A stretch of 64,000 bases of DNA. It comes from Bilabrum cf. latius. Lineage: Eukaryota. A model generated the notes under the pieces. That model was not told the origin of the DNA. It did not search any database and saw only the letters and a program-made list of their open reading frames with translations. Positions within the stretch are counted from its first letter, which is position 1, and each line of letters starts with the position of its first letter. This document shows positions 1-64,000 of this stretch, piece by piece. The stretch is from positions 496,001 to 560,000 of the forward strand of contig OZ237754.1 of NCBI GenBank assembly GCA_965178125.1, read 5' to 3'. Made by a program: the position numbers and the translations under genes.

Positions 1-2
1 AC

Positions 3-3000
3 AAGGTCAAGGGCAAGGCCAGCATGGTAGTCAACAGTACCAAGCAGCAGTCTACGATGAGAACCTCAGCTGAAACGGTTTGGGAACCGGAGGCGTCAAT
101 GACTGCACCCGTCATGTAGCGCAAGAAGCGCCCGGATGCTGTTCCGGCCTTAAGATCAGCAAACCCTCCCTCTACGGGGATAGGCATGTCATCAAGAATT
201 GCGAATCGCAAACGCGACGAAGAGCGCGGCGCTGGAACGTTGCCCACATTGCAGGGAATGCAAGAACCGAAGTTGAAGCCCAGGCATGCAGAGCAGTAGA
301 GAGCCACTCCAGCGAATGGAGGCTTGGGCTAGGCCTTCGACTCTAGCAGCAGCCGTCACGAGAGGAAGGCGGACCCGTCATCCAACCGCCGCAGGAACAC
401 TAAGCCTGATCGGCGTGGTACTCACGGCGGTGGTGGAAATCGTCGCAAGAACCGCGGAAGTTCCAACGGGCACGGTCGAAGTCGTGGCAGGGGCGGAGGG
501 CGGGGCCGTGGGTACGGGTCGAGAGCGAAATCAAGAAGACACGAGAGGCACTAGAGGCACGCGCTCTTTGACGAAGTGACTCGGAGTGCAGCGGCGAGCA
601 GCAGCTCGAGTCACATCGATGCTCCGCTTAAGTCTCCGCGTGCAGGGCGTAAGCACCAGCAGCAGGAGCAGCCGAAACACCATCGCGAGACAAAGGCCCA
701 GAGAGCCGATGTACTTGCGAGCGACGACTTATCAAGCCACCCGGACCACCAGCCAAGGGCGTCCACGTCACAAAGAGACAAAACGAGTTTCGACGGACAA
801 GTAAAGCAGTACAGTGCTATGTCAAAGCAGGATCGCGATGTTAGAAGTCCAGGTCGCACGTCGATGGGTTCTGCTAGGAGCTCTTAGGATGGGCAGCAGC
901 ATAAGGAGCGTCTTGGGTAGCAACCAATGTCAGCGCAACTCGCTGCCACATCCTTTCGGTTGGATGTGGCAACGCATGCGAGCCAGCGTAAGCCCGAGGC
1001 TCGGGCGCGGTCTCCAAGTGACAGCGATTTTGGAGTTGGATCGAACGAGGATGAGTTGCTTGGGCGCTAGTCCTCCCGGGCCGGGACCCTGATTCCTAGG
1101 CCGTCTGCGTCGGACCCCCCTTCCAATGCAAGAGCACGCGGAGCTTCAGAAGGCTTGCAGGGAAGCAATCGCCCGCGACCCTCAGCCTCCCAACCCTCCG
1201 TTTCGAACTCTCTCATGAATCTCAGTCAGAAGCCCGCATCGAGTATCGCGGCTGGCAAGCGCAGTAGCAGCATTGGTGGCGCCAGCAAGAGTTCTGGGCA
1301 GGTCCCGATGGGAGATGATGACGATGTTGATGCTCCTACAGCGACCATGCCCTCCACTAGGGTGAAGCAAGGCGCTGCTGGCGCGGAACGAGTTGCCTTG
1401 GGGAGCGTTCCAATGGACGGTGGACCAGTATCTGGGTCGGATGATGTGTATTCCTCGCCTGCTCGAAGACCTCAACGTGCCCGCAGACCAGCCTCGCAAG
1501 CGATTGCAGTGGAAGGTTCTAGTGAATCTGACGAGGACTTGCCAGATGTGGTCACATCTCCTTCTCGTGCTGCCAAGGGCAGGGCGGCAAGCCCGTCCCC
1601 ACCCAAGCTAGCTCACGGCAAGGGCAAGCGCAGCAATCAGAGTGCGAAAGCTGGCAAGGCCTCCCCTGGCAAGAGGAAGAAGAGAAACAGACCTACTGCC
1701 CGCGTCAATCCCTTGAAAGCAGAGCCTGTCGGCTGTCAGCACCCAGGTAAGCCCGCGCTGAAGAACCGCATGATGAAACGCACCTTCTACAAGGTCGACA
1801 GTGTCAGGCGCTTCATTCGCACCGCGGAGCACAGGCATCACGTGAATCTCACAGCTCTTGGAACAGATGCATGGGAGCAGAAGCAGTCGTTTGATCCTAC
1901 TGAAGCTATGGCCCAAGCCCACGCCGAGAAGATTGAGCCTGAACCTGAAAGCGAGGAGGATGACGCAGTGCCCGAGGCGCTTGACATCGTGAAAACGTTT
2001 GGGGCCATGACTGGATACGTCGACCCGCGAAGACTGCCAGGCGCATACGAGCGACGTACCCTCCCACTGGTGCTCGTGGATCGCATGATGCTGCCCGCAG
2101 AAGACCCCATGCATGTTTCTGTGGACGACGTTCTTTCTACGCTCGGGTCGGAGTTCAATCCATTTTCGCGGCAGTTTGTGTTTCTCCCGTTCCAGGATCA
2201 ATCGCATTTCTCCATGGCAATCATATGCAACGCCGCCATGGCGCTGCCATCGAAAAAGGAGGTGCAGAATGTCATCCGAAGGATCCGCAAACTTAAAGAC
2301 AAGCAGGGCGGCTCACAGGCCGTCAGTGCTTAGCAGACGTATGATATTTCTTCAAGCAGCGAGAGCAGCGGCGAGGTTGAGCCAATTGAGTCCCAGGCCC
2401 ACAGCAAGAAATAGAAGCGAACCGTAGATTCGGCCGGTGCATGGAGCCCTGATTAGGCTGGTCCTCTTCGACTGCAGAATCAGCTTCAAGCTGCACGGCA
2501 GCGGGCCCGAAGCTTGTGGGACGAGGTGCAGCCGCGCCTGGCGACCCGACTGCGGGAGGCTAACCCTGGAACAGCTGCTGCTGAGTTTATGAATCCATTC
2601 GAGTCTGCAAGCAAGGTACTGGGGCATCTGGTGCAGGAATTTAGTGCAAGCTACCTAATGGAAGTGAGCAGGAAGCGAATTCGTCCCTCGCATCTTCCTG
2701 AAGAGATGTCACGTGCCGTTGACTGTCTGATAGATTGCGCCGATGCATTCAAGTTTGATGACGACACCACAGAAAAATTGGTGAGGGGGATGAAGAATTT
2801 GGACGAATGTTGCGCACTGTTCACTGGGCCGCAAACATCCAAGTCACCCGACTCTAATGAGCCAAAGAAGTCGGCTGGTGAGGCTGGTGCTGAGAGCAGC
2901 CATGCCGCGGGAGGCAGTGCCAGCAGCAGCGCTAGCAGCAGTGCTAGAAGCAGTGCTAGCAAGCAGGTACGTTCAAAGCTTGTTCCGGAATCGATCGTAT

Positions 3001-5885
3001 TCGTCCACGGTGCTACTACTGAGGAACTTGAGGTCAGTCTCGTTCGCGCTTTGTCCCGTGAGGCGCTTGTGAAACTTTCTGCAAAGGCTCCTAGTGCACT
3101 CAAAGCCGCGGGCAGGCAGGCCGAGGGCGTTGTTGCAGCAGTGGAGTTGATTCTCAGTGGCGACACTGGAGATTCAGCAGCTGGGAGTGCAGGCATGCTG
3201 AGAGTGATGCACTCCTTCCTCGAGAAGACAGCAGACTACAGGCAGTCGATCCAGGTGGTGCATCAAATCCTGCTAGAGTATGCCAAGCGCTGCGACGTGC
3301 ATGCGCCCATCCCGAGGCACCCTCTTGAGTGCATCCGGTACGGCGTGTCGCCAGAGTTGGCTGGTTAGGCGAGCGGAGCCAACTCAATGGCCTCATCGGC
3401 AGCTTCTTCGAGCGCTGGACCAGCCGCTACAGGCCATGGTATTGAAATCTTAGGTCAACAACATTCGATAACTACAGACACTGCCGTGCTCAAGGCGTCT
3501 CTGCGGGAGGTTAGCAAGAGGCACGCTCATTGGCGCCTGAAGGGGCTCGCGGCTGCCGTGCAGGCACAGCACTAGCAGCATTTGACGAGAGCCAAAGCTG
3601 CTGGACGAGCTGCTTCCATGTTGTTTGCAATCCATGAGTACTCCAACGCAATGGCGACCTCCGGTGAGGACTTAAGCGGGCGGCTATCGTTTGCCAAATT
3701 GACTATAGATGAGCTGCTCTAGACTGCAGAGGAATCGTCCGAGAAGCTCAGACGGTGCATCATTGGCATGCATCGTCTGCTTCATGCCCAAAGACGACCA
3801 TAGGCTGAGTCCAGCTACAAGCTCATGTCGACTGCAGCTGAGGCCACAGAACCCGATGTAGTTACCCACTGGTCGCACGGTGCCGAACCGCCTCAGCAAT
3901 CAGGCGGGTCTCGGTCTAGGAGTCAAAGCCGTAGCCGTAGTCGGGGCGCTGGGGCTTCGCGCAATGATCTCGGCGTGGACTTCGACGGAGCAATTGGGTC
4001 CAAGCGTGCGAGAGCAGACCGCGCAGATCAAGATAGCCAACCGGAATCTATAGATGGCTCCGATGACGAAGCCAGCGTCTAGTCTGCGACCGAGCAGCAG
4101 CCTCGAGGGGGGCAGCAAGGACGGGGGGTCAGCAAGCGCCGGCGCAAGGAAGAACGCTCTGCATCCTCCTTGGCAAAGGAAAGTTCCACCAGTGTCGCGA
4201 GCTCGCAACCCGCACGTGGGTGTCACTCGGAACAGGAGATAACCTCTGCGATGTACAAGACGTCGTTCCGGCTCGTTGAAGCTTTGGCAAAGTTCGATCG
4301 CTTTGTGCTCTTCTTGCGCGAGCTGACAGGCAAGCTTGACGTTGCCTCCAATGTCAACCACGGGCTATACAAATGCTTGAAGCACGTGGCTGGTGTTACA
4401 CAAAAGAACGCAAAGACGTGTTTGAACCGGGAAAAGCGGAGCTACGACTTAGCCTCAAAGGTGATCCAGGGATCGCTGAGTAAGGAGTGCGTTGGTGGCT
4501 CTCCAGATGCTCCGGACGGTGCCGCCAGCACAGGTCGGAGGCAACGGAGGAGGCGCAGCAAATCCCGAGGACCATCAAGCGCAGCACCGTCTTCGTCTGG
4601 AGGCACGGCATCGTCAGCGTCAGAATCTGCTGCAGCAGCAAGCGGAACGAAGAGCACAGCAGATCCCGCCGCGATCGATGACGAGCGCCTGGCCCAGCTG
4701 ATAGCCAACAGCTCCTAGCTGCGGTACGAGTCAGACAGGGCGGTTGAGCCTCCGGCTCCGTGTATCATCTTGCTCGATTCCATCAAAGGTCACCACGACT
4801 ACAGAAAGTACGCCGTGTAGATTCGCAAGTACTGCTAGCTCATGTACGAACACACCTATGCCCCTGCAGAGTACACGCAGTACGCCGAGGAGGCACGAAA
4901 GCAGGGCCTCCCAGCCACTCATGACCTGGCGCCAAAGATGTTTTTGCAAGATCAGACCAGGTTCCATCACGTGCGTCTGCCCAATGCTCCCCAGCAACCC
5001 AACTCCTGCGACTGCGGCGTGTTCACTGTGTAGTTCTGCAGGCAGTGGATTCTGCGTGCGCTCGGCCCGCATATCACGGCTCGCGTGATTCAGGACAAGT
5101 TCAAGCATTCGATGTTCCTAGGAGCTGACATGTTCGATATCAGCACCATCCCGCAGCTGCGGCAGCAGCTGGCTAGGACCGCCACTGAGCTCGCCATGGA
5201 TAAAATGGAACGGGTGGACAAGGTGGAGGCTCGCAGGGTTGCCATCCTGGCAGAGATGAAGCGCGAGAAGGGTACAGGAGCAAGCTCCGAGGACGGAGGG
5301 ACTGGATCGAGTGGCCATGCCTCAGACCAAGAAGAAGGCGGGGCAAGCAGTAGCACCGATGTTGATGCCGACGACGACGATGGGGACAGTAGCAGCCCGG
5401 ACTCGGAGTCTGACAATGCTTCTGATGGAGGCCTAGGCATTGAAGACAATGAGTCAGGGAGTGATCCAGAAAACGTGAGTCGCAACGCACAGCTGGAATC
5501 CAACTCAGATGGCGCTAGCCGCGTACCATCCAGGCAGGCTCTAGGGCTGTCCTCAAGCCAGAGAGGTCCGAGCCGTGACATGCAGAGTCCAAGGCAAACT
5601 GATCGTGTTGGGGAGGCGCGGCGGGTTAATGAATCGAAGAATGATGGCCTATTGGACTGCGACGACGAGGAGGAAGACGATGAGGGGAACGGCGATGTCA
5701 ATGATGAAAACGACCTTGCCGAGACGGCGACTGAGGGGGCGAAGAGCATACATTCTCGAATGTTCACACAAATGACTGCGAAGGCGGGTGCAAGTGACGC
5801 CTCTGGTGACGTGGTACGGTAGCCCAGAGGTCAGGATGGAGTGAAAGACGGAGCTTGGAGGCTCGGATAGGGCGGTGAGGCGTAA
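3..5885 (+). CDS. Ulp2/SENP6-7-like SUMO protease (peptidase C48); 5' end at or beyond the window edge, ~1960 codons, TAG=Gln
   Basis: ORF-track fragments starting at 576, 1155, 2514, 3387, 3825, 4170, 4842 and 5085 share one frame and are separated only by TAG (~21 in total). The first TAA/TGA is TAA at 5883-5885. C48 motifs: FVFLPFQDQSHFSMAIICN (His), PCIILLDS (Asp), PQQPNSCDCGVF (Gln/Cys). Confidence 0.85.
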
Positions 5886-6025
5886 GCCTGAGCCGCTTAG
5901 TTTAATGGACGTGGAATCGATACCCCCGGGGTTTTGACTTGAAATGAAAGACACAATTTTGGATAGTGCTAGTCTAACCCCGAGTTCACTGAAGAGACGG
6001 CATCGGTTTCTGATCGGTTTACTGC

Positions 6026-9000
6026 TTAATCCATAAGATCGCTAGAGGCAAAATCGCCTCCCTCGGTCGGCGGCACGCTTGGGTCATCTGTCAGGTCGAC
6101 CGCACTTGCACTGCCTCTGATGGCGCCCTCTATGAGATCATCATCTCCATCATCTGTTGCGTCCACAACCGCAGAGCTAGCTTGCGCTGAAACTGTGAGA
6201 GTGTTATACACGTCCACGAAGACGTCCATCACGCTGCCGCTGCGAAATTGCCTCGATCTGCTGTTTCCCGTGCTGCCAGCACTGCTTGCTTGGCTGCTGT
6301 TTCCAATACCGCGAGCGAGTCCTGCAGGCACCGACCCCACCACTGGTACGACAGGGCTCCCCGGACCAATACTAGTGGAGGGTCCGCCGCGAAAGCTAAA
6401 CTAGTTGCTGCCGCGCTGCCCGACAGCGGGGTCGCCACCTAGACCCTTGCCTCCGGCATCAGGCACAGCACCACTTCCCTCCACTGGAGCAGAGACGATC
6501 CTACCGAGGTGCATGCGATCCAGCTGCCCGACACCGTGGCCTTCAGCCCCATCAACTTCTGCCGCACCGGCAGCCTCCTCAACGGTACCCTGCCGTGCAT
6601 TACTGCCCCCATCGATCGCACCTGCTGGCACGACCTGCTGCACGGATCGAAACTGTGCGTCTCCGCTGAGAGCGCCTCCAGCAGTGGCCGTCCTGCGCCT
6701 GCTAAAAGACACGCGCCTAGCTCCACGCCTCCCATGCCGCAGCTCAGCGAGCCGACGACGCCGACGTAGCGCGTCCAGAGTATCGACGTGCCTGCCCATG
6801 TCTACTCCGCCAAAAAACGAGCCTATTCCTGGCACCATGCCAACCATGCTGCCAGTTCCGTACTCTCGTCCAAATCGCTGGCTCCACCCAGCTCGCAGGA
6901 GGCTGCCGCGCCGTGGTTCCGTCTGCTGGCCTGGGCCACCCCGATGGCTGGACCCGGCGACTGCAGTCGCCCTTCGCTCATAGTGCTCGGGTTCTAACCC
7001 AGGAGCAGAGGCGCCGATCCGTGCGTTCTGCATGGATGAAGATTGCTCGATGTGACCAACAGTGTGGCCCCGGTCGCGCCTGTCAAGCCTCTCGCTAGCA
7101 ACGCGAGAGTGTATGGGAGCCTTGTTGCCAGCCTATTCACTCCCATCGGCGCCATCCTATTCGTTCGCCTAGGCTAGATCACCAGCACCGGTGCTGCTTC
7201 GAGCTGACAAGCGACCAGTCCAAGTTCCACCGCCTTGCTCCTCATCACCACGGTCAGCTCCGTACAGTCCACTGCGGGCGTGCTGCTGCAGAGAGGCGCT
7301 CGGATGGATCGAGCTCATCTCGATGTCAGACGTCAGTTTCCGCATCCCACTCGCATCACCATCTTCAGCATTGCCCACCCCTGTGGGAGTTGCGACCGGA
7401 GACGGCGAAAATACCACGGCAGAGGCGTTCTGCCACTCCTGCACGCGGTGCCCGCTGCCTTGCTTCTGCTTGCAAGTCGGCGACAGCCCCCGCGCTGGAT
7501 TCCGTACCACCGTCGGGCTGGACGCTTCCTCATCGGCATCCTTCGATTCCCCCCCTTGCTTGCTTCCAGAGCCACGAAGGCTATCGACCCCGTGTCCAGC
7601 ACCCTGCTGCTACTCGTGCAGCTTCTCGAGCTCTTTCAGCTTCGCTTCGTGAGCCTGCTGGGCCTGTTTCTGCCTGCCGCTTAGGATGTACACACCGCAC
7701 AGCACCAGCGCAATACCGATCGGAAAGCACGCCCACGACACGGTGCTGAAAGAATCGAACTCTCGGTAGTACACCCCGCCCGCGATGATGGACGCAAACA
7801 TGAACGTGCTCGAAAATACAGGCACGATCAGCAGCGTGTCAAAAAGCTAAAGCCCTTTCGCCAAGAAGTGCTGCTGCAGCATCATGCATACGACCAGCGC
7901 CACAATCTGGACGTATGTGAGCAGGAAACGAAACTGGTTGTCTCCCGCGAACGTGACTTTCAGCAGCTCCGACACAGCCTTTGCGAACAGCACCGACTGC
8001 CCGCCCACCGTGCCACTCATGACACCGTAGAACACCGGGTGCATCCTAGAGTAGTACATGTATTCCTCCGGGGGAGATTCGAGCGCCTCTGCAACGATAT
8101 CAGTGGCGCTGGCGTGCCGCATCCTGTCGAGCTGTTCTGCAGCGGAGCTGGCCCCTGAGGCGCGGCCTGTAGAAGACCTGGACGACCTGGAGCCCTTCGT
8201 GAGCTGGCTCCAGTTGCGTCTCATGCCTGGCGGTGGGACAACAGATTCGGAATCGGAACTTGACATACTACCGTGGACATCGGCTCTATCAGCTGCGTCG
8301 GTTCTCTTGCCGTCGCTTGGCACGCCGTGCGCGTTGAATTCTGAACCATCCGTGCTGCTGCTGCCGGATTCGGAACCATGATCAGAATCATCTCCCCGCC
8401 CCTTGTTCCCGGGCTGCGGTCTCGGCGGCTTCAGCGCACTGCTTGCAACATGATCAATATTGTTTCGCTGGTCTGGTTCCCTCGTCGTGATCTGCTGCTG
8501 CATTTGCACTCGTCGCCTGCGACTGTCCTAAAGGCCTGCTTTCGACGGTGCGCCGTCAGTCCCTGCCGAGCCCGGTCTCGATCTCGAGACCGGCTCGCTA
8601 GCTGGCGGGACTGCAACCCTAATACCATCAGAGCTACTGCCGCCCGTCTTTGAGACCTTCGCAGATCTGCTCAAAGCCTTCACGATGCTGCTAGCGGGGT
8701 CTTCCCCGCCACTTCCGGGACGTCGCGCGGAAATGTCCCCGCTGCCTGCCGCAGCATCCCTGCTGCTCCCCTGCTCAATCCCATCCATCCTGGCGTCTAT
8801 ATCCGTTTCTTGCTGCAGCACAGCCGCCTGTGCCGCGCTCGCGTGCTCCTCCAGTGCCTCGATCATGGCCCTGGCCAGGATCGCCTCTGCACGACTGATG
8901 AACAGGTAGAGACCGCCCAGCATGGACAGCACGAGCGAGGCGTAAATAATCATTTCCAGTCGGGCCCACAGCTCGATAAGCTCTTGGATTGTGTATGAGG

Positions 9001-9819
9001 TCTCCTCGTGGCTGCCGAAGACGACTGCGATCACCGCGCCCGCAATCACGAGTGCAGTGCCAGCGTAGTCCTGCCACTGCAAGCTCTGACCCAGAAACAT
9101 GGTGGCAAATATAACATTTGCCACGAGTGTAGTTGATCCTACTGGAGCCACCAGGGTCTGCGGAGCCAGCCCGAAGGAGACAAAGTCACCTATCGCGCCC
9201 AAGATAACCAACGAGAGACCAACCCACCACTTGGGCTATTGTGTGTAAGGAAGCCGGGCATCGATAGCCTGCGCTTGGAGCATGATCTCAAGTTAATATG
9301 CACGAGCATGTGCGCATCTGGTGCGACAAATGTCATGCCTTTGGAAGATATTGCTCGTCCCGCATTGCCGCACGAGATTGCGGGGAAGCCCTCGGTGGCC
9401 CTGTGAAGCAGATCACGGGGCACTTTCCCAGCATGAGCGAAGGTAATTATTCCATGAATATGCTATGGTTAGCCATACTTTGCAAATATGCTGTCTCAAA
9501 GCTGAAAATCGTGCAGCAAGCCACCGGTGTACAGCCGCCAACTTCAATGCCCAAAACCGTAGTATTCAAAAAATCAACGTCCTCACTTTCTGGGCTTCTA
9601 GAAGGAATGAATACTTCTATGTGTTCACACCGAAGTTAGCAACGGAAGAGCTCAGCGCACGTACTCCAACACCCTGCGAAGAGCAAAATTCATGGGTGAC
9701 GAAGCAGTGGCGATCAATCACAATTCAGCAACCATCATGATTGGCTCAAGCGGCAAAGCAGGTAAAGACCGCGCAAGAAACTATTGTAAAGAACGCACAG
9801 CGAACGGCTACCATGACAT
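6026..9819 (-). CDS. NIPA: NIPA-family magnesium transporter with a long internal loop and C-terminal tail; probable exons 9819-9799, 9673-9587, 9268-6026
   Basis: Motifs NFGVNT[TAG]KYS, PKWWVGLSLVILGAIGDFVSFGLAPQTLVAPVGSTTLVAN, LAKGL[TAG]LFDTLLIVPVF and IIAGGVYYREF. Introns 9798-9674 (GTGCGT..CAG) and 9586-9269 (GTGAGG..CAG), both phase 0. Ends in TAA at 6028-6026. The first exon is tentative. Confidence 0.85.
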
Positions 9820-9956
9820 ATGCCCAGGCGGCAGGAAGTTAACAAGGAAAATACATCTTCCATCAACGGAAATGTAACGTGCATGTATGGACTGCTGCAG
9901 TCTTGATTATGAGTCTGGCGCATTCCGGAGGGTACCTTTACATACTTCCTCAAATT

Positions 9957-10629
9957 ATGGTGAGCATTCAACTATGTATGTGCGTATGATCAATGAAATC
10001 TCTTTGGGTCTGCCTGGTCTACGACGAGCGATAATCTATTGGTGGAAACATTCCAACTGCGCACACAGGCGTACCACTCTGCATACAACGAAGAAAAGGA
10101 AGGAGTCGCAGAGGTGGGAGGCTGCCTAGTTATGCCCCTTAAGAAGCCTGCTGCCAAAGGTCCGGCTCCTGTTGTGAAGAAGGCAGAGTTTGCATGGCGC
10201 ACAGCGGACGGGGTTGATTTCCCAGATCTAGTTGACGAGGCCATCTACTACTTCAGACCGAACGTGCTATTTAAGAAGTTTACAATCGATGGTCCAGCGG
10301 ATCGCGTCCTGGTTTACTGCATTCTGTTTATTTCCATGTGCCTGGAGAAGATCGCCAAGTGCAAGACTGCTGAGGCTGCTGTGAAGGAGCTAGAAGGACT
10401 GAAAGGATCAAAGTTTGCGATTGCCGGGGAGCCTGGCTGGGTTCTTGGCACAATGTTTCCGAAGCCAGATGCTGGATCTGCCGGCGACACCCGGCGGTAC
10501 TTGAAGCAGCTGCGCGAGACGATCATCAAGAGGCTGGTCCCTGTCGTATTCCTGGACGACACGACTCCGAACAAGTTCTGGATGGCGTTTGCGAAGAAGT
10601 CTTTCATGAAGATAAAGCTGACCGCCTGA
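9957..10629 (+). CDS. ARPC3: Arp2/3 complex subunit 3 (p21-Arc); short first exon, then an intron ending at 10068
   Basis: AYHS at the N-terminus, DLVDEAIYYFRPNVLFKKFTIDGPADRVLVY, YLKQLRE and PNKFWMAFAKKSFM. Stop is TGA. The start could be ATG|GTGAGC at 9957 or ATG TAT|GTGCGT at 9974. No in-frame TAG. Confidence 0.93.
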
Positions 10630-10913
10630 TTGATTTGATCATGATATGCGAGTTCCCGTTGTAGTCGATGCTGGCCAAGCCGAGCTGTCACGTCTTTAAC
10701 GGTTTTGCAGGCTACGGGCGACAGTCTCACACCAACTTCGTCCAAACTCCGACACAACGCTAGCAGAACTATCCAATCAAGCGGAAGAAGCCCCGGCAAG
10801 GGCAGGCTCCACTGGCATTCTCAAGACTCCGAATCGAGCAATCTGCATCCCTGCCTTTTCTTGTCTTCGCTTCACGTTTGCTTCGCAATACAATGCACAA
10901 GCGGTTTTAAATC

Positions 10914-12329
10914 ATGCATAGGTGGAGAAGCATGGTCGCATGCGGCTCGAGAGCCCATCGGATGTCTACGAATGGCTGTGTGCGGCGCGCAGGCTGGCCG
11001 ACAGTAGCGCAGCGTAGGGCCCTAGAGTCTGCTGCTGGATCGCTCGCTACTGCTAGGGAGCGGCGGCGATCAAGGCTTCGTACAATTAGAATTTCTCAAG
11101 ATGGTACGGCCCGTGTACACGCTCTAGCACAGTACGCAAGCGGGCCTGTGAAGCTCCCAGTTCTTGCTCGCCAGGTGCAGCGAGCGATGGCGGGAGACTG
11201 GAGGGCCATGGCGGACCGAGATGCAATTGTGTTCTAGTTGAAGCCACCATCTTTGTCTGGATCACCATGGCAGTCGGCTGTCGAAGACGCTGGCCTTCCG
11301 TCGTCTGTCGGAATTGCTTCTCGTGCAACCAAACAAGCGAGCGTAGAGGATTCAAGCTTGTCATCCCAAACCTACCAGCCAATGGTTGTTGTGACTAGAG
11401 GAGGCGCGGCTGTTTTGCTTGGATGCGACCCCTCGACTGCGGAAGAGATCCTCGCGGTGCTGAAGGATCCAGCCGTGGCCCAGCAGGTGCCGCTAGAGGG
11501 GAATCGTGCCAGCGACTATTACAAAATTGTAATCGATAGAAGGAATTTCGAAGATTCGGCAAGCTAGACTCCGCAGGGAAGGGCCGTCGGCACCTGGCGA
11601 CTGGAGAGCGAGCACTGGGCAGCTGTTCACCCAGAGACGGGCGAGCTGCACCTGCGCGACCTCGACGAAGATTCGGCGCGGGTTATTGGCATGGTGCTTG
11701 GCCAGAGCGTGATGCTTCAGTACTACGAGCAGCAAGCCGACAAGCTGCAGGATGTGGTGCAGGCCATCAACGCACAGATGCTGCAGGGCGGGCTGGAGCA
11801 GCAGGACGTGCTGCAGCTGCGGGGCGCGCTTGCGACCAACTCCCGCATGGCAGACTTGGTCGCAATGTCAGGGCAGCGAGACGCGGTGCGGCCAGGCACT
11901 GCCGCGTGGCGCGACCCTAGGTACTACGAGCTTAGCCAGGAGCTGAGCGTAGACTTGGAGCTGGAGGAGCGGTTCGAGGAGATCAGGCACAAGCTCGAGT
12001 TCGTGATGGAGACGATCCGGTTCTGTCTGCGAGAGAGGCAGGAGGATGCGATCACCCGTCTGGAGTGGCTGATCGTGATCCTGCTGACTCTGGAGCTGTT
12101 CCTCACTGCGGGGGAGCTGAGGGCCAAGATGCTGGAGGCTGCGGCGGCCGAGGCCGAACTGGAGGAGCACTTCTAGCAAGAGCATGGGCGACGTGAGGGG
12201 AGTGGGCGCGCTGTGGTGGACGATGGAGGGGAAGGTAGGCAGGGTGCTCCTAGCTTGGGGCTCTGGGGAGGCACGGTCCGGTTTGCTCAGCTAGTCTGGA
12301 AGGTCGCCATGAGCAGCCCGCATCACTGA
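10914..12329 (+). CDS. DUF155 (RMD1/RMND1-like) protein with a C-terminal TM helix
   Basis: Fragments at 10914, 11238 and 11691 are in one frame, joined by TAG at 11235, 11565 and 12174. Motifs VLGQSVMLQYYE, LELEERFEEIRHKL and RLEWLIVILL. Ends in TGA at 12327-12329. Confidence 0.75.
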
Positions 12330-12550
12330 GCTGCCATGTGGCCATGCGTTGATACGGTCGGCCGAGGTGTAATTCACAGAGACTTTTAATGACATCCGTT
12401 TTATCCTCATCAGTGTGCGGTGTATCGTACACAATCTGACGAATTATCCGATTGGTGTGGTCAATGCGCGGCGCCATGCAGGTTCCGGTTTGGTTGCAAC
12501 CGGTTGGGGCATCGCCATCCGGATCGAGAACACAAGAACAAGCGAGAAAT

Positions 12551-13480
12551 ATGGCAGCTGTATCCGATGCCCCCGCGCCTGCGCCTGCTGCTTCTGCAGA
12601 TTCTACTGATGGTGCCAAGAAGCAGAGAAATTGGTGAGAAACGATGCACAGCGCATACGTACAAATGTAGCGATCTAGTTTGGCTCTTTTCCGGTGCACT
12701 TGGTGAATCAAGCAAAGGATCCCTATGCTTGCACGACGAGGCTATATTTACATGAATTACGCACCCACCCAACACGGCAGGATCCCATTGGAGTCGAATC
12801 CGGATGTCTTGAACAAGTACCTTGAAAAGCTAGGCTTCCCAACTGCTCTGTACAAGCTGCACGACGTGCTCGGCCTGGAAGATTGGGCATTCGATATGGT
12901 CCCGTCTCCAGTGAAAGGTGTGGTGTTCCTGTACCCCATCACGGAGGAGCAGGAGAAGGCAAGGGCTGACGAGGCCAAGAAGATCGAGGCGGACGGGCAG
13001 GAAGTGTCCGAGTCCCTGTACTACACGAAGCAGTCCGTGCCGAACGCATGCGGAACTGTTGCCCTGACTCACATTGCAGCGAACATCGCGAAGCAGACCG
13101 GCGGGGACGTCGAGCTGGCGAAGGATTCGTGGTTTGCGACGTTCCTGGACACGACCAAGGACAAGTCGGCCGACGAGCGAGCCGAGCTCATGGACGTGGG
13201 CGACTTTGCAGAGACGCTGGAGGAGGCGCATCAGTCCAGTGCCGCTGAGGGACAGACAGCGCCCCCGGAGAGGCAGGTGGCCACTCATTTTATCGCATTC
13301 GTCATCAAGGATGGCAACCTGTACGAGATGGACGGCCGTAAGAAGTCTCCCGTGAACCACGGCAAGTCCACCGAGAAGACGCTCCTGGCAGATGCCGCCA
13401 AGGTCATGAAGGATTTCATGAAGCGCAACCCGGACTCGCTCGATTTCACCTTCATGGCGCTCGGCCCCAACAACGAGTGA
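12551..13480 (+). CDS. UCHL3: Ubiquitin C-terminal hydrolase (peptidase C12, UCH-L3-like); intron 12634-12780
   Basis: Splicing GTGAGA..CAG restores the W(TG|G)IPLESNP motif. Also KQSVPNACGTVAL, HFIAFV and LYEMDGRK. Stop is TGA. No in-frame TAG. Confidence 0.93.
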
Positions 13481-13672
13481 GCAGTCTCGCGGCCTGGTAT
13501 TGAACCTGTTGGAGCGTGCACTCGCACAAGTTGGGTTTGGCTGTACATGGTTTGAGTGAAATGTATCGATAAGGATCAGTTCGTATGATTCAGTCGTTGC
13601 TGTTCCGCACCCTCTGGCAAGCCCCTCCCCACTCCAATCCACTCCACGAAACAGCAACCCGATCACGCTAAA

Positions 13673-16600
13673 TCACTCCCGCTCCACAGGCACAGCAGAG
13701 GCAGACCGTCTCCAGTCCTTCTTCTTCGGGCCGCTGCTCGCCTGCCCTAAGCGTGCCCGGCTCCTGCTCAGCCTACTCCGTGACCTGGAGTGACGGTCCC
13801 TGACGTGATGCGACCTGCTCGCACGCGCGGCAGCATCCGCAGCGTCTCGAAGCATGCCCTCGAGAACCAGCATCCGGACGTGCCTACAGGCTGAAGGGGC
13901 TCCCCAACCCAGCTGCAGGTGCGGGACCGCCTCGGGCAGACCTGATGACCCTGCACCTCCGTGCGATGCACCTGCGCTCGCCCAAGCTCGGGCTACTTTC
14001 ACGATGCCGTCACCGCGGTGTGGGGCGCCGACCGCGGCCTCCCGGATCAGCTTGAGCTGCCTCTTCTCTTCTGCCAGCGCGGCGCTCCGGTGAGACTGCA
14101 GCTCCCTGGCAGCGCGTGCTGCAGGGGAGGCCAGGCCCGCTCCCGAGCCAGCATCGATGCCTTGGTAGGCCAGCCTCATGGAGTGCAGCACCGGCAACAC
14201 GTAGGTGCTAGACTTTGGCCCCTCTCCTCCCCAGTCCCCGCTAGCCTGACCGTCTTGCTTGCCGCCGCTCGGCCCATGCACTGACGCCACCATCCCTGCG
14301 TCCCAGGCCGGCAACTCCTACGAGCCTAGAATGGACAAGCTTGCACCCAGCTTGCCGCGGATCGTACCCTCAAGCGCAACGCCGGAGGACGTGACGAGAT
14401 GCTGCTCAGGAGGACCCTGCGACCTCCGCAAAACCAGCGCTCGAGTGCTCCAGAAATCGTGCTGCGACGGGTCTTCTTTCGCTGCCTCACTGACATCTGC
14501 CGCGGCGGACGGGCCGCCAGCAAGCAGCGCGCCGGCCGCGCATCTTGGTGGTCCACCCAGCTCTGCAAACAGGTCGAGCACAGCGAGGGCACCGTCGTCC
14601 TGGCACACAAACACCACCGGCTTGCGCAACAGCTCCGGTCTGCACTGCTCCAGCGTTCGCCAGGCCGCAAGGAGGTGCGCGAGCCGGTTGGCCTGGGCGT
14701 CGCCCGCCGCCCGCCGCTTGTCTCTGTCTGCCTTTGCTGGACTGGGGCGCCACGTGTCTGGCTTGGAAGCAGGCTCTTTCTTCGGGTCGCCATTTGGTGC
14801 CTTACTGTCATCTTTCTCACTCGGAGACTGACCTGCTGCTTGACCCCCCTGGGGTGTATCGAGCCCAAGGCTGTCGCACGCCTCCATTGGCACAGCCTAA
14901 ATCTCGGCAAAAGGTTTTGCTCTTGGCTTGACCTCGCCGTCGTTTTGGCCGTTGCGAGCCGGGGCTTCTTCAGCTATGCTGCCTTTGCCGTTGTCTTCCC
15001 CGTTCACGCCCATTTCTCCGTCCTGCTCCCCCCAGTCAATTCCTTCCATCATCTCACCCCAGGAAGGAATGGCCTCCCCGTCCCCTCCTGCCGTTCCGTC
15101 TTCGCCCTTGCGTTCCTCGGTGGCCTTCGCAGCATCTGTGTCTGCCTGCTCTTCGCTGGTGTTTTTCTCAGCACCGGTCCCATCCTCGGCTCCGTCACCA
15201 AGACCCACGGTGAACTGGAAATCGACCGCGTTGATCCCATAATCCGCAGGGTTGGGACCGTCATCATCACCGCCGTCTGGGTTGCCGGCATCCGCGCCAA
15301 CGGTTCCCAACTACGTTAGAAAGTCGCCATCCATGTCCACCTGAGCACCTTCACCCCAATCCAGACCTCCTCCCCAGTCATCAGCCTCAGTGTCACCAGC
15401 CCCAGTGTCACCAGCCCCAGTGGCCTCGGCATCCTCTGGAGCCAGCGGATCTGCAGCAGCTCCGTCCGCTCCCGAGTCGTGTGTCCCCGCTTCATCGGGT
15501 GCTTGCAGCCCCTCCAAGAGTCCAGAAGCCAGCGCAGAGCCGGCACCGCCCGACGATTCTACCGTGGCATCGCCCGCTTCCATATCCTCTCCGCCTGTCT
15601 ACTACTACCCATCGCCTGGAATGTCCATGGCGTTGCTAAGCGCGTCGTTCAGGTTGAGAGCGACGCCATCTGACGCGTCCCGCAAAGTGTCGCCGATAGG
15701 CCCGCCACCAACAGCGCGCACGCGCCCCGTCGCACCCTCCACCAGCTCCATGCCGTCGAGGGGGTCGAGAAGGGCAGAAGCGGGTGGCTTCGGACTTTGG
15801 GAAGCAGCGCCACCGTTGGAGCCATCTTTGGCCTGGCCCACTTGCCCCGCCCGACTGCGTCCCTGCGCGCGCACCCGAACCGTGGGCACATCGGCGAGGT
15901 GCAGCAGTCCCCCAGGAATCCGCTTCCCGTCCTGGGACCAACTTGAGGCGTTGGATGCGCTGCTCTGGGGGCGACCCCAGTCGTCGAGAGCGTCGGCAGC
16001 CGCTCCAATCGAGCTGCCCGCCTTACTCTGTAGCGGGTCCTACTCGTGCCCCCGCCTGCCCGCACCACCGCTCGCACTGCCATCACCGCCCCACTCGCCT
16101 TCAGGACTCTCCCTGTCAGCAGGAGCGGTTTCACCCGCCGGGGTGCGGCCCTGCCACAGCCCAGACCCATTCGCGTACTCGAACACCTCTCCGTCGTGAA
16201 TGCCAGCTGCGCCTCGCGAAGCAGCGCCGCCGCCCTAGCCCCTCTCTGGGGACCGAACCACGGCTCCGGCGGTGAGGCCTTCCCATTCCGCTGCCTGCCC
16301 ACCTGCCAGCGCGCTCAAGACACTGTCATTACGACCGGCAGAGTCAGAGTCAGCGTTGCTAGAACCAGCGCTGCTGCTGTCCCCGCCGCGCCACAGTCCG
16401 AGCCCTCCAGGCACCCTCACGCCAATGCACGAGGCCGCGGCCACCTCTTGCTCTAGCCCAGCCCGGGTCGCATCTGCGTTTGGATTGGTCAGTACGATCG
16501 CCACCTTGAGCAGCGAATCCTTTTGTCTCCTGCCATCCAACGCCGGGATCCGCACCCTGGTGAGCTCCTTCAGGAGCGGCAGCACAGAACCGGCAGCCGT

Positions 16601-18763
16601 GCCAGACGTGAGCAAGGCTGCGGGATCCAGCTCACCGGCAAGCGCGTCTCCCGACCCAGGGACGACAACGACAGTTGCCCCAAACTCAGAGGAGGGAATC
16701 TTCTTGCTGGGCATGTACATGCACGTCGATAGCTGCTGCGCCCCCTGCGCGTCTCCTTTGCCGTGCTCCTGCCAGTGCCCGTCCGAAGCCACTGGCACGA
16801 GGCACAGCCCGTGCTCCGACTCGATCTTGCCGCGCAGCAGCCAGCGAAGGTTCGCTAAGACTTCACTGCGGTGGTCTGCAGGCTGGCTTGACCAGTATGA
16901 TCCCGGCAGCGGAGGCCGCTCCGTCGCCATTTCACCGCGTGCTGTTGCTGCTGCGTGCTCCGACGATCTGGCCACTTCTTGCGCAGCAGCTTGCTTACCA
17001 ACCTTAGATCGCGGGCTGTGGCTCCTCAATGGGGGCGAGGAATCTCTCATTGCAGAGCGAGTCGGCTGACGGGAGCTGCTGGGTGGCCGGTGCAGCAGCG
17101 GGTCGCTAGTCTCCTCCTCCTGCTCTTCCCCAGCTGCCTGGTGCTCCCCGGCCCTGACCACCACCCTCGGCTGCGAGAAAGTGACCCTGGCCTTGGCCCC
17201 CACAGGGGGTCCTCGCCTTGGCCCCACGCTCGGCGACGCGCCGTGGTCCCAGGGGGCCCTCCAATGGTGCATCGCATGGTCGTGCACTCCGCCCCCACCG
17301 CCCCGTGCCGTGCCCTCGCCGTCTCCCGAGTGGACACCCCCAGCGCCTGGCCGGCCGTCTGCAGCGGGGGGCACCCAGAATCGTAGGATGCCGTCGGGAC
17401 ACATCTCGTAGCCCAGACCATTCAGCCGTCGATCAGCAGCGGATAGGTCAACGCGGGGGAGGTCAGCCTGCAGCTGACGGGACCCAGCGCCTCCGGTTGA
17501 GGCGCTCCGAGCGCGGGATCGAGACCGGGTTGAGGAGCCCGAAGCAGCCGACTTTGGGCTCACGGGGCTTTCCCCACGATTCGTCACAGATGTGACGAGT
17601 GCGTCGAACGAGGCTCCGATGGACTCCCCCCTGGACCGCCGTGCTTGTTTCGGGGAGTGGGAGGGGTCCACGACTTCTTGGGACGGGCTGCGGCCGGCAT
17701 CTCCGCCCTCTCTGGCCTCTGGGTCCTCGTCTTCGCCCTCGCCCATGTCACTCATCGGCGGCTCTGGGTCATCCCCGGGAAGGGCCTACCGGGCTCCGCC
17801 TTGTTCCGGTTTTGAGACGCCCTGCTCGGCCGCCGACGCGGCCGCAGCAGCAAGGCAGGCGAGGAGTGTCTGAGCAAGAAGCGGGCCGATATATGCGGTT
17901 GTGTTCTGGCCCTGCACAGCACCGTCTGCTCGCATCCTGCCGCTCGCCAGGTACTCTGCTACTTCTTCCGGCCTGAGGTCCAGGGGCCTGAGCGGCTCTG
18001 CTGCTGCTGCTGCTGTGTGTTGCCATTGCATTTGTTCCCCCGCGGCTGGGGGCGTGAATTGACTCGAACTGTTGGTACTACTGGTATTATTGCTGGAGGG
18101 AAAGAGCCACCATAGGATAGGCAGCCATAGAGCAGCGACGCTTACTGCAGCGATGGCACTGCTAAACGCAGAGATCCGATCGGATGCCTCCCTCCATGGG
18201 CCACGAACACGGGACAACCGGCGACTCCTTGGAGACTATGGAATTTGTTGTGATTTTTCTTTCGGTCCTGCTGCCTAGAGTGGCACAAACCCCAGCGACT
18301 CTGCCTTGATTCCAAGCAAGGCGAGCATCGGCACCGCTCGAACGGTTGCAATCACGAGAATCCAAGCGAAGGAAACAAGCGATAACACGGCCGGAGGAGA
18401 CGCAAGAACCAAGCTTGATCCAGAAAACTGCGGCTGTGCCACAGCGATACCGTACGAGAGGACCATAGAAACACCAGCGCCAACAACACCCATTGGGACT
18501 ACAATCCAGCCCGGCTCTGCAGAGGGAGTAGCTGCGGGAGTCTGCCCGCCCCAGAGCTAAACAACACTTCCATTTAGTAAGACTCCATGCCACCACATCG
18601 TGGCCGCCACTCCAGCAAATGCAAGCGACAAACTGGCGAAGAGCAACAACTCAGCTATTTCGCCTGCGGCTGGGACGAACCAAGAGACCAACCATACTCC
18701 AGCAGCAGCCACAGAAATCCTCTAATAATCATTCATTGGTTTCAAGTCATCAGATCCAGACAT
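13673..18763 (-). CDS. ~1696-aa protein: N-terminal multi-pass TM region plus a divergent Arb2/FAM172-like alpha/beta-hydrolase fold split by low-complexity inserts
   Basis: Eight or more ORF fragments lie in one frame, joined only by TAG (including TAG TAG TAG at 15607-15599). Ends in TGA at 13675-13673. Segments LGYEMCPDGILR, VVVVPGSGDALAG...GSVLPLLKEL...IVLTNPN and HLLAAW...VVFVCQDDGALAVLDL resemble FAM172A/Arb2 blocks. Confidence 0.6.
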
Positions 18764-18858
18764 GGTAACGATTATTTGAGAGAATTTAGGCTGCGCCGCT
18801 GCGGTTGACCTTTGAAACCGGAACCACCAATTTCGAAAATCCGAAATCGGGCCCACCC

Positions 18859-19572
18859 GCGCGTTACTTTGGTGGCAGTCCTCGGATTGTCTCTGGTATT
18901 GAATTGCGTGCGAAAACTCTATTTTCTCTCTCTCTCTCCCGCTCGGACACATACTGAATCCCTCCGAGAACTAGTTCATCGGAGAGTGGATGACAGGAAC
19001 GCTGGGCCGTTGCGCCCTCAGCAAGGAGCTTCAGGTGCTAGAACGCATCTGGGCGAAGGGAACGGCAAGGCTAGCACGCTCCCGGATCTGGAGCAGGCAA
19101 CAAGTCCTAGAGGCGGACTATGTGGCGGTCTGGTGGCGAGAGGCTGAACGCCTCACGCCTCGCCAGGCCTTCCTCGCGCATGCTCCCTCACTGCGGACGT
19201 TCGACTGGGTCTGACTCCCAGGAGATCTCAACGCGATGCGCTTAGGACACGGGTCCTAGGCATGTATCGGTCTTAACCAGACCAACTATTTCTTCAGAGG
19301 CCTTTTCAGGTCCTGACTGGCTCCGCCAACGCGGGTACAGCTGGGTCCCCTGTTAAGGTGCGCGTTACTTTGGTGGCAGTCCTCGGATTGTCTCTGGTAT
19401 TGAATTGCGTGCGAAAACTCTATTTTCTCTCTCTCTCTCTCGGGCATTCTAGTCGTCGCGGGTACAGCTGGGTCCCCTGTTAAGGTGCGCGTTACTTTGG
19501 TGGCAGTCCTCGGATTGTCTCTGGTATTGAATTGCGTGCGAAAACTCTATTTTCTCTCTCTCTCTCTCTCTC
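18859..19572 (+). mobile_element. Three head-to-tail, 5'-truncated copies of a retroelement 3' end with (TC)n tails (non-LTR or Penelope-like)
   Basis: The identical core gcgcgttactttggtggcag...gaaaactctatttt followed by (TC)7, (TC)8 or (TC)10 ends at 18938, 19441 and 19572. Copies 2 and 3 share ~30 bp more on the 5' side. Copy 2 is preceded by an ORF remnant ending in TGA at 19214. Confidence 0.6.
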
Positions 19573-19927
19573 GTCCCGCAACTGTAACGCAAACAACAAC
19601 CCAATCTTCCGTAGGAATGAAACACAATACGGACACAGTGGGTGTTTGGAACAGAAGAACTTGAGAGTTGTTCTGTGATGATAATACTTACTTTGTTCCT
19701 CTGTTTTTAGGTAAGAGTGGCACGAGTGGTCCGGCGTGCTCGGCTCGGATCAATGTTGCGTGCACTTGCAGGCGCTAGAATGCCGTATAACTGGAAGTGA
19801 TGAGCAGTGTCAGTGGGGTGTGCCCAGGCTGCGGACGCAAGTAGGATGCGTGTATACCTACAACCCACTATGCTACGCACTGCAGACCGCTGGCTTCCGC
19901 CCCGCAAGCCTTTCAGTCTCGACCCTC

Positions 19928-21132
19928 TCACTCCCTGATGCCCCCCTCGAGCTGGGCGAGCGCCACCGCCATCACCGTCCACATCCTGTTTTCGGCTTCC
20001 TGCCACACGATGGAGCGGTCTCCGTAGAACACCTCGTCGCTGACTTCTTCCGATTTGCGCGGCAGGCAATGCATGAACTTCCAGTCCGGCTTCGCTCCCC
20101 TGCCGAGCTCTTCCGTTACCTGAAAACCAGAAAAGTCACGCAACCTCTCCGCCTTCTCTTCTTCCTGGCCCATGGAAACCCACGTATCCGTAACGATCAC
20201 ATCAGCCTCCTTCACGGCCTCCTCCGGGTCGTTGCAGAAGAATGGAACCGGGCTGCCTGTCTCTTTGGCCACGTCGATGCTCCTCTGCACTACGCCCGGG
20301 TCGCAATCGTACTTGCCCCCCGCTGGGACAGCGACCCTCACCTCCACGCCCAGCCTGGGCATGCCTGCCAGGATGGAGTGAGTGATGTTGTTGCCGTCAC
20401 CCACCCAAGCGAGCCTCAGTCCCTTCAGGCCATCGCGGGGACTCCCGGCAGAGCCATCCTCGGGGGGAGGACAGTACGTCTCCTGCAGAGTCTGCAGGTC
20501 CGCGAGGATCTGCAGCGGGTGATACCTGTCGCTGAGCGCGTTGATGACTGGCACCGGGGAGTGCTCGGTCAGCTGCTCGATCACCTCGTGGCCGTACACC
20601 CGGGCGAGAATCACGTCGTTGAAGCGGCCTAGAACGCGTGCAGTGTCCTGCAATGATTCATTGGTCCCAAGCTAAATGTCCTCAGAACCGAGGAAAAGAG
20701 CGTGGCCACCGAGCCGAGCAATCCCTGTCTCGGTTGAAACTCGAGTCCGCGTACTCCGCTTCTAGAAGATCATTGACATAGTCTTTCCTATCTGAGAGGC
20801 AAATCATATTTAATAGCATCTAGAAATGCATGCGTCACAAGTATTTATATGGAAATTCAGGGAGAAATTTTTGGTTTTCTTACCAGTGGCTGGTATACCT
20901 GGCCTTGCAGCCGGATTCTATGCTTCAGAGCGTGCGATATGTCCAGCAACGCATGGATTTCTTCCGTAGAGAATTCAAACAAATTGTTGAGATGCTTGCC
21001 TTTTATCGATGATGCATCGATAGGCCGTTGGGAGGCAGCGCTCAAAGCAAATCCGCGCATTGAACGAGTTCTGGACGCGCCCAATGCAGTCTGGCGGGAT
21101 GTGCGGAGAGCCACACGAGTGCAAGAATGCAT
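19928..21132 (-). CDS. OTC: Ornithine carbamoyltransferase with a probable mitochondrial transit peptide; intron 20883-20792
   Basis: IF[TAG]KRSTRTR (carbamoyl-phosphate site), EDI[TAG]LGTNESLQDTARVL, HPLQILAD, DTWVSMG, FMHCLPR and AENR. The GTAAGA..CAG intron is phase 0. Stop is TGA. Confidence 0.95.
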
Positions 21133-21356
21133 TTTAGTTGTTATGTGCTCGTTGACTCGACAATGAGTGCCCAAAGAAGTCTTGTGCAAGCTGTTGACCG
21201 GATGTTCGGTACACAATAGTGCGCTGCACCTGCAGAACCGCAACAGGCAGACAGGCACATTGCCAGCAGAGCTCTTCATTTGTGCAACACCCCCCCCTCC
21301 CCCCCCCCAATAGCCAGACTGGCCCTTAGAAGCGAGCCTGCTACTGCCCTCAACAA

Positions 21357-22324
21357 TCAAACTTGCGTTCCCGCAGGGTAGGCCGTGGGCCGAGGGCCAT
21401 TCTGCGCGGAGCCGCCGCTGTTGCTGCTGCCGGTGTTGGCATTGCCAGCAGGTTCAGGAGCAGGAGCAGGTGCCACGGCCCTGTCAGAGCCAGCGGCAGC
21501 GGCCTAGCCCGGGGTGCCCAGCACGACCGCGGTGGGAATGAACTGGCTCTGGCTGAAGAACTCCCGTTTGGCCTGCAGCTGTGCCCCGTAGTACGCGCCC
21601 AGAAGGTGGAGGATGGCTTCCACGCCAGCGGACACGGCCCACACGATGTACGCTATTCTGATCGAGTCCAGGCTCGAGCACGTGTCCTGTCGGTCCTGCG
21701 GGGACGTTTCATCGTCCGCGAGGTTGTCTGCCCTGCAAACGTCGTCACACAGGCACTCGAGGTACTCGAGCTGCACGCCAAACACCAGTCCTGCGGGGTA
21801 ACGCTGATTGTGGTGCGCATCAATTCTCTATCACGAACGACAGCAATCAGACAGCAGCAGATGGTGCTAATTATAATGCTTGTGCTCTCACCTAGGGATA
21901 GGAAATAAAATATAACGCAGCAACAGTTGCAGCCCCAAAAGCATTGGAGGAGACCAGCATCACGATTTCTGGCTGCAAAGTACCCGCAAACCGGTATGGC
22001 TCTGCGAACAATATATGCAATTAGTCCAGTTAAGATATGATGGCACATCCAAAATGCCAGAAGCTGATGATATAGTCGCCCTCGGGCCCACGACGTGCAA
22101 GCAAAACGGCAACTGCGCTCGCATGACCGCGTTGGCTCACACTGCAACGATCAACCACGTCCCGTAGACGCCGCCGTATAAGATCTATATTATGAAAGAT
22201 GCTACTGCAATCAGTGCCTGCGATGTCAGTTGAGTGGCTGAACTGTTTCAGAACGCTGGCCCACGAACGGTTCGTCATATGGTGTCGAGCAGCCTGAGTC
22301 AAATTTGTCCGCGTAACTCACCAT
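21357..22324 (-). CDS. Small multi-exon, multi-pass membrane protein of unknown function (Cys-rich loop)
   Basis: Hydrophobic segments ILYGGVYGTWLIVAV, IPVCGYFAARNRDAGLLQCFWGCNCCC and IAYIVWAVSAGVEAILHLLGAYYG. The last exon reads through TAG at 21506-21504 to TGA at 21359-21357. Upstream exon boundaries are uncertain. Confidence 0.5.
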
Positions 22325-22808
22325 GGCTATGGAAATGTTCATTACAGTTTTTGTAAGACCTGCAACTTCTTCATCGTCTCTGCGAAAGCCACAAGCATCT
22401 GGGCCGAAACCGCACGGGTTGACAACACGGGTGGGCCGGAACCCCTGAGGCGTGTGGTGATAACTTACATGGGTATGCCGTACACAAGATACTCAGGAGC
22501 GGGCTACTATGGTGCCGTCTATCCAGTTTGCTGAGCATTCTGACTGTTTTGCATGGTGTCAAAGTGGGTGCCACGTCTTGTCGGTTTCCTCGACAGTTCG
22601 TCGTCTTCATCCTCGAAATTTGTGTACTGGCGACCGGACACCGACGTGCTGTGCGGTGGCTCTGGAGCAGACTTAATCAAAGTGCGCAGAATCGTGCATC
22701 ATCTATGCGACCTACATTCTCAGCATCGTACAAACAGTACGAACATTAAGCTCAATACACGAACAAATCGACATCGTGACGGCCGTCCAGTGGCGCCTCT
22801 GTGCAGCC

Positions 22809-25100
22809 TCAGAAGCACCGCCTCCTCTTGGCCCCATCGCCCCAGTCGCTGCCGGGAGCCTCGCTGCCTCCGCGTGGGCGGATCGTGCCCAGCGGTTGGA
22901 CCGGGGCGACTCGCCTGCCCGTCCACAGGCGCTACTGCGGTACTCCGTGGAATCCCCAAGGGGCAGGCGCCAGGGCACCACCGGCCCACACTACGCCCGG
23001 CTGCGCAGTCATCGCTGTAGCACCACCGTGCGCTGCAGGCCAGCCCGAGCTCATCACAGGCATCTGGAGCCTCATCATAGGGAGTGCCCCGCTGGCCATG
23101 CTCACAGCCGGCTGCATCGACCCATGCCCATGCCCTTGTCCTGGCATGTCGGAGGCTAGCTGCGCTAGAGTCGGCTGCGGTGCCTGCAGATGCACCTGGG
23201 CCCCCGTGACCGGCCCGCACCGCGATTGGCCGACCCAGCGCGACTGGTAGAACAAGCCTGGATGTGCTCCCTGGAACATCACCTGCGGCTGTACCATGGA
23301 CATGGTGGTCTAGGCCAGCGAGCGGCTGGTGGAACTGGAAGAACTGGAGGACGATGACGATGATGATGAAGTAGGGCCCCATGATGCGGCATGGCTGGTG
23401 CTCTGCTTCGGGGGCGTCCTGGTGTTGGTCCTCTGCTCAGCGCCTTGCACCTCTGCCCCCCCGCTGAAGGTGCCCTGCCCCTGCCCCTGCCCCTGCCCCT
23501 GCCCCTGCCCCTGCCCCTGCCCCTGCCCCTGCCCCTGCCCCTGCCCTTGCCCCTGCCTCAGGCCCATGAGCAGCTCGGCGTCGCCCCGCGCTGCCGGGGT
23601 GACCACATCGTTCCCCGATGTGTTTCTAGGGGTCTTCACCCAGGGGGCCTGGATCCGCATGCCAGAAGTTGCGCTGGGGCAGGTGGCCAGCTGTCGCTGC
23701 TCGGTGACGATCGAGCCCATGCCGTCCAGGTCGTTCGTCTGCGGTAGCCCCCTCGCTCCCTGCTGCTACCACGAAGACAAGCACTGCACTGCGTGTTCTC
23801 CCTCTTCATCATCGGACTGCATGGGCTCCTGGCCTGAGATTGAGTCCCCCCTGGCCCTCTGTCCCATGGGGCTGCGGCTCTCCCAGCTGCTGTGGCCGTG
23901 GGTGGTGGCAAAATGCCCGTGGGTGGCAAAATCACCGGATCCGGATCCAGTCATGGCTGGTGCCTGGATCTTTGGTACGACACCGGATCTTGCCACCTTC
24001 TCGAGAACTGCAGCCGAGGGCTTTCCTTGACCTACCCGTCGCGCTGCCTGTGCCGCAGCCGCCCTGGCACCTCCCGTGGCCTGACCAATGGGAACCCTGG
24101 TCGCTTTTGCTTTCCCGTCCTCGGCTTCCTCCGAAGAGCCCCCGTGCTCGGGTCCTGCCGCCCTCACGTTGCTCCTCGTCCAAGGCCCAAATGCGGGGTT
24201 GTAGAACCTGGCGCCCGGCTCCTCGCCCAGCACGCGGCACACCCGGTGGTCCAGCGGCTGCTGCTCAAAGAAACACGCGAGTAGGTAGGCCAGCAGGTCT
24301 CGAGAAAAGTTTCGCTCGCCCGTCGCCCCCGCCGCCTGTCTGAACGTGTCCAGCACGAAGGCCGCCGTCAGCTCAGGGGCACGCAGCTTACCGGGTACAC
24401 GCGCGATTAGCCCGCCCGAGCCCTTGATCAGCTTCTTGTCCTCCACTCTCCACTATTCCCGTCCAGAACTTGCCGTTTTCGTGGGGACGATGCCGATGTA
24501 CCTGTATTTCTGCAGCGCTGCTCGGCGCCTCGTCTTGCCGGCTGCGCTTGGGTCGATCCCTCCCGCAATGAGAGCCTGCACGCTAGCGAATGGCTTTCCA
24601 TGGGCACTTGGCAGCAGCAATAGAGCTGCCAGGCAGTACACGTCCAAGTCTGAAGACGTTTCTGCGAATCTTCTTGGCATGGAGGACTGCGCGGCGATAC
24701 TGGCTCGCAAGTCTGCTGCGTTCATGCTGTGCAGAGGATTGATCGCGCCTCCATTCGATGGATGTCTCTATTCCACTGAGCTTTCTTCAGATCCGGTGTA
24801 TAGTGAAGCCAGCAGTGGCAACTAGGACTTCCCATGGGTGACGTCTCCTTCCAAACGCTTCTCCGCACCCTGCCTCCATGCCTGTGCCAGCGTCTCGGCA
24901 GAATCTATCTTAGGGTTTCTAGGCATATCGACATGGATGTGGTCAACATCTTCAGGACATGGGCTTGCCTTCTGTGACTACGGTGGCAAAACTTGGGAGT
25001 TGCCCATGCGATGCTGCTGCCAGCTGGTTGCTTCGTTCGACGCTCTCGCTGATCCTGCCTTGGGAGATGCTTGCGCCCTTGCCCTCGGTAGCGAATACAT
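22809..25100 (-). CDS. Hypothetical ~763-aa protein, largely low-complexity, with a (GQ)n tract
   Basis: Fragments 22932, 23310, 23766 and 24453 are in one frame and joined by TAG. Open from ATG at 25100 to TGA at 22811-22809. Confidence 0.65.
23474..23537. repeat. (CCCTGC)n hexamer microsatellite encoding poly-(Gly-Gln) on the minus strand
   Basis: About 10 tandem CCCTGC units read directly from the sequence. Confidence 0.9.
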
Positions 25101-25438
25101 TATTTGATATATACTTCGGCTCTTGATGTCTCTTGGTGTTGTGCAAGTCGATTCTATCGCCGGTAGCCAAATATGACTGTTTCCTGCAAATTCTGGAAGA
25201 GAAGGGTGTCCAAAAATGCGCGATACTACTCGCTAACAAAGCAGAAATGCAGTCACTTCGAAAGAGCAACAACTGTTTTACGGCTGTACTCACGTTTCTA
25301 CAACAAGGTACAACAAATGCAATTTAAATGTGACAGAGAATACAGTGTTCTTGCCAGCTACCCAATAATTCCAATTCCGAATCGTCCCGCAGATTCCAGG
25401 AAACATTGGAGTTTCTGAGCCGGCTGGACGGTTCAGCA

Positions 25439-28400
25439 TCACTGCCCAGCAAGTCCAACCACCCCACCAGACCATAAATCTCCCGTACTACTAGCATGCT
25501 GCCCGATAACCTCCTCCGAATCGACCTCCTTGAGCATACCGGTGCCACGTCTGGTGGCTACGGAGCGACCACCATTTGGGACTTGCAGTTTCTCCGCCTC
25601 TCCGTGTGCGTACTACTCAAACTCCCGATCGCTTTCCGCCCCATTGCTTCCTCCAGTAACCCCATTGAAGCCCTTTGGAGAGTATGGAGCCAATCTGGAA
25701 TCTATAGACGGCTTGGAGAGCCCAGGACGCGTGCTTGGCTACGATGCGCCCGGGGCGCCGCGCAGTGCGCGGCGCCCCGCGGAACCAGGACCTCCCTCCT
25801 AATCGTACACGAATGCAGCCCCATTACTCGCGGTACCGGCATCGTGAGGACCCCCGGCCTCCTCGGAACCCATGACCACCATTTTCAGGCTGGGAGCGGG
25901 GGCGGGGGCGGTTCCAGGTGCTCGCCCTGGAGCACCTGCTCCTGCGCCTCGGGAACGGGGATTCCCGGACGTTGCCGCTCCCCCTCCCCCTCCCCGCACC
26001 ACACGAGATCGGTTGGGAGGCGCAGCGGTCTCAGCTGCACCACCGTGCGATGCAGCTGGCGCGACAGCTGCCCGCCCTTCCAGTGCGCCTCCAACGAAAC
26101 GCCTCGGCAAGCCCTCTCTTTCGCCGCCGCCCTGCCGCCCCTCGGGAGCGGAAGCACCCGACTGCAACACCAGCCCGCTTCCCTGCTCCAGCGCCTCCTG
26201 CCGCTCCACCGCCTCGAACGGCGCACCGCCGCCACCAACGCCAGCGATCGCACTCGTCATACCGCCGGTCAAACTACCAAGCGGACTGCCATTCACGGCC
26301 ACGTTTTCGGGGCTGACCCTGGCCACAATGTGCGGACCAGGCCCACGCGCACTCGTCACACCACGACCCGACCGCTGGCCCGTCCATCCCTGGCTCGCTG
26401 TTCCCTGCCTCGCTGTTCCCTGGGGCGGGGCGCGGCCTCCACGCCCACCGTCCACAGCCGTCCGCCGCTCGTGACCGCCATCGGTATACTGCTGCTGCTC
26501 TTGCATTTCTCGCCCCCTTCCCCCTTCTCCTCCCCCCCCTCCTCCTCCTTCCCCCCCTCCATGTCCGTTTCCTCGCGGGGAGTGCCCCTGCAATCCCTCC
26601 TCTAGCCAACTCGCCCGCTGGTGCTGGTGCTGGTGCTGGTGCTGGTGATCACCACCACGCGATGAACCCTGCCCGGAAGCCGAAAATTGCACCTCCCTAT
26701 GCCCCCCATCTTCCTAGTTCTACACACCGTCAAGCGACGACCGTTTCAGCCCTCCCACGATCCGAACCCTTGGCGAGGCAGCACCACCATCAGGACGGCG
26801 GGAGCCTGGCCTGGCCTTAGACTTGCCGAACCGTCCTGACGCAGCGTCCCTCGCAGTCGCAGCCGCCCGAGCACCGCTCCCAACTGCCGGGCCAGACAGC
26901 GCCGACGACGATTGCACACCGCCGCTACCCCCATCACTCGTCACACCCGATGGTTTGAACTGCATGGGTCCCATGCCCCGCGGCCACTCGGCGTCGGGAG
27001 GAGCGCCCCCATCAAAAAGAAGCCGTTCCACTCCGGGGTTCGACCCCGGGACACCCGCGAAGGAAGCAGACATGTGCGCAGCCGCAGCACCGGCAGACTC
27101 GGCACCCCGTCGCAGCAGAGGGCCACGCGCCGCTCGAGCATGCCGCCCGGCGGTTCTCGCCCTGTTCCCTGCACCAGCCGCTGACTGCGTCACGAGGTGC
27201 GCAGGCAGCGAGCGTACCGCAAGACCTCCATGGATGTCCTCGTGTCCATCCTTTCCCTCTCCTGCCCCTTCGCCTGCTCCGACCTGGCCAACCGACGCTG
27301 CCCCAGGCCAAGCGTGCTGCTCGCGGGTGTAGCCCGCCTCCATGCGTGAGGCATTTTCGTGCCCCTGCCTGCTTCCATTCCCGTTGCCAGGAACTCGGGC
27401 TACACCGGCACCAGCACCTGCGTTGCTTCCCTCCCCAAGTCCGGAGAACTGTTCCTCCGCCCGTCTGGTCGCATCTGCAATCAGGGCGAGCCGCCTGCTC
27501 ACCTCTGCATCGGAGGGCCTCGCCTGGTGGGCCGTCTGCACAGCCAGTCCAGTCCCGACGATCTCAGGGTGCTGCTGGTGGAGGCTCTGAGAGGAGTACC
27601 CGTGCGCGCTGTGGGGCCGGATACCTCCAGCTGCTGTGCCTCCGGGCTGTTCCTCCACGGGGAGAGGACCGTAGGCGTCGTACAGCGTCCCGGACCCGCG
27701 ACCGTCGGCGCGCGGCGCCGGTTCGAAGTTCCGTAGCGGGGAATCCAGCCGTCTCCGCTGCCCCCTGGCGAGCCGCAGCAAGGCCCCACCGATCCCATCG
27801 GCCGACTAGGGGCGGCCGCCCGGGTTTGACGAAGAAGCAGAGCCGGCCGTGTTGGGCCGCGCCATTCCCGGCCCGTGAATGGGCCCCGCGCCCTCCACGT
27901 GCCTTCCCAATGCGGCCGCCACTGCGCTCGATGACAAGGGCGCCGCAGCCGAAGCAACCTTCCTCGATCCTACCTGCTGCTGGCTGCGGTGTGACGATTG
28001 GATTTGTTCCCTGCGCATGCGCTGCAGCTCCGACATGGCCGCAGCCGCCCGCTCCTCTTCCTCCCGAGCCACCCGGAGAGCCACCGCGGGTGAGGCCAGC
28101 GTCAGCTCGGCACGAGGCTCCGTGAAGTCGCCTCCTCTGCCCGCGCCCATCCCGCCGGCACCTACCGGCAGCATTTGCTCCTACGAAACCGCAACACCCG
28201 ACTGCGAGCGGCCAGCAGTGGGGCGATATCTGGCTATAAATTTCCCTCCCTGTCCGTGCTTTGGCTGCAGGGGACGCGCCTGCAACGAGCCAGAGGCGTT
28301 TGCAGCCCCTGCCTGCCCCCGGAATCCAGTCTGCTGCTATGGCTGTGGGACATGCGTAGAGCGGCGGAGCATTTCTTGGGCCTCGGATCCAGTTGTGGCC

Positions 28401-31400
28401 GCACCGCCAGGCTGACTAGCCCCGTACCCGCTCTACCTCAAGCCGCCGTCGCCACGCCTATCCTCGCCGTGCGCCTGGTTGCCACCCCTCGGGCTCGACA
28501 CAGACTCGCCCACCAGTTGCTGAGGCATGGAACCTCCGTCAATCGCCGCAACCTGCCCCTCCAGCCTCACCGAAGCCATGCCAGCACGGTCGGGCAGCCG
28601 CGCTTGCGAGAGTGCCAGCGCTTGGATTTCGGCCTGCAGGGAGACGGACGTCTCCAGCGCAATCTGGGAGGTATCGCGGAGTCCACCGAGCGGAGCAACC
28701 ACGCGCGGCATCGGTCGAGAGCCGCTTCGGTACTGCGCAGCGTGCTGGTGCATTGACCCTGGGTGCTTTATCCGTTGCCTGCTGCTGTCTTGATCCACTT
28801 TTGCGCCCCTCAGCACCTGCCGGTCGAATGCCTTGGTCCCCCTGCTCCGAGCATTCTAGCCTCGAGTGCCGCTTGAACCGCGAGGGGATCTGCGGGCACG
28901 TCGCTTTCTGCGCTTCTTCTTCAATTTCTTGTGCTTCCGTAGGTGCTCCTGGCCTTCTGCCCTGCTTGCGCTGCCGCCCCCATACATGGCGATAGAATCT
29001 TCTCGGTCGTCAAGATCTGTGCCAGACTCAGCTCCGCTTGCCCCCTGCCAATCGTCACCGCCCTTGCCCTCCGCTATGTCATACTGCCCAGTTTCCTGCC
29101 AGCCGTGGTGTGGAAGATGCGGCTATCCAGCGAGGCCCATAGTGTGACGTGCCCTCGAGGCCAATCCAGTGAGCGGCTTCGCCTGAGCGGGCCGCTGCAC
29201 CCCCCTGGCACTCAAGGAAGCAGACTGCTCCACTTCATGGGTGCCGTGCCTCTAGGACCTGCTTGGCAGTACGCTGGCGGATACTGGGCGACCGGCCGGC
29301 TGGTTTGCTTCCTGCATATGCCTGGCGTCAGCAGGAGAGCCCGGGCGGAAGGAGCCCAGCTGGCCGTCTTCGTCCGTTCGAAGGACCTCCGTGCTCGCAG
29401 TGAGTCTCGTGACGCCGCCCACCTGCAATGGCCGCTCTGCAGGCTGTTCCATTTCTCTGTACCTCGAGTTGGATGCCGCAATTTGGCTTGGAGGCCTCCA
29501 TCCTGCGTCTGGCTACAATCGCTTGATGCCAATCCCAGGGCTTGAGCCACCATGCCTGACCTGGGTAGTAGAGGAGGACAAGCCCTGCCTCGTGCTAGCG
29601 ATAGGGCTGGCTTGAAGGTAACCACCTCCCGTGGACGGGCCGTCCCGGAGCCTCTCAGCTGATCGGTTCCTCGGCGGGCTTTGCTCCCTCTGGTGCTGCT
29701 TCTACTGCTGCGGCGAGCGCTGGCGAGTGGAGCCGTGGATAGGTGATCCAGACCCTCGACCGCGATGGGCACTGGAATGGTGCGGTGACTTTCGCTCAGT
29801 ACGACCAGGGCGATTTCTTCGCGACTGCAGGGAGGCTGGAAGGTCAGTGCGAGCCTGCTTGCCCGCAGTGAGGTTCCTGAGCCTGTTGGATGGAGGTGGC
29901 ACTGGCTGTCTTCTCATTGCACGGCCAACGTCGCCGTCAGTTGCAGGGACCCAGGCCCTCTCTCGACCCGCGCGCCTCTCGACGGGAGTGTGCCGACCTT
30001 CGCCCGCGCCCGTCTCATACCGGAAGCCTCCATCGGCATCGCCCGCAGTAACGTATCCGACGACGTCTTTGCCGAGGCTCTCGGGACTCTGATTGCCCCC
30101 GTAAGTCTCGCGTGCAAAGCCAGTCTCTGGGACTTGGGCACGCGAGACACTAGGAGTTGTATCAGGCCTCTCGTTTGAGCTTGTGGCCATATGTGACTGG
30201 TACGCGGGGAAACGTGCGCTCTGCACCTGTGAGCGCGAGTTGATCGGGTGGCCGTGTCGCTGGGCGATGGGAGGAAGCTCCTGCGTGCGATCCCGCGGAG
30301 TATTGGCGGCAGCTTGCCTCTCCGCAGCCTGGTCCGGCCGTCCCGTGCCATCATGCAATGCACCGCCCAACTGGTCCGTGCTGCGTCTCGCAGACTCTCG
30401 CACTCCACTCGGACCGCGCTCCCACGCTCGCTACCGGTCGGTGGAAGAGGTCTTGGTGTTTGCATCGGCGTGCATGGGCGAACGAGGTGGCATGGTGCTG
30501 TGCTAGGTGTGAGAGGCATGAGGCCGCCTTTGGCCACCCCCGCCACCCCCGTGCCTAGCACCGGTATGCTCTGAGTGAACTGGCAACAGAGCATTAGCAC
30601 CTGGCGTATCGATCTTCTAGTTCGCACCATCAGCCGCACCAGCTAGGCGCACGCCAGCCGGGCCTTGGCTGGTCCCGGGCCTGAGCTGCAGAGGTGGACG
30701 ACCCTTGCGAGAAGGAGGCTGCCGGCCCGAAGTGCTGCTGGACGCCCCGCCCGAAGAGCTTACCCCCCCACCGCGTCGGTTCACAGACGCGATGGTCATC
30801 GACATACGGGACGGTGCGAGGTGAGAGCTCGGGCCACGCGAGCTGCTTGCCGAGCCCAGCACTCCTCTGGAGCCTCGACCATCGCTCGCCTGCGACCACG
30901 GTCTCACTCCCGCGCTGCCACGACCTCCAGAAGCTGCACTGGCCGCTTCGCTTGTGCCTGGTCGGACCAATCCGTGCTCGGTATCTCCATCCACCCTCAC
31001 GGCTGCAGGCACGTTCGACTGCTTGAGAACGATGGGGCTTGGGTTCACCTCCTTGGGCGGCTGCTGGCTCACTCCACCGGACACGTGCCTCACGGTCATC
31101 CCACTCTTGCGAGGACGAAGAGCCTCTGGCATCGGACCCATCATTTCGTTGAAGGAACCAGGGCCTGTGGACCTGCCTTTGCTCGGCCGCCGCACAGCAC
31201 GCCCACGGCCCTATCCAGGGCCATGCTTCCTACGGCCAGGGGCATTGCGCTCCGTCAGATCTTTCGCAGCCCCAGGTGGGCCACTTGCCTCTTCACCTTG
31301 CCGACCGATCGACCGGAACAGTATGGTACCTCCTGCAGCGGGGCGTACTGGCGACTTTAACAGGGTCTCTCGAGACTTGTGCTACGAATCGTGCGCGGCA

Positions 31401-34400
31401 GACTCGGCCATGTAGCCCAAGCTGTCGTGCTCCTGCTGCGGTGCGGGCGATCTTCGCTTGCCTGCAGGCTGTTGGCTACCATCGGCGTAGGGAAGGCCTC
31501 GGTCATTACCCCACGGTTCAGGCTACGGCTCCGAATCAGTTGCTGCTGGGCCATCCAGATCGCGGTCGCTATGGAGGGTAGTACGGAGGGCTAGATCCGC
31601 TTTCTCTCCAGCAGCTTCTTCGTCGTTCTATCGCGAGACGCCTCTCGTCGCCTCCCCCGCAGCAGCACCGCCAGCATCTGCATCTGGGGCAACGGCACCT
31701 GCATTCGCAGGGGCACTATGCTTGTGACTGCTCGATGGTTCTTGCTTGCGTGCACGTCGATGGCTATCATTGGTAGCCTGAGAAGGATCTTCCACTAGGG
31801 CAGGACCATCAGCTGGAGCAGGATCTTCAGCTGGGGCATGAGCAGTTGGCTTTACGGTGGGACGGGGAACTGGTGCTTCCTCTGTAGGAATCTGATCTCC
31901 GGTGACAGGGTCCATGTGGGGGCGACTGCGAGCTCTCGTGAGCTGCTGCATGGGCATGGGTAGCTCGCCCGTTGAGTAGACGCTCCCCGATTCGCTCGTC
32001 CTGCCAGTGTCGGGCATCTGGCCGCCCTCGTGACCTCCCTCCGCACCTGAGTCTCGACCACCATTGTCACCATCCTCCTCATCAGAGTCACCCCCCTTGC
32101 CCTCTCCGGCACCATCTGACTATCCAGCCTCCCTGCGAATCCCGCCTGCGCCCGCCACATCGTCACGGCCACCTTGACCTGCCCGAAAGTCCGGACTGGA
32201 AATCTACCTGTCCCCTCCAGAGTCATTAATCGACCGTACAGAGTTCAGTGGGGGCCCTGGACCGTCGGGCAAGCGCGGAGACTCGTCCGGCTAACTGGAA
32301 CCGTCCTTCCCGCGTTGACCAGCTGTGGATCCGGTGCCAGCACCAATAGGATGGTCTGGTGTCCCTCCGTGCGGTGTCACCTCAAGACTCTTGGACACGC
32401 TGTCTCTGCCTTTGGATGCTGTGGACCCGGCTTGCCCGGTCGGAGTGCCGCTCCCAACCGAGCCGATGGCTGCAGACTGCAGGCGAGGGTCCAGCTTGAG
32501 CACACTGCCAGTGGGTCGGACTGGCTACCCTCCGCTGGTGGCTGTGTGCTGCTTGCCTGTTCTGGGTCGTTGCCCCTGAGTGTTGCCTGTGCGGCTAGAG
32601 GCCCCACCTTCATCCTAGCGGACACCAGGTGTTTCGACCTTGCTATCGAGCTGGTCACCAGCTCGACCTGCTCCGCGCACATCAAGCTTCCCTCCAGTGC
32701 TGCGCTCTGGTGCCAGCGAAGGCTCAGCCGTCTTGTCGGAATCCTTGCTAGCTCTCCTGTTCTTTGCACTACCCTCTGCTTTGCCATCGCTAGCCATCGA
32801 TGTTGCGGAGGAGGATGCTGACATGGCATCTGGAGACTCTGGCTCGACGGGGCGAGCGACACCGAGCTGCGAGGACATCGACTAGCCAGCGGTTGCCTCT
32901 GCCACCGGCGGAAGGAGGCCACCGACATTGCCCTGCTGCTCGCTAGCATTCTGCTTGCTGTCGCCGTGCGTGGGCTGGATGGTGGGTGCATTCGCTCTTC
33001 CCGAGGCAACACTCCCGGAACCGCCTCCGATCGTCAGGCCCAGCCTGGGAACGATCGGCCTGCCGTCTGGTCCCACGGCAGGTGAGGCAGCGACTGCATC
33101 GGAGTACTGTGAGGCTGACCTACTACCTGAATCGCGTGACACCTGCCCATTTGATGCACCGTGTGACTAAGTACCAGCCTCGGACCGTTTCTGCTGCTAC
33201 TGATGCTTCTATTTCTGCTGTTGGCCCGTCTGGGCGCCCCCAGAAGCACTGCTCGATTGCGATGCTTGCGGTGCATGAGCGCCGCTCTGTCTCCTCGCCG
33301 GAGTCACGGACCTCGATCTCCTCACGTCCCCTAAGGTGGTGACGGATGAGGACCGCTTGGCCGCCAAAGACGCGGCGCTTCCTCCGGAGGGTCTCCTCGA
33401 AGGGGGGTCGGTGGACCGCCCCCGCCTCTGGCCCCGGGGCATAGAGGCTGCGGCGACCGCCGCGGCGTTTGCAGCCACTGCCGCGGCGCCGTCGATAAGT
33501 TCCGCTACGTTTACTTGCCTCAACCGGATGCTGTCGTCTTCTTCTTTATCATGGTCCACTTTCAGCCTCTTGAAGGACCCTTGCCTTGGCACGCCGTCCG
33601 CAGGATTGGGCAGCTGAGATCGCGACGAATCGTGACCACCGCTGCCACTACCGCTTCCCACGCTCTACCTATCACTCCCCGCACTGGCTGCTTCGAGCCC
33701 AATGCCTCCAGATGACTCGGAGTGGCCCAGCGAGCCGCCGCCCGGAGGCCCAGGGTGCGCCTGAATCCGAATTTGCACGAGGTCGTCGAGACCCAGCGCT
33801 TCGTTCCGGTCTTTTCCGCCTGATGATTGGCTTGCCATGCGCTCAGAGACTATGAAACGCATCAGCTTGAGCAGGTCGGTTTCGCGAAGTACGGAGCGCC
33901 AGCCAGCAGATTGCGCTCGTCTGGCAGACAGCCTCTCCAAGCGACCTCTCGAGGAACGCTGCACCTATAAAGATGCTGTCCCGGTGCCGCTTGGTGGCAG
34001 TCGCGTTGATCCAAGGCTTGTCGTGCTGCTAGTACCCTTCATCTCTCGGTCCGATGAAGCAACGCTCGATGCACCGCTCGGTGGTATCCTGCGCCGGCGC
34101 CCTTCCACGATTCCTGAGGCCGAAGCAGACAGTGCCACTGCACTTGACCCACTTTCAATTTCTTCGTCTTGAGATGGCGGTTTCAGGTCCAGACCAAGCG
34201 TGGAGTCGTCAAGTGGTCTCCATTGCGCATGCCATCTCCACTCTCGTCGTCGTAAGGCACCAACTGCAGGTTCAGGCAAAGACTCCATCCGCATTTCGTA
34301 CGAAAACACTTCGGTACTTTCTCCGATACTGGACCTGCGCTTAGCCATCGATTCCCGGAGGGGCCGATTCGTGTTGGCGTGCTGCGATGAACTAGCGCCT

Positions 34401-34636
34401 GCATCGTAGATGATGGGGCGTTCAGAAGACCTGCCGGGAGCTTTCGACTGGCTCCTACCTCCAGTTGCAAGAGCAACCTAATCCTTTGCTAGCCTTTCGA
34501 ACAGCTGCTTTTGTGCTTCGCTGAGGGTGCTCCCAACATGGCGGAGCTCCGGTCTGGGCAGTTGGGCGAGCTCTGCAGGAGGTCTGCGCCATGACGGAAA
34601 TCTTGGACCCCCAGACTGAAGCCTGACACCATCCAT
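25439..34636 (-). CDS. Giant ~3065-aa, mostly disordered Ser/Gly/Ala/Arg-rich protein, apparently intronless
   Basis: Fourteen ORF-track fragments (25799 to 34348) share one frame. The gaps I checked contain only TAG. ATG at 34636 (alternative 34663) and TGA at 25441-25439. Repeated RPxT/S motifs (RPGTS, RPNTA, RPHSA). Confidence 0.75.
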
Positions 34637-34812
34637 AAACGACTACAAAGTGAGATAAGACATAATGAACGGAAATTGTTTGCGTTTCTGCCACCCAACT
34701 CGCGAGCTGCACCCAACGGATCGCCGCGGTCGCAACTACCAGTTGCAGTGCGCCGGCGGTCGCAAACAGGCACACACGTTTAATCAGCAGGAAACGACAA
34801 CACAGAAACACT

Positions 34813-36037
34813 TCATTCATCACCAGAAAGCCTGCTCTTCACCCAGGCGCACATCCTCGCGAGGTGCGTCGGGCCGTTCTTCTCGAACATGAGCTCGTGG
34901 CCCGAGCCGTCCTCCACGCTCACGAACTCCTTGTCCAGAGCGCCCCTGCTGCTGCCCTCGTCCGATGAGCCTTCGGATTGCTCCGACGAAGCAGCCCCGC
35001 CTGTAGCAGCACCTGGAGCTTCCATCTTCTTTCCTTCCCCGTACGCCTGCAACAAGCGCTTAGAGGCGTGGTAGTCGGTCAGTGCGTCCGTGTCCGCGTG
35101 ATGCACCTGAATCGGCACCTTCATGCGATGCACTCGCTCGCGCACGTGCTCCACCAGGGCGAGGAGCTCAACCCCCGTGCTCGCATACACGTCTCCGGGG
35201 CAACCCGCCCTATCCTCGTCGTAGTCTGCCACCACCGCCTTGTTGTTGCACACCCGCTTGTTTTCGATTTGCTGGACGACAATTCCCGGGATGGTCGCGT
35301 TCACGATGCCCTGCATGGCGCGAAGGAACGGAGTGGCCACTGCAGGGTCTACCTCCACCATGGGAGCAGACAGGACTAGTCCGGAGGGAGGCGTGCCGCT
35401 CTGTTCCAGCGCATCGGCAAGCGCGAGAGCGAACGTGCCGCCCATGCTGTGACCGAGCACGAAGAGAGGAGCATCCGGCGCGACCTCGGCCTCCGTCTTA
35501 GCGTGCGGGAGGAAGGAGAGGAGATCTTGCAGAACGCCTTTCCAAGACTTGATGAATCCCCTGGTGCCACGACTCAAGCCGTGTCCTTCGACGTCAAGGC
35601 CAGCGCAAGCCAACCCCATCTTGTTGAACGATCTTGCCATGAGCTCATACCGACCGATGTGATCGCAGAACCCATGACAGATCACAACCTGCATATACTT
35701 GGAAGGGCAGCGTACTTGTCCTTGAGCTGTTGGGCGTGTGCGAACGCAGCATGAGTTGGTACCGATCGTCTCTCACCAGTCCCTTCGGCTCAGGAACCCT
35801 CCAAATACGCTTAGATAGCCACAATCCAGTTGATGGGGACTAAAAATAGCGCGTGGCGAGGGCTGGTGAGCTCTGTGGAGACAATTTTCGAGTTGTCGTA
35901 GTTGGATGCGATGGTGATACAACCCAAGGTAGGCCGCCCAAAGCCCTTAACGCGTGATATGCTCCAATCCCAGCGCCAGCAAGAGCGAGCCACGATTTAA
36001 GGTCTAGTGAAGCAAGCTGGGTACCAAAACTCTCCAT
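34813..36037 (-). CDS. MGLL: Monoglyceride lipase / Hydrolase_4 alpha/beta hydrolase; intron 35776-35689
   Basis: F[TAG]SPSTGLWLSKRIWRVPEPKGL|VVICHGFCDHIGRY, GLDVEGHGLS, GHSMGG, LVLSAPM and GHELMFE. Stop is TGA. The start is approximate. Confidence 0.85.
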
Positions 36038-36155
36038 GGTACACCAAGATTGTGACATGAAGTAGACCATTCAACAGTACGGCTTATCTTTCAGCCGCGC
36101 CAAAAGGGACTGTAGTGCTCTAGCAGAGCACATCCGGGTGCAAAGTGCATCCAAG

Positions 36156-39100
36156 TCAAGAATCCATCCGTTCCTCCGCCTTTGTAATGGCCACGCAGAA
36201 CTAGCGGACCACCTCCAGCAGCGGCGCAGTCTCGATGTCCTCCGCGGTCCTGCCCTTCTTGCCCCCACCCCCACCTCCACCTCCACCTCCACCGCCAACC
36301 CCAGCCACAGCCCCAGCGCCGGATGCAGCGCCCCCACCAGTACCTGAAGAGGTTCCTTCCCGAAGCAGTGCATCAATCGGCAGCGCAAAGTGCCGCCTCA
36401 GCCTCTCTGCCTGTCGCAGGCACCTCCTCCTCGCCTCCTTCACTTCACCCACGAGCGCAGACAACCTGGCCTCTGCCGCAGCGAGTGCGACCACCATCCT
36501 GAGATCACGCCGCTCTGCCGGACCCGCCGGTTCTAAAGCAAACGGTGCCGCCTTCTTTTCAGATGCTGGTTGTGCCAATGATCCACCTCCGGATCCTCTG
36601 GGTTCTACCTGCCCGTGCTTCCACTTGCTCGAGCTATCTGATCCCTTCGGCTCCACTTTCTTCTTCGCTGCCTTCTTTCTCTTTCTCTTCAATGCTTTCT
36701 TCTTGCCCTTGGTCTGGATCGCTGCAAGAAGCGCGAAGCGGCCTCCACCAGCACCCTTGCTCGCCGGCTCGGCTGCGTCCACGCCATCGGTAGTGTCTTG
36801 GGATGGTTTCACCGCTTCCTGCTCGGGGGGCTTGGCACGAGATCCGCATGCCTCGGAGCTCGGTTCCACGGCGACGTCTGTTTCCGTGCTTGCAGAAGCC
36901 ACGGCCTCCCTAGCTCCCCTTGCCTCTTCTGCATCTCGCTGAGTGGCAAGTTTCTCAGCCTTCACGAGCTTGAGCCAGCCATCTAGCCGCTGCAACCGCT
37001 TGTTGCAGTCTGCCAGAGCTGTGTGCGCAGCTGCATGTAATGAAGGCAGCTCGCGTGATAGCATGGATTTGATGCTTGCCGTAGCGGACACGTCAGTGCC
37101 AGAACTCGAAGCAGCCGCAGCGCCACCTGTCCCTGTCCCTGTCCCTGTCCCTGCTTTCGTGCCATCGGCTGCCTCTCCAGCCGGACTTGCGGGTGGTGTC
37201 TTTGGCTTGGCCGCTTCACTTCCGATCCCCGCTTTACGGACAGTTTTGGGCTTATTGGGCGGAGCTGGTGGCAGGGCTGCGTCAGACTAGGACGCCCTCA
37301 GGCTGAAGCCCGGCGTGCTGGGTGCTTGGGGCTGTGCGGCACTCGAAGCATCCGCTGGTGCAACGGCAGGCGTACTGCTGGCTGCTGCGCTACTGCTTGA
37401 TACTGGTACCACGGGGGTGCTTGCTTTGATCCTCTCGTGTATCTCTGCCTTTCCATGGGACGGCCCGCCGCCGCTCTAAATCTGTTTCCGAAGACCTGCC
37501 ACGAGAATGTCAGCCGCGGTCGTCTTGCCATCGTACGCCTTGAGAAACGCGAGTCGGTCTAGCGATGCCAGCGAGAACCCCCTGGCGTTGCCTTTGTTCG
37601 GCAATCCTCGATTCAGGAAGTTCCCGAAGGCCAAGGCGAGGAGCAGAAGATCGTGGAACGTCGAGCTGTCCACGAGCTCGCCAAGCGCGCACCGGACCGT
37701 CCCCAGGCACTCCATCGCCTCCGCAGCCGCGGAACTCGCTTCCATGGAGGCCTCCCAGCACCGCACTTTCTGGTCAAAGCGCCGAATGCACGCCATTTTG
37801 CGAAGGTACGCCTCCGTGCTGGAGAGCCTGCCGGCATCCCTGTCGCTCACCTTCACGAGAGCCGCGGCCTCCTCGGGCTTCGGCCTCAGCGCAAAGAGCG
37901 CCAGAGCGGCTGACTGGCACTCGGCACGAGTCCTCAGACCCAGCACGCCCGGATCAATGCTCGAGAGACAGTCGGCCAGCTGGTCGAATCCGATGGCCCG
38001 ATATCGTTTGAGAGCGATAGAGGCGTTCTGCACCCGGCGCCCGTCTAGCACAGCCAATGGGCCAGCAGGCGTACCGCTGCCTTGGCCACCTGAGGAGGCA
38101 GCACCACCGGACGTACCACCGCTCTTCTTGCCGCGCCCTTTCTTCTTCTTCTTCTTGGGCTTTGCCCTGGCTGTGAACAGCTCGGCCATGGGGCCGATAG
38201 TCTCGGCGCACCCCTCCACCAGCTCCTGGGCCCGCTTGACCGACACAGACGCCTCCCAGAAACTGATGTCATCCGTTTCCCACGCGCTGCCAGTGCGCTT
38301 TAATCCACCCAGGCGGAAACTGCTGCCGCCGCTCGGCGACTGGTACAGCGGACTGCCGAGAACCGACCCGTGCACAGCAACAGGGGCGCCCAGACCTGGC
38401 CTGCGCAGTTCTCCAGCCGTACCAGCAGAGTCATCGGTTGACCGCTCCCGCATGAGCAGCCCAGCTCCCTCCCCTGCCCCTGCCGCCAGTTCCCAGTGCA
38501 GCCGTTTTCGAGCCACACTTGGAATGACCTTCCGACCCACATCGTCGTCCGACACACAACCTCGTTCTCCGCTCCCTGGCTCTGGCAGCGCCACCACATG
38601 CTGTTTCGGGATGAGCTTGGAGGTTGCAGCGATTGCCGTTGCTCCTGCCGTGCGAGCAAGCGATGATCTGCCCCGAACTGCAAGCGCCCTCCGTGCGCGC
38701 CCCCTGTGGCCCCTTGCGATGGCCCCTCCCCCTCCCCGTCCCCTTCCCTTTCCGTTGGACCGGCCGGAGCTTGGGCCCAGGCCCAAGTCAGCAAGCTGTG
38801 CCTTGGAGAACACAAACACGAAGAGGTGACCCGCCGCATCGTTCCGCATTTTTGATGCGACCACGTGTGGGGGCAGACCGACCTTCAGGGACTTTTTGTG
38901 CTTCTCTACTGCGAGGCGATCTGCCTCCGTGAGATCCACAATGGGAGTGTCGTCTGTGCGGATGGCGGCGCGGTGGTCCGTCCTCGATGGTTGCTCAGGG
39001 GTGGTTTGACTACAGCACTGTTCAGCAAGCAGCGCGGGGTCCAGCCCCTCCCCGCGCATCTTGTGATGCACCGCTCCCTCGGGCACACCGCGCTGCAGCA

Positions 39101-40850
39101 TCAGCCGGAATCGAGACACGTCCGGTGCATCGCTGGCAGGAGCAGGTGCAGGAGCAGGAGCAGGTGCAGGTGCAGGAGCAGGAGCAGGTGCAGGTGCAGG
39201 AGCAGGAGCAGGAGCAGGTGCAGGAGCAGGAGCAGGTGCAGGTGCAGGTGCAGGTGCAGGTGCAGGTGCATGCGAGCCATCCTGGTCCAGCAGCGCGGGG
39301 TCCAGCCCCTCCCCACGCATCTTGTGATGCACCGCTCCCTCGGGCACACCGCGCTGCAGCATCAGCCGGAATCGAGACACGTCCGGTGCATCGCTGGCAG
39401 GCGCAGGAGCAGGCGCAGGAGCAGATGCAGGAGCAGATGCATGCGAGCCATCCTGGTCCAGCAGCGCGGGGTCCAGCCCCTCCCCACGCATCTTGTGATG
39501 CACCGCTCCCTCGGGCACACCGCGCTGCAGCATCAGCCGGAATCGAGACACGTCCGGTGCATCGCTGGCAGGAGCAGGTGCAGGAGCAGGAGCAGGTGCA
39601 GGAGCAGGTGCATGCGAGCCATCCTGGTCCAGCAGCGCGGGGTCCAGCCCCTCCCCACGCATCTTGTGATGCACCGCTCCCTCGGGCACACCGCGCTGCA
39701 GCATCAGCCGGAATCGAGACACGTCCGGTGCATCGCTGGCAGGAGCAGGTGCAGGAGCAGGAGCAGGTGCAGGTGCAGATGCCAATAGGGTTACAGGTGC
39801 AGCCGCTGGTGCTAGTGCTGGTGCCGAACAGTTGTCGGCGTGTGGTCTGGCTGCTGGTGCGGCAATCTACGATCTATCCTGAGCAGAAGAATGGACCACC
39901 GCAGTGTTAATTTCACCCTGCGCAGATATAGACTGCCCTAGCCTGCCCTGGATCGCGCGGGGTGCGGTCGCCCCCGCTTGCTCCTACCTGCGCCTCTCCT
40001 CCCGCTCTCTTGCATTCTCACTGGCCCTTTTGACGAGTCTCTCTATAGATGCAATTGAGTTTGAGCTCATGGATGAAGACAGGCCGGAACTCGCCAGGCT
40101 GGAGCGTTCCCATGCTCGCACGGGTGAGCTGAGGGCAGCGTGCTGCTCCCGCTCGTGCTCGTCTGCTCCCTCCGGCCAGCTTCGACTTTTCCCCGCAGGC
40201 AGGTCTTCTTGGGCCATAGGATTTGGACCATCGTTGCCAGGTGATGAGTTTCCTTCTGTCCCGAACTCGAGCCTTGCCTCTAGGGGAGATCCGTCGTTGG
40301 ATACCCGACACGATCGTTGCAAGGGTGGTTCTGAGACTACCGTAGATGGCGCCGATGAGGACTGCAGCGTTTGATTTGCAGACTGCGATCTTCGCAACTA
40401 CCTGGCAGAAAACCGACCGGCTCCACCCGTCGGACTAACCAACGTAAAATCAAGAGCAAATGCTCTTGCGCTTGCAGGTGATCGTGCCTGTATCCTCTGT
40501 ATTGCTCGGCTAAGTAACGGAGTTTTGGGGCCGTCTGAAGGTGTAATTGATACTAAGTATTTCATCCACGTGTTCATGCTACGTCGTTTCATCCGAAGTT
40601 GCCATATCCGACACATTTCGATAAACAGAACAGCAGACGACTACTGTTCGGCCTACCTTCTCAAAATTACGCCCGCAGGAGGCTTTACCAACGGCTCAGG
40701 GCTTTCACAAGTATCAAAGAATGACATGACACTCCAATTAGCAGGATGCACGAAAGTTTGCTTGACCTGGCCTGACAACTCGCAACGGCTCCAAACCCCA
40801 CCGGCGCCGCGAGAGGGATTGGCCAGTGGTTCCGCACGGATTGCCAGCAT
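36156..40850 (-). CDS. Formin-like protein (FH2 domain) with tandem CCDC53/WASHC3-like repeats, ~1564 aa
   Basis: FH2 hallmarks RKRLHW, LDGRRVQNASIAL and LAFGNFLNRG...NARGFSLASLDRLAFLKAYDGKTT. Fragments are joined by TAG (40653, 40398, 39984, 37476, 37287, 36201). Ends in TGA at 36158-36156. The start is uncertain. Confidence 0.8.
39029..39783. repeat. Four near-identical coding repeats (DVSRFRLMLQRGVPEGAVHHKMRGEGLDPALL) separated by variable (Ala-Pro)n linkers
   Basis: DNA-level near-identical units start at about 39030, 39291, 39462 and 39633. The linkers are GCAGGA/GCAGGT hexamer arrays of different lengths. Confidence 0.92.
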
Positions 40851-40908
40851 TTCAGATTCGATATCTCGTAGCTGCAAGATGCAATTATTTGCAATGTTAT
40901 CCGATTAA

Positions 40909-43707
40909 ATGATCCAATCATGTGTATGTCCATCCTTGAGGTAGGCAGGAGCTCTGTTGGTCACCCCTGTGCTGCTATTCGTATGGGTAGGTCGACTGAT
41001 CGAGCTTACGGGAGTCCGCTGGTTGCCGTTCTTGGCGGGAATCGTAGGTTATTCGGTCGCTCTGCTGCCTGCATTTGCACAGGGAACACTGGCGTGGTTG
41101 CTTGCTCCAAATGTCAGGCTGAGTATACCTTACGGTAGGCACAGAAGAAACGAGCTAGATGTGTACCTCCCTGTTCACATCGATTTGGCTTTGCGGGCTG
41201 GTGTAGCCATCGAGAAATTACCATCACCACGGGCGTGCGTCCTATTCTTCCCCGGGGGCGCCTGGTCGGTTGGCTTTCGAGGCTGGGCTGCTCTCTTTGG
41301 GATGCAGTTGGCGTAGCAGGGCATTCTAGCTTTCTGTGCAGACTACAGGAATTTCCCGCAGGCTGACGGCTACGAGGCTACGCAAGATGCCCAGCGTGCT
41401 CTGGGATGGGTGCAGCGAAACGCTTGGCAGTTCGGATGGAGGGGTGGGCCGGTGTGGGTCGCGGGCCAGTCTGCCGGTGCGCACATCCTGTCCTTGGCCC
41501 TCATCGAACGGGCTGCAAGGGAACACAGGGACAGGTCACGATTCAACGACACCATGCGCAGCTCAATTGCAGCTGGTGAGAACACTGCCACTCGCAAAGG
41601 AGTGCAGCAGCAACAACTGGTGGAAGAGGGACATTAGCAGACTGTTTCCTCAACATCAAACGGCCGAACGGCCAGCATAGGAGCCACAAGAACCACCAAA
41701 TAGAGCAGCCTCCGTACGAGTGGAAATGCAAGGGCACCTGGCGAGCTCTCTGGTGCCGATGCAAGCTCGCACTCGCTGTCAGAGCAGGTGCTGGCGCGGA
41801 GGATGGGAAGAGAGCACTGGAGTGGGGCCGTGTTCAACCGACGGACGCGCGTGCAGACCAGCATGCTGGGCGACCTGCACGACTTGCACGAGCTGCACGA
41901 GCTTGGTCACACGACAGGGATTTCTACTACCGCATAGAACACCAGCGCACCGGCCTCGGCCTCAGAAGCAGCAGGAGACCGAATCGCTTCCAGCAGTGGC
42001 GCGACCTTCCGCGAATAGAGCTGCCTGAGCGGCTGCCTGCAGCTTCCCAGTCGAGGCATGCGAGGCCTGTGGTCCTGGGTGGAGTGGACGAGGCAGGTTG
42101 CCCTGTTTCTGGGGGACTTGGTACGCTGGCTGGCTGCGCTCGCGGTGATGATGCCGTACCGTCTGACGGTATGGACTGTGACGTCAGCCTACGTGGCACT
42201 CCAGAGCGTCCGCGGCCAGGACGTTCTCGCAGAGGACCTGGCGTGGTTCGGTGGCACAGGCAGCAAAGACGTCGCATTGGAGGGAATGCCACAGGGCGGA
42301 GACGCAATGCCGCCTGTGCCCATACTTGAGGGTGAGTGGCAGCACGTGGCCAGGTGGCTGACCGGGATTGCAGATTACGGTATGGCAAATAAGGCAAGCG
42401 TGTCGGACTCGATTCAGTCGGATCGAAGTGGCAGCAAAGGTAACAGCAGTGCGCATGAAAATGAAATTGGTACTGCTGCACAGGTGACTGGCCCGCACCC
42501 CAGCCATGCAGCCTCCCAGGAAGCTGCGGGACCCACGCTTAGGCTAAGGCCAAGGCCGGGCAGGGGAGGCTTGTTGGACGTCAACAAGCAGCACCGGGGT
42601 AGATGGCTGGACTGGGCGACTAGGCCTTACCCGCAAGGGTTAGACCACTACTCACCCAGCCTGGGAAGCAGCCTCACTGGGGGGTTAGACCAACAAAGTA
42701 AAGGTGTAGACCAACAAAGTAAGAGTGCAGGCTCGCAGTCCCTGGTCCGTTCGCGCGAGCATGCGAGAGAGCAAGGCTGGGAGGAGACGGGCCTGCATCG
42801 AGTGGCGGGAGTGTTCCTAATGAGCGGGCCGTACGACATGCAGGCAGCCGCGAAGCAGTTCATTAAGAGAGGCATGTCGGTTGCGATGCTTCTCGGTATC
42901 ATGGGGGGCCAAGGCAACCTCAAGAGGATGTCGCCGCAGCACAGGTTGCGCATGGGGGTGGCCGATGGCGTGCTTCCTGTCCCGAGGGGACCAGCTCCAG
43001 TGCCTTCCGGCACGCCGTCATTGGACGATGATGCCAGCAGCCATGAGCATGTATCGCCTGTTGCGCAAAGCCAGTCTCCCTCCGGTCTCCATGGGTCGAG
43101 TGCCAGCGGGAGAGCGGCAGGTGCAACTAGCGGGGTGTCTGGCGGGGTCCTGCCACCCTTTTATTTCCTGCACGGTTCTGTTGACCGCTGCGTTGGACCC
43201 GAGAGCTCTGAGGGCATGTGCACTGCATTGCGGCAGCACGGCGTGCCAGCCAGCTGCGTGGTGCTGGAGGGAGTCACGCACACGGACCCCATCCTTGAGC
43301 TGCCCATGGAGGGTTTCGATCTCGCGAGCGATTCGATGGATATGTTGATTCGGACTGGTTCCTTAGACGGCATCGAAGCGTCGTTTGAGGAGTGGAGGGG
43401 TCATCGCGAGCGAGGCGTGTCAGGATTAGGAGCAGGGTGGTGCTCTTGGTTGCAGTACTGTGGGCGGAGCAGGAACGGGCAGGCAGATCAGGTATTGGAC
43501 GACGGCGGCATGACAGGAAAATTTGATCGCGCTCCCGATCCAGCGCGGGGCGATTCGTCGTCGGCTGTATTGCCTGCTGGGTGGGAGGGCTGGATGCCTG
43601 GATGCCTGGCGAGGCTGTTTTGCACAACGTAGCTCACCCCGGTGTACGGCCGTAGGATGGTGCATCCGGTTGCGGTGGCATTGGGTCGGTGGTTCAATCC
43701 GTTTTGA
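40909..43707 (+). CDS. ICME: Isoprenylcysteine methylesterase (ICME)-like alpha/beta hydrolase with a large insertion
   Basis: IPYGRHRRNELDVYLP, FFPGGAW, DYRNFPQ, GQSAGAH, LHGSVDRCV and THTDPILELPMEG. The family-type C-terminus ...RWFNPF-TGA (43705-43707) is reached only by reading through TAG at 43630. Confidence 0.82.
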
Positions 43708-44040
43708 AGGCAGCTCTCGTTGGCCTTGGGCTTCGGCGCCGCGCAATCGAGTGTGGCGTGACGGAACTTTGTCGCGCACCGAAGGATCCCGTCTCTACAT
43801 AGCTCACTACCGATAGCATTTCCTAGTAAGATCTCTTCATGATATATTTGCAGCGTGCCATTGCATCTAGGCAAGGAGCGTTGGTCGTCTTCGGCCTTGT
43901 ATCGTACGCATACAGAGCCACCCTGTTTGAATTGGCTGGCTGCCGGATTCGTCCTGCCTGCATGCCTGCCACATTCAGTCTATCAATGTTTCCTCCCACA
44001 ATATTTTGCAGGACTATTCAAACGAACTTATTTTGCGCCT

Positions 44041-47000
44041 ATGTCGTCTGACGCTGGCAGGCCAAAGACCGCGTACTAGCTGTTCGTATCAGATTTCTTC
44101 AGGAAGCACCGCGAAGGGACCTTGCCCGGAGAATGGCAACCTGAAAGCTCAGACCAAGTTGGCGACGATGGCGGGGGATCAGGTGCTCTTGGTGGCGGTA
44201 AAATGATGGCGCACACATCAAAACTTTGGAAGTAGGTTCTCTCCGATTCTGACAAGCGGCCGTACGAGGACGATGCAGCCAAGCTACTTAAAGCCCACGA
44301 GCAGGAAGAAGCCCGACGGGACGCCGAAAGACTTGCGGAGCTGGAGCGCAGGCGGACAGAGAGAGAAGAAGCACCGGAGGATCGCTCGGCTCGCGGCGCC
44401 AGGGCCATCATGGACGCCGAGCGCCTCGCCGAAGAAGAGAGGCTTGCTGAGAGAGAGGCGAGGCGGAAGGAAATTGAAAGCTCCCTATCGCCAGCTGAGC
44501 GACGGGCAAGAGAGGCGTGAGCTCAATATACTCAACTCCGGTGTCCCGGACGTTGGCATCACGATTCCTGTCGGACCCGACTTCGGTCGAGCACTTGCTT
44601 CGCGGAAATGAGTCTGCTACGAATTCACCAGCGCAGGCCCTTAATTGCAATTTTCTCGATATTTCTCCCCCCACTCGCCGCAGCAAGCGCGCCAAGCGCA
44701 AGGCATCCGTGGAGAAGGCCCGCGCCGCCCGTCGCAAGACCGAGAAAGAGCTCGACAGGCAGCTGGATCGCCTACGGAAGAAGCAGGCAACCGCACAGAA
44801 GAGGAGAGTCAAGTACCTCCTTGGCCTCAGTGACATCTTTAGGCATTTCATGGACGGTGATGAGGCGCCGGGCAGCAGCCCATCCTCGCCCCCATCATCC
44901 TCGTCCTCGTCCTCATCGGCTGCAGCCGCCGAGGCAGGCCAGCCCGCCGCCATCTCAAGCCCGCCTGGCAGCCCAGCCAGGGGCGGCGCTTCTGGTGAGC
45001 CTCGCGGCTTGCAGTCTCCGTCTCGGCGCTTGCAGCGTAGCCAAAGCATGGACGAGACGCAGCGGCAGGCGCAGGAGGAAGAGGAGAGGCATCTGGCCGG
45101 CGAAGACGAGGATGAGGCAGAGGACGCTTCTGGCGCTTCTGGCGCATCTGACGGCGATGAGGGTGAGGACGAAGAGGGCAGCGATGAAGACGAGGACGAG
45201 GAGGAGGAGGAGGAGGAGGAGGACGAAGCCGTTGCCTCAAGCATCAAGTCAAAGGGCAAGAGCAAGAGCAAGGGAAAGTCAACGCGCCGTGCCAGCACCT
45301 CAGGCGCAGTAGTTGCCCCCACGACGAGGCTGACCAGGCAGCCAAGCGTGATCGAGTTCGGAACCATGCGCGACTACCAGATCGAGGGCTTGAATTGGAT
45401 GATCGGGCTGCAGGACACCGGTCTCAACGGCATCCTGGCCGACGAGATGGGACTGGGCAAGACACTGCAGACGATCAGCCTCCTGGGCTACAACCTCGAG
45501 TACCGCAAGGTGAGGGGCCCACACCTTGTGCTCGTCCCCAAGTCAACGCTGGCCAACTGGTGCAACGAGTTCAAGCGCTGGTGTCCGTCACTGAGAGCCC
45601 TTCGCTTCCACGGGACCAAGGAGGAGAGGCAGGAGATCATGGACACCAGGCTGCTGCCAGGGCAGCTGGAGGAAGACAGGGACTGGGACGTCTGCGTGAC
45701 CACCTACGAGATGGCCATCATAGAGAGGGGCTGCCTGGGCCGATTTCCTTGGCAGTACCTCGTCATCGACGAGGCCCACCGCCTGAAGAACGAGAGCTCC
45801 ACTCTAGCGAGGGTCGTCCGCAATTTCGCCGTGGCGCACCGGCTGCTGCTCACGGGCACGCCTTTGCAGAACAACCTGCACGAGCTCTGGGCGCTGCTCA
45901 ATTTCCTGCTGCCTGACGTGTTTGGCGATTCCGACGCGTTTGACAGCTGGTTCGACGTGAACAGCGGGGACGAAGACGCGAAGAAGAACATGATCACGCA
46001 GCTGCACCGCATCCTCCGGCCCTTTATGCTCAGGAGGGTCAAGAAGGAGGTGGCCAAGTCGCTGCCGCCCAAGAAGGAGACTTTCCTCTACGTCGGCCTG
46101 TCAGAGACCCAGAGGGGCGTCTACAGGAACGTTCTCAAGAGGGACCTGGGCGCCATCCGAAGCGTGGGTGGCGACGCCGAGATGGCGGCGTCGGGCGACA
46201 AGACCAGGCTGCTCAACATCGTCATGCAGCTGAGGAAGTGCTGCAACCACCCGTACCTGTTCGAGGGAGTAGAGGACCGCACGCTGCCTGCCCTTGGGGA
46301 GCACCTGGTCGAGTCCTCGGCTAAGCTGCAGCTGCTGGACAAGCTGCTGCCGAGGCTCCGCCAGGACGGGCACAGGGTGCTCATCTTCTCCCAGATGACG
46401 AGGATGATGGACATCTTGGAGGACTACTGCGTGATGCGCGGGTATCAGTACTGCCGCCTGGACGGGCAGAGCTCGTACGAGCACAGGGAGCAGGCCATCG
46501 ACGCGTACAACGCGCCTGGAAGCGACAAGTTCATCTTCATGCTGTCCACAAGGGCGGGCGGGCTGGGCATCAACCTCGCCACGGCCGACACGGTGATCCT
46601 CTTTGACAGCGATTGGAACCCCCAGGTCGATCTGCAGGCCCAGGACCGAGCCCACAGGATCGGGTAGACCAAGCCGGTTATCGTCTACCGGTTGATCACG
46701 GCCGACACCATCGAGGAGCGCGTGGTGGAGAGAGCCATGGTGAAGCTGAAGCTCGACGCCGTGGTGGTGCAGCAGGGTCGGCTGGCAGACAAGCAGAAGG
46801 CCATGAGCAAAGAGGAAATGCTTTCCATGATCCGGTTCGGTGCCGATGCCGTGTTCCGGCAGACTGGCAAGCAGACCGCGCTGACCGGGTCGGATCTCGA
46901 TGCCATCCTGGCCCGCGGCGAGGAGAGGACGAGGGAGATCACGGGCAAGCTGGAGGAGGCCGCGAAGGAGGCCGCAGGAGGAGAAGAATCCATGCTAGAT

Positions 47001-49283
47001 TTCAAGCTTGATTTCAGCGGGGCCCAGGTGTTCGAGGGCGTGGACTACTCGAATGCCAAGCAAAGGGACGGAGCCGACATGGAGAAGCTGAACGAGCTGG
47101 CATCGGAGGAGCAGGCCAAAATGCTCGCGCCTGCTAGGCGAGAGCGCCGCGTCATCGCCAGCTACAACGAGAAGACCTTGCTCACCGGCACGTACGCGAA
47201 TTCCCGCGCAAAGACGGGCGGGACGCGGTTCCGCATGCCGCGAGGATACCGCATGCCGAGGATCGAGCCCTGGCACCTGGTGCCCATCCCCGATGCGCAG
47301 AGGGTGCACGAGATCTCCATGATGGAAGCCAGGCACATCTTGGACGAGCAGAGGAGGAAGAAAGAGCACAAGGCTGGCAAGGCCACGGGCAGCGCCCCAA
47401 TGGAGGATGGCGACGATGGTGACAAGGCCGACGCCGACGACTCGTCTGCAACCTCGGGCGAGTTCGAGCCGCGGCCGTTCGACCCCGAGCTCCTTGCGGA
47501 GCGCGAGTCTATCCTACGGAGGGGCTTCACGAGCTGGCGCAAGCGCGACTTTAAGGACTTTGTGGATGCGTGCAAGAGCTTCGGCCGCGCTGCCATCGAC
47601 CAGATTGCCGACGACATCAGCGGCAAGACGAACGACCAGGTGCGCACGTACCACGGGTCCTTTTTCTCGACCGGGTCGGCCTGCTTCGAGCCCGGCGCGT
47701 GGACCAAGATGATGGCGGGGATCGAGAGGGGCGAGGCGCACCTCAGGGACAACAGGAGGCTGGGGCACAGTGCCGTGCTCAAGGTGGCCTACGATGTCAG
47801 GACGAGGCTGGAGGAGGAGGCCGAGCTCAAACAGGAGGCCAGGGGCGGCGGTGCGTCATCATCCTCATCGTCTGCAGCGATGGACGGGACGCCGCCCAGG
47901 AGCTCCCAGGCTAGCGCGATCGTACGTGCTGCTTTGGACAGGAAGGCGCCGGAGCTGCCTGAGACCTTGGACTTGTGGAGGGACATGTCGTGGAGGGGCA
48001 ACGCAGGCATTGCGTCCAAGGGCTTCTCTACGGATGCGGATCGCTTGATCGCGCTGACCGCCATCCAGACCGGGCTGGGAAGGTATCGGCAGATGCGCGC
48101 TGGTTTCGCTTCCTCTGAGCGGCTGCGGTTCGACTACTACGCCAGGTCTCGCCAGAGCGACGAGCTGGAGCAGCGAGCCGAGCTGGTGCTTCGCGCAATG
48201 GAGAGGGATGTCGCCGAGGAGATCCGCCTGGGGGAACAAGAGAGGCTCAAGGCCGTCAAAGAGGTGGAGAGGAAGGAGAAGTCGCAGAGGCAGAGGAGGG
48301 AAAAGGCCATGAAAGACCTGGAGAAGAGGAGGGCGACGGACGGGGCCAAGCTGAGCGAGCTGCAGTCCAAGATCAAACAGATCAAGAGCCAGATGGGCAA
48401 GCTCAGGTCCGTGGTGCAGCCTAGTGTTGGCTCGGCTAAGGCAAAGCCCAAGCCCAAGAGCGCCTTGTCGGCCTCTACTGGAGAGGCAGCACCGTCTGGT
48501 GCAGCCGCGGCTCCAGCCAAGCTATCCTTGTCCTCTAGCAGCAGCAAGACGGCCGCTGGCAGCAAGCGGTCCCGGTCCATGTACGAGGTGCAGGACGAGG
48601 ACCCCATCTTGCTGATTGACCACGACGGCGAGGCCGTGCTGGGTGAGAGGGCCAAGGCCCTGGGCTCAAAGCCGCCTGCTGCCAAGAGGGCCAGGAAAAC
48701 CTCCAAGCCGGCGCAGCTGCCCGTCTTGCTGGGCGGCAAGCTGGCTGTGGTCCTCCGCAGGGCCGGCGCCTTGAGCATCAAGAAGGTGGTGAACGAGTTC
48801 ATGCCGATGTGCGAGAAGGCCATGGCGGGTCCCGACGTGCCTACCAAGGCAGCCGTGACCGCGCTGGTGGAATCCATCGCATTCAAAGCCCCGCTGGCAG
48901 GGAGCGGAAAGAAGATGCCCGTGTGGCAGCTGAACGAGCGAGGGCACAAGCTCCTGCACCAGGCGATCGAGGAGCAGAAGAAGAGGAAGGCGGGAGCTGC
49001 TGCGGGGGAGGCGGGATCTAATCCAGCGTCGCCGACGCAGTCCGGAGGAAGTGCAGGCGCATTGCATGCAGGTGCAAGTGGGGCGAGCAAGCCCTCGAGC
49101 AGCTCGCCTTCCGGCAGCTCTGGGCAGCTGCCCGTCACCACCATAGTGATGGGCGGTGGGTCCCCTGCTTCCGGCGCCGGTGGCAGCGGCGGTTCCCCTT
49201 CCTTGTCCAAGCCCAAGCCAGCGGGGGGCGGGTACTCGTCGCTCATGGCAATTGCGCAAGCCGCCAACAAGCAGGGCAAGTGA
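44041..49283 (+). CDS. ISWI: ISWI/SNF2-family chromatin-remodelling ATPase with an N-terminal HMG-box-like domain; intron 44517-44683
   Basis: [65 protein letters not shown] and [10 protein letters not shown][TAG]TKPV, then SANT/SLIDE-like [10 protein letters not shown]. Exon 1 reads RPKTAY[TAG]LF...KLWK[TAG][14 protein letters not shown]. The GTGAGC..CAG intron is phase 2. Stop is TGA. Confidence 0.93.
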
Positions 49284-49497
49284 CTTGCTTGAACAAACCT
49301 GATTCATCCGAGCACCGTAAATCTGCCATGCATGCTACAGTAACATCAACCTCTGTTGTGTGCGTATCGCCAGCTCTGTGTGGTTGTTTGTGTTGTTCTT
49401 CTTGAAGAATGTCGCTCTGCCCGTTGGTCTTCCGCACTGCACTGCCGTGGCCGCGATCAAGCCCAAAATTGGCTTTCCCCTGCTAGCGTACGATTCA

Positions 49498-52400
49498 ATG
49501 TTTAGTGGCTGCTCCCGCGCGCAGCAGCTTGAATATGAATGTATCTCATCCTCTCTTCACCCTTCTGGCCTATTTTGGGCAGCCTTGGGCAGAGAGCGCG
49601 TCAGCATCCGAACGATGCAGCCAGATCAGAAGATTGGGGGCATCAAGCTTGCACCTGGTTCGTTCTCCCTACCAAGTGGCGGTGAAGTGTTTTGGTCTGG
49701 CTCTGGACGGTGTTTAGCGTGCTTCCGAGGAGCAGGCCTGGAGCTGTTCGAGATAAGCCCGCTACCCGCCTCCTTCGCGAAAACGAGGCCAAGGCTTCAG
49801 GCGCCCAACTGGCTCAGTCCACCCGGTCTTCCCGCAGAATCTGAAGGATGCAGTTCAGTTCGTGATGACTCGTTTGACTGGAGTGCATTTGCTGATGCTT
49901 TCGGGGATCGCGAGGGATGCCTGGGCATACCAGCTGTCACTTTGCACGCAGTTTGGTCCCTGCGATCAGCAGAGTCCCAGCATGCCCTTCGTAGCATCCC
50001 ACAGATGAATGATTTGTTTAAAGGCACGCTAGACTGTTCGATAGTGGCCGTTGCCGCGTGCCCTATGGATGACGCACAAGCTGGCATGGTAGCGTCGACG
50101 GCTCGCCCACCTCACCCCAGCCTTGGCGTAGCAGTCCTTGTGTGCGAATCAGACTCACCCGGGGGCAACTAGATTCCAGCCGCTGTTGTGCTTGTAGGTT
50201 GGGGAGGCGACGTCAGCCTGATCTAGGTGACGAGGCTGCCCGCTTGCCTGCGACCCCAGCGAACGGAGGTCGAGCACTCAGGACTTTCGGACCTGCATCT
50301 GGCCTCAGCTAGAGAGTAGGAGCACTCCAGCCGAGTTGATATGGCGTGGGCTCCATCGCTGGGTGGATTTCTACTTCGCGTTCCTGGAGCTGGTGTGCTG
50401 CTGCTTGGTACCACCACCCTTGGGGAATCCAGCCGCACTGACAGAGAGCGGCAGCCGCATCCAATGACACTGCCAAGCGAGCGAAGCTTGCCACAGTCGG
50501 GTGGAGATAACGACGAAGAAACATATGCGGACGACGGAGAAGAAGATAGTGATGATGTCTCGCTTCCGCCTGATGGAGCAGGCGAGTCGCCTCAAAATTT
50601 CGGCGAGATTCCACCGAGCTTGGAGGCATCGGCAGGCGCGAACACTGAACATGCTCTTTCGCCTCAGAGCTTTTGCGATATTGTTGCGCGCATATCACGC
50701 GCCAGAGTTGTCCTATCAGAAGGCCATGTCTCGGCAATGCATGCGCCATAGCTGCATTCAGCGTCACTCTGCATGAAATGGCACGGCACCGGCAACCAGC
50801 TGCTGGTATCGCATGCGGATGGGTCTGTGACGGTGTGGAGCGTAGTTCTCGGCGATGTGCCTGCTAGCAATGAACCAGCACCACGCACCCCTGTGACAGT
50901 CCCTGTATTGAGGATCAGCCTGCAAGACGACGGCCATGCGCCGGAGGTGGTCGGGCCTGTCACCCTAATGCGTTGGTTGGGCACGGGTGGCTCGACAGCC
51001 AGGGCGGGAGGGACTGGAGCCACGCTTGCGGGTGGCCTGGCCGTTGGGTGGGCATGCGGAGCCACGAGAGTATATGGCAGCTCCGGTACAGTGCTGCTGC
51101 AAGAGGGCTTCTCACGAATCCAGGACGCGGAAATGCAAGAAGTGTTCGAGTTCAGTCGAAAGGCGAAGCGTGGGGCGGTAATGGGACGAGGAGCAGGAGC
51201 AGGAGCAGGAGCAAAGCCGGGTACTAGCGAGTCGAAGGAATCTCCGAGTCAACAAGACGTAGCGCCAGGGCTGTACGGCACCGTGCCCCCAGGCCCGGCA
51301 CCTGTCTCGGCACTGCTGTCATATCAGCCTTGGAACGGGGCTGGCAATGCTGAAGTGGCTGGGTCAGGCGGTATCTCATAGGTAGTGCAGAACTACGAGT
51401 CTGCGGGATCCAGGCAGGTTCTTCATGCGGCAGCTGGGAGGCTCGAGCTAACAATAGTATATGCTATGTGGCCGCAAATTGCGGGTTCAACACCTCCGCC
51501 CGATGACTCGATGGAGGGGCCAAAGGCTACTGCCAGTGCAGACGACCCTTAGACTAAAAGCGATTCAGGATAGGCTAGAATACATCGAGAGATTCCGTGC
51601 TTTACAAGACGGCATGGACTGATGCTACCCGCTGCAGGGATGTCGGCTGCTCTGCCCGGCGCGTTTGCGCACGCAACCAGAAGATGGGCGGTTGAGGCGA
51701 GTTGTCCGGTCGATACTGCTACACGCGGGTACGTATGTGGATCTGCCTGGAAACAGGCCAGGAAGCAGTCTGCCGAGTTTGACGCTCTCGTTGGGCGTGG
51801 ACTGTCCGGATCGATGCAGCTGCCAGCACTACTTCTCCCCGGCGGTGCTTGGCTGCCGCACGCGCGCGTTGGGGGCGGGGTCATCGGGGAGGCGAACGCC
51901 GCTCTCGGTTCTCACTAGTATTCATCCAGCGGCTCGACGGCGGATGCCGACTCTAGCATCCGATTTTGGATGCAGCGACAGGCGCACGACCCGCTCTACC
52001 TCTCTATGTGGGGGCATGTGCACTCTGTGGTGCCGGGCTAGGGAGGCGTTGGCACTTCCACAGACTCAGGCGTGCGAGAAGCAAGGCAGCATGGGTCCCC
52101 AGAGAGCCAGACATAGCCCGACTGGATGTGCGTCGGCAGGAGGGGGCTGGTAGCCAGCAGCACTCGAGACTCTGCAGCTGCGAAAAGCACCGCGTCGATT
52201 GGCTCTGCATCTGAAGCGGGAGCCATGCCTGACGAGGGCATGCCACGCGTTCACGCAGCGGTGGTGCTCAGCAACGGAACGCGTGTGGCCGCTTCGTCAA
52301 GAAGTAGGGATCGGGGCGAGCCGGGCCTGGGTCCCTTGCACGCGGCCGAGGCATGGCAGGACGCAGGGCTCAAGTTCGAGAGGCCGCCTTCTGCAGTCGT

Positions 52401-55400
52401 GACCAGGGGCGCATCATGGCAGGCAGTTGTGCAGCCATGGGGCAGTGCCGCAGTTGCAGGCGCTCTCGGCAGCCCGGGAGTCACGCTAAGGGAGGTCCGG
52501 TTGCTCTTCGGCGAAGACACAAAGCACGCCCTCTGGCACGGCGACGACAGGCTACGAACGGACGAGTCCGTTGCTGGAATATTGGATGGTATCCCGTTGT
52601 CTAGGCGCATGGCAGTCGACCAGGCGAAGGCAAGTGACGTGACCACTAGTCCGGATGCTGGTTTTGCTGGCCTGCGAATGGAAGCTTGGTCAGAGCTGCA
52701 CCCGCTCGTGAGGGCCATGTGTGACGCTCTGCAGAATCCAGCCACTGGCACTGCCACTGACATGACCACTGCAAGCCCTAGCACACCTGCGGCAGTTGGC
52801 AGGGCTGGTGCGGGTGCAGGTGTGTCGCAACGCGATTCCCGCTCGCTGCCAACGTCCTCGCACTAGTACCTGCAGGTGCTACCAAGCAGCGTCAAGGTGC
52901 CAGCATCAATACTCGTCGCAACGGGAGGCAAGCAAGAAGCTCCCATTCGGGGACTACGGACTACGAACATCCTGCCGATCCCGTCTGTAGCAGGCAGCCA
53001 GCGGCCGCCTGCCAAGTAGGAGCTCGGTCGGCTGATCGTGTGTGGCGTGCCTGCAGATGACCACGCGGCCGCGTGGTTTCACTCGCGACTGGAGACGGTG
53101 CACCATTCAAGCGCATTGGATCCATCTGATGGCAGTCGAGGCATATCAGGCGGTCTCGGTACCGGCCCTGCGGCCGCGCGGTGTGGCGCAGTCATGATGC
53201 TGTACAAGATACTTGCCGTCAATGGCGCGCCCAGCGATCCAGAGTCTAGCGATGGCGTGCCGAGGCTGGTTCGTGCCGTGATGCTTCCGCGAGAATTTGG
53301 CACCCCAGTCGATACTGTTGTGCTGCAGTCTGAATCAGTGGAGAAGGAGGCGCCGCGCCCTGCCACCTTCGGCCCGTTAACGCCCACCCCGGTCCGGACA
53401 GCCGGCGCAGGTGGTAGTGCAAGATCTGCTGCATCCTCGTCTGCTGGCTCTATCGTGGAGCATTGGCCGGTCATCGGCGTCAGATCTTAGTCAGGCGCAG
53501 TGGCGGTGGTCCGCTTCTCACGACGCTCGTTTGAGACAGTGTTTCACAGGGGCATCACGGGACTCTGGTCAGCCGACGTATCTGCTTGGACGGAAAGACC
53601 AGCGGCTACGCAGACAAGCGGATCGGATGCCCCACAAAGGAGCAAAGAGCATAGCACCGATAATGCTCGGGATGGTCGGGGTTGCGCATTTGCAGTCATG
53701 CTGCGAGGCCCAGGCCTGTCATGTGCCCAGGCGTAGCAGCCATCGCACGCGCAGCAATCGATTGCTTAGCCCAGCACGCAGAGGCTGCCAAACCCAGCTG
53801 ACCACCAGCAGTGCGCAGTGGCTGTAATTGCTGCTGGTGACGATTGCGCAGTTGCCTTACGGAGCGCATTGCCCGACGCGGGGCTGTCCTCGTGGCTTGG
53901 CTCAGAGTCGGTGCCGTGCGGCATGCACGCCGCATCGCTATCACTGCTGTCCCTCTCGAATGAATCGGAAGGCGGGGCCGACGAGAGGCGCATCCTCACT
54001 CGTCACACGAGAGGAGAGCTCATGCGCACGTCTTCGAATTCCCCCGACCTCGCAAGCTGCCCCCTGCTCCCCTCTCTCGCTCGGCAGGCTGTACTCACGG
54101 GACGGACAGGGCTGGCAGCACGGCTGCTCTCCACGGGGGCCCCTTGCATCGACCAGAGTCCTACGACGATGGCAACTAGGCGGAGATGCGCTGTTGCGCT
54201 TGGTGCCAGGGAAGCGCCGGCAGTCGTGCTGGATGGCGTACTGCAGGCTGCGAGCAGCAGGCTGAAGCAGGCATGGGACAGGCTGGAGCCAGCGGCGAGA
54301 ATTTCCCTCCAAGACATCGTGTGGGGGGAGCAAGGCCAGGTGATGGTGCCGATTGCATGGGAACGAACGTCTGGAGGTGGCACAAGTGGCACCGAGGGGG
54401 GTTCTGCTGGTGGGATCAAGACAGCTGTGCACATGGGCGTGGACGAGTTCCTGCACGGCAGCAGTGGCGATGGGCCTCTTTCTAGTGAAGGCGATGGACG
54501 AGCCGTGCATGAGACGACGAAAAAGTCTCCCGAAGGATCGCTGCGCGACGGTTCCGTGGCATGGGCGCAGGGTGCAAAGCAGATCCTAGATGGGGTTCTG
54601 GGTCTGTTGCAGCGCCGCAGCGACTACGTTGGCACGGTGGCCATGGTGGCGCGCGGCTCTGATTCGGCCACACTGCCGATCCTATTCCCGTTGGCAGGAC
54701 ACCCGGTGCAGCTGATCATGCGGGCCATTCGAGAAGGCAACCTGAGATCTGCAGCAATGCTGCTGTCGGTGGTGGAATCGTATGTATTCACGAGGCTGCA
54801 GCAGGGGCTGGATGCTGGGCAGGGCATAGGCGTACACGGCATGCCTCCTGGAACTCCTGGGACACGAGGCGCCGGAGCGAGCCGAGATAGGGGCCAAGTC
54901 ACAGCTGGTGGCATCTCTCCTGATCTCACGGCTGCTGCGGGGAGCGATCAGTTGAGGCGAGGCACTGGCTTGCTGGCCAGGGCAGAGGCTGGCCGCAAGC
55001 GAGCTGCTTCTGGGGCTCTCGCTTCGAAGTTAGGCGCGCAATCAGGGTCTTCTCTACCTTAGGACACCGATTCTAGCGGATCGAGCGGCGGCCTTCTATC
55101 CTACGTTGGTCTGGGTTGGCTGGCAGAAGGCTGGGTGGAGGCGGAGGAGAGCCATCGGGAGCAAGTGCACGGAGATGCGACTCCTAGCCCCGGCTCTGCA
55201 TCGGGCTCGCACTCCGCGAGCACAGATGAGTGGCGCGCGGTGCAGATGCGTCGCACGCGGCCTGTCAAATAGGGCACCGGCAGGGAGGCGGCAGAGTTGA
55301 CTGCGAGACACAGGCTGGCTGCAGTCAGTGCTGCGCTGACATGCCAATCAATGCTCGTGCGTGCCTGCCTCGCTAGGCGATCAGAGCTGCTGCAGCAGGC

Positions 55401-55695
55401 AGGCAAGATCCGCGAATCCATGAAAGTGCCTCGATCAGAATCCCATGAAGGCAATAAGCGCGAGGGTGGCGGCGTTAGCTCTGCCGATTCCGGCAGAGGA
55501 GACTCGCAAGCAACCGACGCTCTCGCAGACAGGGCACTCGTCGCACAAGCCATCCGCATGGGTGACTACGACGCAGCCGACAAGATCGCCAGGGCGAGGA
55601 AGCTACAGAAGGAGGCCACGGAGGTTGATAACCTGCGACTTGAAATGGAAGCGTACGGCATGCGACTGCGGGAGGCGTGCGGTCCGACCGCATGA
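49498..55695 (+). CDS. RIC1: RIC1-like (Rab6 GEF complex partner), ~2065 aa
   Basis: Nine fragments in one frame joined only by TAG (all gaps checked). The C-terminal block DYVGTVAMVARGSDSATLPILFPLAGHPVQLIMRAIREGNLRSAAMLL resembles the RIC1 domain, and the N-terminus is beta-propeller-like. TGA at 55693-55695. Confidence 0.65.
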
Positions 55696-55859
55696 AGCGG
55701 AGTCACCGGGGTTGGCTCCTGCAGCATTGGGCCAATAGACTGTCAGTCCCGTGGGCGGGGGTTGTCGACACATGTCTTGGATAAAGCTGCTGTAATGCCT
55801 TGTACCAGTGTTGTTTGAAACAAAGTGCGTGGGCCACACGAACCAAGCGGGAATCATTA

Positions 55860-57322
55860 TCACGAAATTACGCAGCCGGCACCACCGTCAGCATCGTCCG
55901 ACTCCTGGGCACCACCAACCGCAACGCTGGCACCTGCACCACCAGCCTCCGCGGGCTCGCCCGCAGTCCCAAACATGGAGCAGCATCCGGCATCATCTGT
56001 CTCGTCGTCCGCATCAGCTCTATCCACCAGCCGCAACCTCTCAGGAGGCACAACGCAGTGCGTGCCTGCGCCGATCACGACGCAATCCGCGAGATGAACT
56101 CCCCTGTCAGACTATCGGATGACCACGGCCTCAAGCCACGGCGAGGGGCCGTGCGTGGAAATACAGCGCAGCTCCACCTTATCTCCAGCTCTGTACGCGC
56201 CCACGTCGCCCACGCCGGCTGCATCGCCCGCCCCTCCTCTCAGGCTGGATGCAGCACCAGCCGCGCCCGGCGATGAATCGACTGCCCGTGCCGCCGATGG
56301 CAACACTATTTCTGAATCGTCCTCCAAGTCGATTTCGTGCCCGCCCCACGCCGCCGCGACTAGACCAGGGCAGGCTGCAACTCGCCTGGGGATGCGAGGC
56401 GCCCATCGAAGGCGAGATCTTGGAACCCACTCATTCCAGGAGCCCGGCCAGCTCATGTAGGACACATGGTACCTGGTTCCGTCTACTTCAGCACGTTTCG
56501 CAAGAACCACAGCGTCCCACCAAGCATTCCCCTCGTACCTGCGGTCGACCGAGAAGGAGTGAGACGACTGGCCACTTGCGTAAATTGAATGAATGGGCGG
56601 TAACACGGCGGCTTTGGCACTGAATTGCGGGCTCACGCTGTCATAAATCCCCCTGAAACTAGATTGAAATGCCCATTCCAAGCAACCTGCGGTGTTGGGC
56701 GACAGTATGTGCCAATCTGAAGCGATAGAGAGCCAGGTGCAACTGCAGATAGAAACCCGCATCTGCAGCTACGCGTGGACGCCCGGCCTCTGATAATGCG
56801 CCTCGCCCATTCCACTGTATAACTCACTTGTATGCGATCGTCAACCGATGGACTGCCAAGACGCTTCTTGTACAGGGCCTTGATTGACCGTGACCTAGAC
56901 CGAGGGGGATCCTTCTTGAACCTGCGATTATTGCTTACGCTCACAAGCAAGAGATTGATGGAATAATGCAGCATTCGATACGCGTTGTGTTTTAGAAGCC
57001 ATACATACCTTCTTTTGTACAGGTCCCGCCACACGCCATCATGCTCAGCCAGCTATCGACATCGTTTGTCGGTTCCCGCAAACCTGACAAGGTCCTTCAT
57101 GTTCAAGAATCGTAGAGTTGATAACTATATTTGCTTTGGTAGGGCAAAGAATACGCCATCTGCGCGAGCAAGCCGGCTGGCCGTCCGGAAGCTCTTCACA
57201 CTTTCCAACCTTGACAGGGGCGGTCTCGGTGGCGTCGCGGCAACGCTCGAAGCCTGTGTCTGTGGTGTCACCGAATCAACGACCTTTCGTCGTTCAGGCG
57301 TCACTGGCGGTGAGACTTCCAT
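55860..57322 (-). CDS. F-box protein with Tudor/Agenet/chromo-barrel-like domains; probable introns 57008-56922, 56827-56687, 56636-56539
   Basis: F-box: LPKQI[TAG]LSTLRFLNMKDLVRFAGTDKRCR[TAG]LAEHDGVWRDLY. Then DDRIQ|VAWNGHF...YEGNAWWDAVV...YHVSYMSWPGSWNEWVPRSRLRW and GDKVEL...PWLEAVV. Stop is TGA. Confidence 0.75.
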
Positions 57323-57434
57323 GCTTTCTGCTTTGAGAAGCGATTCTGGCGAAGGGTGGATTTTGGTCGCAAGTTCGTCAGCACACCAAGAATCGTAGCT
57401 TTGGAACAAAACTCTACTATAATCAACACTCAAA

Positions 57435-59249
57435 TCACTCTCCCGCCGCGTCTGACGCCGTGTTAACGAGATGTAAGAAATCGCCATAGCTGAGCGCGCC
57501 GTCGCCGGACCGGTCGAACGCCTCCACGAGCGCCTCCGATTCTGCCTCGCTCACCCTCACTCCTTCTCTCTCTAGACCCCACGCCAAATCATCGGAGTCC
57601 ACGCCAAGCTGTCCGTGCGTCTTCATCTTCTTATAGACGTCGTGGAAGCGGTGCGATTGCCGAGACAGCTCCTTCCCGATGCGAACGAGCAGCTCGTGAC
57701 CCGCCGGAGCACCTGCCCCGCCGGTCCTTCCAGGTCCGCGGGAAGCCCCGCCGCTCACGCCCGGTGCGACTGGCGCAGGTGCTGCCATCGCACCTGGCAC
57801 AGCAGCGGCAGCAGAAGACCCGCCCACCTCACGACGGCGCCTCGCCGCCGCCGCAGCTGCCATCCTCCTCGTGTGCGTCGACAACTGCCCAGGCCCTCCC
57901 CCTCCCACCTTCGCGGCTGCTGCGGCGTCCCTGCGGGTGGAAGGAATGGCCGTTTGTGGCCGCCCGTACGCGTCGGTCCCGGAGGCTGCTCCACCACCTC
58001 GAGCAAGTGCTCCAGCGCTGCTGGGGCGAGCGCCATAGTCCCCGGCACCCCCGTACCGCGCGCTGCTGGTGCCCGACTCTCCCCGCAGAAAGCGAGCCGT
58101 TTCGTCCATCGGGCGGCTCCCTGCGCCGCCGACAGCGGAACCTCCTCTGCGCGGCGCCCGCGATACGAGCTGCTGGAACTGAGCAAAGGAAAGCGCCCTC
58201 GGCGGCCCCGTGTCTCCTCTGCGCGCCGCCGCCCGCCTGCCCTTGGCCCCGCCCAGAGCCACGCACTTAGCGAGCTCGATGAGCACCGCAGGAGAGATGT
58301 CGTACCCGAAGCGAGCAAGGCCGCGGCGTAGGGCACCAAGCGCCATCGAGGAGCCGGACCCGCCGCCCACGGCGGCCCGCATGTCCAGCCATGCCTCTCT
58401 TGCCGAATCGAATTTGCGACCAACCCACGACCTCAGCCTGGCCCTGTGCTCCGCGCGGAGCATGGCCTGCGTCTTGTGCGGCTCGGGGATCGGGCGCACT
58501 CGGCGCGTGCGAGCGAGCCTCGGGTCATTCGCGCGGGACCAATCCTGCGGGATAGAAAGAAAACGAATTGATTCGATACATCTCGCTGGAAGAGGAATTC
58601 AGCCGCTGAGCATTGCAGCAGGCGACACGCAAAGAAGGTTTTGAAGCCTAAGGTGCCGCGTTGCAACGGTGCGACGCGACTGTGCAGACCCACTTACCGC
58701 ATGATCCAGTGCATCTACGAATTCATTTACGTCCACAGCACCGCTGCCATCTTCATCAAAAGCATCGAGAAGCACCTGCCCCTCATGTTCTGACAGGTAC
58801 ACCCCACAGTCAGCGACGCCTCTGCGAAGCTCCTCGCCATTGATCGTGCCCCTGTGAAGCCTGGTGAATTCTATGAATTGCTACGATGCTGAACCTCCTT
58901 CCTGATACAGTTTCTACGCAACCCGCCCCAGTATAGCCTCCACTGGAACGCCGTCATCTTGCACTCCGCCAACACCTCTGTCGGTAGCGGGACGCATCGG
59001 GGCCTCAACCGCAGCACTGCGCGCAGCTCGGGCCTATGCCTCGATTACTGCTTGGGCTGCGTGCTGATCAAGGGCAGCTGCTTCTCGGAGAATGGGAGTG
59101 AGTTGCGTTCGGATCCTGGCGACGATTCCAGCGCGATCGGAATCAGTCAAATGAAGAAGCTGGTCAAACCTCTTGCCAAGCATGGCTAGTTCAATCTCAA
59201 ACGATCCCGCTTCATCAGGCACTCTTGATGGAGACGCCATTGCGGCCAT
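57435..59249 (-). CDS. EF-hand calcium-binding protein; intron 58697-58545
   Basis: EF loops FDEDGSGAVDVNEF and FDRSGDGALSYGDF. In-frame TAG at 59034, 58914 and 58881. The GTAAGT..CAG intron removes an in-frame TGA. Stop is TGA at 57437-57435. Confidence 0.75.
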
Positions 59250-59360
59250 TTCGTCGCGCAAAGTTGAAACAGCCGTTTGCTGCAATATTTTGCGCGGCGC
59301 CACCCCGGGCCACTGGCAGCGGTTCCGTCACGGTCAGCGACAGGATGGTGACAGCCTGCT

Positions 59361-60764
59361 ATGATTCGGCGCCATGCCGCTACGCTAATCAGCAGCTTTG
59401 ATGAATCGGATTAGGATGTATCAAATTCAAGCGAGGACACTTCCAAGAGGCGATAGCGTAAGACTGCTTCGTCAAAGGACAGAGTCTGATTCGCACCAGA
59501 GCCAACATCAGTGTACAGTTATTTTTCTAGCTATCTCGCAGCCGAGTACTCCGTCCTGTCCTTTATTTTAATTGCAATTGTCGTACTAGCGGTACTTGTT
59601 GCTGGAACAAGATCTGTATTCGAGCACTTTGAGCTGTCGACTGGCTCCAGACTTGCGAGCGAGCACTTGCACTACAGCCCGAACGACCCGAGCCGAAGGG
59701 CAATCCCATTATTGATTCCCGTCTACGATCGTCCGGAAATGCTCTAGTAGGTGATCGATTCCGTGGAGTCTGCGCGGGGTAGCGCAGAGGTGCTCTACGT
59801 GTTCAGCCAGGACGGCAACAATTAGCAGGTGTCTGATACGATTGACAGCATCTAGCACAGGCCTGGTTCCCGCGTGATTCATCTGCGTCACATGTAGCCG
59901 CTCGCTCACATTCTGCCGATGTTTCGCGACGGAGATGCGGCCACGACGTCCCAGGTGTACTTCTTGCTCAGGTTCGCGTTCTCGTACCTGCAAGCTCGGG
60001 CGGCTATCGTCCTCGAATCTGATGTCGTTCTGGCCCCTGACGCCCTGTCATATTTCCAAGGGGTATTCGAATCTATTGATGGGAACGCTAGCACGCGTAG
60101 CAGGGTGATGGTGGTCAACGGAGCCAACGATCCTCACTTCGACGAGGCCTGGCCGGCAGCCTCCAAGGCAGGCGGGAGGTACGGAGACAGTCTCAGGGTG
60201 TACCCCGCGGGCTCAACTCAGTCAACGCACACTCTCGACGGCACATCAGAGCGGGACGGCCCGGAACTCACGCGGGGGGTTGCGGCTGCCGCCCGACCAA
60301 GACACGAGGTATTGGCTGGCGGTGGCGGCCGTCCTGATCCCGATCCCAACGGTGATGGGTTGCTGGCATTCGGCGATCCGAGGGGATTTCGTGGCGGTGG
60401 GTGGCTGTGCCCCGCCTGGTCATGGGACCTGCTGGAGAGCCGGTTCGCGGGTGTGATGGGGTGGCAATCCGTGGTGGAGCGGGTCAGGAGGACGGAGGGG
60501 CTGCTGGCGCTGTCGCCAATTCGCAGCAAGACTGCGCACCTGCCTGACGCTGAGAAGGCTGAGCATTGGCCATGGTGGGTTGGCCCGCTCACTGATCATT
60601 CTTTACGGGGAAATCGTGGCAGCGGCACAGCGGATGGGCATGGACATGGATTGCTGGATGTTGGGGTGCAGGAGAAGAGAGAGCAACCTAGTGGCGGAGG
60701 TCTTGGAGGTGCCGAAGTGATGTAGCCTTCGCGGGGATTCGGGTCTTCCGCTGCTGTGATTTGA
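59361..60764 (+). CDS. GnT-I/MGAT1-like (GT13/GT-A fold) type II membrane glycosyltransferase; probable intron 59458-59541
   Basis: N-terminal TM helix, then IPVYDRPEML[TAG][TAG]VIDSV, VFSQDG, IVLESDVVLAPDALSYF, VNGAND and FRGGGW. Reads through TAG at 60723 to TGA at 60762-60764. The first exon is tentative. Confidence 0.7.
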
Positions 60765-60923
60765 TACTGTTGCGTGCTGGGGTGGGGCGTCGTGCAATCG
60801 TAAGATTCAGTGTCTATGCAGGATACACAGAATCTATTCGGAGCCAGCTACTCTGGATCGGCAGCAAGCCGCAACGGCACACTCGCACAAATCCTCCAAC
60901 GCAAACATTGTAGACTGGTGGGC

Positions 60924-61253
60924 ATGCAAATTGGACCTATCTGTATTGGTGTGGCTCTTGTTGCTTGTATTGCACTGGGAGACGAGTCCTGCTCATTCGG
61001 GTGCGCGAACAGTTGCACCAACGGAGCATCTGCGCCGCGGTCATGCAAATGTCAGGACCCTTGGTACACCTGCAACGAAGAGCGCGGTGATTCAATAACC
61101 ATAGCAGGAATTACGTGCTACGAAGGAAAATGCGTTCCCAGCGGAGTGATGATTGCAAGCATCACAGTTGCGGTCCTGGTGGTGGTGGTCGGGGGTGTTG
61201 CGATTGCCTGGTACTTGTGCCGCAGCGGGTACTGCTCTGCAGGAAGAAAATAA
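60924..61253 (+). CDS. Small Cys-rich type I membrane protein (paralog 1)
   Basis: Signal peptide, 8-Cys ectodomain CSFGCANSC...CKCQDPWYTC...TCYEGKC and a TM helix. Stop is TAA. Confidence 0.75.
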   Translation: MQIGPICIGVALVACIALGDESCSFGCANSCTNGASAPRSCKCQDPWYTCNEERGDSITIAGITCYEGKCVPSGVMIASITVAVLVVVVGGVAIAWYLCRSGYCSAGRK

Positions 61254-61791
61254 ATGATACTAGCACTCATTTCTGACGATAGCGATGGGTATTTACGCTG
61301 CTAGACCATGAAGGAGAGCTTCTAGTTTCCAAGATCGAGCTTGGAATCTTACGTAGGTACTGGACTCGCCTGCCCAGCAAGGTCCAGGTCAAAGGACAGA
61401 TTGCAACGCCCAGTCAATATGGGAGCTGATGATGTAGTCTCATACAACGATTGGGTGCAAACTGTGTGTTGAAGCCGCAGACATTCTTTGTGGGTTTGCG
61501 ACGGCAAGGTCAGCGGGCCACTGGCGAACACTTGGATGCACCGCACCTACGACCTGACTGAAATGATAATGGCCATCAATTTTTGCTTGCCATACATGAC
61601 AAAATTTTACAAGTATGCACCACACAAATGGGGCGAACAGCTATTCGCAGCTACCGTTCGACCGATGCGTCAAGCACTTGCCCGCGACTCCGGGTCTGCG
61701 ATTGTTCCGACGTACATATGGCGATTAACTTCGCTGAGACCCCACAAATAAGGATTGATTGAAATCTTCATCTGATATAGACAATAGCAGC

Positions 61792-62133
61792 ATGTACATT
61801 CAACGAGTATTTATTATCGCAGTGCTCCTAGCCTGCCTAGCGTACGTGAAAGGCGACGAAGAGAGATGCAAGACTGGATGCAGCTACAGCTGCTCGAACG
61901 GAGCTTCAGTACCGCCAGAGTGCGACTGTCAGAAACCATGGTACACATGCGACGCAGATGGTGGCGATTCTGTCACGATCGATGGGGTTACCTGCAGTGA
62001 GGGTAGGTGCGTGGCCAGCTGGGCACTGATAGGGACCAGCATTGCTGCCGCGATCATGTTCATCGTGGGCGCGCTGACGATCGTGTACTGCTTTTGTAGT
62101 ACATTATTCTGCTGCTGTTCCAAGGAAGCATAA
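61792..62133 (+). CDS. Small Cys-rich type I membrane protein (paralog 2)
   Basis: Same cysteine spacing (CKTGCSYSC...CDCQKPWYTC...TCSEGRC), TM helix and Cys-rich tail. Stop is TAA. Confidence 0.8.
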   Translation: MYIQRVFIIAVLLACLAYVKGDEERCKTGCSYSCSNGASVPPECDCQKPWYTCDADGGDSVTIDGVTCSEGRCVASWALIGTSIAAAIMFIVGALTIVYCFCSTLFCCCSKEA

Positions 62134-62422
62134 CCTGCTCGGTGCGACTGGCTCGCTCAGGAGAGCAGACCCGCACAGCAACGCGGCGCAGCACGCCTCA
62201 ATGGAACGGGGCGAGGGTAACTCCGTGGAATGTGAATTGCTAGTCACATTTATCAGTCAATTATCTGCCACGTGCTACAGGTCTACGTAATGCGAATGCA
62301 CAGCCCTGATCCCTGGATTGAGTAGGCGAGGCAGATGCATCTGCATGCCCTGGCCCTGGCACATTGAGCTACACACGACTTATGATCCAGCTGGTTGGGC
62401 CTCTACCTGCATTGTTTTTTGA

Positions 62423-64000
62423 TCATGCCATCTTCATCGTGCTGAAGATGGTTGTACGGTCGATGCAGTTGTTGGTCCTCCTTCTCTTCCCGGCGACTAG
62501 ACTCTGTTCTTGCGGCACTTATCACCGCAATGCAGCAAAATTCTGGCGATTAGACCAAATATTTAGAGAAAATGCCCCATAGTTAGTTAGACCCTGCAGT
62601 TTTGTGGTCTCCATGACGATGTTTTCGCGATCGCCGATCCTAGTGAATCTCTTGCTGCTTGGTTCCCAATCCACGCAGCTGCAATGGCATCAGTTATCCT
62701 GTATCTTGGCCCATCAGACGGTATTGCTTTAGCATATTCATCCAAAGGTTTGTATTCCGGCCTTACTAGCCCAAAACTAGATGCTGTTTGGGTCCTCAGC
62801 ACCGCTGTGGCGATGCGAGAATTGCCAATGCTTGGCATCACAGTCCCTCAGCCGGCAAATCCGTTGAAGGATAAATCATTGGATGAATATGTTGGTGTGG
62901 CAGCTGGCATGCACTCATTATGCTGTGTGGATGCCTGCCTTGCTTTTCCATGCGTTTCGCTTGCTGCCGTTCCACAAGCTCCCCCAATGATCAATCAAGT
63001 TTCAGGCGTGGTAGGATACTCACTTGATAGACTTCACCATATCATGGATACACCTGTCAAGCTCCAAGACTCGAGCGAAACCATAGAGCCATCCAGTCTC
63101 CAGTCTGACCAATCCAGATACTATTCGTAGTACGATGTCACGCTGGCGGCAACCGGGATGATGGTGGCTGCTTAGTAGTTCTTTGAAGACGTCACTGAAA
63201 CAGACGACCCGCTGAAGGAGCTAGCTGCTGCATGCTTGCGGGAGCGTGCACGGGCAGGCAGCGCACAGGATGAGGACGAGGACGACATGCAGGCACAGCC
63301 AGCAGCCTCGGCAATACTCCGTCTCCCAGACGACGCCAGGTCCATAGTTTTCTCTAGCGATGAAGAGGCAAACGAGCGCGTGACAAGCGGGGTAGTTGCA
63401 TACTTGGATGGGTTCAAGCCAAACCTTCGCGACCGTGGCCAGACCGACCACTCAATGCTGGGCAGATACTCTGACAGCCTCGCCGACGCCGTCGGCAGCT
63501 CGCTTGCAACTCAAGACTTTGCCATGAGCATCAATTTAGAGGGCGACTCTGCAATTGGTCGCGCAAGGGTACCAGGTGGCAGGAATCGCGCGGGCCAGCC
63601 TGCAGGGGTCCCAGTTGCTAGAGAGGGGTCAACTCCAAGTAAGAACATGAAGAAACTGAACGTGCCCCACGTTACCAAGTCCACTACTGCAAGCGTGGGG
63701 CGCGTTCAGCGTCATAGCTCGCACTTCCCAGCTGGTACTAGCTTGACAGACATATGTCTTGTGGCCGATCAACCGCTCGAGGAGCACAGAAATGGCGCGA
63801 AGGTATCTCCTGCTGCATCCCGGAGTTCGCACTCGACCGCAAGTGCAGTCGAACTTGGCCGAGGTGCCGCCAGCACAGCAATAGAGGAGAGATGGCAGTA
63901 TCGGCGGGTTTCGTCTGCCATGCACACAATGCGATGGACGAGGATGGCCATTCGGATGCAAAGCGTCAAGAAGGTCTTATTGTTCCGTCTTGCGGAGTTT
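62423..64000 (+). CDS. Hypothetical protein, 3'-partial; start unresolved
   Basis: The frame of ORF 62684 is open from 62423 to the window end, with only TAG interruptions (e.g. 63128 and tandem 63173-63178). Confidence 0.5.

Follow-up and report, generated by a model that had tools for sequence, protein, structure and literature searches.

UAG as a probable glutamine codon in nuclear DNA of a stramenopile outside the oomycetes and ochrophytes

The DNA analysed here, a single 64-kb stretch of one genome that is referred to as the window, very probably comes from the nucleus of a stramenopile placed outside both the oomycetes and the ochrophytes, in which cytoplasmic UAG is translated as glutamine and proteins are ended by UAA and UGA. 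The code is a UAG-only change to Gln of the NCBI table 15 type; this kind of code is already known, and it is the lineage that is new. The ORF and codon counts given below apply to the window only.

Results

TAG as a sense codon

Under the standard code (table 11), the longest stop-to-stop open reading frame (ORF) of the 64-kb window comprises only 871 amino acids. Treating TAG as a sense codon yielded nine ORFs of 822–3114 codons (codons/TAGs: 3114/35, 2124/17, 1960/21, 1785/14, 1594/1, 1582/8, 1088/8, 932/7, 822/8), which were not reproduced with TAA or TGA as sense. The summed length of all ORFs of at least 500 amino acids was 17,741 amino acids with TAG as sense, compared to 8,682 with TGA as sense, 3,954 with TAA as sense, and 3,442 with the standard code. 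The initial annotation had proposed that read-through of TAG merges fragments into ORFs of up to approximately 3065 codons. The merging was reproduced; the maximal length has to be corrected to 3114 codons from stop to stop or 3074 codons from the first ATG. The TAG triplets named there were indeed found in frame (46665–46667 on the plus strand; 20762–20764, 20672–20674, and 9617–9619 on the minus strand). The features of the window are listed in Table 1.

Table 1. Features of the window and their TAG codons (TAG counted as sense).
Feature	Positions	Strand	Codons	TAG codons	Evidence
Ulp1/SENP-like protease ORF, 5' end open, stop TAA	3..5885	+	1960	21	Peptidase_C48, E 3.8e-8, residues 1636–1684
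Ulp1 TAG codons comparable with close relative	4716..5033	+		4716, 4818, 4836, 5031	
NIPA-type Mg transporter ORF, stop TAA	6026..9292	-	1088	8	Mg_trans_NIPA, E 8.7e-35
TAG in upstream NIPA exon piece	9617..9619	-			Local alignment
ORF, no Pfam family	13673..19030	-	1785	14	Pfam search
Ornithine carbamoyltransferase (OTC) main exon	19928..20803	-		20762–20764, 20672–20674	OTCace_N and OTCace (Pfam); PDB match, E 7e-87
ORF with (GQ)n run	22809..25277	-	822	8	
Low-complexity ORF, no Pfam family	25439..34783	-	3114	35	Pfam search
Formin (FH2) ORF	36156..40904	-	1582	8	FH2, E 7.3e-31, residues 903–1316
Alpha/beta hydrolase ORF	40909..43707	+	932	7	Pfam search
HMG-box first exon of ISWI gene	43843..44516	+		44077, 44233	
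Spliceosomal intron, 167 nt, GT..AG	44517..44683	+			Junction 44516/44684 present in a contig of 1043 letters (run X5)
ISWI/SNF2 ATPase exon	44684..49283	+		46665–46667 (single)	SNF2-rel_dom, E 7e-94; Helicase_C; SLIDE
RIC1-like ORF	49321..55695	+	2124	17, including 51916, 52039, 52864	RIC1 (Pfam), 23.8 bits, below cut-off of 27
GNT-I/MGAT2-like glycosyltransferase ORF	59490..60764	+	424	6	

Altogether, 145 in-frame TAG codons were counted in the 18,665 codons of 20 ORFs, and 17 of the 20 contain at least one. From the frequencies in the other frames of this DNA, 134 TAG, 53 TAA, and 268 TGA codons would be expected; the in-frame number of TAA and TGA is zero. Note that this zero results from the way the ORFs were defined, and that chance is excluded by the ORF lengths instead. 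TAG makes up 0.78% of the codons in frame versus 0.72% off frame and corresponds to about 15% of the Gln codons. It is an ordinary sense codon, used at the rate of an unconstrained triplet. Domains identified by means of Pfam are located 3' of TAG codons: Peptidase_C48 follows 18 of them, FH2 follows five, and SLIDE follows the TAG of ISWI. In the window, conserved protein genes thus contain UAG in frame and without frameshifts, as is characteristic of a code with UAG = Gln.

The amino acid encoded by TAG

The TAG of the ISWI ATPase exon is part of motif VI (DRAHRIG-TAG-TKP), and the corresponding column of the homologs contains Gln in 120 of 120 cases. The splice junction 44516/44684 that connects this exon with the HMG-box exon is in frame. 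For the HMG box, the TAG column contains Gln in just one of 15 homologs.

In OTC, both domains contain or follow the two TAG codons. Among 80 prokaryotic loci, site 14 is occupied by Glu (48), Thr (9), Ala (8), Ser (7), Gln (6), Met (1), or Arg (1), and site 44 by Gln (48), His (31), or Gly (1). The four nearest loci, which are 56–62% identical, possess Gln at sites 14 and 44 alike. The PDB chains contain Glu, Glu, Ser, and Gln at site 14, and His, His, Gln, and Gln at site 44. In the NIPA-type transporter, TAG 7847–7849 faces Arg and Gln, and TAG 9236–9238 faces Ser. The upstream TAG 9617–9619 faces a Gln of the homolog P0125 in an alignment whose score was reached in five of 500 shuffles; the match to P0124 was made by eye only. 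These NIPA comparisons are based on two homologs, and low-complexity words probably dominated the choice of candidates in the search. For the GNT-I/MGAT2-like ORF, none of five PDB chains contains Gln at the TAG sites; with E-values of 4.7e-4 to 0.15, these alignments are too distant to inform. The earlier proposal that TAG occupies Gln positions of the respective families therefore applies to ISWI without restriction. For OTC it applies in part and was overstated, since site 14 is mostly Glu; the nearest four loci contain Gln at both sites. For NIPA position 9617, Gln occurs in the one of two homologs that was formally aligned.

A simple log-odds score of our own, computed over 15 TAG columns, was +14.8 for Gln, −7.4 for Glu, and −7.5 for Arg, which places the next-best residue about 22 log units behind Gln. 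Without the ISWI column, the values were +11.7 for Gln and −5.6 for Glu. The composition of the TAG neighbours was best fitted by Gln as the centre residue (1.5-fold enriched), with Met and Arg being close in this weak test.

Comparison with related organisms

In proteins of close relatives (70–90% identical), Gln was found at all four TAG sites that could be aligned. Three of these sites belong to the Ulp1-like protease (4818, 4836, and 5031; fragment P0126) and one to the RIC1-like protein (51916; P0142). The more distant proteins P0128 and P0129, which are approximately 40% identical, contain Val, Gln, and Glu at the three Ulp1 sites. Furthermore, three fragments from relatives, all called under the standard code, end one residue before a TAG site of the window: P0127 before 4716 of Ulp1, and P0142 and P0140 before 52039 and 52864 of the RIC1-like ORF, respectively. 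Judged from these proteins, TAG is presumably the codon at which the fragments of the relatives end, and the use of TAG as sense would be common to at least one related organism. Two scans of JGI metagenomes, one with the Ulp1 C-terminus and one with a stretch of RIC1, found no relative. Taken together, the initial assignment of UAG to Gln is supported by the invariant column of ISWI, by the proteins of close relatives, by the OTC homologs of highest similarity, and by the 15-column score.

Termination codons

The window contains 18 complete ORFs, whose final codon is TGA in 16 cases and TAA in two. Treating TAA as sense hardly extends the ORFs, and neither TAA nor TGA as sense joins gene fragments. 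UAA and UGA keep their stop function in the window. A code with both UAA and UAG as Gln (UAR = Gln, table 6) was rejected because TAA is not a sense codon: the number of in-frame TAA codons is zero, compared to about 50 that are expected if the CAA:CAG ratio of 205:589 is applied to the 145 TAG codons.

Phylogenetic origin of the DNA

The ISWI tree contains a clade of 27 rows (SH-aLRT 98), which consists of the oomycetes, the ochrophytes, and a clade of eight rows (SH-aLRT 99) that includes the gene from the window. The best named matches of ISWI are oomycete and ochrophyte proteins, which possess an N-terminal HMG box (PF00505) like the window gene. The placement, which is based on this one gene, supports an organism that is a stramenopile outside both the oomycetes and the ochrophytes. 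The tree position, the combination of HMG box and ISWI, and the best named matches bear out the earlier description of the genome as stramenopile-type. The origin from a phage or a giant virus was excluded by the eukaryotic housekeeping genes (ISWI, formin, ARPC3, RIC1) and the spliceosomal intron. A TAG-free hydrolase compared with a protein atlas provided no taxonomic information. The GC content of the window DNA is approximately 60%.

Discussion

Alternative explanations

The Glu residues at OTC site 14 of 48 among 80 loci, the Val and Glu residues in distant Ulp1 homologs, and the NIPA sites that face Ser (one) and Arg (another) would fit a TAG that is a sense codon for a residue other than Gln, for instance Glu, Leu, Arg, or Ser. 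Given the invariant Gln of SNF2 motif VI, the Gln at each of the four sites in close relatives and at both sites of the nearest four OTC homologs, and the distance of the second-best residue in the 15-column score, such an assignment is very unlikely. An ambiguous code, in which UAG is Gln within genes and a context-dependent stop of some genes, as known from Condylostoma, karyorelicts, and UAA of Blastocrithidia, has to be considered as well. Ambiguous codes typically show a depletion of the in-frame stop codon near gene ends. For the window, one TAG was found in the last 10 codons of the ORFs (180 codons in total, 1.4 expected), five were found in the last 25 codons (450 codons, 3.4 expected), and six among 900 codons. 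These numbers are small, and they do not indicate a depletion toward the ORF ends. Two ORFs contain their last TAG near the stop, namely five codons upstream in Ulp1 and 13 codons upstream in the glycosyltransferase, and a true end at these positions would look identical. However, every one of the 18 complete ORFs continues to TGA or TAA, which makes the ambiguous code improbable.

It is extremely unlikely that the TAG codons are not translated as such, be it because the assembly or the reads are wrong, because the genes are pseudogenes, or because U-to-C editing turns the codon into CAG in the mRNA. The pattern is specific for TAG, with 145 in-frame occurrences as opposed to none of TAA or TGA, in reading frames that reach 3114 codons, and the protein calls of the relatives are interrupted at the same TAG sites. 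Moreover, contigs from four runs of three studies show the identical sequence wherever they cover a TAG site. For example, the contigs of run X1 cover all 35 in-frame TAG codons of positions 36001–56000, and among the contigs listed for run X5, 34 of the 35 are covered; no other letter was found in either run. The sole listed difference over these 20 kb is C>T at 45876, which is not a TAG site. A single contig of run X5 spans 40874–43812 including the hydrolase ORF, again with no other letters. Another contig of this run lacks the ISWI intron and retains the TAG codons 44077 and 44233. The absence of the intron with both TAG codons kept would argue against editing or assembly error. The cDNA nature of run X5 is deduced from this one contig and from gaps at intergenic spacers; the run is tagged 'RNA? 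(probably DNA)', and contigs were compared rather than raw reads. That the RNA status of runs X5–X7 is an automatic guess counts in favour of error or editing. On record, no run is listed as an RNA source of the sequence, and runs X8–X13 contain small shares of it.

Decoding of UAG

With UAG read as Gln, the codon would be decoded by a tRNA-Gln with the anticodon CUA or by a Gln tRNA that is able to read UAG, and eRF1 would no longer recognize UAG. ARAGORN and Rfam each found zero tRNA genes in the 64-kb window, and it contains no eRF1 gene. Because neither gene type is located in the window, this mechanism is a proposal.

Relation to known genetic codes

To our knowledge, nuclear code changes have been described for only about a dozen eukaryotic lineages. 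According to PMC11687900, UAG is uncoupled from UAA in just a handful of lineages. Nuclear codes in which only UAG was changed to Gln are listed there for the fornicate Iotanema spirale, the ciliate Protocruzia tuzeti, and two lineages of phyllopharyngean ciliates. Like in the window, UAG is Gln in these organisms and UAA and UGA are stops. In contrast, the window originates from a stramenopile instead of a ciliate or metamonad, and its DNA is GC-rich (~60%). Codes with UAA and UAG as Gln (table 6) are listed for many ciliates, Ulvophyceae, Hexamita, Streblomastix strix, and Amoeboaphelidium protococcarum (PMC11687900). They share with the window a stop of the UAR pair that is read as Gln, whereas in the window TAA is not sense and ends two of 18 ORFs. 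Further changes restricted to UAG lead to Leu (an uncultured rhizarian, ciliates), Ser (Scotinosphaera), or Glu (an uncultured ciliate) (PMC11687900); here too UAG is uncoupled from UAA, and the window differs in that the residue is Gln.

The ambiguous codes, which have been described for Condylostoma and karyorelict ciliates (10.1101/2022.04.12.488043) and, as another case, for Blastocrithidia, resemble the window in having stops within genes. Unlike in these codes, only one codon is concerned in the window, and no dependence on position was seen. The same codon and the same residue are also found in crAss-like and other phages with TAG recoded to Gln ('genetic code 15'; PMC9523058), whereas the window contains eukaryotic nuclear genes and a spliceosomal intron.

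A literature search, with subscription journals and supplements outside its scope, found no report of a nuclear stop reassignment in stramenopiles. This result and the list of known cases given in PMC11687900 agree with the initial annotation, which named no such report for this group.

Implications

The window probably represents the first known nuclear stop reassignment of stramenopiles, i.e. an independent origin of a UAG-only-to-Gln code in a GC-rich, compact, and intron-poor genome, and a trait at the level of a clade, which would be an undescribed or poorly sampled heterotrophic lineage. If this reading is true, the use of TAG as sense is common to at least two related organisms and would therefore be a clade-level trait and not a one-off. 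The case would then add a further independent origin within a major supergroup. Stop codon capture is usually explained by AT pressure, and an origin in a GC-rich genome bears on the mechanism of such captures. For practical purposes, gene callers that use the standard code shred the genes of this organism, and the deposited proteins of its relatives are pieces cut short at what are presumably TAG codons. Until table 15 is applied, the lineage would consequently have incorrect annotations, BUSCO scores, and phylogenomic matrices.

Reading frames in the window

Under the standard code, the longest ORF in the 64 kb comprises 871 amino acids. Reading TAG as sense instead yields nine ORFs, 822 to 3114 codons long, which contain 1 to 35 in-frame TAG each and are packed nearly end to end on both strands. 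The summed length of all ORFs with at least 500 amino acids is 3,442 residues for the standard code and 17,741, 3,954 and 8,682 residues if TAG, TAA or TGA, respectively, is read as sense; the ORF-opening effect is specific to TAG. The GC content of the window is 55-64% (4-kb windows).

According to Pfam, the window encodes a Ulp1-type protease, a NIPA Mg transporter, ARPC3, an RMND1/DUF155 protein, an ornithine carbamoyltransferase (OTC), a monoglyceride-lipase-like hydrolase, an FH2 formin, an alpha/beta hydrolase, an HMG-box plus ISWI ATPase, Agenet, F-box and EF-hand proteins, and a GNT-I-like glycosyltransferase; the RIC1-like match is weak. The products named are those of eukaryotic nuclear genes. 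Neighbouring genes other than the head-to-head pair are spaced by 30-140 nt and, judged from the window, the genome has few introns and is very compact.

Coordinates of features in the window
Feature	Position	Strand	Codons	Observations
Ulp1-type protease ORF	3-5885	+		
OTC ORF	19928-20803	-		TAG at residues 14 and 44
Formin ORF	36156-40904	-		
Repeats in formin ORF	38700-39800	-		four, near-identical, ~40 residues; match Pfam CCDC53 (WASH subunit), E 1e-43; flanked by long (AP)n runs
Formin/hydrolase, head to head	40850-40909	-/+		first ATGs ~60 nt apart
ISWI gene	43843-49283	+		N-terminal HMG-box exon
Intron of ISWI gene	44517-44683	+		167 nt, GT..AG
RIC1-like ORF	49321-55695	+		
Small paralogous ORF	60804-61253	+	149	Cys-rich product, hydrophobic C-terminal stretch; no Pfam family; no TAG; stop TAA
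Small paralogous ORF	61759-62133	+	124	Cys-rich product, hydrophobic C-terminal stretch; no Pfam family; no TAG; stop TAA

The 20 ORFs analyzed (18,665 codons) contain 145 TAG, 589 CAG and 205 CAA codons, and at least one TAG occurs in 17 of them. Off-frame triplet frequencies in this DNA predict 134 TAG, 53 TAA and 268 TGA in frame; with 145 observed, TAG therefore occurs at about the chance rate. TAA and TGA are absent in frame across thousands of codons. This absence as such is a consequence of the ORF definition; it is the length of the ORFs that chance cannot give. All positions at which the initial annotation had placed a TAG are TAG in the corresponding frame. Peptidase_C48 follows 18 TAGs, FH2 follows five, SLIDE follows the ISWI TAG, and both OTC domains contain or follow the two TAGs of that ORF. 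Many TAGs thus precede catalytic or conserved domains, which requires that TAG be read through. The TAG share of Gln codons is low in the most conserved genes (ISWI 1/65, ARPC3 0/3, lipase-like hydrolase 0/11) and high in long low-complexity proteins (3114-codon ORF 35/200, Ulp1 ORF 21/113).

Amino acid encoded by TAG

In order to keep the alignments unbiased, TAG was translated as X. The TAG of the ISWI gene lies inside SNF2 motif VI (DRAHRIG-X-TKP), in a column occupied by Q in 120 of 120 homologs. Two protein fragments, P0127 (75% identical) and P0126 (70%), both of a close relative, were retrieved with the C-terminus of Ulp1. Opposite the TAGs at 4818, 4836 and 5031, P0126 contains Q, Q and Q, and two proteins of about 40% identity have V, Q and E. 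The RIC1-like ORF matched three fragments among shorter proteins (85-90% identical), and one of these, P0142, has Q opposite TAG 51916.

In 80 prokaryotic OTC loci, site 14 is occupied by E (48), T (9), A (8), S (7), Q (6), M (1) and R (1), and site 44 by Q (48), H (31) and G (1); Q stands at both sites in the four loci nearest to the window's OTC (56-62% identical). Four PDB chains of OTC contain E, E, S, Q at site 14 and H, H, Q, Q at site 44. The NIPA sites are opposite R and Q at one and S at the other, and the TAG of the upstream NIPA exon is opposite Q in the single formally aligned homolog, at a score reached by 5 of 500 shuffles. One HMG-box column (N 5, S 3, G 3, E 2, Q 1, R 1) gives no information, and for another no homolog was aligned. 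None of five very distant PDB chains has Q at the five GNT sites.

Log-odds were calculated with a simple scheme of our own, not Codetta, in which each column is capped at five effective sequences. All 15 columns with any aligned residue gave +14.8 for Q, -7.4 for E and -7.5 for R. Omission of the invariant ISWI column left +11.7 for Q and -5.6 for E, and a 10-column variant without the GNT and NIPA-exon columns gave +17.4 for Q. Together with the reading frames, these alignments show that UAG is a sense codon for Gln, as the initial annotation had proposed for the nuclear code.

The four closest prokaryotic OTC loci stem from MAG contigs of archaea, of which two carry the label Heimdallarchaeota; bacterial loci are only 42-50% identical. 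This likeness may reflect the ancestry of OTC in eukaryotes, or eukaryotic DNA that was binned with these MAGs.

By analogy with other lineages that have such codes, UAG would be decoded by a tRNA-Gln with anticodon CUA, and eRF1 would have lost recognition of UAG. Neither gene lies within the 64-kb window.

Termination, assembly and editing

Of 18 complete ORFs, 16 end with TGA and two with TAA. Adding TAA as sense leaves the large ORFs nearly unaltered, and the 20 ORFs contain no in-frame TAA, compared to about 50 expected if it were used like CAA. UAA and UGA terminate. TAGs do not thin out toward ORF ends: there are 1 in the last 10 codons (of 180; 1.4 expected), 5 in the last 25 (of 450; 3.4) and 6 in the last 50 (of 900; 6.9). 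Although small, these numbers give no hint of an ambiguous code that depends on position.

Contigs of four public sequencing runs from three studies were compared over 36001-56000. Run X1 covers all 35 in-frame TAGs of this region, and the listed contigs of X5, X6 and X7 cover 34, 7 and 9, without any other letter at a covered site; the sole listed difference over the 20 kb is C>T at 45876, which is not a TAG site. A 1043-letter X5 contig joins 44516 to 44684 and skips the intron, so that the HMG-box and ISWI exons are continuous in one frame; this contig retains TAG 44077 and 44233. Listed X5 contigs end before intergenic spacers; around the ORF 40909-43707, for instance, the contig sequence runs from 40874 to 43812. 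This is good evidence for UAG in mature mRNA, albeit not final, because X5 is labelled 'RNA? (probably DNA)'. The in-frame TAGs are not an artefact, and editing is probably not involved. Moreover, three standard-code fragments of relatives stop exactly one residue short of TAGs in the window (P0127 at 4716, P0142 at 52039, P0140 at 52864), and a fourth stops four residues short of one (P0141 at 50170). These ends are probably TAG codons, as the coincidence is hard to account for in another way, and it implies at least one other organism (70-90% protein identity) with in-frame stops at the same places.

In all four runs, contigs pile up to thousands-fold depth on the (AP)n DNA of the formin gene and are falsely joined at many places. 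Positions 40901-50900 are letter-for-letter the same in seven runs (X1-X7), which three studies have filed under three organism labels; it may be that this organism is carried along in co-culture or in association with others.

Phylogenetic placement and known codes

The best named matches of ISWI are oomycetes and ochrophytes; P0006, among the nearest proteins, is 49% identical over the full alignment. A tree was calculated by a quick search from 32 rows, namely the window sequence and 31 of the 120 homologs (named groups and best other matches). The window falls into a clade of eight rows (SH-aLRT 99), nested in a 27-row clade (98) that also contains oomycetes (100) and ochrophytes (99); it is part of neither of these groups. 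This one-gene tree supports the suggested stramenopile origin, and no finer name such as Cafeteria. The HMG-box plus ISWI architecture also occurs in oomycete and diatom matches (PF00505), and not in the rice match.

In PMC11687900, reassignment of both UAR codons to Gln is described for ciliates, Ulvophyceae, Hexamita, Streblomastix and Amoeboaphelidium. Like the window, Iotanema spirale, Protocruzia tuzeti and two phyllopharyngean lineages are given there as reassigning only UAG to Gln; no stramenopile is among the code changes named in its Discussion. Passages of PMC13524828 and 10.64898/2026.08.26.747235 contain no stramenopile reassignment, and the terms are absent from PMC12153298. In literature listings and the openings of abstracts, outside subscription journals and supplements, we found no report of nuclear stop-codon reassignment in stramenopiles; since the runs are from 2025, such a description could already have appeared or be in preparation. 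The code is of the already known table 15 type (UAG for Gln), in a new major lineage.

Follow-up and report, generated by a model that had tools for sequence, protein, structure and literature searches.

The 64-kb stretch of DNA analysed here (the window) carries genes with TAG inside their reading frames, and we asked whether UAG has been uncoupled from UAA at this locus, that is, whether UAG alone has become a glutamine codon and termination is left to UAA and UGA. In 22 gene models comprising 18,221 codons of the window, TAG occurs in frame 138 times, and TAA and TGA occur not once; the zero for TAA is partly built in, because the models are bounded by TAA and TGA. The same models contain 197 CAA and 582 CAG codons, and TAG makes up ~15% of the Gln codons in the window. 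When the DNA of the 22 models was read in the two other frames, the counts were 38 and 63 for TAA, 293 and 357 for TGA, and 133 and 145 for TAG.

The classical code in which UAA and UAG both encode Gln (NCBI table 6) would explain these figures if TAA were just rare owing to the high G+C content. Among stop-to-Gln changes, joint reassignment of the UAR pair far outnumbers all others in the accounts of nuclear codes given in PMC5304391 and PMC11687900, and the first-pass annotation had likewise stated that most nuclear Gln reassignments affect both codons. However, if TAA were used like TAG, 26-92 in-frame copies would be expected on the basis of the NNA/NNG ratios in five codon pairs, and none was seen (P(0) at most 7e-12). 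TTA, the rarest comparable A-ending codon, still occurs 37 times in the 22 gene models, where CAA is also common, and TAA stands at four gene ends. We consider the table 6 code very improbable for this DNA.

In a control independent of TAA, TGA served as the sole stop, and ORFs spanning 250 codons or more were called. The 17 gene-bearing ORFs (17,439 codons) contained no TAA from the start to the last sense codon, and their in-frame TAA codons were confined to the region upstream of the start ATG or to the end. In contrast, the 67 off-frame or antisense ORFs (23,032 codons) contained 44 TAA codons, with at least one in 33 of the 67. Further, release of TAG alone raised the total length of ORFs of at least 300 codons from 9,539 to 29,038 codons and the longest ORF from 872 to 3,115 codons, and the additional release of TAA left the merged ORFs almost unaltered. 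Translation of the locus with NCBI table 15 yielded no internal stops.

UGA is the main stop of the window and UAA a minor one. Among the 21 complete models, 17 end in TGA and four in TAA, or 16 and four when the HMG-box ORF at 44041-44520 is set aside, whose terminal TGA is probably intronic. The OTC gene indicates that TGA terminates translation, as its terminal TGA (19928-19930, minus strand) lies at a conserved C-terminus and 113 of the 120 homologues stop no more than 5 residues away. Further, the Pfam matches of ARPC3 and UCH reach the end of the profile 4 and 18 residues before TGA. The first-pass annotation had stated that in-frame TAA is absent although CAA is common and that UAA and UGA are retained as stops, and both statements agree with the counts, the control and the gene ends given above.

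The evidence for TAA as a stop comes from four gene ends in 64 kb, all of them at C-termini without conservation among homologues. Two of them face each other in a convergent gene pair, for which the coordinates in the first-pass annotation were exact (TAG at 5820 and 5868 and TAA at 5883 on the plus strand, TAA at 6028-6026 on the minus strand). The first gene, which is Ulp1/SUMO-protease-like (3-5885, plus strand; 5' end beyond the window; Peptidase_C48, E 3.8e-08), has 1960 codons with 21 in-frame TAG, including residues 1940 (5820-5822) and 1956 (5868-5870), and ends in TAA at 5883-5885. GCC and then TGA (5889-5891) come directly after this TAA, and the gene therefore cannot tell a TAA stop from a TAA sense codon. 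The second gene encodes a NIPA-type magnesium transporter (Mg_trans_NIPA, E 6.4e-35) on the minus strand. Its last exon (6026-9267, within the ORF 9283-6026) contains eight in-frame TAG codons and terminates in TAA at 6026-6028; an intron (9268-9585; spliced joint 9267/9586) lies upstream.

Transcript ends were read from three sequencing runs (X5-X7), which were taken as RNA-like only from their spliced joints and gene-bounded contigs, not from the run records: three GT..AG introns are spliced out, contig ends coincide with gene borders and depth is gene-dependent. The NIPA contigs begin at 5981 in X5 and at 5984 in X6, a run from another study, and thus end 45 and 42 nt past TAA, giving a 3' untranslated end at 5981-6025. 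In the same frame, TGA follows only after a further 65 codons (195 nt), past the end of the transcript. The 3' untranslated end of the SUMO-protease gene spans 5886-5962, where the X5 contig stops. Accordingly, the distances from TAA to the transcript end are 45 and 77 nt, similar to the 11-121 nt between TGA and the transcript end in neighbouring genes; these distances are approximate, as they were taken from assembled contigs and not from poly(A) reads. A codon-usage score, weakly informative, was 0.03 per codon after the NIPA TAA and 0.23 before it, which agrees with non-coding DNA past that TAA. NIPA is the best evidence for TAA termination. Of the two local TAA examples offered by the first-pass annotation, the NIPA gene stands, and the SUMO-protease gene, with its TGA two codons later, does not.

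The two remaining TAA ends belong to Cys-rich membrane protein paralogues, and, as had been annotated, both terminate in TAA (paralogue A, 60816-61253, TAA at 61251-61253; paralogue B, 61792-62133, TAA at 62131-62133; both on the plus strand). The two proteins can be aligned through the membrane helix, which is followed by a short tail and TAA in both, and comparison of the sequences downstream of TAA detected no likeness (local score 23). The codon-usage score past TAA gave no information for these genes.

If TGA were the only working stop, TAA would be unassigned or avoided, and the four TAA-ending ORFs would either continue to the next TGA or not be real ends. The small number of TAA ends (four of 20-21), their unconserved C-termini and the TGA close behind the SUMO-protease TAA are all compatible with such a code. 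In contrast, the NIPA transcripts of two studies stop well before the next TGA, the Cys-rich paralogues lose all likeness past TAA, and the transcripts end as far behind TAA as behind TGA. We regard a code with TGA alone as stop as highly unlikely, and UAA as a second terminator next to UGA as the better reading.

An ambiguous code would be a different departure from that reading, in which TAG is Gln inside genes and also a context-dependent stop near transcript ends, for example in the SUMO protease at 5820 or 5868. Both TAG codons fall in an acidic, unconserved tail, 21 and 5 codons upstream of the TAA, and rare TAG ends could escape notice in a window of 64 kb. However, TAG as an end is needed by none of the 21 complete models. 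Nor is TAG depleted or enriched near gene ends in this small sample: 1 was observed and 1.6 expected in the last 10 codons, 5 and 4.8 in the last 30 codons (630 codons in all), and 6 and 8.0 in the last 50 codons. Because the TGA end of OTC further agrees with the homologues, and those of ARPC3 and UCH with the profile ends, we regard such context-dependent termination at TAG as very unlikely.

To read the residue that corresponds to TAG, three sites at conserved positions were available. In the ISWI gene, the TAG at 46665-46667 (plus strand) occupies the invariant Gln of the SNF2 helicase motif (DRAHRIG-Q), where all 120 homologues have Q. In the OTC exon (minus strand), TAG is found at residue 6 (20762-20764, F-x-KRSTRTR), where Q is found in 105 of 120 homologues and the others show S (9), E (3) or a gap (3), and at residue 36 (20672-20674, EDI-x-LG), where Q is found in 113 of 120 and the others show H (4), A (1) or a gap (2). 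Pooled over the three sites, Q was present in 338 of 360 aligned homologue residues, and there was no L, Y or K among the 360; the homologues were retrieved with a query already reading TAG as Q, a slight bias that is irrelevant to the invariant ISWI site. Q also occupies both OTC TAG positions in an 82%-identical relative (metagenome contig L001) and in the nearest full-length homologue (P0125). These alignments indicate that TAG is read as glutamine and, with 138 TAG and no TAA in frame, support the earlier statement that the UAR pair is decoupled.

Other sites were less informative. The two TAG sites of the HMG-box exon, compared with ISWI homologues, fall at unconserved positions where no residue is readable, and a PDB search with the Ulp1 domain, aimed at three more TAG sites, returned no matches. 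Indeed, most of the 138 TAG codons belong to low-complexity, unconserved parts of the proteins, for which alignments do not reveal the residue. This leaves room for TAG as a sense codon for another residue (Leu, Ser, Glu or Tyr), and the in-frame TAG codons might also be edited from U to C before translation or belong to pseudogenes. Against another residue stand the Q counts at the three conserved sites, with neither L nor Y. Editing is excluded at 38 of the 46 in-frame TAG codons of the first six genes, which are spanned by X5 contigs with no differing letters. Finally, transcription, splicing and frames of up to 3,074 codons speak against pseudogenes. We judge this group of explanations to be as improbable as the table 6 code.

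The best explanation, which we consider very probable, is that the window belongs to the nuclear genome of a protist with few introns and a high G+C content (60%), which uses NCBI table 15, with UAG as an ordinary Gln codon and UAA and UGA as terminators. UAG would be read by a tRNA-Gln with the anticodon CUA, which is predicted to pair with UAG but not with UAA and would lie one base from tRNA-Gln(CUG). Recognition of UAG by eRF1 would be lost or weakened, and that of UAA and UGA kept. We infer this mechanism from established decoding rules, in the form in which sections of PMC5304391 and PMC11687900 present them. Scans for tRNAs and Rfam families detected no tRNA or other Rfam RNA in the 64-kb window, and no tRNA was found by a tRNA scan of the related contig L001. 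The genes of the window do not include eRF1.

One ORF of contig L001, 390 codons long and terminated by TGA, contains four in-frame TAG codons. A comparison of the 763-residue protein of the window with its L001 counterpart, aimed at TAG-to-CAG changes, was precluded by divergence and low complexity. A database entry (P0155) is a 158-residue fragment of an OTC that is 97% identical, and it starts only at an internal Met, past the two TAG sites. The fragment may therefore be the product of cutting at TAG, as gene callers that apply the standard code break such genes at each TAG.

With regard to the lineage, the best named matches of ISWI were from oomycetes (65-66% identity) and ochrophytes, and those of OTC from Cafeteria (62%) and MAST-4 (60%). 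An HMG-box exon precedes ISWI, as in most stramenopile matches, which carry PF00505. A quick single-gene tree grouped the window with unnamed sequences and placed them as sister to oomycetes plus ochrophytes, with an SH-aLRT of 100 for the joint clade. Judged by the similarity of these homologues, which is closest to stramenopiles for both ISWI and OTC, the organism appears to be neither a ciliate nor a metamonad. Amoeboaphelidium, which its reported UAR-to-Gln code had made a candidate source, was set aside for the same reason. No nuclear code change in stramenopiles was found reported in the literature searched. A joint reading is possible, to which we give slightly less than an even chance: the first departure of a stramenopile from the standard nuclear code, an independent origin of UAG-to-Gln-only reassignment, at least two species-level lineages sharing it, and a GC-rich genome with UGA as main stop. 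The stramenopile concerned would then probably be placed outside the oomycete-ochrophyte clade, and the two lineages would be the organism of the window and that of contig L001. Code variation would then reach a major group for which the literature searched reports none. Further, the usual arguments, namely AT pressure that removes UAG and UAA locked in as the preferred stop, would be inapplicable in a GC-rich genome that mainly uses UGA.

The window is a further case of the known but rare nuclear code in which UAG alone is reassigned to Gln. The first-pass annotation had called such reassignment rare and named the fornicate Iotanema; its rarity is upheld, and further lineages have to be added, since PMC5304391 and PMC11687900, in their passages on these codes, list Iotanema spirale together with the ciliate Protocruzia tuzeti and two phyllopharyngean lineages (Hartmannula sinica and Trochilia petrani). 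The known codes that split UAG from UAA are few, those named in these passages being from Iotanema, a rhizarian, Scotinosphaera, Protocruzia and some ciliates. They are natural test cases of how eRF1 discriminates UAG from UAA and of whether a CUA-anticodon tRNA alone can drive reassignment. The tRNA and eRF1 genes of Iotanema and the rhizarian were not recoverable at the time of description, according to PMC5304391. For the present organism, long genomic contigs exist (the longest record of the DNA run is 212 kb), and both should therefore be recoverable.

Several known codes share one feature with the window and differ in another. In UAR-to-Gln codes (table 6: many ciliates, Hexamita, Streblomastix, ulvophyte algae and Amoeboaphelidium), a stop one base from CAG has likewise been captured by Gln, but TAA is also a sense codon, whereas it is absent from all 18,221 codons here. 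The UAG-only codes of the rhizarian exLh and TARA phyllopharyngean MAGs (Leu) and of Scotinosphaera (Ser) likewise decouple UAG from UAA, but the residue in the window is indicated to be Gln, with no L and 9 S among the 360 aligned residues. Condylostoma, karyorelicts and Blastocrithidia nonstop, which have ambiguous codes of the table 27, 28 and 31 type, also carry standard stop codons inside genes; in contrast, the window keeps two dedicated stops, and its TAG codons become neither scarcer nor denser towards gene ends.

The closest likeness is to Iotanema, Protocruzia, Hartmannula and Trochilia, in which UAG is Gln and UAA and UGA are stops, as in the same NCBI code 15, and for which the relevant parts of PMC5304391 and PMC11687900 predict the same need for a CUA-anticodon tRNA-Gln and a changed eRF1. 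The expected change would be one in the N-domain of eRF1 that prevents recognition of UAG, for example in the GTS motif, as in Iotanema (motif named in PMC5304391). However, UAA is the main stop of those lineages: it is described as the 'dominant stop codon' of Iotanema (PMC5304391), and it ends 86.9-98.3% of genes in the phyllopharyngeans (figures given in PMC5304391/PMC11687900), whereas the window, with 60% G+C, ends 16-17 of 20-21 genes in UGA and only four in UAA. The UGA-dominated ends of the window break this pattern of UAA-dominated termination. If the joint reading is true, the organism would stand alone among the UAG-to-Gln-only cases known from these sources in combining that code with a GC-rich genome and UGA as main stop.

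When open reading frames (ORFs) of at least 300 codons were called with all three stop codons active, they comprised 9,539 codons and the longest had 872. When TAG alone was freed, the total rose to 29,038 codons and the longest ORF to 3,115 codons. Freeing TAA or TGA in place of TAG gave no comparable gain, and freeing TAA in addition to TAG barely lengthened the long ORFs. TAG is a sense codon across the whole window.

Long ORFs, Pfam matches and contigs of RNA-like sequencing runs served to define 22 gene models. In frame, these models contained 138 TAG but no TAA and no TGA. The same DNA contained 133 TAG, 38 TAA and 293 TGA in frame +1, and 145, 63 and 357, respectively, in frame +2. The models are themselves bounded by TAA and TGA, and we therefore ran a second scan in which TGA was the sole stop. 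The 17 ORFs that carried gene models (at least 250 codons; 17,439 codons) were free of TAA from the start to the last sense codon; every TAA they did have either preceded the start ATG or was the terminal codon. In contrast, the 67 other ORFs, which were off-frame or antisense (23,032 codons), contained 44 TAA, with at least one in 33 of the 67. The lack of TAA does not stem from the way in which the models were drawn. The ratio of CAA to CAG was 197:582, and TAA in the same proportion to TAG would have occurred 47 times; five such codon ratios predicted 26-92 TAA, so the probability of observing none is at most 7e-12. The first-pass annotation's finding that in-frame TAA was missing from over 10,000 codons, despite common CAA, is confirmed and extends to 18,221 codons.

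The runs X5, X6 and X7, from two studies, are catalogued merely as guessed RNA, but three properties are those of RNA. Three GT..AG introns (9268-9585 on the minus strand, 9959-10067 and 12633-12779) are missing from their contigs, the contigs end at gene borders, and the depth of the runs varies gene by gene. The first six genes have 46 in-frame TAG, of which 38 were covered by X5 contigs without a single differing letter. TAG is thus retained in mRNA, and U-to-C editing and assembly error are ruled out at these 38 sites.

The residue was identified at conserved positions. In the gene for ISWI, an SNF2-type ATPase, the single TAG (46665-46667) coincides with the Gln of the motif DRAHRIG-Q of the helicase, a position occupied by Gln in all 120 homologues. 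In the exon of the ornithine carbamoyltransferase gene (OTC), the first TAG corresponds to Gln in 105 of 120 homologues (9 Ser, 3 Glu and 3 gaps) and the second in 113 of 120 (4 His, 1 Ala and 2 gaps), with the slight bias that homologues were fetched using a query in which TAG was already read as Gln. Both OTC sites are Gln in the nearest full-length homologue and in a related organism's metagenome contig (L001; 82% identical). Leu, Tyr and Lys were absent from the homologues at these three informative sites. Two TAG in the HMG-box exon lie at unconserved positions and are uninformative about the residue. Across the 13 genes that had 10 or more Gln codons, the TAG share of these codons dropped as GC3 rose (Spearman -0.59, P = 0.03). 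TAG accounted for 1 of 62 Gln codons in the strongly biased ISWI gene and for none in ARPC3, UCH and the Hydrolase_4 gene, which suggests that TAG is a less favored Gln codon.

The 21 complete models terminated in TGA (17) or TAA (4). However, the TGA that ends the HMG-box ORF (44041-44520) is probably intronic, because the ISWI frame is open upstream of its first ATG and homologous to relatives there, and stramenopile ISWI proteins have an N-terminal HMG box; the real tally would then be about 16 TGA and 4 TAA. The HMG-box ORF and the ISWI ORF (44850-49283) probably form a single gene with an intron between them, in keeping with most stramenopile homologues, whose architecture is HMG-box-SNF2. 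The C-terminus of OTC at its TGA lies at most 5 residues from that of 113 of 120 homologues, showing that TGA is a true terminator. At 20780-20860 on the minus strand, OTC also has a short GT..AG intron, which follows the exon for the transit peptide; both the exon structure and the flanking sequence are conserved in L001.

Two convergent genes meet at 5820-6028, exactly as originally located. On the plus strand, an Ulp1/SUMO-protease-like ORF (3..5885; Peptidase_C48, E = 3.8e-08) encodes a long, mostly disordered product with the catalytic domain; its 21 in-frame TAG include those at 5820 and 5868, and it ends in TAA (5883-5885). This TAA, formerly taken as evidence of a stop, proves nothing, because GCC TGA follows directly. 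On the minus strand, a NIPA-type magnesium transporter ORF (9283..6026; E = 6.4e-35) with 8 in-frame TAG ends in TAA (6028-6026). Contigs of its transcript start at 5981 (X5) and, in the other study, at 5984 (X6), 45 and 42 nt past the TAA, and no in-frame TGA is reached until 65 codons (195 nt) past it, outside the transcript. The NIPA gene is the best case for TAA termination. Further, two tandem paralogues of a Cys-rich membrane protein (60816..61253 and 61792..62133, plus strand) align across the Cys-rich domain and membrane helix, and each ends in TAA after a short tail, with no likeness between them downstream of the TAA. The distance from stop to contig end was alike in TAA genes (45 and 77 nt) and neighboring TGA genes (11-121 nt).

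The Cys-rich paralogues are small single-pass proteins with atypical codon usage and no Pfam match. In the RNA-like contigs, the 3' ends of the convergent transcripts are only ~18 nt apart (5962-5981), and 3' untranslated regions are short (11-121 nt) in the first 20 kb. In 7 of 21 genes, another in-frame TGA or TAA lay among the five codons that follow the stop, compared with 2.2 expected (binomial P = 0.004), as in TGA-TAA-TGA after the Agenet gene at 55860; such tandem stops may act as a safeguard against leaky termination.

If TAG also terminated translation depending on context, its use near gene ends could differ. The last 10, 30 and 50 codons of the 21 genes contained 1, 5 and 6 TAG (1.6, 4.8 and 8.0 expected), neither a depletion nor an enrichment, and none of the 21 models required TAG as its end. 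There was no sign of context-dependent use at gene ends of the window, although 21 genes make this a weak test.

Two other features were observed. At 18677-20000, between a 1768-residue gene and OTC, a repeated element is suggested by a summed contig depth of ~340 in the DNA run X1, compared with 20 elsewhere, by contigs that break there and by letters that vary among runs. In a formin (FH2 domain; 36156-40850, minus strand), long (Pro-Ala)n runs separate four almost identical repeats that match the WASH-complex CCDC53 family.

The best named homologues of ISWI were from oomycetes (65-66% identity) and ochrophytes, with three other sequences at 70%, and those of OTC were from Cafeteria (62%) and MAST-4 (60%). 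In a quick single-gene ISWI tree, the window grouped with further sequences, and this group was sister to oomycetes plus ochrophytes (SH-aLRT of the joint clade, 100), with plants and opisthokonts outside, and most stramenopile ISWI matches share the HMG-box-ISWI architecture. With moderate confidence, these sequences would place the organism among the stramenopiles, possibly outside the oomycete-ochrophyte clade. In-frame TAG is not confined to one genome: a 390-codon ORF of L001, which ends in TGA, contains 4.

A plausible mechanism would combine a tRNA with anticodon CUA, which pairs with UAG but not UAA and could arise from tRNA-Gln(CUG) by one change, with an eRF1 that would have lost recognition of UAG yet kept that of UAA and UGA. 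PMC5304391 makes the same argument for Iotanema, whose eRF1 carries a T32G change in the GTS motif, and for the rhizarian exLh, and PMC11687900 makes it for phyllopharyngean ciliates.

The observation of a UAG-only Gln code is confirmed, and the reading first proposed, in which UAG encodes Gln, UAA and UGA remain stops and the UAR pair is decoupled, is supported by the counts, the conserved Gln sites and the gene ends. The code corresponds to NCBI table 15. A full-text literature search, with most subscription journals outside its coverage, returned no published case of an altered nuclear code among stramenopiles. Because the sequence data date from 2025, the code may already have been described by the depositors. 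According to PMC11687900, UAG alone is reassigned to Gln in Iotanema, Protocruzia and two phyllopharyngean lineages, and to a different residue in a rhizarian, in TARA ciliate MAGs and in Scotinosphaera. The code is of a rare, already known type, of which it may be the first example from its major group. According to these papers, UAA is the dominant stop in the known UAG-only Gln lineages (86.9-98.3% in phyllopharyngeans), in contrast to the window (G+C 60%), in which UGA dominates.
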